Below, one piece after another: positions 1 to 42,679 of a stretch of 42,679 nucleotides of DNA. Origin of the DNA: Clostridia bacterium (GTDB taxonomy: Bacteria > Bacillota > Clostridia > Christensenellales > Aristaeellaceae); assembly GCA_017480045.1 (NCBI GenBank), contig JAFVBK010000051.1, positions 1-42,679 on the forward strand, in the 5' to 3' direction. Made by a program: the position numbers and the translations under genes. Every line of letters begins with the position of its first letter. Within the stretch, counting starts at the first letter, position 1. Below the pieces are notes generated by a model. The model was given only the letters and a program-made list of their open reading frames with translations, made no database searches and had not been told where the DNA came from.

Positions 1-285
1 GGATTTGTCGCGATTCTATCCTGAAGGGGAAGACAGGGCGGGCGGCGCAACGCCGCCCCTACGGGGGGAGGCTGAGAAGCGGTTTCATATGGCATGGATT
101 TGTCGCGATTCTATCTTGAAGGGGAAGGCAGGGCGGGCGGCGCAACGCCGCCCCTACGAGGGAAGGCTGAGAAGCGGTTTCATTTGACATGGATTTGTCG
201 CGATTCTATCCTGAAGGGGAAGACAGGGCGGGCGGCGCAACGCCGCCCCTACGAGGGAAGGCGGGAAGCGATTTCATTTGACAGG
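1..285. repeat. Tandem repeat, 95-bp unit x3 (units start at 1, 96, 191), with a degenerate partial fourth start near 286. Each unit carries the hairpin GGGCGGCG-CAA-CGCCGCCC.
   Basis: Direct reading: GGATTTGTCGCGATTCTATC recurs at 1, 96 and 191, with only a few substitutions per unit. The array touches the window edge, so it may continue upstream. Confidence 0.92.
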
Positions 286-316
286 ACTTCGTCGCGGCTA
301 CGGGCCGGCGGGATAT

Positions 317-1309
317 TTATTCGTCGTAGACGAACATGCGGAAGGCGTCGATGTTCTTCTGGCGGTCGTCGACGCGTAGATTGGCGCCGTCGTCGGTGTA
401 GCTGCCCTCCACCGGCAGGCGGGTTTGACCGGGCGCGCCGGCGGCAAGGGCCTTTATCCCCAGGGACAGCAGCTGGACGGCGGACATGTTGGTGTCGACG
501 GAGCGCGTCAGCGCCCTGCCCAGGCGGGCGAGCAGTGCCGGGTTCCAGAGGTTGGACCGGATTTTATTCAGCATGGCCTCCAGCAGCGCGCGCTGGCGGG
601 AGGTGCGCATGAAATCGCTGTCCAGTTTGCGGATGCGGGCGTAGTAGAGGGCCTGTACGCCGTTGAGATGGGTGTGCTCGCCGCACTGGGCGAGGGGGCT
701 GGCATCGTAGCCCAGGGGCTCGAAATGGGCGCGGGCCACCTCTATATTTTGGTTGATGCGGCCCATCTCCGCTTCGGTGACGTTTAGCTCCACGCCGCCG
801 ATGGCGTCCACCAGGTTGACGAGGGATGTGAAATCCACCGCCAGATAGTGCATGATGTTGAGGTCGAAGTTTTGATTGAGGGTGCGCATGACCAACGCCG
901 GACCGCCGTGGGCGTAGGCGGCGTTGAGTTTGCCGAGGCCATAGCCGGGAATATCCACCAGGGTGTCGCGGAGGACGCTGGTGAGCCGCAGCTGCTTGTA
1001 GCCGATGGATGCGACGACGACGGTATCGCTGCGCTGGCTGTTTTCGCGGGCCATGTCCAGACCCAGCAGCAGTATGTTGGCGCGGCTGGCGGGCAGGCCG
1101 TCGGTGAGGGACAGCTCGACGCCCTCCGGCTCTACGGCGAAGAGGGAGACCGGCAGGATGTACAATAGTCCCGCGCCAAGCAGCGCCAAAACCAGCAGCA
1201 GCGCCAGAAGGCGGAGCAGAAGCCCCGCCAGCCAGGCGCCAAAACCGCGCCGGCGACGTTCGCGCCGGCGCTTTTTGCGTCTCTTTTGATAGGGTCCTTC
1301 GTAGTACAT
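317..1309 (-). CDS. LytR-CpsA-Psr (LCP) family cell-envelope phosphotransferase
   Basis: Basic N-terminus, then one TM helix (LLLRLLALLLVLALLGAGLL). LCP core motifs ILLLGLD..R..RSDT and KLNAAYAHGGP. Confidence 0.85.
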   Translation of the reverse strand: MYYEGPYQKRRKKRRRERRRRGFGAWLAGLLLRLLALLLVLALLGAGLLYILPVSLFAVEPEGVELSLTDGLPASRANILLLGLDMARENSQRSDTVVVASIGYKQLRLTSVLRDTLVDIPGYGLGKLNAAYAHGGPALVMRTLNQNFDLNIMHYLAVDFTSLVNLVDAIGGVELNVTEAEMGRINQNIEVARAHFEPLGYDASPLAQCGEHTHLNGVQALYYARIRKLDSDFMRTSRQRALLEAMLNKIRSNLWNPALLARLGRALTRSVDTNMSAVQLLSLGIKALAAGAPGQTRLPVEGSYTDDGANLRVDDRQKNIDAFRMFVYDE

Positions 1310-1543
1310 GGTGCGTGGTGCGCCTTCTTGCTTTGGATTTTCGGGCGTGATTCGCGCGGGGTCCCGCCATGAAGGTTACGTTTTTTGGGGTGGGCAGCGC
1401 GCCGCCGCCTCTACAAGCGGCATCGAGAGGACGGACTTTGACGCAAGCATTTTACTTCGAAAAAGCCCGCAATTGGCGCTTCGGATATTGCTGAGGCCGC
1501 GGGAAAGCTTTTCCCAAAGCGATCCGAAGGGGGAAAACCGAAA

Positions 1544-3922
1544 TCAGAGCTGGATGGGGAGGGGCTGGCGAAGCAGGGCGCGGCTCTCCGGCAAGCCCTC
1601 CAGCAGCGCGGGCAGCTGGCGGAGCGCGTCGAGGGAGGCGCTGGCCAGCAGCGACGGCAGCAGGCGCTGCGCCACGGCGCGATCGAGTATGCGCATCGGA
1701 TCGGCATCCTCGCCCAGGGCATCCAGCATCAGCGCGCAATAGCGCCAGGAATCGCTTAGTGCCCGGTGGGAAAGCGCTGTACCGAGACGGCTCAGCGCCT
1801 CGCGAAGGGCGTCCATGCGTGCTTCGATGGCGGCGGGCAAAGGCTTGTCTGGGATGGCGAGACAGAGGGACGCCGGAGCCTGAGGCGCAAAGGTCTTTTT
1901 CGCGCGCGGCCTCCAGGGTGCGTCCGACTTCGAAGCGAGACGGATCGTGAAGCCGCGATCCAGCGCGTAGGGTGGGAGCGGACAGCCGCCGTCCTGTACC
2001 GTCAGGCAGAGACGCCACTGAGGACGATCCAGCGCGCCCAGACCGCGCAGGGCGTCGGGAACAGGATAAAGATTGGCGTCGTCCAGCAGCAACAGGGCGG
2101 GTGTTTCCGGGTATTTGTCCAGCGCGGAAACGCGGACGTCTCCCTCAAGGGAGGATTTGCCAGGGGCAAAGACGGCGCAGCGGTCGATATCGGCCCAGCC
2201 AAGGGCCTCCGCGAGCAATCGGGCGGTTTCGGTTTTGCCGCTGCCCACCGGGCCGCTGAGAATCAGAGCGGAACTGAGCGCGGCGCAGGCGCAGAGGTTC
2301 AGCGCCTCCTCGCGGTCAAGGGCGCCATAACCCGCGGCTTCGAAGCGGGTCGCGACCCGTTGAGCCAGCGCATTCAGGCTCGACGGCTGGATTTCAGGCG
2401 CCGGGGCGGGGACGGATTCGGCTTCGCCCCTGATGAGGCGGATGCGCTCCAGCATGTGCTGGTTCAGCGCGAATTCGCGCAGGCGCTGTTCCAGCGCTTC
2501 GCCGGTGAGGGCGTCCACGGCCTTGCGGGCGTCCTGGGCCGCGGCGCGGGCCTCTTCGGCCTGCTGTTCAAACCTGGCCTGCTGCGCCTGAGCGTCTTTG
2601 GCGCGCTTGACGGCATCGGCGAGCTCGCCGGCAACATCATCGCGCAGCTCCTGCTTGAGAGCCTGACGGGTTTCGGCGTTTCTCAGGGTTAGATGATCCA
2701 GCTCGCCCAGCAACGCCAAACGGCGAGCCTCAAGCCCTTCCAGGTGGCGCTCGATATCCAGCTTTTTGGCGGCCTCGCGGCATTCCTCCAAAGACGCGCC
2801 GAATTCCTCGATGCCGCTGAGAGATTCCAGCAGATCCCTTCTGAGCTGGGGCTGATTCCACGCGTCGCGCACGGCGTCAACGGCGTGTTCCACAGGACTC
2901 GCCAATGGCGCGCCCGTATGAATGGGCGCGACCGGCTGGCCCAGCTGGTTCAGGCGGGAATGCTGCCACTTTTCTTCGATCAGCTCCTGCAGGCTGCGGC
3001 CGCGGCGGGGATTCATGCCGCTTTGAGCGGCCAAACTGCGCTGGGAAGGGGAAAGACGGGGGTCTATCGGCTTGGGAAGCATGCTGCTGTCGTGATGAAT
3101 CCAGGGCTTTTCGGCAGTCTGCGCGAGAGGCTCGCGCCCGGCGTCCCCTTCCCGGTGCACGGGCTTATCCGTGGGGGCGGGCGACGCGTCGCCGGCGGAT
3201 GTGGCGACCGCTGTTTTTTCGATGGCAATGGGACAATCCACGGCGGCCGGCGCGGGATCTGACGGCTTGTCTTCTGAAGCGGGCTCTTCGATAGACTGGG
3301 ATTTGCCGCTGAAAATTTGCGCCTGAGTTTTGGGCGCGGCGATGGCGAAGGACAGCGGTTCGCCCCGAAAGCCCTTGAGATCGAAGATCTGAATGGAATC
3401 CGGCGCGCAGCGCTTGCCGGTAGGCAGCAGCTTCGCGCTGCCCTCGGCATCGGGATCGGCGATCCACTCGAAGCGTTCGTGATTCAGCGATTCGCCCTGA
3501 AGCAGTACGGCGGCCGTGCGCGGCTGGGGGCGCGGGGCGTCCGCCGCGACTTCGGGAAGGATTTCAAAAATCGTCTCCGGAGCGGGCTCGCGGATCACAT
3601 CGGAATAGATGATGAAGGCGTTCTGCTCCGGGGAGCCCTCGCGATAGGTCTTGTTGGGGCGTATCGTGTCGTTGTCGTCGGGATGCGCGCGCAGGTCTAC
3701 CACGCAAAACAAGCCCATGCCGCGCATGCGGGATTTAAAATGGTAGGATTCGTTTTTGTCCGGTACGATGCGGATGCAGCCGTCCTCCGGGTAGATTTGG
3801 GCTTCGGTATAGGGAACGTAGCGCTCATCCACTTCTACCAGCAGCGGTTTGAAGCGAAAATAGGCTTTTTGGGGGTTGTCTTCTTCCAATATGCCTACAC
3901 ACAGCTTTCCGGGCAATGACAT
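1544..3922 (-). CDS. Large hypothetical P-loop NTPase (792 aa). Order of regions: unrecognised N-terminal domains, Pro/Ala/Ser-rich linker, coiled coil, AAA-like ATPase, helical C-terminus.
   Basis: Walker A LILSGPVGSGKTETARLL, with Walker B-like ALLLLDDANL about 50 aa downstream. Long heptad-like E/R/A/Q stretch (RHLEGLEARRLALLGELD...QQAEEARAAAQDARKA). RBS GGAGG upstream of the ATG. Confidence 0.8.
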   Translation of the reverse strand: MSLPGKLCVGILEEDNPQKAYFRFKPLLVEVDERYVPYTEAQIYPEDGCIRIVPDKNESYHFKSRMRGMGLFCVVDLRAHPDDNDTIRPNKTYREGSPEQNAFIIYSDVIREPAPETIFEILPEVAADAPRPQPRTAAVLLQGESLNHERFEWIADPDAEGSAKLLPTGKRCAPDSIQIFDLKGFRGEPLSFAIAAPKTQAQIFSGKSQSIEEPASEDKPSDPAPAAVDCPIAIEKTAVATSAGDASPAPTDKPVHREGDAGREPLAQTAEKPWIHHDSSMLPKPIDPRLSPSQRSLAAQSGMNPRRGRSLQELIEEKWQHSRLNQLGQPVAPIHTGAPLASPVEHAVDAVRDAWNQPQLRRDLLESLSGIEEFGASLEECREAAKKLDIERHLEGLEARRLALLGELDHLTLRNAETRQALKQELRDDVAGELADAVKRAKDAQAQQARFEQQAEEARAAAQDARKAVDALTGEALEQRLREFALNQHMLERIRLIRGEAESVPAPAPEIQPSSLNALAQRVATRFEAAGYGALDREEALNLCACAALSSALILSGPVGSGKTETARLLAEALGWADIDRCAVFAPGKSSLEGDVRVSALDKYPETPALLLLDDANLYPVPDALRGLGALDRPQWRLCLTVQDGGCPLPPYALDRGFTIRLASKSDAPWRPRAKKTFAPQAPASLCLAIPDKPLPAAIEARMDALREALSRLGTALSHRALSDSWRYCALMLDALGEDADPMRILDRAVAQRLLPSLLASASLDALRQLPALLEGLPESRALLRQPLPIQL

Positions 3923-4054
3923 GTTTTAACCTCCATTGGATGGGTTCGTGCGGGCAGCTCCCGCATTATCGAGTACCGGCATCTGAACGGTCGCGCGTTT
4001 CAGGGGGACGGCAGGTTTGACGCATCCGCCCCCGCAAACATTACCTTCATGTTA

Positions 4055-4084
4055 ATTGTAACATCGTGTGGGCGAAATTGTCAA
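4055..4084 (-). promoter_or_regulatory. Sigma-A type promoter for the 792-aa NTPase gene (TTGACA-18 nt-TACAAT on the minus strand)
   Basis: Plus-strand TGTCAA at 4079-4084 and ATTGTA at 4055-4060. Leaves a leader of about 130 nt containing GC hairpins. Confidence 0.6.
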
Positions 4085-4125
4085 TACCCGGCGCAAGCGG
4101 CGGACGACTTCGTTTGCTTTTTAAG

Positions 4126-4677
4126 CTACCAGGGCCATTCCAGTTCGGGACTGTAGTCGTCTGGCGCGAGGGTTGAATCGATGTTTTGATCGAAGGCGCG
4201 CAGAATCTCCAGCTCCAGGTCGGAAAGTATCGAGGCGGGAAGCGCCCTCAGAAGCTTGACGAGGGCGCGGTTGCGCTCGGCCTGGGCGGGGTCGCCCTCC
4301 TCCGGCAGGGTCAGGCGGATGCGCAGAGCCTCCAGTGTGGGCCGGGGAGCGTCGGCGGCGTAGATATATTGCGCGTCGCAGATGAGACAACAACGCTCCT
4401 CGCGCTTGCCGGCTCTACGGATGGTGAACTCAACCGAGGAGCGTCCCGGCTGGCCCGCGGCGGCGAGGCTGAGGTCGAAGGGGCGATAGATGAAAAGATC
4501 TCCAGGCGAGATCTTCAGATATTGGCACAGCGTGTTCAGCGTGTCGAACTGAATGCCCTTGGCGCCGCCGCTGGCGAGGGCGGTGAGCGTGGTGCGGGAG
4601 ACGCGGGTGTCCTCGGAGACTTTGGAGATGGTCAGCCGTCGCTCCGCGAGCAGCACGGCCAGATTGGGAATGAGCAT
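4126..4677 (-). CDS. XRE/Cro-CI family HTH regulator (putative repressor of the phage-like cluster) with an unrecognised C-terminal domain
   Basis: N-terminal HTH_26/XRE pattern LAVLLAERRLTISKVSEDTRVSRTTLTALASGGAKGIQFDTLNTLCQYLKISPGDL. Divergent from the structural genes. No S24 peptidase motif seen. Confidence 0.8.
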   Translation of the reverse strand: MLIPNLAVLLAERRLTISKVSEDTRVSRTTLTALASGGAKGIQFDTLNTLCQYLKISPGDLFIYRPFDLSLAAAGQPGRSSVEFTIRRAGKREERCCLICDAQYIYAADAPRPTLEALRIRLTLPEEGDPAQAERNRALVKLLRALPASILSDLELEILRAFDQNIDSTLAPDDYSPELEWPW

Positions 4678-4710
4678 GAAGCGACCTCCTGTATGAGGAT
4701 TTCAGGACAT

Positions 4711-4739
4711 ATTGTACAGCAATCTGAACAAATTGTCAA
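4711..4739 (-). promoter_or_regulatory. Promoter of the XRE repressor gene (TTGACA-17 nt-TACAAT on the minus strand)
   Basis: Plus-strand TGTCAA at 4734-4739 and ATTGTA at 4711-4716, with RBS CAGGAGG downstream. One arm of an 8-bp inverted repeat (TCTGAACA, 4723-4730) lies in the spacer. Confidence 0.6.
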
Positions 4740-4855
4740 GGACAGGCATGAAAAGCGCAAATGACTGACATATACTCATGATGTTCAGACTATTGGACAT
4801 TATGACTACAAATTGAGAATAATGCGCGTCTCCTGCCGCGGGGAACGCGTGAGAA

Positions 4856-5233
4856 GTGGGAAAGGCGGGCGAAGGCATGACGGCGAAGGAGTATTTGAGC
4901 CAGGCCAAGCGACAGGACCGGCGTATCGGCGCGCTGTTGGACCGGCAGCGTCGGTATCATGAGCTGGCGGGCAGCTGCGGCGAGAACGGGCGCGCGCGGA
5001 TGCTTGAATTGGAAAAGGAACTGGATGAGCGAATTGGCGCTTACGCGGCGCTGGTGCGGGAAATCGAGGGCGTGATCGACGCCGTGGGGGACGCGCAGTA
5101 CCGCGATGTGCTGAAATACAGGTATTTGAATGGATGGAGTTGGCAGCGGATCGCGGAGCGCATGTACTTTTCCCAAGACTGGGTGTGGCGGCTGCATGCG
5201 CGAGCGTTGAAAGCGGTGCGCGTACCGGAGTAA
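4856..5233 (+). CDS. Phage sigma-70 region-4-like transcriptional activator (RinA/ArpU/DUF1492-like late regulator)
   Basis: C-terminal YRDVLKYRYLNGWSWQRIAERMYFSQDWVWRLHARALK resembles a sigma region 4 / LuxR-like HTH. It sits just upstream of the terminase genes. The start is ambiguous (GTG 4856 or ATG 4877). Confidence 0.6.
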   Translation: MGKAGEGMTAKEYLSQAKRQDRRIGALLDRQRRYHELAGSCGENGRARMLELEKELDERIGAYAALVREIEGVIDAVGDAQYRDVLKYRYLNGWSWQRIAERMYFSQDWVWRLHARALKAVRVPE

Positions 5234-5378
5234 ACAGGACAGAGAAAGCAGGTTTTGGCGGCGTATAGATCAAGCATGAAGCGGCGAGAGGGGGCGGATT
5301 AGAATAGGCGGAACTGACAAGCGCGTCGGGCTGACGGGGAACGCCCGAATTGCCGCGCGGCTGCGCAAGAAGCTGCTG

Positions 5379-5573
5379 ATGCGGCTGGAGAAGGTGGCGG
5401 ACGCGATTCCGGATGGCGCGGTGACGGAGATGAAGGCGCAGGACGACGGCGCGACGACGCTGTTTAAGCTGCGGGATCTGACGGCGGCCTACCGGGATCT
5501 GGCGGAGGATATGCCGGGAGACGGCGGCGGAGATACGGAGGATTTGACGCCGTTGGAGGAACTGCTGAAATAG
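5379..5573 (+). CDS. Short TerS-like ORF (possible C-terminal remnant or minimal small terminase subunit)
   Basis: Called by its position immediately upstream of TerL and its acidic C-terminal tail. The frame is open from 5280, but no ATG/GTG/TTG occurs before 5379. No HTH region is present. Confidence 0.35.
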   Translation: MRLEKVADAIPDGAVTEMKAQDDGATTLFKLRDLTAAYRDLAEDMPGDGGGDTEDLTPLEELLK

Positions 5574-5653
5574 AGGCGCATTATCCCAATTGGGGAAGGC
5601 TGAAGAGGAATCCGAAGCGGAGGCCGGGCGAAGGGAAAGGAAAGTGAGACTCT

Positions 5654-7060
5654 ATGGGCAAAACGGCGACGATTCCATGGGGCGCGTTTTCCGACAAGCA
5701 CAAGCGCTACATCAAGGAGGCGCTGAAGCACCGAATGTGCGTGGCCGAGGGTGCGATTCGCAGTGGCAAGACCATCGATCATTGCATCATCGCGGCAGCC
5801 TATCTGGAGCGGACGCCGGATCGATTTCATCTGGCGAGCGGCGCGACGATCGCTAACGCCAAGCTGAACATCGGCGTGTGCAACGGCTTTGGATTGGAAA
5901 ACCTGTTCCGGGGCCGCTGCCGATGGGGCAAGTACCGGGACAACGAGGCGCTGTTTATCCGCACGCATACGGGAGAAAAGATCGTGATTTTCGCGGGCGG
6001 CGGACGCGCGGACAGCTATAGGCGCATTCTGGGCAACAGCTATGGGCTGTGGATCGCCACGGAGATCAACGAGCATTACGATTGCGCTGACAGCCGCACG
6101 AGCTTTGTGAAGGTGGCGTCGGGCAGGCAGATTGCCGCGCGGCAGCCGTTGACGCTTTGGGATTTGAATCCTTGCGGGCCGGGAGCGCCCATCTATCGGG
6201 ATTACATCGACAAATATAGGAAGGACAGGCTGGCGGGCGGCTATCTGTACGAGCATTTCACGATCCGGGACAACGCCACGATTACGCCTGAGAGGCTGCG
6301 GGAGATCGAGAGCCGCTACGACGTGAATTCGGTGTGGTACCGGAGGGATATCCTGGGTGAGCGCGCCGCGGCGGAAGGGTTGATCTATAGGCAGTTCGCG
6401 GATAACCCGGAGCGATTCATCGTGGACGGCACGGCGGAGGGGCAGGCGCTGCCCGGAAGGGTTCGCAGCGCGGCGATCGGCGTGGACTTTGGCGGCGGCA
6501 CCAGCGCGCATGCCTTCTGCTGCCTGGGGTTTACCGCGGGCGGCGCCGCGATCAATTCGCCGAGCCGTCCGGCGACGGTGTCCGCATTTGCGGAAAGCCA
6601 CGGGATCGTCGGGAACTCAAGCCGTGGCGCGGTAGTGGTGCTGGACGAATACCGGCAGGGAGAGGCGCTGACGCCAAACGCGCTGGCGGCAGACTTTGTA
6701 GAGTTTGTGCAGCGATGCCAGGCGCGATGGCTGGTGACGGATGTCTGGTGCGACAGCGCCGAACAGACGTTGATAAATGGGCTGCGGGCCGCGGCGGCGG
6801 CCGCGCGCCTGCCGGTGAACATCGGCTCGGCGCTGAAAAAGCCCATCAACGACCGTATTCGGGCGACCTGTCTGTTGATGGGCGAGGGGCGGTTTTTTGT
6901 GCATCGCGACTGTCGAGATACCATCGACGCGCTGCTGAACGCGGTATGGGATCGGGGAAAGCCGACCCAGGACGTGCGACTGGACGACGGCACGACGAAC
7001 ATCGACAGCCTGGACGCGATGGAGTACGCGCTGGAGCGGGAAATCGCGTATCTTCTGTGA
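5654..7060 (+). CDS. Terminase large subunit (PBSX / Terminase_3-like)
   Basis: Walker A AEGAIRSGKT, Walker B-like LWIATEINEH, C-terminal nuclease region IGVDFGG ... DSLDAMEYAL. Size (468 aa) and position fit. Confidence 0.9.
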   Translation: MGKTATIPWGAFSDKHKRYIKEALKHRMCVAEGAIRSGKTIDHCIIAAAYLERTPDRFHLASGATIANAKLNIGVCNGFGLENLFRGRCRWGKYRDNEALFIRTHTGEKIVIFAGGGRADSYRRILGNSYGLWIATEINEHYDCADSRTSFVKVASGRQIAARQPLTLWDLNPCGPGAPIYRDYIDKYRKDRLAGGYLYEHFTIRDNATITPERLREIESRYDVNSVWYRRDILGERAAAEGLIYRQFADNPERFIVDGTAEGQALPGRVRSAAIGVDFGGGTSAHAFCCLGFTAGGAAINSPSRPATVSAFAESHGIVGNSSRGAVVVLDEYRQGEALTPNALAADFVEFVQRCQARWLVTDVWCDSAEQTLINGLRAAAAAARLPVNIGSALKKPINDRIRATCLLMGEGRFFVHRDCRDTIDALLNAVWDRGKPTQDVRLDDGTTNIDSLDAMEYALEREIAYLL

Positions 7061-7072
7061 AAGGATGATCGC

Positions 7073-8626
7073 ATGGGTTTTATGGACATGGTTTTAAAAA
7101 GGGGGAGGAGGCTGATGGCAAAGGCGGGCGCGGATGCGGGCCTGAGCCGCGCGTTCAGGGACATCTTCGAGGTCGGGGGTGTGCCCGCGTACCGGCAGTT
7201 TTACGAGAATGGCATCTTTGTGTGGAAGGCGCTGTACCGGGGCAGCTACGCGCCCTGGCATCTGGTGCCCGCGCCGACCATCGCCAACCCGAAGGCCATG
7301 CGTCAGCTCTACCGGCTGAACGCGGCGAAGGCGGTATCGGCGGAGCTGGCGGGCCTGGTGTGGAGCGAGCAGTGTGACGTTCGCGTGAGCGTGAATGGCG
7401 GCGCGGAGGGCGATCGGGATCCGCTGAACACCTTTGTGCATCACGTGCTGCGGGAAAACGCCTTTAACGAGAAGATGCAGCAGCTGATCGAGCAGGGACT
7501 GGCGCTGGGCGGCGCGGCGATAAAGGTTTGGGCTGAGGACGAAGGTCCGCAAAGCGGAAGGATTCGGCTGGGGTATTGTGCAGCGGATCAGTTTGTGCCC
7601 GTTGCCTGGGACAACGCGCAGGTGAAGGAGGCCGTGTTCATCTCTCGCGAGGCAAAGGATGGGCACTATTATACCCGGCTGGAATGGCACCGGCGAGACG
7701 GCGAGACCTATCGTGTGGACAACGAGGTGTACCGTTCGGAGCCGCGGCACGGCGCGCCGGGACAGGACCAGGATATACTTGGAGTTCGCTATCCGCTGGA
7801 GGCGGTGTATCCGGAGCTTGACGAGCACGCAGAGGCGCGGGTGAAGGACAGCCTGTTCACTTATTGGCATACGCCCATCGCCAACAATTTGGACGACGAT
7901 AGCCCGCTTGGCATCAGTATTTACGGCAACGCGCTGGAAACGCTGCGCGCACTGGACATTTGCTATGACAGCTTTGTGCAGGAATTTGAGCTGGGCAAGA
8001 AGCGCATCATCGTGCCTGCCCGCTGCGTGCGTACGGTGGCAGATCCCTCTACCGGCGAGATGCGGCGCTATTTCGATCCTGGCGACCGGGTATACGAGGC
8101 ACTGGCGACGGACGACGCGGGAGAGCTGCGCATTCAGGACAACAGCGTGGAGCTGCGCGTGGAGGAGCACGTGGCGGCGCTGAACGCCTTTTTGTCGGTA
8201 TTGTGCCTGCAGCTGGGCTTTTCGGCCAATACCTTCAGCTTCGACGGCCACAGCGGGCTCAAGACCGCTACCGAGGTGGTGAGCGAGAACAGCAAGACAT
8301 ACAAGACCATTCATACCATTCAAAACCAGCTGAGGCCCGCTTTGGAGCATTTGACGCGCAACATCATCGATGTGGCGATACTGTATGGTCTGAGCTGGGA
8401 GGGGCGTTCAGTGGAGAGCCTGGCGGCGAACGGCTATCAGGTGAAGGCGGTGTTCGACGACGGCGTGACACAGGACCGGCAGACCAACATCGCCGAGGGA
8501 TTGAAGCTGGTGGAAGCGGGACTCTTGAGCCGGTATCGCTTTTTGACGGACGTGAAGTATGGTCAGGGGCTGACGCCCGGCGAGGCTGAGGAAGAGCTGC
8601 GGCGACTGAAGGCGGAGAGCGTATGA
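7073..8626 (+). CDS. Portal protein (SPP1 gp6-like)
   Basis: 517 aa, directly after TerL. Its composition looks like SPP1-type portals. The exact start is uncertain (7073, 7082 or 7115). Confidence 0.8.
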   Translation: MGFMDMVLKRGRRLMAKAGADAGLSRAFRDIFEVGGVPAYRQFYENGIFVWKALYRGSYAPWHLVPAPTIANPKAMRQLYRLNAAKAVSAELAGLVWSEQCDVRVSVNGGAEGDRDPLNTFVHHVLRENAFNEKMQQLIEQGLALGGAAIKVWAEDEGPQSGRIRLGYCAADQFVPVAWDNAQVKEAVFISREAKDGHYYTRLEWHRRDGETYRVDNEVYRSEPRHGAPGQDQDILGVRYPLEAVYPELDEHAEARVKDSLFTYWHTPIANNLDDDSPLGISIYGNALETLRALDICYDSFVQEFELGKKRIIVPARCVRTVADPSTGEMRRYFDPGDRVYEALATDDAGELRIQDNSVELRVEEHVAALNAFLSVLCLQLGFSANTFSFDGHSGLKTATEVVSENSKTYKTIHTIQNQLRPALEHLTRNIIDVAILYGLSWEGRSVESLAANGYQVKAVFDDGVTQDRQTNIAEGLKLVEAGLLSRYRFLTDVKYGQGLTPGEAEEELRRLKAESV

Positions 8627-8653
8627 GCATCCGCGGCGGAAAAGGAGGAAAAC

Positions 8654-9130
8654 ATGGCGGAGTTTGACAGGGATTTCCTGATCGGATGCGGATTGTCTGA
8701 GGATCAGGCGGAGACCGTGCTGGCGGCGCACGACGCGGCGCTGGCTGGGTTCGTGCCGAGGGAAGAGGTGCAGCGGCAGATTGACGCGGCGCTGGCGGAG
8801 GCAACGAAGGGCGCGGAAGCCGGGGATTACGAGGCGCTGCTGGCGGAGCGCGATATGCTGCGGGCCATCGGCGGCGAGGACTTTGAGGACGTGAAGCCGA
8901 AGTTTCGCGAGCAGGTGTACGCGCTGCTGGATCGCGGAAGCCGGGCGCGACCGGTGGCCGAGCAGCTGTCGGCGATTCGGGAGAGATACGAGGAGTACTT
9001 CATTTCGGAAGCGCGCCCCGCGCGGATGCCGCGATTTGGCGGGCCTACGCATGGCAGCATGCCCAGGGGCGCGCTCGGCGCGGCAGACCAGTTCAGCCAG
9101 GCATGGGGCTTTGCGCCCCGGCAGCGATGA
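8654..9130 (+). CDS. Capsid scaffolding protein
   Basis: 158 aa, helical and acidic, lying between the portal and capsid genes. Strong RBS AAGGAGG. Confidence 0.65.
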   Translation: MAEFDRDFLIGCGLSEDQAETVLAAHDAALAGFVPREEVQRQIDAALAEATKGAEAGDYEALLAERDMLRAIGGEDFEDVKPKFREQVYALLDRGSRARPVAEQLSAIRERYEEYFISEARPARMPRFGGPTHGSMPRGALGAADQFSQAWGFAPRQR

Positions 9131-9182
9131 ATCCATAAGCGGCGCGCGCCGCATGGAAATAGAGTGAAGAGAGGATGATTGT

Positions 9183-10079
9183 ATGGCATTCACCAAGCAG
9201 AACGTGAACTATGCGGCGGACTACAGCCGCGCAATGGCGGACGCCTATCCGTATCTCTCCTACTTCGGGGAGATTTGGGGAGCGAACAGCGCCAACCTGT
9301 ATAAGCCCGGCATGGGAAGCACCATGTACATTCCCAGCCTGACCACCTCCGGCGCGCGGGCGACCAACCGCGATCAGGTGACCGGCACGTTCAACCGCAA
9401 CTGGAACAACAGCGTGCAGGCCGTGAACCTTGAGATGGACCGGGAATGGGATACGCTGGTGGACCCGATGGACATGGACGAGACGGATATGGTGGCGACC
9501 ATCGCGAATGTGACCAAGGCCTTTACCGAGCAGCAGAAGGTGCCGGAGATGGACGCCTACCTGGCGTCGAAGCTGTACAGCTTTGTAGTCCCGGATACCA
9601 CCGCGCTGACCACGGATAACATTCTGACCCGGTGGGACGGCTACCTGGAGGCGCTGGCGAACGCCCGCGCGAATCGCGACCGCGTGTGGGCCTACATGAC
9701 CCCGGCGACCTATCGGCTGCTGAAGGAGGCGGCGGGCATCACCCGCTTTGTGGACGCGGGCAGCGCCGAGCGCAGCGTAGACCGCAATGTGGCGCGTCTG
9801 GACGGCGTGAACATTCGAGAGGTGCCTGAAGATCTGATGAAGTCGGCCTACGATTTTGCCGAGGGCTGGACGCCCGCCGCCGACGCCGCGCAGATCAATA
9901 TGATCCTGGTGGACCCGGAGGCGGTGGCCGCGCCGGTGAAATATGAAGTGGCGATGATGTCTGAGCCAACGGCCCAGAGCAAGGGCAAGTACCTGTACTA
10001 CGAGCGCTACTACTACGGCGCGTTCAAGCTGAACAACCGCGCGGGCGGCATCATCGTGAACGCCGCTACGGTCGACTGA
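9183..10079 (+). CDS. Major capsid protein
   Basis: 298 aa, directly after the scaffold gene. Called by position and size; the family was not identified by eye. Confidence 0.75.
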   Translation: MAFTKQNVNYAADYSRAMADAYPYLSYFGEIWGANSANLYKPGMGSTMYIPSLTTSGARATNRDQVTGTFNRNWNNSVQAVNLEMDREWDTLVDPMDMDETDMVATIANVTKAFTEQQKVPEMDAYLASKLYSFVVPDTTALTTDNILTRWDGYLEALANARANRDRVWAYMTPATYRLLKEAAGITRFVDAGSAERSVDRNVARLDGVNIREVPEDLMKSAYDFAEGWTPAADAAQINMILVDPEAVAAPVKYEVAMMSEPTAQSKGKYLYYERYYYGAFKLNNRAGGIIVNAATVD

Positions 10080-10096
10080 TTCGGAGGGCTTGAAGC

Positions 10097-10486
10097 ATGG
10101 CGCGATATCTGACCTATGAAGAGTACCTCTCTCGTGGCGGCACGTTGGGAGAGACGGATTTCGGCGCCTGCGAGCTGCGGGCGCGCAAACGCATTGACTC
10201 GCTCACCTACTGCCGCGTGCGAGGAATGGCTGAGACGCCTGAGGCGGTGAAGACCGCCATGATGTCCGCCATTGAAGCGGTTTTCGCCTACGGCGTGAAC
10301 GCTTTGGCGGCGGCACCGCCGCTGGCGGCCTTTACCGCGGACGGCTATTCGGAGAGCTATCAGAGCGCGCAAGAGCGCTCGGAGGCAGTGGATAAGGCGC
10401 TGAAGCGCGAAATTGAAGCGCTGCTTGCGGGCGTGACGGACGACGCCGGCGTGCCGCTGACCTACGCGGGGGTGAAATGTCTATGA
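10097..10486 (+). CDS. Head-tail connector / adaptor protein
   Basis: 129 aa directly after the capsid gene, RBS GGAGGG. Called by position. Confidence 0.55.
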   Translation: MARYLTYEEYLSRGGTLGETDFGACELRARKRIDSLTYCRVRGMAETPEAVKTAMMSAIEAVFAYGVNALAAAPPLAAFTADGYSESYQSAQERSEAVDKALKREIEALLAGVTDDAGVPLTYAGVKCL

Positions 10487-10593
10487 ACGGCAGGGAAGAA
10501 CGGACGCCGGCCGAGGCGCTCCTTCGCGACGCGATGTACAAAGGCCGGTATGTCTGCTGCCCGGCGGGGCCGAGGAGGCGGGGCGAGAGATGA
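10483..10593 (+). CDS. 36-aa micro-ORF, apparently translationally coupled to both neighbours
   Basis: ATGA start/stop overlaps at both ends (10483 and 10590). Peptide MNGREERTPAEALLRDAMYKGRYVCCPAGPRRRGER. It fills the only gap in the connector region. Confidence 0.35.
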   Translation: MNGREERTPAEALLRDAMYKGRYVCCPAGPRRRGER

Positions 10594-11003
10594 AGCTGTG
10601 CGGCGAGACCATTACGCTGTTCAATGCGCGTCAGAACGGCGATACGGGCGGACAGATATATATGCCGACGGTTATCGTGGGATGCGCGTGGCGTCGCGGG
10701 CAGCGGGCGGAGCTGGATCCGAAGGGCGGGCTAATGGCGGCGGATGAATACGTCGTGAGAATCCCCGTGGACGCGGATTTCGGCGGCAAACACTACGCCG
10801 ATCCCATCACCTGGCGACAGGGAGGGGCGGAGAACGGCTTTACGTTGCAGCGCGGCGATATTGTGGCGCGCGGCGCGGTCAAGGGTGAAGGCTGGACGCC
10901 CTCCAAGCTGAAGGCGGCCTGCGCGGATTGCTTTACCGTGCTGGGTGTGACCGACAACCGGCGCGCGCCGCACGGCGCGCATTGGCGGCTCGTTGGAACG
11001 TAG
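10590..11003 (+). CDS. Head closure / head-tail joining protein
   Basis: 137 aa, called by position between the adaptor and tail genes. Confidence 0.5.
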   Translation: MKLCGETITLFNARQNGDTGGQIYMPTVIVGCAWRRGQRAELDPKGGLMAADEYVVRIPVDADFGGKHYADPITWRQGGAENGFTLQRGDIVARGAVKGEGWTPSKLKAACADCFTVLGVTDNRRAPHGAHWRLVGT

Positions 11004-11023
11004 GCGAGCAGAGGGAGGAAATT

Positions 11024-11458
11024 ATGCCGCGAAGCAATAATGCCGGAGCGCTGCGAAATTGGCTGCGGGAATGCCCGGAGATCGCCAGGGGAAATGCCTT
11101 CGGCGTGGATTACCTGGGGGATGCGCCAGGAAGCTATGCGCTGAGCAGCGTGCCCTCAGAGCTGAAATACAGGGAGAACATCCTGGGCAGAGCCTTGCTT
11201 CAGACCAGACAGAGGCAGGAATACTGGTTGGATGCTCGCGCTCCCTATGGGGCGGACGCGAATCAGAACCTGGATAACCTGGCGTTTTTCCAAGCGGTGG
11301 CGCGCTGGATGCAGGCGCAAAACGACGCGGGTCGATTTCCGGAATGGGAAGGTGGGCGCGTGGTGGCGATACTGCCTGTGCTGAGCGCCGCGCCGGAGAA
11401 CGCAGGCGGCGACGCCGCGCGGTATCGGATTCGGATTCGCGTGGAATTCGAGATATGA
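11024..11458 (+). CDS. Tail completion / tail terminator-like structural protein
   Basis: ATG at 11024 preceded by GAGGGAGG. The upstream part of the 10928 track ORF overlaps the previous gene. Called by position. Confidence 0.5.
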   Translation: MPRSNNAGALRNWLRECPEIARGNAFGVDYLGDAPGSYALSSVPSELKYRENILGRALLQTRQRQEYWLDARAPYGADANQNLDNLAFFQAVARWMQAQNDAGRFPEWEGGRVVAILPVLSAAPENAGGDAARYRIRIRVEFEI

Positions 11459-11508
11459 ACGCCGAAAGGCGGGTAGAGAGTTGAACATCATCAACGGGAG
11501 GGATTTAT

Positions 11509-12021
11509 ATGTCTGAAAACATTACCGGCAAGATCGCGAGAAAGTACATGGCGCACTTCCTGGACAGCAGCTTCGGCGGCGCGACGCCCAGCTGGTACAG
11601 GATCGGCGAGGACCTGGAGGAGTTCAGCGTGGCGCTGAACCCCGATACCGAACAGAAGAAGAACATCCTGGGCAACAGCACCTTTGTCCATAACGGCTAC
11701 GAGATCAGCGCGGACGCGGAGCCCTTCTTCGCTCGCGTGGGCGATCCGCTGTTTGAGAAGCTACAGGGCATCATTGATACTCAGGCCACTGACGATGGCT
11801 GCAAGACCTTCGCGCTGGAGGTGCATCTGTGGGAGAATGGCAGCGCGGAGGGCGGCACCTTTGTGGCCTATCGCCAGCCCTGCTACGTGGTGCCGACGAG
11901 CTATGGCGGAGACACCAGCGGCTATCAGATTCCGTTTACCATCAGCTATGTGGGCGACAAGGTGAAGGGCGAGTTCACCCCGGCCAGCGGCAATACGCCG
12001 GCCAGCTTCGTGGCGGACTGA
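11509..12021 (+). CDS. Major tail (tube) protein
   Basis: 170 aa, strong RBS GGGAGGG, located before the chaperone and tape measure genes. The sequence looks like siphovirus major tail proteins. Confidence 0.75.
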   Translation: MSENITGKIARKYMAHFLDSSFGGATPSWYRIGEDLEEFSVALNPDTEQKKNILGNSTFVHNGYEISADAEPFFARVGDPLFEKLQGIIDTQATDDGCKTFALEVHLWENGSAEGGTFVAYRQPCYVVPTSYGGDTSGYQIPFTISYVGDKVKGEFTPASGNTPASFVAD

Positions 12022-12078
12022 CGACGCTTTGCGGCGGGGGAGCTTGCTCCCCCGCCATGATGAAGAAGGGAGGCAGCT

Positions 12079-12534
12079 ATGACTGAGAAGATCAAGAAGA
12101 GCGCCGCAATACCGGCGATTACTGTGGACGATGGCAGCCGTCGCGTTCCGATACACAACATTCACGGCGAGGAGATCGGCGTGTTTTATTTCCACCCGAC
12201 GGATATCGGCATCATCGAGCGCTACAACCACATGGTGGATGGTTTTGACGAGATCACAAGGCCCCTTGAACGGTTCAGCGGCGACGCGGACGATGCCGCT
12301 CAGGCAGAGGCGCTGCGCGAGGCTGAGAAGCGACTGCGCGAGGCTGTGAACGGGCTGTTTGGCGGCGATGCCGCGGGCGCTTTTTTCGGCGGTATGCACC
12401 CCTTTAGCCCGGTGGGGGGCGCTTTCTATTGCGAATCGGTGCTGAAGGCCGTGGGGCAGTATATCTCCGAGCAATTTGACGCCGAGACGGCGAAGTTCTC
12501 CAGCCGCGCGGCCAAATATCTGAAGGACGCATAA
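12079..12534 (+). CDS. Tail assembly chaperone
   Basis: 151 aa acidic protein between the tube and tape measure genes, RBS GGGAGG. Confidence 0.6.
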   Translation: MTEKIKKSAAIPAITVDDGSRRVPIHNIHGEEIGVFYFHPTDIGIIERYNHMVDGFDEITRPLERFSGDADDAAQAEALREAEKRLREAVNGLFGGDAAGAFFGGMHPFSPVGGAFYCESVLKAVGQYISEQFDAETAKFSSRAAKYLKDA

Positions 12535-12542
12535 AGCGCCCG

Positions 12543-13130
12543 ATGCTGGAGGCGAGAGCATTGAGCTACGAGCTGCCGCAGGCGCTGGAGGTGAGCGGCC
12601 GCGATTGGGCGATTCGCGCCGACTATCGGGAGATACTGAAGATCCTGGCGGCCTTTGACGACCCGGATTTGACGGACGCGGAGAAGGCGTATGTATGCTT
12701 ACATAACCTTTACGCGAATTTTGAGGACATGCCTGAGGCGGATTATCCGGAAGCTTTTCAAGCCGCGGCGGCCTTTATTGACCACGGCGCGGGCGGATCG
12801 GGCGCGGGCCCGCGCACAGTGGATTGGGAGAGGGACGCGCCGCTGCTGTTTCCGGCGGTGAACCGCGTGGCGGGCTACGAGGTGCGCGGCGCGGCATTTC
12901 TGCACTGGTGGACGTTCCTGGGAATGTTTATGGAGATTCGGGATTCGGTGTATGCTACAGTGCTGGCTCTCCGGCAAAAGAGGGCCAGAGGCGAAAAGCT
13001 GGAGAAGTGGGAAAGGGACTTTTGGCATCGCAATGCCGGAATTTGCCAGCTGAAGCCGCGGTTGACCGAACTGGAACAGGCGGAGAAAGCCCGGCTGACG
13101 GAGCTGTTGGGCGGCGTGCGGTCGCTTTGA
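12543..13130 (+). CDS. Phage Gp15-family protein (second tail-assembly protein)
   Basis: N-terminus resembles the Pfam Phage_Gp15 family as I recall it (ALEVSGRDWAIRADYREILKILAAFDDPDLTDAEK). It is a separate ORF, not a frameshift product. Confidence 0.6.
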   Translation: MLEARALSYELPQALEVSGRDWAIRADYREILKILAAFDDPDLTDAEKAYVCLHNLYANFEDMPEADYPEAFQAAAAFIDHGAGGSGAGPRTVDWERDAPLLFPAVNRVAGYEVRGAAFLHWWTFLGMFMEIRDSVYATVLALRQKRARGEKLEKWERDFWHRNAGICQLKPRLTELEQAEKARLTELLGGVRSL

Positions 13131-13165
13131 GACAGGACGAATGACGGATGAAAGGAGGCGGTTTC

Positions 13166-16100
13166 GTGGCGAGAAATTCGGGCGGCGCGATCGTTATTGA
13201 CGCGCTGTTGGGCGACGGCGATTTTATGGCGGATGCCAAGCGGATGGCCGAGGCGGCGCGTTCGCTGAACGGCGCGACAAAGCGCCTCGGTGGGCAGATG
13301 CGCGCGACCTCGGCCGGGTATATCAGCGCCGTCGGAAAGACTGTGCGCGCGGTTGAGACGCTGCGAGACGAGCAGCTGGCGGCGTTTGGCGATACGGCGA
13401 AGGCCTGGGAGAGCGCACGCACGCGGATGAACGGGTTGAGCGCCTCGCTGGGCGAGCTGAAGCGGAGCGCGAGAGATGCCTTTGTGCCGATTTTGACGGC
13501 GGCGGCGCCGACTTTGACGACGCTGACCAATTTACTGTCGACGGCGGTCAGGGGCGTGGGCGCGTTTATGGCCGCGATGACGGGTCAGAACGCCTTTTTA
13601 CGAGCGACGAGCGCTCAGAAGGCATACGCCGGGAGCCTTCAGGGAACAGCGCGCGCGGCCAGGGCGCTCAGGAGACAGCTGGCGAGCTTTGACGAGCTGG
13701 ACATTTTGCGGGATGCCGGCGGAGACTCTGGGGCAAATGGCGGCGCTGTCGGCTTGGAGGAGCTGGCGGGAAAGCTTACGATGATTCCGGTAGACGCGGG
13801 AATCCTGGATTTTGCGCAGCGGTTGAAGCGGCTGTTTGCGGCGGGTGATTACGACGGCGTTGGGCGCGCGATCGCGGATGGGCTGAACGGCGCCATCGAG
13901 AGGGCGCGGGAGCTGATCCGCTGGGAGAACCTGGGCGAAAGCGTGAAAAAGGCGGTCGACGGCTTCTGCGCGGCGTTCAACGGCCTGCTGGGCGGGGTGC
14001 GCTGGGCGGAGGTCGGCGGCGCGTTGGGCGACGGCATCGACACGCTGATTCGCACGGCGAACCGGCTGCTTTCGGGCATCGACTTCGCGGGCGTGGGCGC
14101 GGCCATCGCCGACGGACTGAGCGGCGCGATCGGGGAGATCGACTTTGACATGCTGGGCGAGACGCTGAGCCGTCTGTTGACCGCAAAGCTGGTAGTAGCG
14201 GCGAACGCCTTGGGCAGCTTCGACTGGCAGCGCTTTGGAGGAAGGCTGGCGGAGGGCCTTGGCGGCTTTTTGCGGACCACTGCGGACGTGCTGGACGATA
14301 TCGACTGGGCGGATTTGGCGTTGACGCTGACGCGGGGACTGAATCGATTTGTCGCGGACGTCGATTGGAGCGGGGTTGGCGCGTTTTTGGGCAAGCGGCT
14401 GAGCGACGCGCTGGGAGCGCTGCGCGTTGCGGTGAGCGCCTTTGAATGGAGCGAAGCCGGCGCGGCACTGTCGAAGGCGGTGAACGGTCTGGTTCACAAG
14501 GTGGACTGGGAGGCGCTGGGGCAATGGCTTGATCGAACGATCAAGGGCGTTTTGGATTTTGGCATTCGCTTTGTGCAGGACTTCGACGCGGACGGCTTCG
14601 GCGCGGGCATCGCCAAAGCGCTGGACGAGGTGGACTGGGACGGCATTGCCGGGCGGCTATGGACGCTGCTTTCGACGGCGATGATGAAGCTGGGCGGCAT
14701 CGGGCAGCTGCTGAACCTTGGCGGCGGATCGCTGGATGGTCTGCGCCTGGGCGGCGGGCAGACGGATCGGACGCAGGCGAATGTGAGCGTGCGGCTGGTA
14801 AAGCGCGGCTGGACGAGCATCGACGCGTTTGTGGGGACGGCGGTGAAGGTATCCACAAGCCTGGGCAAGGCCAATTGGACGACGATTTCAGACTATGTGG
14901 GCACGGTGGTTCGCGTGCTGACCTCGCTGGAGAGGCAGGGCTGGAGCAGTATCGCCGCCTTTGTGGGCGACAGAGTGACGGCGATGGTGGATCTGGCGAA
15001 GAACGGGTGGAGCAGCCTGGCTGGCTTTGTGGGAGACACCGTGTCCGTTAAAACGGGCCTGTTGAAGCAGGGCTGGAGCAGCATCGGCGAGTTTGTGGGC
15101 GATCTCGTCAATGTCAAGACGGGGTTGCAGAAGTACGGCTGGACGACCATCACCGACTTTGTTGGCGAGTTTTCCGAGGTTAAGGCGATATTGCGGCGCT
15201 GGGGCTGGAGCAGCATTTCTGACTTTGTGGGCGACGCTGTGTCCGTCAAGACGGATTTGCAGAAAAATGGCTGGAGCAGCATCGCTGATTTTGTGGGCGA
15301 CGCGGTATCGGTGTGGACGCAGCTGCGGCGCAACGGTTGGGACAGCATCGCCGGTTTTGTGGGCGACGAGGTGTCGGTGTGGACGGAGCTTGTGAAGTGG
15401 GGATGGACAAGCATTTCAGGCTTCGTGGGCGATTCCCTCTCCGTATGGACCTCTCTGAAAAAATCAAACTGGAGTTCTCTGGCTGATTTTGTGGGGACTT
15501 CAATAACGGCGAAGGTTACGTTGGTCGCCGACAAGGTGAACAAGATCTCGGCACAGGTTGCGCAGGTGCTGGGGCTGGCGACCGGCGGCGTCATTACGGC
15601 GGGGGGCGGCGTCAGGCGCTTTGCCTCCGGCGGCACGATTATGAACAGCGGGCGCGCCAGCTGGTGGAGCGGAGTGCAAAAGTACGCAAGCGGCACGGGA
15701 CGGGCGCACGGCACGATGTTCGTGGCGGGCGAAGCCGGACCGGAGATCGTGGGCCATGTGAACGGCAGGACGGAGATTTTGAACAAATCCCAGATAGCCC
15801 AGGCGATTTATGGGGCGGTGGTGGCCGGCATGGCGCAGGCCGTCAACGCGCTGGGCCGGTTTGTGGCCGCGCGTATGGCGACGTATACCAACGCGCTGAT
15901 CGGCGGCATCGCGGCGCTTCATCCGATGGGAACGGACGCGGCGCTGTCAAGGCGGTTGTCCGCGATTGCAAATACGGTGGCCTTTGCGCCGCCGGCGGTG
16001 GCCGCCGGTTCGGTGGTGCCCTATGAGATCGCGCTGCAGCAGTCGCGAATCAGAGATGGGCTGCAGAGCACGCTGGACGCGAACAACGCGGATTTGATAC

Positions 16101-16264
16101 AGACGATCATCAGTGTGATTGGCGCGCAGACGTCGGCCATCGTGGCGGCGGTGAACGGCTTGCAGGGCGATAGGGCCGAGGGCGGTCTCTCCGCGCAGCG
16201 CGTTATAGACGAGATCAACCGACGGACGCAGATGTTTTCCGCGTCGCCGCTGAAGGGGGTATAG
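13166..16264 (+). CDS. Tail tape measure protein
   Basis: About 1030 aa, Ala/Gly-rich and helical, with W/F-containing internal repeats. GTG 13166 follows AGGAGG by 7 nt; the track start ATG 13148 is the alternative. Confidence 0.9.
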   Translation: MARNSGGAIVIDALLGDGDFMADAKRMAEAARSLNGATKRLGGQMRATSAGYISAVGKTVRAVETLRDEQLAAFGDTAKAWESARTRMNGLSASLGELKRSARDAFVPILTAAAPTLTTLTNLLSTAVRGVGAFMAAMTGQNAFLRATSAQKAYAGSLQGTARAARALRRQLASFDELDILRDAGGDSGANGGAVGLEELAGKLTMIPVDAGILDFAQRLKRLFAAGDYDGVGRAIADGLNGAIERARELIRWENLGESVKKAVDGFCAAFNGLLGGVRWAEVGGALGDGIDTLIRTANRLLSGIDFAGVGAAIADGLSGAIGEIDFDMLGETLSRLLTAKLVVAANALGSFDWQRFGGRLAEGLGGFLRTTADVLDDIDWADLALTLTRGLNRFVADVDWSGVGAFLGKRLSDALGALRVAVSAFEWSEAGAALSKAVNGLVHKVDWEALGQWLDRTIKGVLDFGIRFVQDFDADGFGAGIAKALDEVDWDGIAGRLWTLLSTAMMKLGGIGQLLNLGGGSLDGLRLGGGQTDRTQANVSVRLVKRGWTSIDAFVGTAVKVSTSLGKANWTTISDYVGTVVRVLTSLERQGWSSIAAFVGDRVTAMVDLAKNGWSSLAGFVGDTVSVKTGLLKQGWSSIGEFVGDLVNVKTGLQKYGWTTITDFVGEFSEVKAILRRWGWSSISDFVGDAVSVKTDLQKNGWSSIADFVGDAVSVWTQLRRNGWDSIAGFVGDEVSVWTELVKWGWTSISGFVGDSLSVWTSLKKSNWSSLADFVGTSITAKVTLVADKVNKISAQVAQVLGLATGGVITAGGGVRRFASGGTIMNSGRASWWSGVQKYASGTGRAHGTMFVAGEAGPEIVGHVNGRTEILNKSQIAQAIYGAVVAGMAQAVNALGRFVAARMATYTNALIGGIAALHPMGTDAALSRRLSAIANTVAFAPPAVAAGSVVPYEIALQQSRIRDGLQSTLDANNADLIQTIISVIGAQTSAIVAAVNGLQGDRAEGGLSAQRVIDEINRRTQMFSASPLKGV
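14801..15526 (+). repeat. In-frame tandem repeat inside the tape measure gene: 11 x 66 bp (22 aa, consensus K.GWSSI.DFVGD.VSV.T.L.)
   Basis: Counted directly from the translation. Every unit is exactly 22 aa with an invariant W4, F10, V11, G12. Confidence 0.9.
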
Positions 16265-16267
16265 GCA

Positions 16268-16642
16268 ATGGCAAAGCCCGTGTTGATCATCAACGGCCAC
16301 GATTACGCGGCCTATGTGGAGGAACTGAGCCCTTCCAGAAACGACCTGGACGCGGACGGCAGCGGGCGCGACGTGCAGACGGGATTGATGTATCGCACCC
16401 GCATCGCCGTCAAACAAAAGTGGGAGGTGAAGCTGCTGCGCCTGACGGAGGCGGTGCACCGGCAGCTCCTGACCGATATCTCCGGGACCTATTACGACGC
16501 GACAGTGCTGGACCCGACCACGGGACAGCGAAGCAGGCGGACGTTTTACACATCCTCGGTACCCTTCGGCGCGCAGCGCTACGACAGGGAGACCGGCGCG
16601 CCGGTGTACGACGGGATGAGCTTTAGCATGACTGAACGCTGA
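16268..16642 (+). CDS. Distal tail protein (Dit-like, short form)
   Basis: 124 aa immediately after the tape measure gene, RBS AAGGGGG. Called by position. Confidence 0.55.
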   Translation: MAKPVLIINGHDYAAYVEELSPSRNDLDADGSGRDVQTGLMYRTRIAVKQKWEVKLLRLTEAVHRQLLTDISGTYYDATVLDPTTGQRSRRTFYTSSVPFGAQRYDRETGAPVYDGMSFSMTER

Positions 16643-16748
16643 CGCGAAGCGTCAACTGATGGCGCAAGCGCAGGGCAAAGCCCAAGACGCGCCTGAAGCC
16701 CGCGAGCAAGCGAGATCGAGGCGCGGGGCGAAAAGGGGGGGAAGGACG

Positions 16749-19022
16749 ATGCAGGCGACGAGCGCGACCTGGCGCGCGTTGGCGGCGGCCGGGACGGCGC
16801 GACTTGAGACTGTGGCCGTGATTGACGGTACGGAGTACGTCGCGATCTCCGCGCCGGCGATCAACCGCGCGCTGACGCAGGACGGGTTGAGCGTTGGCAA
16901 CGCCGTTTCAGCGAGCTGCCAGTTTTCCGTTCTGACGGACGACAGCATTCCCAGGGCCGCGAAGGTGGTCATCAGGATGCGGCTATCGGATGGCGAAAAG
17001 GTGAGCGAATGGCTGCCGGCGGGGACGTTTTTTGTGAGTCATCGTGAAAAGGACGCGGTGACGGGGCTGACGGCGCTTGAATGCTATGACGCGATGCTGA
17101 AGGCCAACGCTGCTTATTCGAGAGAGGGCGCCTGGCCCCGGTCAATGGCGGAGGTGGCGGCGGAGATCGCGGAGGCGCTGGGCGTTGGGCTTGACCCACG
17201 CACGCGGCTGCAGAAGGGCGACGATTTTATGGTGTCGCTGCCGGAAGCAGGCATGACGATGCGGGAGGTGCTGTGCGGCATTGCCTCCGCGCAAGGCGGC
17301 AATTGGGTGGTGACACAGCAAAACAAGCTGAGATTGCTGACGCTCGGCTCGACAGAGGACGAGGCGGAGGCGTTGGCCGTGCTGGGCGGCGTGTCCGCCG
17401 GAGCGGAGCAGACCATTACCGGTTTGCGCGTCACCGGAATCGGCGAGGAGCGATTGATTGGAACCGACGGGGGACTGGTGCTGGAAATCGCGTCGCCCTA
17501 TGCCACCGACGGAGGGCTTGAGTGGCTGTCGGGCCGGTTGATTGGCTCGACCTATCAGCCCTACGCGCTACGCGCGGCGATCTACGACCCCGCCGTGGAG
17601 CTGGGAGACCGCGTTCGCAGCAAAGACGACGTGATGAGCGCGCTATATTGCGAAAATGCCATGCTGGGGCTGGCGTTTCGCGGGGATATTTCCGCGCCGG
17701 AGCCGGGCGAGCTGGCGGACGAATACCCATACATCGGCGCATCCGACAGGTTGAAGCAGTTGTACGCGCAGGTGCAGACGTTGGAGGCGACGAAAGCGGA
17801 CGAAGCGGACGTAGCCGCCGCGGAGGACCGGGCCAATGCCGCGGCCCAGGCATATGCTGCAGCGGCTGAGGAGAGCGCCAAGACCGCCGCGCAGGCGTAC
17901 GCGGACAACGCCGAGGAGAGCGCCAAGACCGCCGCGCGGAGCTATGCAGATGCCGCGAAGGCGAGCGCGAACGCGGTGACGCGGGCGCTGGACGCCGCTC
18001 TGACGCAGCAGGAGGTGTTCAATCGACTGACCAACGATGGCGAGACGCAGGGCCTTTATTTGAAGGACGGCAAGCTGTATATCAACGGCAGCTATATCGA
18101 CGCGGGCACGCTGGACGCGGACTTGATCAGAGCGGGCACGATTGCCGACGAAAGCGGAGAAAACTATTGGATACTGGATGGCGACAACAGCGAGTTTGTG
18201 ACCAGAAAGGGCGTCATCGGCGATTTTATTCTTGAGGACGGCGCGCTGCAATACGGTTCGCTGGAGGTTGGCGGTCAAGGCTCCTATATTGGCAAGGCCG
18301 GCGTCATCTATAACGTGACGCTGAATACCGGGAGTACCTCCAAGGTGCAGATATTTGCCCAGGGCCTGGATTTCTATTGGAACGGCGCGTTGAAGACGAG
18401 GCTGTTCCAGGGCGCCGGCGGCATCAATTTACGCTGCTATGATGACAGCGGCGCGCAGACGACGCCATTTCAAGCGTATAACGCCGATGGCATCCAGGGC
18501 GTCTATCTGCGCTACGATACGCGGTGCACCGAGCGGCTGTACGTGAGCAAGGCGACGACCATGTATGGCGGTGGCACGGTTATCGGCGATTTCTCCGTCT
18601 CCGGCACGAAGAGCCGCCGGGTGAGCACTTCGCAATACTCCGACCGGCTGCTGTACTGCTATGAGACGCCGAGCCCACTGTTTGGCGATGTGGGCGATGG
18701 CGTGATCGGCGAGGACGGCAAGTGCTATGTGTGGCTGGACGCGGTGTTTGCCGGTACCATCTCGACGAGCCGGTATCAGGTGTTTCTTCAGCGCTATGGG
18801 GCGGGTGAATGCCATATCGCGGAGCGCCGCCCGGCCTGCTTCGTCGTGGCGGGGACGCCGGGTCTGGCCTTTGGCTGGGAATTAAAGGCGAAGCAGCGGG
18901 ACTTCGACCAGCGGCGTTTGGATGGCGCGGAGCCGCCCTATACGCCTACGGGTACCGACTACGGCGCTTTGGCGTCGCAGCATATAACAGATTTGCAGAA
19001 AGGGAGGATTGAGGCGGCATGA
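16749..19022 (+). CDS. Tail-associated protein fused to a fibre / receptor-binding region (Tal-like N-terminus, Ala-rich coiled coil, C-terminal fibre domain)
   Basis: ATG 16749 preceded by GGGGGGGAAGGA. The middle region reads AAAQAYAAAAEESAKTAAQAYADNAEESAKTAARSYADAAKASANA. The motif FNRLTNDGETQGLYLKDGKLYINGSYIDAGTL is typical of phage fibre proteins. Confidence 0.8.
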   Translation: MQATSATWRALAAAGTARLETVAVIDGTEYVAISAPAINRALTQDGLSVGNAVSASCQFSVLTDDSIPRAAKVVIRMRLSDGEKVSEWLPAGTFFVSHREKDAVTGLTALECYDAMLKANAAYSREGAWPRSMAEVAAEIAEALGVGLDPRTRLQKGDDFMVSLPEAGMTMREVLCGIASAQGGNWVVTQQNKLRLLTLGSTEDEAEALAVLGGVSAGAEQTITGLRVTGIGEERLIGTDGGLVLEIASPYATDGGLEWLSGRLIGSTYQPYALRAAIYDPAVELGDRVRSKDDVMSALYCENAMLGLAFRGDISAPEPGELADEYPYIGASDRLKQLYAQVQTLEATKADEADVAAAEDRANAAAQAYAAAAEESAKTAAQAYADNAEESAKTAARSYADAAKASANAVTRALDAALTQQEVFNRLTNDGETQGLYLKDGKLYINGSYIDAGTLDADLIRAGTIADESGENYWILDGDNSEFVTRKGVIGDFILEDGALQYGSLEVGGQGSYIGKAGVIYNVTLNTGSTSKVQIFAQGLDFYWNGALKTRLFQGAGGINLRCYDDSGAQTTPFQAYNADGIQGVYLRYDTRCTERLYVSKATTMYGGGTVIGDFSVSGTKSRRVSTSQYSDRLLYCYETPSPLFGDVGDGVIGEDGKCYVWLDAVFAGTISTSRYQVFLQRYGAGECHIAERRPACFVVAGTPGLAFGWELKAKQRDFDQRRLDGAEPPYTPTGTDYGALASQHITDLQKGRIEAA

Positions 19023-19210
19023 AGATCATCACCAGTGTGACCGTGTTCAACGACGCCGTGGGCATGCGCATGAGCGCGACTTATTCCGAGGTGGACGATG
19101 CTACCGGGCGCATAACGAACGACAACCAGCGATTTGACCGCGTGATTACCGACGAGACCGCGAAGACCGAGGCTCAGGCGATTCTGGCATACGCGGCGGA
19201 GAATCTCTGA
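19019..19210 (+). CDS. 63-aa hypothetical protein; last gene of the phage-like cluster
   Basis: ATGA overlap with the fibre gene stop. No hydrophobic segment is visible, so it is not a holin. Confidence 0.5.
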   Translation: MKIITSVTVFNDAVGMRMSATYSEVDDATGRITNDNQRFDRVITDETAKTEAQAILAYAAENL

Positions 19211-19216
19211 GAAACA

Positions 19217-19253
19217 AGAACGTTCGTTCGGCAAAAAATTAAACATATGTTCG
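19217..19253 (+). promoter_or_regulatory. Two LexA (Cheo/DinR) boxes upstream of recA
   Basis: AGAACGTTCGTTCG (19217-19230) and TAAACATATGTTCG (19240-19253) compared with the Firmicute consensus CGAAC-N4-GTTCG. Confidence 0.8.
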
Positions 19254-19254
19254 A

Positions 19255-19283
19255 TTCCAATCCCACCTGCTGTGTGCTATAAT
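19255..19283 (+). promoter_or_regulatory. recA promoter with an extended -10 (TGCTATAAT)
   Basis: TGCTATAAT at 19275-19283, with a weak -35 (TTCCAA) 17 nt upstream, abutting the second LexA box. Confidence 0.65.
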
Positions 19284-19384
19284 GATGAAGTGATCGAAGC
19301 GAGCAACGCTTCGGGACGCTCGAAAGGCGTTATAAGTACACAGTGGCGGGATTTACCGCAAATAAAGCGTTGGAGGATACCCAG

Positions 19385-20506
<1,122 letters not shown>

Positions 20507-20531
20507 TTTCTCGATCAAAGGATTATGATTG

Positions 20532-20573
20532 GCCGCGAGCGTAGCGCATGCGCTCGCGGCTTTGGCAATTTTT
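20532..20573 (+). terminator. Rho-independent terminator after recA
   Basis: Perfect 10-bp stem, GCCGCGAGCG / CGCTCGCGGC, followed by TTTGGCAATTTTT. Confidence 0.75.
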
Positions 20574-20681
20574 GGCGCGGCTGCCGTCGAGAGAACGGCG
20601 GAAAGACGTTTGCGCGGGCCATCGCGATCCCGACAGCGTGGCCAGAGCCCGATATTCAAGGCCGCAGCGTGAATTTTGAAG

Positions 20682-20710
20682 TTGACAAGCGACGGAGAGA
20701 CAGATAGAAT
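20682..20710 (+). promoter_or_regulatory. Promoter for the sugar transferase gene (TTGACA-17 nt-TAGAAT)
   Basis: TTGACA at 20682-20687 and TAGAAT at 20705-20710. Confidence 0.6.
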
Positions 20711-20791
20711 ATAATGTGATAAGTTATGTGAGAGCTGCGGCTGAAATCGAAGCTGCATTATAAGAACGAGAGAAAAGGTAGTGAGTGACGG

Positions 20792-22252
20792 ATGGACGCT
20801 CAAAGGCGCGCTCAGCTGCGGGATGCCAGAGCCCGTGGAAGCAGGGGATGGCACAAGCAGCGCCTGCCCAGGGCCCCCAGAAAGGGCGCCAATCTGCACC
20901 ATGATTTTGGACTGAGACTGCTAAAGGTGACGAATGTCGCGCTGATTACAGTGCCGTTCGCGCTGTGCTGGGTGCTCTACTACATCTATACGGTGCTTAT
21001 GTTTCCTTCTATATACAGGGCGAGCGGTATCGTGCTGATGTTTATTGTGCTGTATTCCTTCTTTGGACGCGCCTATGAGGCCTTTCTGGTGTCGCTCAAG
21101 CGCATATCGGATATGTTCTATGCCCAGGCGTTGAGCATACTGTTTGCGGACGCCTTTATGTTTCTGGTGCTGTGGCTGATGAGTAACGCGTTCCCCAATC
21201 TGCTGCCCGCGCTGGCGGCGATGGGGGCGCAGCTGGGGCTGTCGGCGCTGTGGTGCTGGGGCGCGAACCGATGGTACTATGCCAACTACGCGCGACAAAA
21301 AACCGGCGTTATCTACGATATGCGGCGCGGGGTGGAGGATCTGTTTGGCCAGTACGGCATGGAGCAGAAATTCGACGTGCGCTTTACCTGCACGGTGGAA
21401 AGCTGCCTGGAGCATCTGGAACAGCTGGATGAGCTCACTTCGGTGTTTTTGTGCGGCGTGCACAGCCATGAGCGCAACATCATATTGAAATACTGTGTGG
21501 CCAACGGCATCGTGGTGTACATTATTCCCCGCGTTGGCGACGTGATTATGAGCGGCGCGAGGAAGATTCACCTGTTCCATCTGCCCATGCTGCGCGTGGA
21601 CCGCTATAATCCGCCGCCGGAGTACACCGCGGCCAAGCGCGCGCTGGACATTCTGATGAGCGTGCTTTTGCTGGCGATGTTCAGCCCGATACTGCTGCTG
21701 ACCGCGTTGTGCATCAAGCTGCAGGACGGCGGTCCGGTGTTTTACAAGCAGGTGCGGCTGACGAAGGACGGACAGGAATTCAAGATGCTGAAATTCCGTT
21801 CCATGGTGGTTTCGGCGGAGGACGACGGCGTGGCCAGGATGTCCACCGGCGACGTTGACGCCCGCATCACCAGGGTTGGCCGGATCATTCGCGCCTATCG
21901 CATCGACGAGCTGCCTCAGCTGTTCAACGTGCTGGGTGGCAGCATGAGTCTCGTCGGTCCGCGGCCGGAGCGCCCGGAGATCGCCGCCGAATACGAGAAG
22001 GAGATGCCGGAGTTCGCGTTGCGGCTACAGGCCAGGGCGGGGCTTACAGGCTATGCCCAGGTCTACGGCAAGTACAATACCACGCCCTATGACAAGCTGC
22101 AGATGGACCTGATGTACATCTCCCGCCCCAGCATTATTGAGGATATTAAAATACTGTTTGCCACATTCATGATCATCTTCCAGCGTGAGAGCACGGAGGG
22201 TATCGCGCCGGGCCATGTGAACGCCGGCTCCGACGATGAGCCCGCGGCATAA
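20792..22252 (+). CDS. Exopolysaccharide-priming polyprenyl glycosylphosphotransferase (bacterial sugar transferase, WbaP/EpsL-like)
   Basis: Multiple N-terminal TM helices. C-terminal PF02397-type motifs: KRALDI, GPVFYKQVRLTKDGQEFKMLKFRSM, DELPQLFNVLGGSMSLVGPRPERP. The start codon is uncertain. Confidence 0.88.
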   Translation: MDAQRRAQLRDARARGSRGWHKQRLPRAPRKGANLHHDFGLRLLKVTNVALITVPFALCWVLYYIYTVLMFPSIYRASGIVLMFIVLYSFFGRAYEAFLVSLKRISDMFYAQALSILFADAFMFLVLWLMSNAFPNLLPALAAMGAQLGLSALWCWGANRWYYANYARQKTGVIYDMRRGVEDLFGQYGMEQKFDVRFTCTVESCLEHLEQLDELTSVFLCGVHSHERNIILKYCVANGIVVYIIPRVGDVIMSGARKIHLFHLPMLRVDRYNPPPEYTAAKRALDILMSVLLLAMFSPILLLTALCIKLQDGGPVFYKQVRLTKDGQEFKMLKFRSMVVSAEDDGVARMSTGDVDARITRVGRIIRAYRIDELPQLFNVLGGSMSLVGPRPERPEIAAEYEKEMPEFALRLQARAGLTGYAQVYGKYNTTPYDKLQMDLMYISRPSIIEDIKILFATFMIIFQRESTEGIAPGHVNAGSDDEPAA

Positions 22253-22266
22253 ATAAATATACAGCG

Positions 22267-22304
22267 CAGAAGCGCGCCCGATACGCGGGCGCGCTTCTGT
22301 TGTG
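22267..22304 (+). terminator. Rho-independent terminator after the sugar transferase gene
   Basis: Perfect 14-bp stem, CAGAAGCGCGCCCG / CGGGCGCGCTTCTG, loop ATACG. The T-tract is weak (TTGTG). Confidence 0.65.
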
Positions 22305-22540
22305 AAAAGGTTATAAATATGAGAAGAGCCCGCCGGCGGCGGCCCAATCGGTCGCCGCGGACGGAACGGCGCGGCCAGCGTTGGTTTAAATGTTTTAATT
22401 AAGAATAATGAACAATATGCCCAGTTTCAATCCGAAAAAAATAAAAAATATATCCTAAAAACGATAGATTATGTGAATTATAGACAAATCGGAGGTTCCT
22501 TTTTTGGCAATTTAAGTGGACGCAAAAATGGATAATAAGG

Positions 22541-22569
22541 TAGACTTTGTGAGCTGAGCGTGTTATAAT
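22541..22569 (+). promoter_or_regulatory. Promoter of the ABC transporter operon (TAGACT-17 nt-TATAAT, with a TG extension)
   Basis: TGTTATAAT at 22561-22569, at the edge of the AT-rich island. Leaves a leader of about 175 nt. Confidence 0.55.
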
Positions 22570-22749
22570 ATTATATAAAGAATTGATGAATATCCATCAG
22601 GACGATGGCGCTTGGAACGCATAAAAATGCACCGCCAAAACCGGTGCGAATGGTCTGCTTTGCGCATCGGCCGCTTCGCGGCGGCCAACCGCAAACCAAC
22701 CCGATGCGAAGCCGAACGGCTTGCAATATATTTCAAGGAGGACTATCCC

Positions 22750-23742
22750 ATGAAGAAACTGTTGACTTTGGTCCTGGCTCTGGGCCTCGTGCTGTGTATG
22801 GTTGCCAGCGCTTCCGCTGATGTCACCATCGCCTTCTCCCAGATCGGTCAGGAATCCGACTGGCGCACCGCCAACACCGACAGCGTGACCGCCGCGATCG
22901 AAGGCCATGAGGGCTGGGAGTTCGTGTACTCCGACGGCCAGCAGAAGCAGGAGAACCAGATTCAGGCTCTGCGCAACTTCATCACCCAGGGCGTTGACTA
23001 CATCCTGTTCACTGGCGTTGTGACCTCCGGCTGGGACGAGGTTCTGACCGAGGTTAACGAGGCTGAGATCCCGCTGATCCTGTTGGACCGCATCCCGGAT
23101 TGCGCGGACAAGATCGACTACGTGGCTGCTTTCGGCGGCGACTTCCCGCTGGAGGGCCGTCGTCAGGTGCAGTGGGCCGGCGAATATCTGAAGAGCTTGG
23201 GCCGCGACAGCGAGGATGTCAATGTCGTCATCATGGAAGGCACCACCGGCGCTGACGCGCAGGTTGGCCGTACCGAAGGCAACCTGGCCGCTCTGGAGGA
23301 TTATCCCTTCATGAAGGTCGTCGGCCAGCAGACCGGTAACTTCACCCGCGCCGAAGGCCAGGCTCTGATGGAGAGCTGGCTGAAGTCCATCGACCAGATC
23401 GACGTGCTGATCGCTCAGAACGACGACATGGCCCTGGGCGCCATCGACGCCATCAAGGCCGCCGGCAAGGTGCCCGGCGAGGACATCATCATCGTCGGCT
23501 GCGACTCCGTTAAGGCTGCCTTCGAAGCGATCGTTGCTGGCGAGATGAACGCCACCATCGAGTGCAACCCCCTGTACGGCCCCTTCGTCGTCGAGACCAT
23601 CGAGGCGCTGGAAGCCGGCGAGACCTTCGACAAGACGGTCGTGCATCCCGAAGAGGGCGTGTATGACTGCGTTGGCGGCATCGAGGTTGAGGGCACCACT
23701 TCCGTGCTGGCCGCGGACGTCATCGACGAGCGTCAGTATTGA
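22750..23742 (+). CDS. ytfQ: Sugar ABC transporter substrate-binding protein, YtfQ-like (galactofuranose-binding family)
   Basis: RBS AGGAGG, then ATG 22750. Signal peptide MKKLLTLVLALGLVLCMVASASA. Motifs FSQIGQESDWR, DGQQKQENQIQALRNFITQGVD and AQNDDMALGA match my recollection of E. coli YtfQ. Confidence 0.85.
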   Translation: MKKLLTLVLALGLVLCMVASASADVTIAFSQIGQESDWRTANTDSVTAAIEGHEGWEFVYSDGQQKQENQIQALRNFITQGVDYILFTGVVTSGWDEVLTEVNEAEIPLILLDRIPDCADKIDYVAAFGGDFPLEGRRQVQWAGEYLKSLGRDSEDVNVVIMEGTTGADAQVGRTEGNLAALEDYPFMKVVGQQTGNFTRAEGQALMESWLKSIDQIDVLIAQNDDMALGAIDAIKAAGKVPGEDIIIVGCDSVKAAFEAIVAGEMNATIECNPLYGPFVVETIEALEAGETFDKTVVHPEEGVYDCVGGIEVEGTTSVLAADVIDERQY

Positions 23743-23797
23743 TCACTGAAAGTTCCCCAACAAGAAAGTCCTGCTGCTAAAGTAGCTTAGGCTTTTG

Positions 23798-23837
23798 CAG
23801 GGCGGCGGGTTTCCTGCCGCCCTGTTTATCGTTTTTA
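23798..23837 (+). terminator. Intra-operon rho-independent terminator / attenuator after the binding-protein gene
   Basis: Stem CAGGGCGGC / GCCGCCCTG followed by TTTATCGTTTTTA. Confidence 0.7.
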
Positions 23838-23929
23838 TCGCGACTCAGTCGTGGCCGCGCCCCGGCGGAAAGCGGAGACGCGGCCACGGCTGAGATGCTG
23901 CATTACACATATTGGAAGGAGGAATTGCT

Positions 23930-25426
23930 TTGCCGGAAAACATACTCGAAATGAAGGGCATTGAAATTCAGTTCCCCGGCGTCAAAGCGTTGGACGGCGT
24001 GGACTTCTCCCTTCGTGCCGGCGAGGTACACGCGCTGCTGGGCGAAAATGGCGCGGGCAAATCCACGCTGATCAAGTGTCTGACGGGCGTGAACCATAAG
24101 GATGCGGGCACAATCGTATTTGATGGACGGGAGATAACGCCCACCAGCCCCCAGAACGCCATCGACATGGGCATCGCCACCGTGTTCCAGGAGATTAACC
24201 TCTGTCCGAACCTTACCGTGGCGGAGAATATCTTTGTCGGGCGCAAGGAATTCAAGAAGAAGGTCATCAATCCCAAGGCGCAGGAGCTGATGAAGCGCTT
24301 TCACCTGGATATCGACGTGACCAGGCCGCTGTCCTATTATTCCACCGCCATACAGCAGATGGTGTCCATCGCGCGCGCGGTGAATATCGATTCAAAGATA
24401 TTGATACTGGACGAGCCCACCTCCTCGCTGGACGAAAACGAGGTACAGCTCCTGTTCAACGTCATGCGCGAGCTGAAGGCCGAAGGCATGGGCATCATTT
24501 TCATTACGCACTTCCTGGATCAGATCTATACCATCTCCGATCGCATGACCATCCTGCGCAATGGCAAGCTGGTGGGCACCTACGGCATTGATGAGATCAA
24601 CAAGCTACAACTGGTAACGCTGATGGTGGGCAAGGATATGGAGAATATCTTTGACCTGCATCCCTCGGAGGTTTCGGCGGACGCGCCCGTCATGCTGAAC
24701 GCCGAGCACATCGGCGCCCCCGGACCGGTTGCGGACATCAGCCTGAGCATGAAAAAGGGCGAACTGGTGGGCTTCGCGGGCCTGCTGGGCTCCGGTCGCA
24801 CGGAGACGGCCGAGATGATTTTCGGCGCGAATCGCCCGACCAGCGGCAAAATCACCCTGAACGGCAAACAGGTCGACGTGAAAAAACCCTTTGACGCCAT
24901 CATGGGCGGCGTCGCATTCTGCCCTGAGGACAGAAAGCGCGACGGCATCGTGGGCGATCTGTCCATCCGCGAAAACATCATGCTGGCGGTGCAGGCCAAG
25001 CGCGGCTTCCTGCATCCGCTGAGCAAGGCGGAGCAGAACGAGCTGGCGGACAGGTACATCAAAGCTCTGTCCATCGCCACGCCGGACGCCGAGAAGAAGA
25101 TCGGCGAGCTCTCCGGCGGCAACCAGCAGAAGGTCATACTGGCGCGCTGGATGGCGACCCAGCCGGATCTGCTGATATTGGACGAGCCCACGCGAGGTAT
25201 CGACGTCGGCGCGAAGGCGGAAATCCAGCGTCTGATGCTGGAGATGTGCAAGGACGGCGTGTCCGTCATATTCATCTCCTCTGAGCTGGAGGAGGTCATT
25301 CGCTGCTCCAACCGCATTGTCATCATGCGCGACGGCAAGAAGGCGGGCGAGCTGGAGGGCCCGTTCGACGGCAATACGCAGAATAGGATTTTGCAGATCA
25401 TCGCCGAGGGAGGTGACGCGCAGTGA
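23930..25426 (+). CDS. ytfR: Sugar ABC transporter ATP-binding protein with duplicated ATPase domains (YtfR-like)
   Basis: Two Walker A / signature sets (GENGAGKST ... ; LSGGNQQK ... LILDEPTRGID). TTG 23930 lies 7 nt after GGAAGGAGG. Alternative starts are TTG 23912 (track) and ATG 23951. Confidence 0.9.
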   Translation: MPENILEMKGIEIQFPGVKALDGVDFSLRAGEVHALLGENGAGKSTLIKCLTGVNHKDAGTIVFDGREITPTSPQNAIDMGIATVFQEINLCPNLTVAENIFVGRKEFKKKVINPKAQELMKRFHLDIDVTRPLSYYSTAIQQMVSIARAVNIDSKILILDEPTSSLDENEVQLLFNVMRELKAEGMGIIFITHFLDQIYTISDRMTILRNGKLVGTYGIDEINKLQLVTLMVGKDMENIFDLHPSEVSADAPVMLNAEHIGAPGPVADISLSMKKGELVGFAGLLGSGRTETAEMIFGANRPTSGKITLNGKQVDVKKPFDAIMGGVAFCPEDRKRDGIVGDLSIRENIMLAVQAKRGFLHPLSKAEQNELADRYIKALSIATPDAEKKIGELSGGNQQKVILARWMATQPDLLILDEPTRGIDVGAKAEIQRLMLEMCKDGVSVIFISSELEEVIRCSNRIVIMRDGKKAGELEGPFDGNTQNRILQIIAEGGDAQ

Positions 25427-26976
25427 AAAAAAAGAGCCATCTGATACTGCTGATTGCGGGCATTGCGCTTCTGGCGGTCGGCATCGTCTGCTTTGCCAGA
25501 ATCTGCGCGGTTAAAGACAGCATCTATTCAAATTACAAGCTCAGCTTCTCGGACGCGGACTTCAAGTCGGTGTTTATCAACGATCATGACGAGGCGACCG
25601 TGAAGGCTGACTTTAACGCCGCGGTGCTGAAGGTGGCGCGCGGCGGATCGACCGAGGAGACCGCGGACGCCGGCGCGGCAGAAGAGGCGCTGGCGGAAGG
25701 CGCGGAGGCGGTGGAGGCCGCCGAGGAGACGGCGGAAGCCAGTGAAGAGGTGCTGGAGGCAATCGAGGAATCGTCCCCGTATGACGCCATCATTGGCAGC
25801 TTTTCCAAGGTCTCCAGCCTGCGCACGGCCTGGAAGCTGCAGAGCTGGTTCCTGATCGCCGGCGTGGCGCTGTGCCTGGCGGCCGCGCTGATCTTGCTGC
25901 GCAACAAGCACCTGGACTTCGCGTCCATCATGCGCTCCAAGATCACCTGGGCCATCATTGCCGAGATACTGATTTTGATCGTCTGCCTGATCATTCGGCC
26001 GGACTTCTTCTCCATCAGCTATCAGCCCTCCAACCGGATGCTCTACGGCAACCTGGTGGATATCATCAACCGCTCCGCCGAGATCACCATCATCGGCATG
26101 GGCATGACGATGGTCATCGCCCTGGGCGGTACGGACCTGTCTGTGGGCGCGTTGGTGGCGGTTTCCGGCGCGCTGGCGCTGAAGCTGATGCGCTGGGATC
26201 CCACCAACCCGCTGTATCAGACGCCGGGCGACTATTCGGTGTATCCGTTCATACTGGTTCTGCTGGTGCCGCTGGCGGTCTGCCTGCTGATGGGCGCGTT
26301 CAACGGCGTGCTCGTGGGCCAGCTGAAGCTGCAACCCATCATCGCCACGCTGATCCTGATGGTCTCCGGCCGTGGCATCGCCCAGATCATCACCAACGGC
26401 AAGCAGTATACCACGATGTACAGCCCGTTCCGCTGGATCGGCCAGGGCAGCTGCCTGTTCCTGCCAACGCCAATCGTCATCACGGCGGTGGTGGTGGCGG
26501 CGGTGATGCTGTTCGTGCGCAAGACGGCCTTCGGCACCTTCGTGGAGTCTGTGGGCATCAACCCCAGCGCCTCCCGGCTGTCGGGCATCAATTCAAAGGT
26601 GGTCATACTGATCGTGTTCGCGCTGACCGGCCTGCTGTCGGGTATCTCCGGCATGATCTATTCCAGCCGCATCATGTCCAACGATTCCAATAATGCCGGC
26701 TTGAACTACGAGACGGACGCGATTCTATCCGTGGTTATCGGCGGCACGAGCATGACGGGCGGCAAGTTCAGCCTCGCGGGCACCATCGTGGGCTCCATCA
26801 TCATTCGCACCATTGTGACCTTCGTCTACTTCTTCGGCATTCCCGCCGACGCGACCATGGCGTTCAAAGCCCTGATCATCGCGGTGGTTATCGTGCTGCA
26901 GTCCGAGCCTGTCCGCGCCTGGATGGCCAAGCGCGCCCAAGCCAGGGCCATGGTGAAAGGGGGCTTGGTGAAATGA
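25423..26976 (+). CDS. ytfT: ABC transporter permease (YtfT-like) with an N-terminal extension of about 170 aa
   Basis: The C-terminal ~340 aa match the YtfT/RbsC-type permease pattern (GGTDLSVGA, ATLILMVSGRGIAQ, DAILSVVIGGTS). GTGA overlap with the ATPase gene stop. Confidence 0.85.
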   Translation: MKKKSHLILLIAGIALLAVGIVCFARICAVKDSIYSNYKLSFSDADFKSVFINDHDEATVKADFNAAVLKVARGGSTEETADAGAAEEALAEGAEAVEAAEETAEASEEVLEAIEESSPYDAIIGSFSKVSSLRTAWKLQSWFLIAGVALCLAAALILLRNKHLDFASIMRSKITWAIIAEILILIVCLIIRPDFFSISYQPSNRMLYGNLVDIINRSAEITIIGMGMTMVIALGGTDLSVGALVAVSGALALKLMRWDPTNPLYQTPGDYSVYPFILVLLVPLAVCLLMGAFNGVLVGQLKLQPIIATLILMVSGRGIAQIITNGKQYTTMYSPFRWIGQGSCLFLPTPIVITAVVVAAVMLFVRKTAFGTFVESVGINPSASRLSGINSKVVILIVFALTGLLSGISGMIYSSRIMSNDSNNAGLNYETDAILSVVIGGTSMTGGKFSLAGTIVGSIIIRTIVTFVYFFGIPADATMAFKALIIAVVIVLQSEPVRAWMAKRAQARAMVKGGLVK

Positions 26977-28022
26977 GCCAGAAATCCAGCAACCGGCAGA
27001 GTCTGTTTAACCGAATCATGAATCCGAAGTACATCATGGTGTACGCCACCGTGATCATCTTCCTGATCATCTACGCCGTCGGCGCCATACTCTATGGCAA
27101 CATCGGGTTTACGAGGCTGCGCACCTTCGTGAACTTCTTTACCGATAATGCCTACTATGGCATCTCCGCCGTGGGCATGACCATGGTGCTGATCACCGGC
27201 GGCATCGACCTGTCGGTCGCCTCCGTGGCGTCGCTGACGGGCATGCTGATCGCCTATGGCTACGAGCGCCTGGGCATCTCCCCGGTCATCACCATGCTGT
27301 TTTCCCTGCTGGTGGGCGTCGGCCTGGGCGCGCTGATGGGTTCGGCGATTCACTATCTGAACGTGCCGCCCTTCATCACCACTCTGACCGGCAACTTCCT
27401 GGCCCGCGGCATTTGCAGCCTGATCTCCCGCGAATCCATCAGCATCAACCATCCGCTGATCGACGCGCTGGCGGGCTTCAAGATTACGCTGTATCACCTT
27501 GTGGATGGGCAATGGGAAAAGATCAAGCCGATTACAAACATCAACCTGACGGTCATCATATTCATTGTGATGATCATCGTCGGCACCATCGTGCTGCAGC
27601 ATACTCGCTTTGGACGCAACGTGTACGCCATCGGCGGCAGCGAATCCAGCGCCAAGCTGATGGGCCTGCCCGTGGGCCGTACCAAGGTGGCCGTGTACGC
27701 CATCAATGGCTTCTGCTCCGCGCTGGCGGGCATCGCCTACGTGCTGGTGGTCAAGTCCGGCTGGAACATGGCGCTGCAGGGCGGCGAGCTGGAGGTCATC
27801 TCCAGCGCCGTCATCGGCGGCACGCTGCTGACCGGCGGCGTGGGCTACATGATCGGCACCATGTTCGGCGTGCTGCTGAAATCGGTCATTCCCGCCATCA
27901 TCAACTTCAACGGCACGCTCTCCTCCTGGTGGGGCAAGATCGCGACCGGCGCGCTGCTGCTGCTGTTCATCGTCATCCAGCGCGCGGTGGTGAGCTACAC
28001 CAGCAGGAAAAAGACGACCTGA
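26973..28022 (+). CDS. yjfF: ABC transporter permease (YjfF-like)
   Basis: ATGA overlap with the upstream permease gene. Motifs GGIDLSVASV and SSAVIGGTLLTGG, about 10 TM helices. Confidence 0.85.
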   Translation: MSQKSSNRQSLFNRIMNPKYIMVYATVIIFLIIYAVGAILYGNIGFTRLRTFVNFFTDNAYYGISAVGMTMVLITGGIDLSVASVASLTGMLIAYGYERLGISPVITMLFSLLVGVGLGALMGSAIHYLNVPPFITTLTGNFLARGICSLISRESISINHPLIDALAGFKITLYHLVDGQWEKIKPITNINLTVIIFIVMIIVGTIVLQHTRFGRNVYAIGGSESSAKLMGLPVGRTKVAVYAINGFCSALAGIAYVLVVKSGWNMALQGGELEVISSAVIGGTLLTGGVGYMIGTMFGVLLKSVIPAIINFNGTLSSWWGKIATGALLLLFIVIQRAVVSYTSRKKTT

Positions 28023-28031
28023 TCTTACGCC

Positions 28032-28069
28032 AATCCCCGACGAAGCGCTTCGCCGGGGATTTCTTGGTT
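28032..28069 (+). terminator. Terminator after the transporter operon
   Basis: Near-perfect palindrome AATCCCCGACGAAGCGCTTCGCCGGGGATT, followed by a T-rich run. Confidence 0.6.
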
Positions 28070-28215
28070 GAGATTGGCACGATTAGCGGTTCGCCGAGGC
28101 GCGAAATCGAAGATTCTGGCGCCGCACCGGAGGCCGCAGGACTTCGGCGAAAATCGTTGCGCGAAATGGATGTATCGTGTATACTGTCTGCATTGAAGCG
28201 ATGGGAGGAATTGAT

Positions 28216-28806
28216 ATGGACGCACGGGCGCTGATCGATTTTCTGCGGGTGATGGAGCGGCTGAAGGACGCGCCGCGCCATTGCTGGACCACCGGCGGAC
28301 GGCGGGAGAGCGTGGCCGAGCACAGCTGGCGCGTATCGCTGATGGCGATGCTGATGGCGGACGAGTTCCCGGAGGCGGATATCGACAAGGTGATCCGCAT
28401 GTGCCTGGTGCACGATATCGGCGAGGCCATTACCGGCGATATTCCCGCCTTTCTAAAGACCGACGCGGATCGGGCAACGGAGGGCAGGGAGGTGGACGCG
28501 CTGATTGGCGGCCTGCCCGCGCCCTGGCCTCAGACGCTGGGGGCGCTGTTTGCGGAGATGGATGCCCAGGAGACGCTGGAGGCGAAGCTCTATAAGGCGC
28601 TGGACCGCATGGAGGCGATACAGTCTCACAACGAATCGGACGTCTCGACCTGGCTGCCCCTGGAGTACGATTTGAACCTGACCTACGGCGAGGCCAACGC
28701 GGCCTTTCATCCCTATCTCATGCGCCTTCGCGCTGAGATGCGCAAGGATACCGAGGCGTTGATCGAAGCAGCCGAGGCAAAAGGGATAGTGCCGAGGGAA
28801 GGTTAG
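28216..28806 (+). CDS. HD-domain phosphohydrolase (YfbR-like 5-prime-deoxynucleotidase family)
   Basis: ESVAEHSWRVSLMA ... CLVHDIGEAITGDIP is the H..HD..D pattern. ATG 28216 lies 7 nt after GGGAGG. Confidence 0.8.
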   Translation: MDARALIDFLRVMERLKDAPRHCWTTGGRRESVAEHSWRVSLMAMLMADEFPEADIDKVIRMCLVHDIGEAITGDIPAFLKTDADRATEGREVDALIGGLPAPWPQTLGALFAEMDAQETLEAKLYKALDRMEAIQSHNESDVSTWLPLEYDLNLTYGEANAAFHPYLMRLRAEMRKDTEALIEAAEAKGIVPREG

Positions 28807-29035
28807 ATATCGCCCTGAACCGAGCGCCGGAGGATGGAAATAGAACGCTCCTCCGCCTCGATCGGGATGACAGGCGAAGCAATTTCGTCATCCGGAGCGC
28901 AGCGAAGGAGCTGTGGGCAATGAGCGACCGTCTTATTGCTGGCGGTAAATCAAGGAAAAACCGACGCGGAGACGCGGCATGATCCATTCGAAACTGCATC
29001 TCCCGACATTTGGAAACACGTTCCTGCGCTGTTCG

Positions 29036-30412
29036 TCAGGCTTCCGCGATTTTCGCTCGCGTTGCGTCGATCGTAGCCTTTACCGCCGAAGGCGCGGGGC
29101 CGCCGGGCAGGCTGCGCTGGGATACGCAGGTCAGCAGGTCGATGGCGTCGTACACGTCCTCGTCGAATACCAGGCTGAATTCCCGGTAGTCCGTCAGCGG
29201 CAGCTCGTCCAGGGTCAGCCCCCGGTCGATGCAGTATTTCACCCGCTGCCCGGTCACCCTGTAGGCATCGCGGAAGGGCACGCCCTTGCGCACCATGTAG
29301 TCCGCGCAGTCGGTGGCGTTGATGAAGCCGCCCGCCGCGGCCTTTTTCATGTTGGCGGGATGGAAGTTGGCGGTACGCAGCATCGGCGCGAGCACCGACA
29401 GGCTCAGGTCGGCGGTATCGATGGCGTCAAACAGCGCCTCCTTGTCCTCCTGCATGTCCTTGTTGTAGGCCAGCGGCAGCGCCTTCATGGCGGTGAGCAG
29501 CGTAGTCAGGTCGCCGAACACACGGCCCGTCTTGCCGCGCACCAGCTCGGTGATGTCCGGGTTTTTCTTCTGGGGCATGATGGACGAGCCGGTGGAGAAG
29601 TTGTCCGCCAGCGTCACGAATTTAAACTCCCAGCTGCACCACAGGCAGATTTCCTCGCTGAAGCGGGAGAGGTGCATCATCATGATCGAGAGATCGCTGA
29701 GCAGCTCCAGCGCGAAATCCCGGTCGGAGACGCCATCCAGGCTGTTCAGGCTGATGCCGTTGAAGCCCAGCTGCTCGGCCACGTATTCCCGGTCCAGCGG
29801 ATAGGTGGTGCCCGCCAGCGCGCCGCTGCCCAGGGGCAGCACCAGCGTGCGCCGCTTGCAGTCGCCCAGCCGCTCGATGTCCCGGAGCAGCATCTGCGCG
29901 TAGGCCATCAGGTAATGGGCCAGCGTTACCGGCTGGGCCCGCTGGAGATGGGTGTAGCCGGGCATCACCGTCTCCAGGTGCTGCTCCGCCACCTCGCAGA
30001 AGGCCGCGGTCAAATCCTTCGCCAGCGCGATGACATGTTCGATTTGATCCGCCAGGTACATGCGGATGTCCAGCGCCACCTGGTCGTTGCGGCTTCTGGC
30101 GGTGTGCAGCTTTTTGCCCGCCGTGCCGATGCGCTCGGTCAGCGTGGCCTCCACGAAGGTGTGGATGTCCTCGCAGGTCATGTCGATCTCAAGCGCGCCG
30201 CGCTCGATATCCGCGAGAATCCCATTGAGCCCTTCGACGATTTGATTTTTTTCGTCCTCAGTGATCACGCCAATCTTGCCCAGCATCTTCGCGTGGGCGA
30301 TGGAGCCGGTGATGTCCTGCTTATACATGCGGCTGTCAAAGCCGATGGAATTGTTGATGGCGCTCAGCCTCTCGTCCACATCGCCGCCCGTGCGGCCCGC
30401 CCATAGCTTCAT
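29036..30412 (-). CDS. argH: Argininosuccinate lyase
   Basis: MKLWAGR..., TARSRNDQVALD, and the lyase signature LGSGALAGTTYPLDR. 458 aa. Confidence 0.95.
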   Translation of the reverse strand: MKLWAGRTGGDVDERLSAINNSIGFDSRMYKQDITGSIAHAKMLGKIGVITEDEKNQIVEGLNGILADIERGALEIDMTCEDIHTFVEATLTERIGTAGKKLHTARSRNDQVALDIRMYLADQIEHVIALAKDLTAAFCEVAEQHLETVMPGYTHLQRAQPVTLAHYLMAYAQMLLRDIERLGDCKRRTLVLPLGSGALAGTTYPLDREYVAEQLGFNGISLNSLDGVSDRDFALELLSDLSIMMMHLSRFSEEICLWCSWEFKFVTLADNFSTGSSIMPQKKNPDITELVRGKTGRVFGDLTTLLTAMKALPLAYNKDMQEDKEALFDAIDTADLSLSVLAPMLRTANFHPANMKKAAAGGFINATDCADYMVRKGVPFRDAYRVTGQRVKYCIDRGLTLDELPLTDYREFSLVFDEDVYDAIDLLTCVSQRSLPGGPAPSAVKATIDATRAKIAEA

Positions 30413-30463
30413 ATGTTTACCTCTCTATCTGTCGTCGATGGTTGAAGACCCGGAATCCATGGC

Positions 30464-31057
30464 TCAGAGCGCGTTTGGCATCGCCTGTGCGCATTCCTCC
30501 CTGCGCTCGCAACAGGCCAGATGATCGTTGACGATGCCGATGGACTGTAGAAAGGAATAGGTGATGACCGGCCCGGCGAAGCGGATGCCCCGCTTCTTCA
30601 TGTCCGCGCTGAGCCTGCGCGACAGGTCCGTCACAGTCGGTACGTCTCCCGGCTTCTCCCAGCCGCCCATGATCTGACGCCCATCCGTGAAGCTCCACAG
30701 GTAGCGGTCAAAGCTGCCGAATTCCGCTTGAATTCGCTTCACTGCCGCCGCGTTGTCGCGCACGCTGTAAATCTTGCCGCGATTGCGGATCAAGCCGGGA
30801 TTTGCCAGCTGCGCTTCCAGATATGCGTCCGTCAGGGCGGCGCACGCCTCTATGTCAAAATCGCGAAACGCCGCGCGATAGGCCTCGCGCCGGTGCATGA
30901 TCGTCCTCCAGGAGAGCCCGACGCTCGCGCCTTCAAGGCACAGCATTTCAAACTGAAAGCGGTCGTCGTGGTTGATCCGGCACCACTCGTGATCGTGATA
31001 GGCCTCCAGAATTGGGTCGCCCGCGGCCCAGGCGCGGCAAGGATTGGCTGTTTCCAT
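30464..31057 (-). CDS. tag: DNA-3-methyladenine glycosylase I
   Basis: CRAWAAGDPILEAYHDHEW, FEMLCLEGASVGLSW and GLIRNRGKI, plus a C-terminal cysteine cluster, as in E. coli Tag. The start METANPCRAW (31057) is preferred over the longer track ORF. Confidence 0.88.
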   Translation of the reverse strand: METANPCRAWAAGDPILEAYHDHEWCRINHDDRFQFEMLCLEGASVGLSWRTIMHRREAYRAAFRDFDIEACAALTDAYLEAQLANPGLIRNRGKIYSVRDNAAAVKRIQAEFGSFDRYLWSFTDGRQIMGGWEKPGDVPTVTDLSRRLSADMKKRGIRFAGPVITYSFLQSIGIVNDHLACCERREECAQAMPNAL

Positions 31058-31090
31058 CGCTTTCAACCTCGCAAAACTGGAATTTATGTC

Positions 31091-31131
31091 TCCATCATTA
31101 TACACAACAACCGGCCCGCCCGCAAGGGGGC
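31091..31131 (-). promoter_or_regulatory. Promoter element copy A (minus strand: TTGCGG-17 nt-TATAAT, extended TGTG) upstream of tag, overlapping a GC hairpin
   Basis: Plus-strand ATTATACACA at 31097-31106. Hairpin AACCGGCCC / GGGCCGGTT at 31109-31136. By hand alignment, 34 of 38 positions are identical to copy B. Confidence 0.6.
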
Positions 31132-31269
31132 CGGTTATCATTGGAGGGCCCGATCAGCGGGCAGACCGCCAAAGGCGGGCGTCGCGCGGTCCGGCAGGTA
31201 TAGGATCGTTCTCGGACCCATGCAAAAGCTTCTTCAAAGGGCGCCTCCTTGTCAAGCGACGGGCATGTG

Positions 31270-32319
31270 TCACAGCAGGTGCGGGCTGTCCATCACGGTG
31301 CGCGCCGCGTTCTGGGCCTGCTCAAGAATGACGTCGGTTAGCTCCAGGCGCTCGATCCAGTCCGCGGGCAAGGCCTTTAACCCGTGCAGCGCGCCGAGGA
31401 TGTTCCCGGCGATGGCCCCGGTGGAGTCGCTGTCGCCGCTGTGATTGACCGCGCTGATGAGGCCCGCCCGGATGTCGTCCGGGTGCTTCAGACAGCTGTA
31501 GATGGCGATGGCGAGCGCTTCGTCGCCCACCCAGCCGCCGCCCAGCGCGTGGATGGCCTCCACGTCCGGCGTATCGGTATGGCTCAGGCGGATGGCGCTG
31601 CGCACCATGTCGGCGAAGCTTCGGACGGTGGGATAGTCCCAGCGCTCTTCTACGGCCTGCAGCGAGGCCAGCACCACGTCCTCCAGCGGCTGGGGCGGCT
31701 CGTAGATCAGGCGATATACGATGTCCGAGAGCATGCCCGCGGGGGCCCAGCCGCCGGGGTGGCCGTGGGTGATGGCCGCGACCTCCGCACCCGTCTCAAG
31801 CGGCTTGCCCCAGCATTTCATAAAGCCCAGCGGGGCGACGCGCATCACGCCGCCGCAGCCCTTGGAATCGTTGATCGGCTCGTCCACGCCGCCCATTTTG
31901 CCGCTGCCGAGGGCGGAGAGGCAGGTGTTGCCCGGCGCGCGCCGCGCGTTCAGCTCCGGTACCTTCAAAAGGTCGCTCACCGGCGCCCACAGGGATTCCT
32001 CCCGTGGCCTGCCACCCTGGGTCATGTACCAGCACAGATAGGCTTGATAGACGTAGCTCTCCACCGGCGCGCCGACGCCGCGCTGTGTCGCCCGCCAGTA
32101 GCCGAATACCATGCCCTCGTTGGTGAAGAGGGTCATCTGCGTGTCGTCGGAAATTCTCGTCTTACCTTCGCGCGTCACGAGCTCGCGAATGCCGCCTTCG
32201 CCGAAGCGCCTACGGATGTCGTCCCACGACTCGAATTCCACCTCGTAACCCAGCGCGTCGCCCAGCGCTCCACCCATCAGGGAACCGGCGATTTTGTCAT
32301 AAAAATATTGCTGATCCAT
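31270..32319 (-). CDS. ADP-ribosylglycohydrolase family protein (DraG/ARH-like)
   Basis: GGALGDALGYEVEF, ISDDTQMTLF and GDSDSTGAIAGNILGA are the hallmark metal-binding motifs. ATG 32319 lies 6 nt after GGAGG; the track GTG start sits inside the -10 box. Confidence 0.85.
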   Translation of the reverse strand: MDQQYFYDKIAGSLMGGALGDALGYEVEFESWDDIRRRFGEGGIRELVTREGKTRISDDTQMTLFTNEGMVFGYWRATQRGVGAPVESYVYQAYLCWYMTQGGRPREESLWAPVSDLLKVPELNARRAPGNTCLSALGSGKMGGVDEPINDSKGCGGVMRVAPLGFMKCWGKPLETGAEVAAITHGHPGGWAPAGMLSDIVYRLIYEPPQPLEDVVLASLQAVEERWDYPTVRSFADMVRSAIRLSHTDTPDVEAIHALGGGWVGDEALAIAIYSCLKHPDDIRAGLISAVNHSGDSDSTGAIAGNILGALHGLKALPADWIERLELTDVILEQAQNAARTVMDSPHLL

Positions 32320-32337
32320 GGCCCGCCTCCAACGTTT

Positions 32338-32377
32338 TTCATCATTATACACATCAAGCCGCCCGCCCGCAAGGGGA
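32338..32377 (-). promoter_or_regulatory. Promoter element copy B upstream of the ADP-ribosylglycohydrolase gene
   Basis: Plus-strand ATTATACACA at 32344-32353, with -35 TTGCGG at the same spacing as copy A. Confidence 0.6.
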
Positions 32378-32445
32378 ACGTGGGCGGGAATCAGGGCTTA
32401 CGCATGAATGGCAATAGAATTACAATGGAATGAAATAGGTGTAAT

Positions 32446-32524
32446 TGTAGGGGCGGCGTTGCGCCGCCCGCCGAGTGGAACGATGCGCTATGTACAGGGC
32501 GGGCGCCGCAACGGCGCCCCTACA
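32446..32524. repeat. Two inverted copies of the GC-hairpin element that also occurs in the 1-285 array
   Basis: 32446-32472 is the exact reverse complement of GGCGGGCGGCGCAACGCCGCCCCTACA from the array. 32494-32524 is a forward copy with a paired G/C swap in the stem. Confidence 0.85.
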
Positions 32525-32640
32525 AGGTCATCGATTTCAGTTATGCCATACTTCTGTAATTCATGCGTTTGCCCTGGGGCGGGAATTTGCAGCGGAAGGC
32601 CGCGACGGCCAAGCCCCTTTGAAGCGAGAACGCGAGACCC

Positions 32641-32736
32641 GGATTGTCACGTCGCTTCGCGCCTTACAATGACGGGGTACAAGCCGATAGCTTTGTGCGT
32701 CATTGCGAGGCAGCCGTCAGGCCGACGTGGCAATCC
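32641..32736. repeat. Imperfect inverted repeat (GGATTGTCACGTCGCTTCGCGCCTTACAATGAC / GTCATTGCGAGG...CGACGTGGCAATCC)
   Basis: Arms at 32641-32673 and 32699-32736. It resembles a repeat class that I recall seeing in many Firmicute intergenic regions. Confidence 0.7.
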
Positions 32737-32815
32737 GGGTCGTCCGGGTCTCTTCGGTTGCAGCGCGCTACAGGGTCATGTCTTGAGCGTCAGCGGAGCG
32801 TGCGCCGCGCCACAC

Positions 32816-34048
<1,233 letters not shown>

Positions 34049-34101
34049 TTTAAACGCTCCTTGTGCGCCGACGTGCGGCGGTTGATTTTGTTGATGGATT
34101 C

Positions 34102-34129
34102 ATTATATACCAAAAATATACACTGTCAA
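34102..34129 (-). promoter_or_regulatory. argG promoter (TTGACA-16 nt-TATAAT on the minus strand)
   Basis: Plus-strand TGTCAA at 34124-34129 and ATTATA at 34102-34107. Confidence 0.7.
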
Positions 34130-34167
34130 GCCGAAATATACGTTAAAAGGGTTAATTTTCGGGAATA

Positions 34168-34201
34168 ATATGCAGAATATATGTATATTGATGCAGAATA
34201 T
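34168..34201 (-). promoter_or_regulatory. Direct repeat ATGCAGAATAT x2 with a 21-bp period upstream of the argG promoter (candidate ArgR/AhrC operator)
   Basis: Copies at 34170-34180 and 34191-34201. AT-rich, spaced two helical turns apart. Only a partial match to the ARG box TNTGAATWWWWATTCANW. Confidence 0.4.
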
Positions 34202-34213
34202 GCAGGCGGCGTA

Positions 34214-34666
34214 TCAGGAGCCGCGCGCTTTTCCAAAGAAATCCTTCAGCAGTGCCGCGCACGCCTCCGCCAGAATGCCGCCGTCAGCGGGGCAGAAGTG
34301 GGGGAAGGCGGGCTCCTCCGTCACGCGATAGAGGCTGCCCGCGCAGCCCTGATCGGGGTTGGCCGCGCCGTATACCAGCCGTCCCACCCGCGCCTGCACG
34401 ATGGCCCCGGCGCACATGGGGCAAGGCTCCAGCGTCACGTAGAGGGTACATTTGTTCAGCCGCCAGTCGCCGCACGCCGCGCTGGCCCGCCGGATGGCCA
34501 GCAGCTCCGCGTGGGCTGTGGCGTCCCGCCGGGCTTCGCATTCGTTGTGGGCGCGGGCGATGATCTCGCCCTCCCGCGCGATCACGCAGCCCACGGGCAG
34601 TTCGCCCGCCTCGGCTGCCAGCTGCGCTTCGGCCAGGGCCTCGCGCATGAAGTCGATGTCGGTCAT
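34214..34666 (-). CDS. tadA: tRNA adenosine(34) deaminase
   Basis: Deaminase motifs HAELLAI and TLEPCPMCAGA. ATG 34666 follows GAGGAG. Confidence 0.92.
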   Translation of the reverse strand: MTDIDFMREALAEAQLAAEAGELPVGCVIAREGEIIARAHNECEARRDATAHAELLAIRRASAACGDWRLNKCTLYVTLEPCPMCAGAIVQARVGRLVYGAANPDQGCAGSLYRVTEEPAFPHFCPADGGILAEACAALLKDFFGKARGS

Positions 34667-34724
34667 GGATATCTCCTCGATAAAAGTGATTTGAGGGGGA
34701 ACCCCTGAACGGATGCGCCACAAA

Positions 34725-36089
34725 TCACAGCCTGTACAGCCTTCCGTCCTTTTTCCACTTCACGATCAGCCCGATCTCCCAGACCATCATCAATATCCAG
34801 CCCGCCACGCAGGCCAGGGGCACGGCGTCCAGCCCCAGCCTGCCGATCAGCAGGAAGGTGAACGCGGCGCGGGTGAACATCTGAGAGTAGGTGACGTACA
34901 TGGTGATATTCATCTTGCCGATGGCCCGCATATAGCCTTGGAGGCCGTTGGTGATGCCGGGCATGAAGTAGAAAAAGCCCATGAGCCGCAGGTACCGCAC
35001 GCCGAGGCGCACGACCTCCGTCTCCTCCGGAGCCACGAACAGCCGCATCAGCGGCCCGGCCAGCGCGAACACGCATATGGACACGATCAGCCCATAGATG
35101 GTCTCAAGCACCATCGCCACATACAGCCCCCGCCGCATGCGGTCGGGCTTGCCGGCCCCGTGATTCTGGGCTACCAGCACGGTTTCGCCTCCGGCGATAT
35201 CCCGCTCCGGGATGAGCGCGTAGTCGTCGATGCGGTTGACGGCGTTGAACGCGGCAATGGCGCTCACGCCCAGCGGATTCACTGCGGATTGCACCAGCAG
35301 CTTTCCCACGTAGATGCCCGCCTGCTGCATGGCGCTGGGGGCGCTGAAGCGAATGGTGCGCCGGAGCAGCGAGGGATCGACGGTGAAATCGGACCTGCCG
35401 TCGCCCGCGTCAGCTTTGGCGAAGAGCATCGGCTCGTTTCTGCGCAGCAGCGCCGCGCACAGCAGCACGGACACGCCCTGGGAGATCACCGTGGCGTAGG
35501 CGGCCCCGGCCACGCCCAGCCCCAGTCGGGCGACGAAGTACAGGTCGAGCCCCACGTTGGTGAGCGAGCCGGCGATCAGGCAAATCAGCGGCGTGAAGGT
35601 ATCGCCGATGGAGCGGGAGGCCGCCGCGAGTATGTTGTAAAGGGATGTAACGATCATGCCCAGCGCCACAATGCGCAGGTACCGGGCCGTGTCGCCCATG
35701 ATTTCGGCCGGTGTGCGGCAAAGCCGCAGCAGCGGCTCCGCCAGCGCGAACAGCCCCAGGGCGATGGCGGCGCTGAAGGCCGCGCTCATGGCCAGGGTGG
35801 TGGCGAACTCCCGCCGCAGGGCGCGACCGTCGCCCGCGCCGTAGAACTCGCTCATCAATACCGACGCGCCGATGCCCATGCCGATGATGAAGAACATGGC
35901 GATGCTCATCAGCGGGCTGGCCACACCTACCGCCGCCAGCGCCCCGGCGCCGGCATACTTGCCCACAATCACCGAATCCACGGTGTTATAGGTCACCTGG
36001 AAGAGATCGCCCAGTATCGCCGGGATGGAATAGCGCAGCAGATGCCTGGCGATGCTGCCTTCGGTCATGGAGCGGGGGGATTTGGGCAT
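34725..36089 (-). CDS. MATE family efflux transporter
   Basis: 12-TM profile and a typical MATE N-terminus (IPAILGDLFQVTYNTVDSVIVGKYAG). RBS AAGGAG. Confidence 0.88.
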   Translation of the reverse strand: MPKSPRSMTEGSIARHLLRYSIPAILGDLFQVTYNTVDSVIVGKYAGAGALAAVGVASPLMSIAMFFIIGMGIGASVLMSEFYGAGDGRALRREFATTLAMSAAFSAAIALGLFALAEPLLRLCRTPAEIMGDTARYLRIVALGMIVTSLYNILAAASRSIGDTFTPLICLIAGSLTNVGLDLYFVARLGLGVAGAAYATVISQGVSVLLCAALLRRNEPMLFAKADAGDGRSDFTVDPSLLRRTIRFSAPSAMQQAGIYVGKLLVQSAVNPLGVSAIAAFNAVNRIDDYALIPERDIAGGETVLVAQNHGAGKPDRMRRGLYVAMVLETIYGLIVSICVFALAGPLMRLFVAPEETEVVRLGVRYLRLMGFFYFMPGITNGLQGYMRAIGKMNITMYVTYSQMFTRAAFTFLLIGRLGLDAVPLACVAGWILMMVWEIGLIVKWKKDGRLYRL

Positions 36090-36142
36090 GGGAAGGCTCC
36101 TTTGTAGGTTCTTGGTCGCCGCGAAGCGATAAATCAGAAGTT

Positions 36143-36171
36143 ATTGTACCCTCATTCCCCTGCAAAGTCAA
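36143..36171 (-). promoter_or_regulatory. Promoter of the MATE gene (TTGACT-17 nt-TACAAT on the minus strand), overlapped by a 17-nt shared motif
   Basis: Plus-strand AGTCAA at 36166-36171 and ATTGTA at 36143-36148. The motif GATAAATCAGAAGTTAT at 36128-36144 abuts the -10. Confidence 0.55.
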
Positions 36172-36551
36172 TACAGATTCGACAGTCGCAGCGCCTCCTC
36201 GTCCTTCAGATGCTCCAGTCCCGCGCGCGCGGTGGACATGGTGCGCAGGAAGTCGTCGTGATCCTCGCACTCCAGGCAGATCTGCGCCTCGGCCAGGGTG
36301 GCGCTCACGTCGTGTACCGCCTCGTGGGCGGAGAGCATTTCCAGCATGCCGGACTTCGATTCCCAGAGCTCCGCCAGCTCCAGCAGCAGCGTCTTGGCAT
36401 CCGCCGTCCGAGCTTCATTTGCCGCCAGCACCGCCAGGCTCTGAAGCCGCTCGGCCTCGTCCACGATGCCGTTCAGCGCCAGCATCGAGGCCGCGCATAC
36501 CGCCAGCGCGCAGATGAGCACCGCCAGCGTCAATATCAGCGTTCGCCTCAC
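36168..36551 (-). CDS. DUF4363-family membrane-anchored protein
   Basis: N-terminal TM helix, then a helical domain. Sits in the usual position as partner of a DUF421 gene. GTG start. Confidence 0.7.
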   Translation of the reverse strand: MRRTLILTLAVLICALAVCAASMLALNGIVDEAERLQSLAVLAANEARTADAKTLLLELAELWESKSGMLEMLSAHEAVHDVSATLAEAQICLECEDHDDFLRTMSTARAGLEHLKDEEALRLSNLY

Positions 36552-36552
36552 G

Positions 36553-37269
36553 CTACCACACCACCCTTTCCGGCGCGATGGCCTGAAAGCGCATCAGCCC
36601 GCCGCCCGTCAGTTGCAGCGTCATGCGCCCCTGAGTGTCCAGGGAGGCCAGATACACCGACTTTGTATTCAGCCCCCGTTTGCTCAGCAGCGCCTCCAGC
36701 CAGGCGCGATCCAGGCCCGTCTGCCGCAGGTTGTGCGGCTGGACGCGCCCGTCGGTGACCAGCACCATCGGCAGGCCCTCGTAGCCGGGGCTGATATTCA
36801 GCTCTGAGGCCTTCGGGGGCCGGCCGTCGCTCGCGGGGAAGGCGGAGATCGTGCCGTTGGCCTCCACGATGGCGGTGCCCACCTCCGATGGATCCAGGTA
36901 GCCCGCGCCCCGGAGTCCTTCCAGCAGGTCCGCCAGACTCAGGCACAGTCGATCCAGCTCCTTCTGGTCGATTTCGCCTCGGTTGATCACCAGCGCGGGC
37001 TTGCCGGACACCAGCGCGCGGAAGCGGTCCCAGCGCAGCGAAGCCAGCGTGATCGCGCCGTGGACGACGAACATTGCCGCCACCGGCAAAAGGCCGTGCA
37101 GCAGCGGCGTGCCCACGCTCTCCATGGGGGAGGAGATCAAATCCGCCAGCAGGATGGTCATCGCCAGCTCGTAGGGCTCGAACTCGCCCAGCTGGCGCTT
37201 GCCCAGCGCCCGCATCGTGATGATCATCACCATGTACAGCAGCGCGCCGCGAAAAAAGAGGGTGAACAT
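36553..37269 (-). CDS. DUF421 (YetF/YdfS-like) membrane protein
   Basis: N-terminal TM region with RALGKRQLGEFEPYELAMTILLADL. C-terminal soluble domain with the GKP..VI..G.I pattern. Confidence 0.8.
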   Translation of the reverse strand: MFTLFFRGALLYMVMIITMRALGKRQLGEFEPYELAMTILLADLISSPMESVGTPLLHGLLPVAAMFVVHGAITLASLRWDRFRALVSGKPALVINRGEIDQKELDRLCLSLADLLEGLRGAGYLDPSEVGTAIVEANGTISAFPASDGRPPKASELNISPGYEGLPMVLVTDGRVQPHNLRQTGLDRAWLEALLSKRGLNTKSVYLASLDTQGRMTLQLTGGGLMRFQAIAPERVVW

Positions 37270-37477
37270 GTGCGCCTCCTATATATTTGGGTTTGTCGCG
37301 GACTTCGTCCGAGGGATCGGGAAATAGAAGCAGCGGCTTTCCCGTCCACATTGATAAATCAGAAGTTATCATCCCTCTTTTCCGCCAAAATCATGCGCCG
37401 CCACTTGATTTATTGCTGAATTAGGTTTATCATTACTATCATAGGATAATTGTAATCTCAAGCAGAAAGGCATCATC

Positions 37478-38026
37478 ATGGATTTTCTCAACGAATTCAG
37501 CAAGCGCTTTTCCAGCGTGGCCCGGTCGGTCTCCGAGAAGTCAAAGGAGAGCGCCGAGGTCACCCGGCTGAACGCCGAGCTGCGCGCGGCGACGGAGGCG
37601 CTGGAGGGGCTGTATGCCCGCTACGGCAAGGTATGCTACGCCATCCAGACGGGAAACGGCGACGCGAAGGCGGCGGAGGCGCTGGCGGTGCGCATCCGCG
37701 CGGGCATATTGCAGGTGGACGAGCTGACCGCTCAGCGGGATGCCGCCCGCGAATTCAAGCGCTGTCTGAGCTGTGGCGCGATACACCCCAAGGAAGCGAA
37801 ATTCTGCGCGACCTGCGGCAAGCGCCTGCCGGACGAGCCGCCGAAGCCGGAGCCCGTGGCGGAGGGCGAGTACTGTCCCAGCTGCGGCGCGCTCCGGGAG
37901 AGCGGCGAGCAGCGCTGTCCCGTGTGCGGCGCGTATTTCATCGAAGGCGAGCCCGAAGAGAGACCTGTGCCCGCGCCGATCATCGACGCTCCGGACGTGG
38001 AAGAGCCGGACGACGCGATAGAATAG
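37478..38026 (+). CDS. Double zinc-ribbon domain protein
   Basis: Motifs CLSCG..(10)..CATCG and CPSCG..(9)..CPVCG follow a helical N-terminal domain. Confidence 0.7.
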   Translation: MDFLNEFSKRFSSVARSVSEKSKESAEVTRLNAELRAATEALEGLYARYGKVCYAIQTGNGDAKAAEALAVRIRAGILQVDELTAQRDAAREFKRCLSCGAIHPKEAKFCATCGKRLPDEPPKPEPVAEGEYCPSCGALRESGEQRCPVCGAYFIEGEPEERPVPAPIIDAPDVEEPDDAIE

Positions 38027-38101
38027 CGAGGGATCAAGGGCGCTCAATGGCGGCCCCTGCTTCACGCTCCACACGCCACTCTCAATTTGGAGGGAATACA
38101 A

Positions 38102-39577
38102 ATGCAAAACAGACCCAGATCGTCCGCGCCCCGGCGCATGACCCGCCAGCAATATGAGGCCCTGCAGCGCCAGCGGCGGCAGAACCAGATCGCCATCGCC
38201 ATCATCGCGGGCATCGCGGCGCTGATCGTCGTCGCGGTCGTGCTGATCCTGCGGCCCAGGACCCCGGACGCCGTCGCCACGATGGTGGACGCCAGCGCCG
38301 GTACGCCGCTGACGCAGTCGGAGCCGGCTGCGGGGGACGAGACCGCCGCGGCGCAGCCCGCGCAGAACGGCGGCGTGGATCTGGCGGCCCAGATCGAGGG
38401 CGAGGGCGCTTCCGACCAGCAGAGCGACGCCGGCGACGCGGCGGAGGATGCCGTCGCGGAGCCCACCGCGGAGCCCACGCCGGTGCCGGAGATTCCCCAG
38501 GCGGTGGATTCCATCGCCGCCACGGCCCGGCCCGCCGGCGCGCTGCGCTCGGTGCGCATGCGCGTGGTGGGGGACATCATGTTCTGCCAGAGCCAGCTGG
38601 TGTACGCCAGGGACAGCGGCTACGACTTCCACAATCAGTTTGAGCTGATCGCCGATCAGCTCGCTAACGCCGACTACACCATGGGCAATATGGAGGGCAC
38701 CATCGGCAAGTACAACACCTCCAATTATTCCGGCTATCCCCAGTTCAACGCGCCGGACGTGGCCCTCGCGCCGCTGAAGGACGACGGCATCGACTTTTTG
38801 ACCCTGGCGAACAACCACATGCTGGATCGCTGGAGCGGCGGCGTGAAGAACACCGTGGACAACGTGGAGAAGTACGGCTTCGACCATGTGGGCGCCTATC
38901 GCACCAAGGCGGAGAAGGACGCGCCGGTGATCTACGAGGTGGGCGGCATCAAGTTCGGCTTCGTGGCCTACACCCACACCACCAACAGCATGGAGAACCG
39001 GGGCGTGGACGCGGACGCCGTGGCGCTGGTGCCCTACATACAGAAGGCCGACTTCGCCGCCGATGTCAAGAAGCTGCGGGACGCGGGGGCCGAGGTCGTG
39101 ATCGCCTTCCCCCACTGGGGCAAGGAATACGTGCGCACCCCCGACGACAGCCAGAAGAAGTACGCCAAGCAGCTGGCGCAGGCCGGGGTGGATATCATCA
39201 TCGGCAGCCATTCCCACATGGTGCAGCCGATGGGCTATCAGACCGTCAGCACCGGCGACGGCGGCTCCAAGCAGGTGTTCACCATGTTCTCCATGGGCAA
39301 TTTCATCAGCGACCACGTGCTGCAATACACCGACAACGGCGTGATACTGGACTTCACCGTCAACGAGCACCAGGATGGCAGCTTCACCTGCGACAGCGTG
39401 GGCTACATACCGACTTACACCTGGAAGCAGGACGGCGCGATCAAGGTGCTGCCCTCCGGCAAGTACCTGAACGACCGTCCCAGCGGCATGGACGACGAGA
39501 ACTACAACCGCATGGTGGCCAGCTACTATGAGATCATCGAGGTCATCGGCGATCAGTTCCAGCTGATCAACGGTTGA
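38102..39577 (+). CDS. CapA-family (PGA_cap metallophosphatase-like) membrane-anchored protein
   Basis: N-terminal TM helix. Core motifs VGDIMF, GNMEG, LANNH, FPHWGKEY and GSHSH. ATG 38102 follows GGAGGG. Confidence 0.85.
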   Translation: MQNRPRSSAPRRMTRQQYEALQRQRRQNQIAIAIIAGIAALIVVAVVLILRPRTPDAVATMVDASAGTPLTQSEPAAGDETAAAQPAQNGGVDLAAQIEGEGASDQQSDAGDAAEDAVAEPTAEPTPVPEIPQAVDSIAATARPAGALRSVRMRVVGDIMFCQSQLVYARDSGYDFHNQFELIADQLANADYTMGNMEGTIGKYNTSNYSGYPQFNAPDVALAPLKDDGIDFLTLANNHMLDRWSGGVKNTVDNVEKYGFDHVGAYRTKAEKDAPVIYEVGGIKFGFVAYTHTTNSMENRGVDADAVALVPYIQKADFAADVKKLRDAGAEVVIAFPHWGKEYVRTPDDSQKKYAKQLAQAGVDIIIGSHSHMVQPMGYQTVSTGDGGSKQVFTMFSMGNFISDHVLQYTDNGVILDFTVNEHQDGSFTCDSVGYIPTYTWKQDGAIKVLPSGKYLNDRPSGMDDENYNRMVASYYEIIEVIGDQFQLING

Positions 39578-39589
39578 AAGGAGCCGATC

Positions 39590-40459
39590 ATGCAAACCCT
39601 TTCCGCCTACGCGAAGATCAACTGGGCGCTGAACATCACCGGGCGGCGCGAGGACGGCTATCATCTGCTGGATATGCTGATGCAGACCATCGACCTGCGC
39701 GACGATTTGGCCGTCGAACCGGCGGACGGCCTGAGCCTGACGGTGAACGGCGCGCCGGCGGGGGAGGAGAACCTGATCCTGCGGGCGGCCAACGCGCTGA
39801 ACCGATATGCTGGCAGCGCAAACGGCGCGAGGCTGTCGCTGACCAAGCGCATCCCCGCGCAGGCGGGCCTGGGCGGCGGCAGCGCCGATTGCGCCCTCGC
39901 CCTGCGGGCGCTGAACGGGTTGTGGTCTCTGGGGCTTTCGAACGAAGAATTGCTCAGGCTCGGCGAGCGGCTCGGCGCGGACGTGCCCTTCTGCCTGACG
40001 GGCGGTCTGGCGCGGGTGAGCGGCATCGGCGAGCATATCGCCGCCGTAGCCAACGCGCCGGAAATTCCGCTGGTGCTGGTGACGCCGGGCGGCGGGCTCT
40101 CCACCGCCGAGGTGTTTTCGCTGTGGGATGGCGGCGGCTGGCCGACGGTCGAATTGGATACCCGCGCTTTGGCGGCGGCCGTGGTCCGACGGGATCTGGC
40201 CGAGGTGGACCGCCTCTGCGCCAACGCGCTGACCGCGCCCGCCTTGTCGCTGATGCCGGAGATCGGAGAGCTGCTGGAGCGACTGCGCGCGCTGGGCGCG
40301 GGCGCGGCTTTCATGACCGGCAGCGGCTCCACCGTGGTCGGCGCTTTCGCGGACATTGCCGCCGCCCGCGCCGCCGCAGAACGGCTCCCAGGCGCGATTT
40401 TGACGAAAACGCTTGCGGAATTGCCGCGCCAGGCCCTCTCCAACGGAAATTTTGCTTGA
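39590..40459 (+). CDS. ispE: 4-diphosphocytidyl-2-C-methyl-D-erythritol kinase
   Basis: AKINWALNITGRREDGYH and the GHMP kinase motif IPAQAGLGGGSADCA. Confidence 0.92.
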   Translation: MQTLSAYAKINWALNITGRREDGYHLLDMLMQTIDLRDDLAVEPADGLSLTVNGAPAGEENLILRAANALNRYAGSANGARLSLTKRIPAQAGLGGGSADCALALRALNGLWSLGLSNEELLRLGERLGADVPFCLTGGLARVSGIGEHIAAVANAPEIPLVLVTPGGGLSTAEVFSLWDGGGWPTVELDTRALAAAVVRRDLAEVDRLCANALTAPALSLMPEIGELLERLRALGAGAAFMTGSGSTVVGAFADIAAARAAAERLPGAILTKTLAELPRQALSNGNFA

Positions 40460-40484
40460 CATTCATTTGCCGGCTGTGTATAAT
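40456..40484 (+). promoter_or_regulatory. Promoter of tRNA-Leu (TTGACA-17 nt-TATAAT)
   Basis: TTGACA at 40456-40461, overlapping the ispE stop codon. TATAAT at 40479-40484. Confidence 0.7.
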
Positions 40485-40496
40485 ATCTATGGTCAT

Positions 40497-40579
40497 GCGG
40501 TCGTGGCGGAATAGGCATACGCGCACGTTTGAGGGGCGTGTGGGAGACCGTACGGGTTCAAGTCCCGTCGACCGCACCA
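40497..40579 (+). tRNA. tRNA-Leu (anticodon GAG), class II with a long variable arm and an encoded CCA
   Basis: Folded by hand: acceptor GCGGTCG/CGACCGC, anticodon stem CACGT/GCGTG, loop TTGAGGG, T-arm ACGGG-TTCAAGT-CCCGT. 83 nt. Confidence 0.9.
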
Positions 40580-40582
40580 TAG

Positions 40583-40634
40583 CTGCACGGCAATTTTGAT
40601 ACAAAGTGTGTCAGGGTTGCGGTGCAGTTTTTTT
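40583..40634 (+). terminator. Terminator after tRNA-Leu
   Basis: CTGCACGGCAA / TTGCGGTGCAG (one mismatch, large loop), followed by TTTTTTT. Confidence 0.6.
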
Positions 40635-41003
40635 ATAAAAATGTGGCGCAGGGTGGTTTGGGCGCATTCGCGCAGCGCCCAGGCTGCCCGCGGTAAAGCG
40701 CGATGGCGGGTCGTCGGCATCCAACCGACGCGCGATTATAACATGGCAGTCGCTGATTAATTCCCGCACCGGTCGGGCGGTGTCTTTTCCGCTGTGCATC
40801 TCGCGCAGATTTCTTGATTGCCCTCCAGGAAGCTGAAAATCCTGCGGGTTTTCAGGTCGCCCTTGGCGACTGACTTGGTTGAATCAAAGATTCGAGCAAG
40901 TCACCGTAACCTGCGAAATCTGCATGAGCGCACATCAAAAAATCCACTCGCCTGCCCAGCGCTTGAATGAACCATCGCCTACCAAGAAACGGAGCTGCTT
41001 GCG

Positions 41004-41912
41004 ATGATCGTTACGGATATCATCCTGGGCGCGGACATGGAGGAGAGGATACTCTATGAAAATCCGCTGCTGCAGCACAGCATGTATGTCGTGGACTACG
41101 ATCATTACGAGCGGGAATTGATTCCCTGGCACTGGCACGGGGAAATAGAGCTGCTCTATCTGGAAAGCGGTTCTTGCGGCTACAGGACGATCGAAACGGC
41201 ATATGAGCTGAGCGCCGGGGACGCGATCTACCTGAAGTCGGGCGTGCTGCATTCATTTCAGCCCCTGCGGGCGGGCACCGTTTCCTATGCGAATCTGTTT
41301 ATGCCTGAATTTCTTACGGGAGGGGCGGGCAGCTTTTGGGATCTGTCCTATGTGGCTCCCCTGCTGAGTCCGAGCAGCGCCGACGCGATTGTCCTCCGAC
41401 GGGATGACCCGAATGCCGCGCGGGCGCTTGAACTGATCCGGGAAACCATACGCCTCTGCCAGGATGAGCCGGAATACTATGAGCTGCGGCTGCGCATCGC
41501 GCTTTGGGAAACATGGATGGAGCTCCACAGGATGGCGACGCGGCGTCAGGCGCGGGAGAAGCCGCTGAAAACCGCGGCGAGAGACGCGCGCCTGAAGAAG
41601 CTGCTGCTGCTGATCAGCGAGCGCTACGCGGGCCCCATCTCGGTCGCCACGCTCGCCAGGGCGGCGGACATCAGCGAGCGGGAATGCTACAGAATTTTCC
41701 GGGAATCGCTGGGGCAGACTCCCATCGCCTTTGTCCAGCGCTATCGATTGCAGCAGGCCAGGGCCATGCTTCTGGCGGGAAGCGGCACCGTCACGGAGAT
41801 CGCCGGGAAAACGGGCTTTGACAGCGCGGCATACTTTTCAAAGCTGTTCAAGCGCGCCTTTGGCGTGACGCCCGCCCAGGTTAAAAAAGAAAATTTGGCA
41901 GGATCGTTATAG
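41004..41912 (+). CDS. AraC-family transcriptional regulator (cupin sensor plus HTH_18)
   Basis: N-terminal cupin-like region WHWHGEIELLYLESG. C-terminal AraC HTH with ARAMLL....VTEIA...GF.S..YFSKLFKRAFGVTP. Confidence 0.88.
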   Translation: MIVTDIILGADMEERILYENPLLQHSMYVVDYDHYERELIPWHWHGEIELLYLESGSCGYRTIETAYELSAGDAIYLKSGVLHSFQPLRAGTVSYANLFMPEFLTGGAGSFWDLSYVAPLLSPSSADAIVLRRDDPNAARALELIRETIRLCQDEPEYYELRLRIALWETWMELHRMATRRQAREKPLKTAARDARLKKLLLLISERYAGPISVATLARAADISERECYRIFRESLGQTPIAFVQRYRLQQARAMLLAGSGTVTEIAGKTGFDSAAYFSKLFKRAFGVTPAQVKKENLAGSL

Positions 41913-41949
41913 AATCGAGCGCTTATGTTGTTGCCGAAAGCGAATATTT

Positions 41950-41986
41950 GCGATATACTTCTTACGGGGAGGCATATCGCTTTTTT
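41950..41986 (+). terminator. Terminator after the AraC gene
   Basis: GCGATAT / ATATCGC stem followed by TTTTTT. Confidence 0.5.
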
Positions 41987-42064
41987 GTATATAAACAATG
42001 GGTGGTGAAGCGCTATCCCCAGGATTCCGCGAGCGGCGCGGCGACGATGCGAGGAGGATACAAT

Positions 42065-42679
42065 ATGATTTACTATGTGAACGCGGCGGCGACCGGCGGC
42101 GACGGCAGCCAGAGCAGGCCGTTTTCAACCATTCAGCAGGCGGCTGACATCGCCATGCCTGGCGACGAGGTCATCGTTTTTCCGGGCATCTATCGCGAGG
42201 CGGTGAACCCCATTCACGCGGGAACGCCCGAAGCGCGGATCGTCTACCGGGCCCACGAAAGGGGAACCGCGGTCATCACCGGCGCGGAGCGCGTCGCCGG
42301 CTGGTCGTCCGTGGGTGGCGACGCATGGAGGGTCAGCGTGCCCAACGCGCTGTTCACGGATCGCAACCCCTTCACGACGCTGGTATCCGGAGACTGGTTC
42401 AACGCGTACTTTGTCGCGCACACCGGCGATGTGTATCTGAACGGGAAATCGCTCTACGAGGTCGCGTCCCTGGACGGCGTCAAAAACCCCGTTCGCTCCG
42501 AGACCTCCTGGGATCCGGACTTCTCCGTCTACACCTGGTACGCGGAGCAGGATGAAGCCCATGACGCGACCATACTGTACGCGAATTTCCAGGGCCTGGA
42601 TCCGAACGCCGAGAACGTGGAGATCAGCGTGCGCAAGCGTTGCTTCTATCCTGAGGCCGAGGGCGTCGGCTACATCACC
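42065..42679 (+). CDS. Right-handed parallel beta-helix (DUF1565 / pectin-lyase-fold) protein, 5-prime partial; runs off the window end
   Basis: Absent from the ORF track because it has no stop codon. RBS GAGGAGG lies 7 nt before ATG 42065, and 205 codons are open to the window end. The N-terminus YYVNAAATGGDGSQSRPFSTIQQAADIAMPGDEVIVFPGIYRE is typical of this fold. Confidence 0.75.
   Translation, partial: MIYYVNAAATGGDGSQSRPFSTIQQAADIAMPGDEVIVFPGIYREAVNPIHAGTPEARIVYRAHERGTAVITGAERVAGWSSVGGDAWRVSVPNALFTDRNPFTTLVSGDWFNAYFVAHTGDVYLNGKSLYEVASLDGVKNPVRSETSWDPDFSVYTWYAEQDEAHDATILYANFQGLDPNAENVEISVRKRCFYPEAEGVGYIT

Follow-up and report, generated by a model that had tools for sequence, protein, structure and literature searches.

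A recA-adjacent cluster of phage-derived particle genes in rumen Clostridia, a candidate GTA-like or PBSX-like element

The window, as the whole 42.7-kb stretch of Clostridia DNA analysed here is called, carries a cluster of about 15 kb (4126-19210) in which ORF calls and HMM searches identified two regulators, a repressor and a sigma-region-4 activator, along with 16 siphovirus genes for packaging, head, connector and tail. Genome comparisons show that, in at least eight species, this cluster sits between a host gene encoding an AAA protein and recA and has been passed down vertically there under purifying selection. Its genes are probably phage-derived particle genes that the host lineage has kept, GTA-like or PBSX-like, independently domesticated and of siphovirus (A118/SPP1-like) origin. 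Whether such particles would deliver DNA, as gene transfer agents (GTAs) do, or mainly kill, as in the PBSX type, cannot be told from sequence.

Gene content of the cluster

The first-pass annotation had described a head-tail-only cluster with two regulators, and the HMM annotation agreed, with structural genes accompanied by the repressor and the sigma-like activator. Housekeeping genes lie on either side and make up the remainder of the window. The features are the following:

4126-4677, minus strand: repressor (Pfam HTH_26, E 3.7e-16)
4678-4855, no strand: divergent control region (promoter scan and seven-species alignment)
4856-5233, plus strand: sigma-70 region-4-like late activator (Sigma70_r4, E 1e-6; phrog_36, E 1e-16)
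5238-5270, plus strand: non-coding block, candidate activator-dependent late promoter (conservation)
5298-5573, plus strand: small terminase TerS, HTH-less, with a 64-aa ORF at 5379-5573 (hhalign to phage TerS)
5654-7060, plus strand: large terminase TerL (phrog_2, E 1e-24; TIGR01547, partial; PDB 5oe8, E 1e-7)
7073-8626, plus strand: portal, SPP1 gp6 type (PF05133, E 4e-24; phrog_533, E 6e-118)
8654-9130, plus strand: scaffolding-like protein (between portal and major head protein; weak Phage_scaffold match; kept in all syntenic loci)
9183-10079, plus strand: major head protein (phrog_422, E 3.6e-81)
10097-10486, plus strand: head-tail adaptor (phrog_541)
10477-10593, plus strand: 38-aa ORF, species-specific (ORF list)
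10590-11003, plus strand: DUF6751 protein, connector (phrog_3366/PF20536)
11024-11458, plus strand: tail completion protein, connector (phrog_3266)
11509-12021, plus strand: probable major tail protein (phrog_3099, E 4e-40)
12079-12534, plus strand: first protein at the tail-chaperone position (phrog_11299)
12543-13130, plus strand: second protein at the tail-chaperone position, Phage_Gp15 (PF06854/phrog_706)
13148-16264, plus strand: tape measure protein, 1038 aa (phrog_1535, E 3e-32)
16268-16642, plus strand: 124-aa conserved tail protein (phrog_1194)
16659-19022, plus strand: 787-aa tail/host-range protein (phrog_6616, E 8e-60; phrog_9680)
19019-19210, plus strand: 63-aa conserved terminal gene (phrog_18444, E 4e-11)
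19211-19384, plus strand: right border, recA promoter region (Cheo boxes and -10 TATAAT)
19385-20506: recA, directly after the cluster

All 18 cluster genes have intact ORFs in the window. The ATGA overlaps read by eye at 10483, 10590 and 19019 are real, and the first two bracket the 38-aa ORF. TerL keeps an intact ATPase Walker A motif (GAIRSGKT), aligned with that of PDB 5oe8, and matches the PBSX-type model TIGR01547 partially, at 58.6 bits, below the family cutoff of 105 bits. Phages of Bacillus, Clostridioides and Lactobacillus have capsid proteins with 33-42% identity to the major head protein. A tape measure is present and a sheath is absent from the HMM annotation, as in tails of the non-contractile type. 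The 787-aa tail protein is the most divergent of the cluster, with a variable central and C-terminal part and a length of 688-884 aa among species. The 63-aa terminal gene is 62-79% identical in syntenic loci and is the last gene before recA in every one of them.

Small terminase and related phages

Complete phages of the same hosts were found as rumen metagenome contigs of 36-39 kb (L126, L050 and L124). The cluster TerL is 72-74% identical to theirs, the portal about 61-65% and the capsid 55-73%, and in them the sigma-like gene lies immediately upstream of TerS-TerL, as in the cluster. Their genomes include early and replication genes (ERF, SSB, DnaC-like, methylases), with ERF and SSB in L050 and SSB in L126, and L050 has an integrase as well. 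They also carry Minor_capsid_2 and Phage_min_cap2, the latter a minor capsid protein which we take to be SPP1-gp7-like, and in three related phage-like loci (L060, L072, L078) a lysin follows the tail gene.

Regarding the structural set, which had been called complete and ordered, the genes are indeed intact but some parts that the related complete phages have are missing, namely the DNA-binding domain of TerS, Phage_min_cap2, the Minor_capsid_2 connector and a gene for a tail protein or endolysin. Productive DNA entry would be linked to two of the absent proteins, the tail lysin and the minor capsid protein of SPP1-gp7-like type. Since this minor capsid protein and Minor_capsid_2 are missing, the particles could be incomplete or poorly infectious. 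Capsid proteins 53-73% identical to that of the cluster come from phages on contigs of about 35-38 kb; should these contigs represent whole genomes, the head may have room for the entire 15-kb cluster, in which case it would differ from that of classical GTAs.

The ORF ahead of TerL is, judging from its alignments, a small terminase whose DNA-binding helix-turn-helix domain at the N-terminus has been deleted. It matched phage TerS by hhalign with a probability of 99.7% (E 3.7e-27), covering only columns 69-153 of the phage proteins, and in 14 of its 20 best global representatives the alignment starts 43-154 residues into their protein. The phage TerS are 150-175 aa long and their N-terminus aligns with the HTH region. 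Of three full-length TerS that were scanned, the two phage copies have an N-terminal HTH_psq and the L011 copy gave no match; it was confirmed in phage TerS of L023 and L049 and was faint in L124. Full-length TerS is retained in the basal syntenic lineage L011/L021, in L056 and in the related complete phages, and the C-terminal motif DVEDLSPLxELL is common to the cluster and L126, L050 and L124. The absence of the N-terminal DNA-binding domain has been proposed as the defining trait of GTA-type TerS (PMC6854486).

In the window's species ATT/ATA stands in place of the canonical ATG start of this gene, and the annotated 64-aa ORF begins at ATG 5379. Translation probably starts at ATT 5298 or ATA 5304, either of which is preceded by a strong Shine-Dalgarno sequence. 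Relative to L010, the 25 codons ahead of ATG 5379 show synonymous changes only, so the TerS N-terminus is still under selection. The lack of a canonical start codon in this species counts against the domesticated-particle reading.

Moreover, the locus in L056 is occupied by another terminase, portal and capsid, and L015 is 88-97% identical in nucleotide sequence to a complete phage from TerL onward. The cluster family evidently swaps modules with phages and, given these two cases, not every member of it is anciently fixed.

Borders and missing modules

As the first-pass annotation had stated, the cluster adjoins an SOS-controlled recA promoter, with a perfect Cheo box, GAACGTTCGTTC, at 19218-19229, a second box with one mismatch at 19241-19252 and a conserved TATAAT. 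No terminator was predicted between the cluster and recA. A search of the window and of the flanks that were retrieved gave no integrase, replication, holin or endolysin genes, in line with the earlier claim, and the contiguous integrase/att pair that would point to a complete phage did not appear there. No att-like repeat was detected, the longest word common to both borders being 7 nt, which is chance level. A hydrophobicity scan found no conserved hydrophobic small ORF and no transmembrane segment in the 63-aa terminal protein. The absence of lysis genes from the window, with no holin or endolysin adjoining the cluster, also speaks against the preferred reading.

The gene for the 792-aa AAA protein on the left flank (p792) and its neighbours are present without the phage cluster in L054, L055 and L057; the flanks are therefore host genes. 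The cluster has these borders in independent assemblies and species as well. A functional temperate prophage, with its integrase, replication and lysis genes outside the window or split off by assembly, is for these reasons extremely improbable, even if the search covered the window and flanks and not whole genomes: housekeeping genes abut both constant borders, and the left-flank genes exist without the cluster. Furthermore, in the complete phages L126 and L050 early genes are placed after the lysogeny region and ahead of the sigma-like gene, whereas here only 178 bp separate repressor and activator.

Conservation and selection

The gene order LytR, p792, cluster, recA was found with intact ORFs in at least eight further species-level rumen genomes of uncultured Clostridia. 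Six GTDB species representatives besides this one, as well as additional assemblies, have the cluster next to recA; order and flanks match the window, with intact ORFs, in L006-L011, L052/L053 and L017/L021. A recent deletion derivative confined to one strain is ruled out by this distribution.

The dN/dS of the cluster genes ranged from 0.17, in TerL, to 0.55. These values lie well under 1 and resemble those of the host flanks (LytR 0.32, p792 0.42); in absolute terms they are rough because extreme GC3 compresses dS. TerL, the major capsid protein, the portal and the major tail protein diverge by 12-18%, versus 27-31% for the host flank proteins. The cluster proteins and p792 have correlated pairwise distances (r 0.47-0.86) and give the same subgroups. 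The composition shared with the flanking genes, noticed by eye, was confirmed by GC3 in the window (0.79 in both); cluster and host GC3 agree in every genome, at about 0.9 in those other than the window, with 0.84 vs 0.81 in L056. Within the species, five assemblies showed 33 synonymous and 23 non-synonymous variants with 0 indels and 0 stops. No frameshift is hidden in the ORFs, for which the first-pass annotation had noted no visible frameshift or internal stop. In relatives, host-wide hairpin repeats have colonised the cluster. The shared locus, intact ORFs, low dN/dS, host-tracking distances and matching GC3 speak for long vertical inheritance under selection, not a decaying remnant.

An inert cryptic prophage, whose lysogeny, replication and lysis modules were deleted while the rest has not decayed so far, could account for the absence of selfish modules and lysis genes, the missing minor capsid and connector genes and a TerS without an ATG start in this species. 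This reading is largely refuted, and very unlikely, given 18 genes intact in at least eight species whose host flank proteins differ by about 30%, dN/dS well below 1, structural proteins more conserved than the host flanks and the same purifying pattern in within-species variants. The non-coding operator region is conserved as well, and the TerS codons upstream of ATG 5379 changed only synonymously.

Regulators and control region

The repressor combines an N-terminal HTH (HTH_26) with a C-terminal beta-sheet/helix domain, and no S24 peptidase domain was found in it by Pfam search. The top PDB matches of its AF2 model (pLDDT 91) in Foldseek were the SaPI2 Stl structures 8q86, 8rc5 and 8qe9 (E 1e-10, TM about 0.5), and every later match spans the HTH only. 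Sequence identity to Stl2 is only 16-22%; the model nevertheless resembles SaPI2 Stl most, rather than an autocleaving CI. Homologues at least 49% identical form about 87 clusters (90% identity clustering), and both neighbourhoods looked up (L123 and L056) adjoin a phage cluster. One homologue, 39% identical, lies in an ordinary host context.

The promoter scan predicted P_xre (TTGACA-17-TACAAT, 4739->4711) and P_sig (ATGAAA-17-TATACT, 4748-4776) in the control region. Two operator-like sites of about 20 bp (4713-4733 and 4780-4799), with the consensus TGT(A/C)CAATAGTCTGAACA(A/T)T, form an inverted pair, a relation read off the seven-species alignment, in which ATTGTACA, TTGTCAAGG and GTTCAGACTATTGGAC are invariant blocks. 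These putative sites and promoters are conserved across species. The activator has a conserved start, MTAKEYL, at ATG 4877, giving 118 aa; its match to the sigma70-ECF superfamily is below cutoff, and the complete phage L126 has a sigma-r4 homologue directly ahead of its TerS. Between activator and TerS, the block 5238-5270, GACAGAGAAAGCAGGTTTTGGCGGCGTATAGAT, is kept in the window, L052, L009, L008 and L123 and is a candidate activator-dependent late promoter.

The likeness to Stl over the full length of the repressor could point to a phage-triggered satellite-like or defence element, in which the repressor senses an invader's recombinase or another protein, the element builds its own particles, a terminase blind to sequence cuts DNA of phage and host alike and packages it, and the invader's lysis genes bring about release. 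The phage recombinases Sak and Sak4 relieve repression by Stl2, which also confers antiviral immunity of its own (PMC11846896). Lysis genes are absent from the cluster, recombinases and SSB occur in related phages of these hosts, and recombination with co-circulating phages is evident. On the other hand, the cluster is not a mobile satellite, since integrase, replication origin and primase are absent and its chromosomal position is fixed. It encodes all the structural parts that satellites borrow, none of the PADLOC defence models matched, the fold match is moderate and the 39%-identical homologue sits among ordinary host genes. We consider this explanation quite unlikely.

Proposed mechanism

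In the domesticated-particle reading, the repressor would bind two inverted operators taken to overlap its own promoter and that of the activator, and repression would be relieved by a protein-protein signal, not by autocleavage. The sigma-region-4 protein would then turn on a single long late operon, from TerS to the 63-aa gene. Proheads would assemble, and TerL with the HTH-less TerS could begin packaging on whatever DNA is present, no pac site being required, giving particles with host DNA. Their non-contractile tails, about 150 nm long as estimated from the 1038-aa tape measure, would attach to related cells through the fast-evolving receptor-binding protein. For release, the particles would need lysis functions from another part of the genome, an infecting phage or some other lysis of the cell. 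Expression, particle and packaging are predicted in this scheme.

The same particle could be a PBSX-type killer, from which the host gains because adsorbing tails kill competing strains and the packaged DNA is incidental and undelivered. In PBSX, an Xre-family repressor and the sigma-like positive factor Xpf drive one late operon, a control logic that fits the regulators found here. A killer is also consistent with the partial match of TerL to the PBSX-family terminase model, with a receptor-binding tail protein that evolves fastest, as expected for strain-specific targeting, and with the absence of Phage_min_cap2 and the tail lysin. However, TerL is the most constrained gene and the HTH-less TerS is conserved, which fits a role for the packaged DNA. 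Besides, the non-contractile tail, with tape measure and no sheath, is unlike PBSX and the known headed phage-tail-like bacteriocins, and the lysis cassette that PBSX has is not present here. A purely killing particle is thus unlikely.

Comparison with known systems

The genomic tests support the GTA- or PBSX-like interpretation of the first-pass annotation, and the element is still a candidate. Like the RcGTA-type GTAs of Rhodobacter capsulatus and Caulobacter (CcGTA), it is a chromosomal head-tail cluster of about 15 kb without integrase or replication genes, vertically inherited with its host under purifying selection, with a TerS that lacks the N-terminal DNA-binding domain (PMC6854486) and with no lysis genes in the main cluster. 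It differs in having no sequence relationship to them, an SPP1-type portal with a scaffold and without a protease, a long tail with a 1038-aa tape measure, a capsid that may be full-size, and an Xre/Stl2-like repressor with a sigma-region-4 protein in place of GafA/CtrA. None of a set of RcGTA-associated Pfam families appeared in the Pfam results for the cluster.

PBSX of Bacillus subtilis is equipped with a contractile tail and a holin/endolysin cassette of its own. The cluster shares with this defective prophage a Gram-positive host, an Xre-family repressor beside a sigma-like factor for the late structural operon, the lack of integrase and replication genes and a TerL distantly related to the PBSX terminase family. 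It departs from PBSX in its siphovirus tail, the missing lysis genes, the below-cutoff TerL score and the extra Stl2-like C-terminal domain of the repressor.

The earlier statement that no GTA was described in this kind of organism is outdated: FpGTA of Faecalibacterium prausnitzii and GTA-like packaging in Oscillospiraceae, Ruminococcaceae and Christensenellaceae were published in 2026 (PMC12946183). FpGTA consists of a 10.5-kb, ten-ORF podovirus-like operon and a second operon of 5.5 kb, with its lysis genes in a separate operon, and packages about 8.5 kb (PMC12946183). Both systems have a Clostridia host in a gut ecosystem, a conserved structural operon with TerL, portal, scaffold and capsid, and a putative TerS in which no DNA-binding domain is obvious (PMC12946183). 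Compared by description only, the present cluster is unlike FpGTA in being 15 kb, siphovirus-like and provided with tape measure and chaperone genes.

With SaPI2 and other PICI satellites, the cluster shares a repressor with an HTH and an antiparallel beta-sheet C-terminal domain, divergent from the genes it controls; it differs in lacking an integrase, primase-replicase and att site, in its fixed position and in encoding a full virion instead of borrowing one. A GTA-like element in Clostridia is hence not without precedent after FpGTA, and what the present analysis adds is the HTH-less small terminase ahead of TerL and the SaPI2-Stl-like model of the repressor.

Gene content and borders of the cluster

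Eighteen closely packed genes occupy positions 4126-19210 of the window, which has a G+C content of about 62%. They and their neighbours are arranged as follows:

4126-4677, minus strand: repressor with an HTH_26 domain (Pfam)
4856-5233 (conserved start at 4877), plus strand, divergent from the repressor: Sigma70_r4 protein, the activator
5379-5573, plus strand: small ORF, a truncated small terminase (TerS)
After the small ORF, in order: large terminase (TerL), SPP1-type portal, scaffold-like protein, phrog_422 major head protein
Next: three connector proteins, probable tail tube protein, two proteins at the chaperone position (one of them Phage_Gp15)
End of the cluster: 1038-aa tape measure, 124-aa tail protein, 787-aa tail/host-range protein, 63-aa phrog_18444 protein
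Start at 19385, directly beyond the cluster: recA
Housekeeping genes in the window: LytR-family protein, 792-aa P-loop protein, sugar transferase, sugar ABC transporter, argG, argH, deaminase, MATE pump, ispE, tRNA-Leu

According to the family searches, the remainder of the window is housekeeping. Integrase, replication, holin and endolysin genes were not found anywhere in the 42.7-kb window. The first-pass annotation had described a structural-only cluster devoid of integrase, replication and lysis genes, and both the gene content and these absences confirm it; the ATGA overlaps that it cited are also present. Furthermore, no conserved hydrophobic small ORF that could be a holin was found in the window. 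The sole strongly hydrophobic small ORF (11946-12161, minus strand) was considered and rejected as an antisense artefact that is not retained in relatives. No att-like repeat above chance was detected between the two cluster borders, the Rfam scan of the window returned tRNA-Leu alone, and the defence-system models gave no match in the window. It should be noted that a 38-aa ORF (10477-10593) occupies an insertion of about 100 bp that separates the adaptor and DUF6751 genes in the window; these two genes meet in an ATGA overlap with zero gap in L006, L010 and L052 and are separated by a short gap in L011, all of them recA-adjacent clusters of relatives.

Concerning the right border, the recA promoter carries one perfect and one near-perfect Cheo box. 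Such boxes are confined to recA, and no SOS box was found at the repressor/activator region. Since no terminator was predicted in 19211-19384, downstream of the last gene of the cluster and ahead of the LexA-boxed recA promoter, and the spacing from the 63-aa gene to recA is conserved across species, transcription of the late operon could conceivably run on into recA. In L001, a metagenome assembly of the same species, recA carries a nonsense change (Q51*, window 19535 = L001 20353) with five synonymous differences nearby (19852, 19870, 19888, 19903 and 19984), which could be a between-strain assembly chimera or a genuine recA-defective variant.

On the left, the neighbour of the cluster is a 792-aa AAA-motif protein (p792; 1544-3922, minus strand), with LytR beyond it. 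It was considered as a part of the element and rejected, because it has its own near-consensus promoter (4084->4055) and because homologues 70%, 59% and 48% identical to it are embedded in host surroundings, away from any phage cluster; the former two adjoin a LytR-family gene. The element therefore begins at the repressor. That the cluster is one piece of a split functional prophage is largely excluded by these host genes at the borders, p792 among them. The p792 protein, for which the Pfam, PHROG, PADLOC and PDB searches gave nothing of note, consists of an N-terminal domain, a low-complexity linker, a coiled coil and then a P-loop (GPVGSGKT). It is lineage-restricted, with 364 homologues (E up to 1e-5), and every source seen was a gut, rumen or unnamed metagenome. 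In two relatives a Halogen_Hydrol-family gene (PF10112, 285-301 aa) adjoins the repressor. It stands between the 792-aa gene and the repressor in L008 (3197-4054), and in L123 (10628-11533) unrelated host genes lie beyond it in place of LytR and the 792-aa gene; some lineages have thus undergone a rearrangement of the left flank.

Conservation of the locus and vertical inheritance

Five metagenome contigs encode the identical capsid protein. Gene order is the same in the four of sufficient length, and the left-hand flanks agree in the three extending past the 792-aa gene. A scan of one genome per bacterial species revealed relatives in six other rumen 'uncultured Clostridiales' species (L006-L011). 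Where both borders are reached (L006, L008, L010 and L011), the order LytR, 792-aa protein, repressor, activator, small ORF, TerL through tail protein, 63-aa gene and recA is kept, and L007 and L009 show the same order over the part that their contigs cover. With L052/L053 and L123, added from further assemblies, the cluster is found at the same locus in at least eight species, and all of its ORFs are open in every one of these loci. Among the MAGs with the cluster are RUG14431, RUG11878, RUG11065, RUG13544, RUG103, GCA_965132465.1 and RUG311, whose lineage has a full-length TerS.

Within the cluster, dN/dS (Nei-Gojobori) ranges from 0.17 (TerL) to 0.55 (tape measure), next to 0.32 for LytR, 0.42 for p792 and 0.06 for recA, values that are rough in absolute terms given the GC3 of close to 0.9 in most of these genomes. 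Protein divergence is 12% for the tail tube, 13% for TerL and 18% for capsid and portal, compared with 27-31% for the host flanks. The cluster proteins and p792 have correlated pairwise distances (r 0.47-0.86) and yield the same subgroups, which are L008 with L052 and L009, L006 with L010, and L011 as the outlier; L007 is nearest to L009 by its cluster proteins and has no p792 sequence for the host-side comparison. Genome by genome, the GC3 of the cluster also follows that of the host (0.79 vs 0.79 in the window, both about 0.90-0.92 in the others). Moreover, variation of the cluster among five assemblies of the window's species amounts to 33 synonymous and 23 non-synonymous sites, and indels and stops are absent.

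A GC-rich hairpin repeat that is found host-wide has inserted in intergenic gaps of the cluster as well as in the host flanks of several relatives. The repeat has the form CCTTCCCC-N4-GGGGAAGG, frequently with GACCTCTTCCGTCACGGCTGCGCCGCGA ahead, and is carried by L010 (5070-14290), L052, L053, L123, L009, L011, L016 and L017; none was found in the window's species. It also lies in frame within portal genes, giving repeated HLPLKGKAG segments, and its appearance is that of a REP- or MITE-like element able to tolerate, or to exploit, insertion into coding sequence.

Taken together, the shared locus, the intact ORFs, dN/dS, co-divergence, GC3, the within-species variants and the hairpins argue for a cluster that has long been inherited vertically under selection and is not a recent or decaying remnant. 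An inert remnant is largely excluded, as it is contradicted by the intact ORFs, the selection, the co-divergence and the shared locus. Two traits of gene transfer agents (GTAs) are found here: the cluster has structural and packaging genes without replication or integration functions of its own, and it is inherited vertically with its structural genes under purifying selection.

Loss of the TerS DNA-binding domain

The TerS of related phages is about 150 aa long. In alignments, the 64-aa ORF and orthologues of it, 85-105 aa in length, correspond to the middle and C-terminal parts of this protein, and they share its C-terminal motif DVEDLSPLxELL. A profile comparison to phage TerS (hhalign) gave a probability of 99.7% and an E of 3.7e-27, covering only columns 69-153 (the C-terminal 85) of a phage alignment that includes the close L011 orthologue. 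Independent tblastn matches to the phage TerS of L023, L025, L038, L040 and L049, with 35-62% identity, support the same conclusion without relying on that alignment. In an exhaustive search of 1.8 billion representatives, 109 relatives of the TerS ORF were obtained, and the match begins 43-154 residues from the N-terminus in 14 of the best 20 of them.

The missing N-terminus is the helix-turn-helix (HTH) region, recognised as HTH_psq in the two phage TerS that matched. Full-length TerS is kept in the basal syntenic lineage (L011/L021) and in L056, a distant variant locus, where the N-terminus aligns with the HTH region; the C-terminus of the L056 protein differs, in step with its different TerL. 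About 61 TerS codons have been lost in the crown clade, that is, the cluster lineages with shortened TerS, and the new start lies in the linker, with 'GEAN' common to L009 and L011. The absence of the N-terminal DNA-binding domain has been proposed as the defining trait of GTA-type TerS, explaining random packaging (PMC6854486). The TerS of the cluster, without an N-terminal sequence-specific DNA-binding domain, has this trait (PMC6854486).

The species of the window presents a further change. Where relatives have the TerS start ATGs (MAMGE.. / MGG..), it has ATT (5298) and ATA (5304), with the strong Shine-Dalgarno sequence GAGAGGGGG ahead of them (window 5286-5381). A start at ATG 5379 would drop the invariant basic stretch GNARIAARLRKKLL. 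The 25 codons ahead of this ATG show synonymous differences only compared with L010, so the N-terminus is still under selection. Judging by these features, translation probably starts at a near-cognate codon behind the Shine-Dalgarno sequence, which possibly keeps TerS dosage low.

Phage relatives and module exchange

The TerL proteins of three phage relatives, L050 and L126 (36-39-kb contigs) and L124 (at the end of a 62-kb scaffold), are 72-74% identical to that of the window. These phages carry early genes (ERF, SSB, DnaC-like, methylases, and an integrase in L050), a TerS of 150-200 aa, Phage_min_cap2 and four connector genes including Minor_capsid_2, and in L126 a sigma-region-4 gene lies immediately upstream of TerS. 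A lysin (Phage_lysozyme2 + ELLD + PG_binding + SH3) stands behind the tail protein in the phage-like L060, L072 and L078 and in the rearranged L015. The recA-adjacent clusters have no phage early genes, Phage_min_cap2, Minor_capsid_2 or post-tail lysin. A metagenome scan with the tail-tube alignment, used to define what phages carry and the cluster lacks, retrieved for the most part phages and prophages with the tail module in common; the core clade was represented by short fragments only.

In the distant species of L056 (p792 62%, LytR 62%), a cluster lies at the same p792-adjacent position (L056 1-9700). Orthology to the window's family, at 41-69% identity, extends over the repressor, activator, TerS core, connectors and tail genes; the TerL (Terminase_3), portal and capsid differ from those of that family. 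From this combination the locus appears to be older than the crown clade, and the head/packaging module appears to have been swapped by phage recombination in one of the two lineages. L015 (RUG12259; 1-20864) is a chimera with the repressor, activator and HTH-less TerS of the window's family, and from the TerL start through the Gp15-like gene it is 88-97% identical in nucleotides to the complete 36-kb phage L126. It lacks exactly Minor_capsid_2 and Phage_min_cap2 and keeps the lysin after the tail protein. Two explanations come into question, a recombinant origin or a recent, independent domestication in which the same losses occurred convergently. Members of the window's family swap modules with phages.

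Phages with capsid proteins 53-73% identical are found on contigs of about 35-38 kb, which are plausibly complete phage genomes; if so, the head may be large enough for the whole 15-kb cluster, which would set it apart from classical GTAs. Capsid identity was discarded as a domestication clock, as capsids 70-82% identical occur in phages of quite different GC content and tails, which indicates that the capsid is slow-evolving and mosaic. In L125 (7777-21332), from another organism, a structural cluster with a TerL 73% identical to that of the window lies directly against host genes, and the intervening genes are a LexA-like repressor (HTH + Peptidase_S24) and three small genes, with nothing else. 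This locus may represent another structural-only element that was reduced independently and is under SOS-type control.

Control region and repressor

The region between repressor and activator is strongly conserved in seven species. Within this 178-bp gap, a near-consensus repressor promoter (4739->4711) and a weaker activator promoter (4748-4776) are bracketed by two inverted sites of about 20 bp (4713-4733 and 4780-4799), the candidate operators. Another conserved block with a -10-like element (GACAGAGAAA-N-GGTTTTGGCG-N-TATAAT) lies at 5238-5270, between activator and TerS, and is a candidate late promoter. As only 178 bp separate repressor and activator, the phage late activator has been placed directly under the repressor-controlled early promoter.

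No S24 peptidase domain was found in the repressor (Pfam), one homologue of which, at 39% identity, is an ordinary host regulator. The AlphaFold model of the repressor (pLDDT 91) matches Stl2, the Stl repressor of SaPI2, over the full length (E 1e-10, TM about 0.5), and all later matches cover the HTH only. Stl2 is relieved through binding of the phage recombinases Sak and Sak4 (PMC11846896). The full-length Stl2-like fold of the model, together with the lack of an S24 domain, suggests derepression through protein contact. An element triggered by a phage and leaving the cell with the lysis functions of that invader would fit both this repressor and the missing lysis genes; we regard it as quite improbable.

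Proposed function

The analysis shows the gene content, the descent of the cluster by vertical inheritance and under selection, the shortening of TerS and the conservation of the control region, and the following mechanism is proposed as the most likely one. The repressor would keep the activator promoter closed until a protein signal lifts repression, and the sigma-like protein would then switch on a single operon of about 14 kb. TerL, with a TerS blind to the pac site, would fill the proheads, and since pac-site recognition would be missing, any cellular DNA could be packaged. The long non-contractile tails, with their rapidly diverging receptor-binding protein, would attach to related cells, and release would require lysis functions from outside the cluster.

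The sequence cannot tell whether such particles would deliver DNA or mainly kill. A PBSX-type killer particle would share the control layout and would also be compatible with the loss of the minor capsid protein and the tail lysin, and it is considered unlikely. A more specific reading is a siphovirus-type GTA, fixed next to recA in a clade of uncultured rumen Clostridia, with three unusual properties. Its Stl2-like repressor would be relieved by a recombinase filament (a phage single-strand-annealing protein or RecA); having no lysis of its own, it would exit through the lysis of an invading phage or another host route; and its late operon would be transcribed on into recA. That all three hold together is very doubtful. 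If they did, DNA donation would be coupled both to recombination and to phage attack or DNA damage. Living lineages would then display a stepwise path in which selfish modules were lost first, then minor capsid/connector genes and then the TerS DNA-binding domain, and a gene cluster would be supplied for the as yet unattributed GTA-like packaging in gut Oscillospiraceae and Christensenellaceae.

In any case, the cluster is a concrete and testable GTA candidate from uncultured Clostridia that are abundant in the rumen. The steps of domestication are separated in a natural series that leads from complete phages through a basal domesticated form, its TerS still of full length, to crown forms in which the DNA-binding domain is deleted. 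This unusually clear evolutionary trail for the loss of the domain is its notable feature, and the cluster supports the proposed use of this loss as a genomic GTA marker. The Stl2-like type of repressor and the activator are suggested as experimental switches for particle production.

Comparison with known systems

To our knowledge, GTA-like systems tied to identified genes are very few, those outside Alphaproteobacteria being PBSX, VSH-1 and, since 2026, FpGTA. No publication on this recA-adjacent cluster was found in the literature search.

RcGTA, from Alphaproteobacteria, is associated with the Pfam families GTA_TIM, Phage-tail_3, DUF2460 and DUF2163. No cluster protein matched any of them in the Pfam search, and the portal is of SPP1 type, so homology to RcGTA is lacking.

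PBSX places a repressor, Xre, and a sigma-like positive control factor, Xpf, before its late operon, and the layout of the cluster resembles it by analogy. However, PBSX has a contractile tail and a linked holin/amidase lysis cassette, whereas the tape measure and Gp15-type genes here indicate a siphovirus tail and no sheath or lysis family was matched among the cluster proteins. In addition, the cluster TerL gives only a partial match to the PBSX terminase family TIGR01547, below its cutoff (58.6 vs 105 bits). On predicted tail type, lysis cassette and TerL family cutoff, the cluster is outside PBSX.

With PICI/SaPI elements, the likeness lies in the modelled repressor fold, similar to that of Stl2 (E 1e-10, TM about 0.5), but neither integrase/att nor primase-replicase/origin was found in the cluster. 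An intact temperate siphovirus would have contiguous integrase/att, early/replication and lysis modules, whereas host genes abut both ends of the cluster; the complete phages L050 and L126, unlike it, have early/replication modules.

Regarding Clostridia, a GTA-like element of Faecalibacterium, FpGTA, was described in 2026 (PMC12946183). GTA-like packaging was seen by capsid-DNA sequencing in Oscillospiraceae, Ruminococcaceae and Christensenellaceae, and a search of four such MAGs gave a candidate gene cluster in Faecalibacterium only (PMC12946183). FpGTA is podovirus-like, with a ten-ORF operon I and an operon II, an architecture unlike that of the cluster when compared by description only (PMC12946183).

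The cluster would work like a GTA or PBSX without homology to RcGTA. Since it also differs from PBSX in the features named and from FpGTA in architecture, it is classified as an independently derived domesticated phage-particle element and a candidate GTA.
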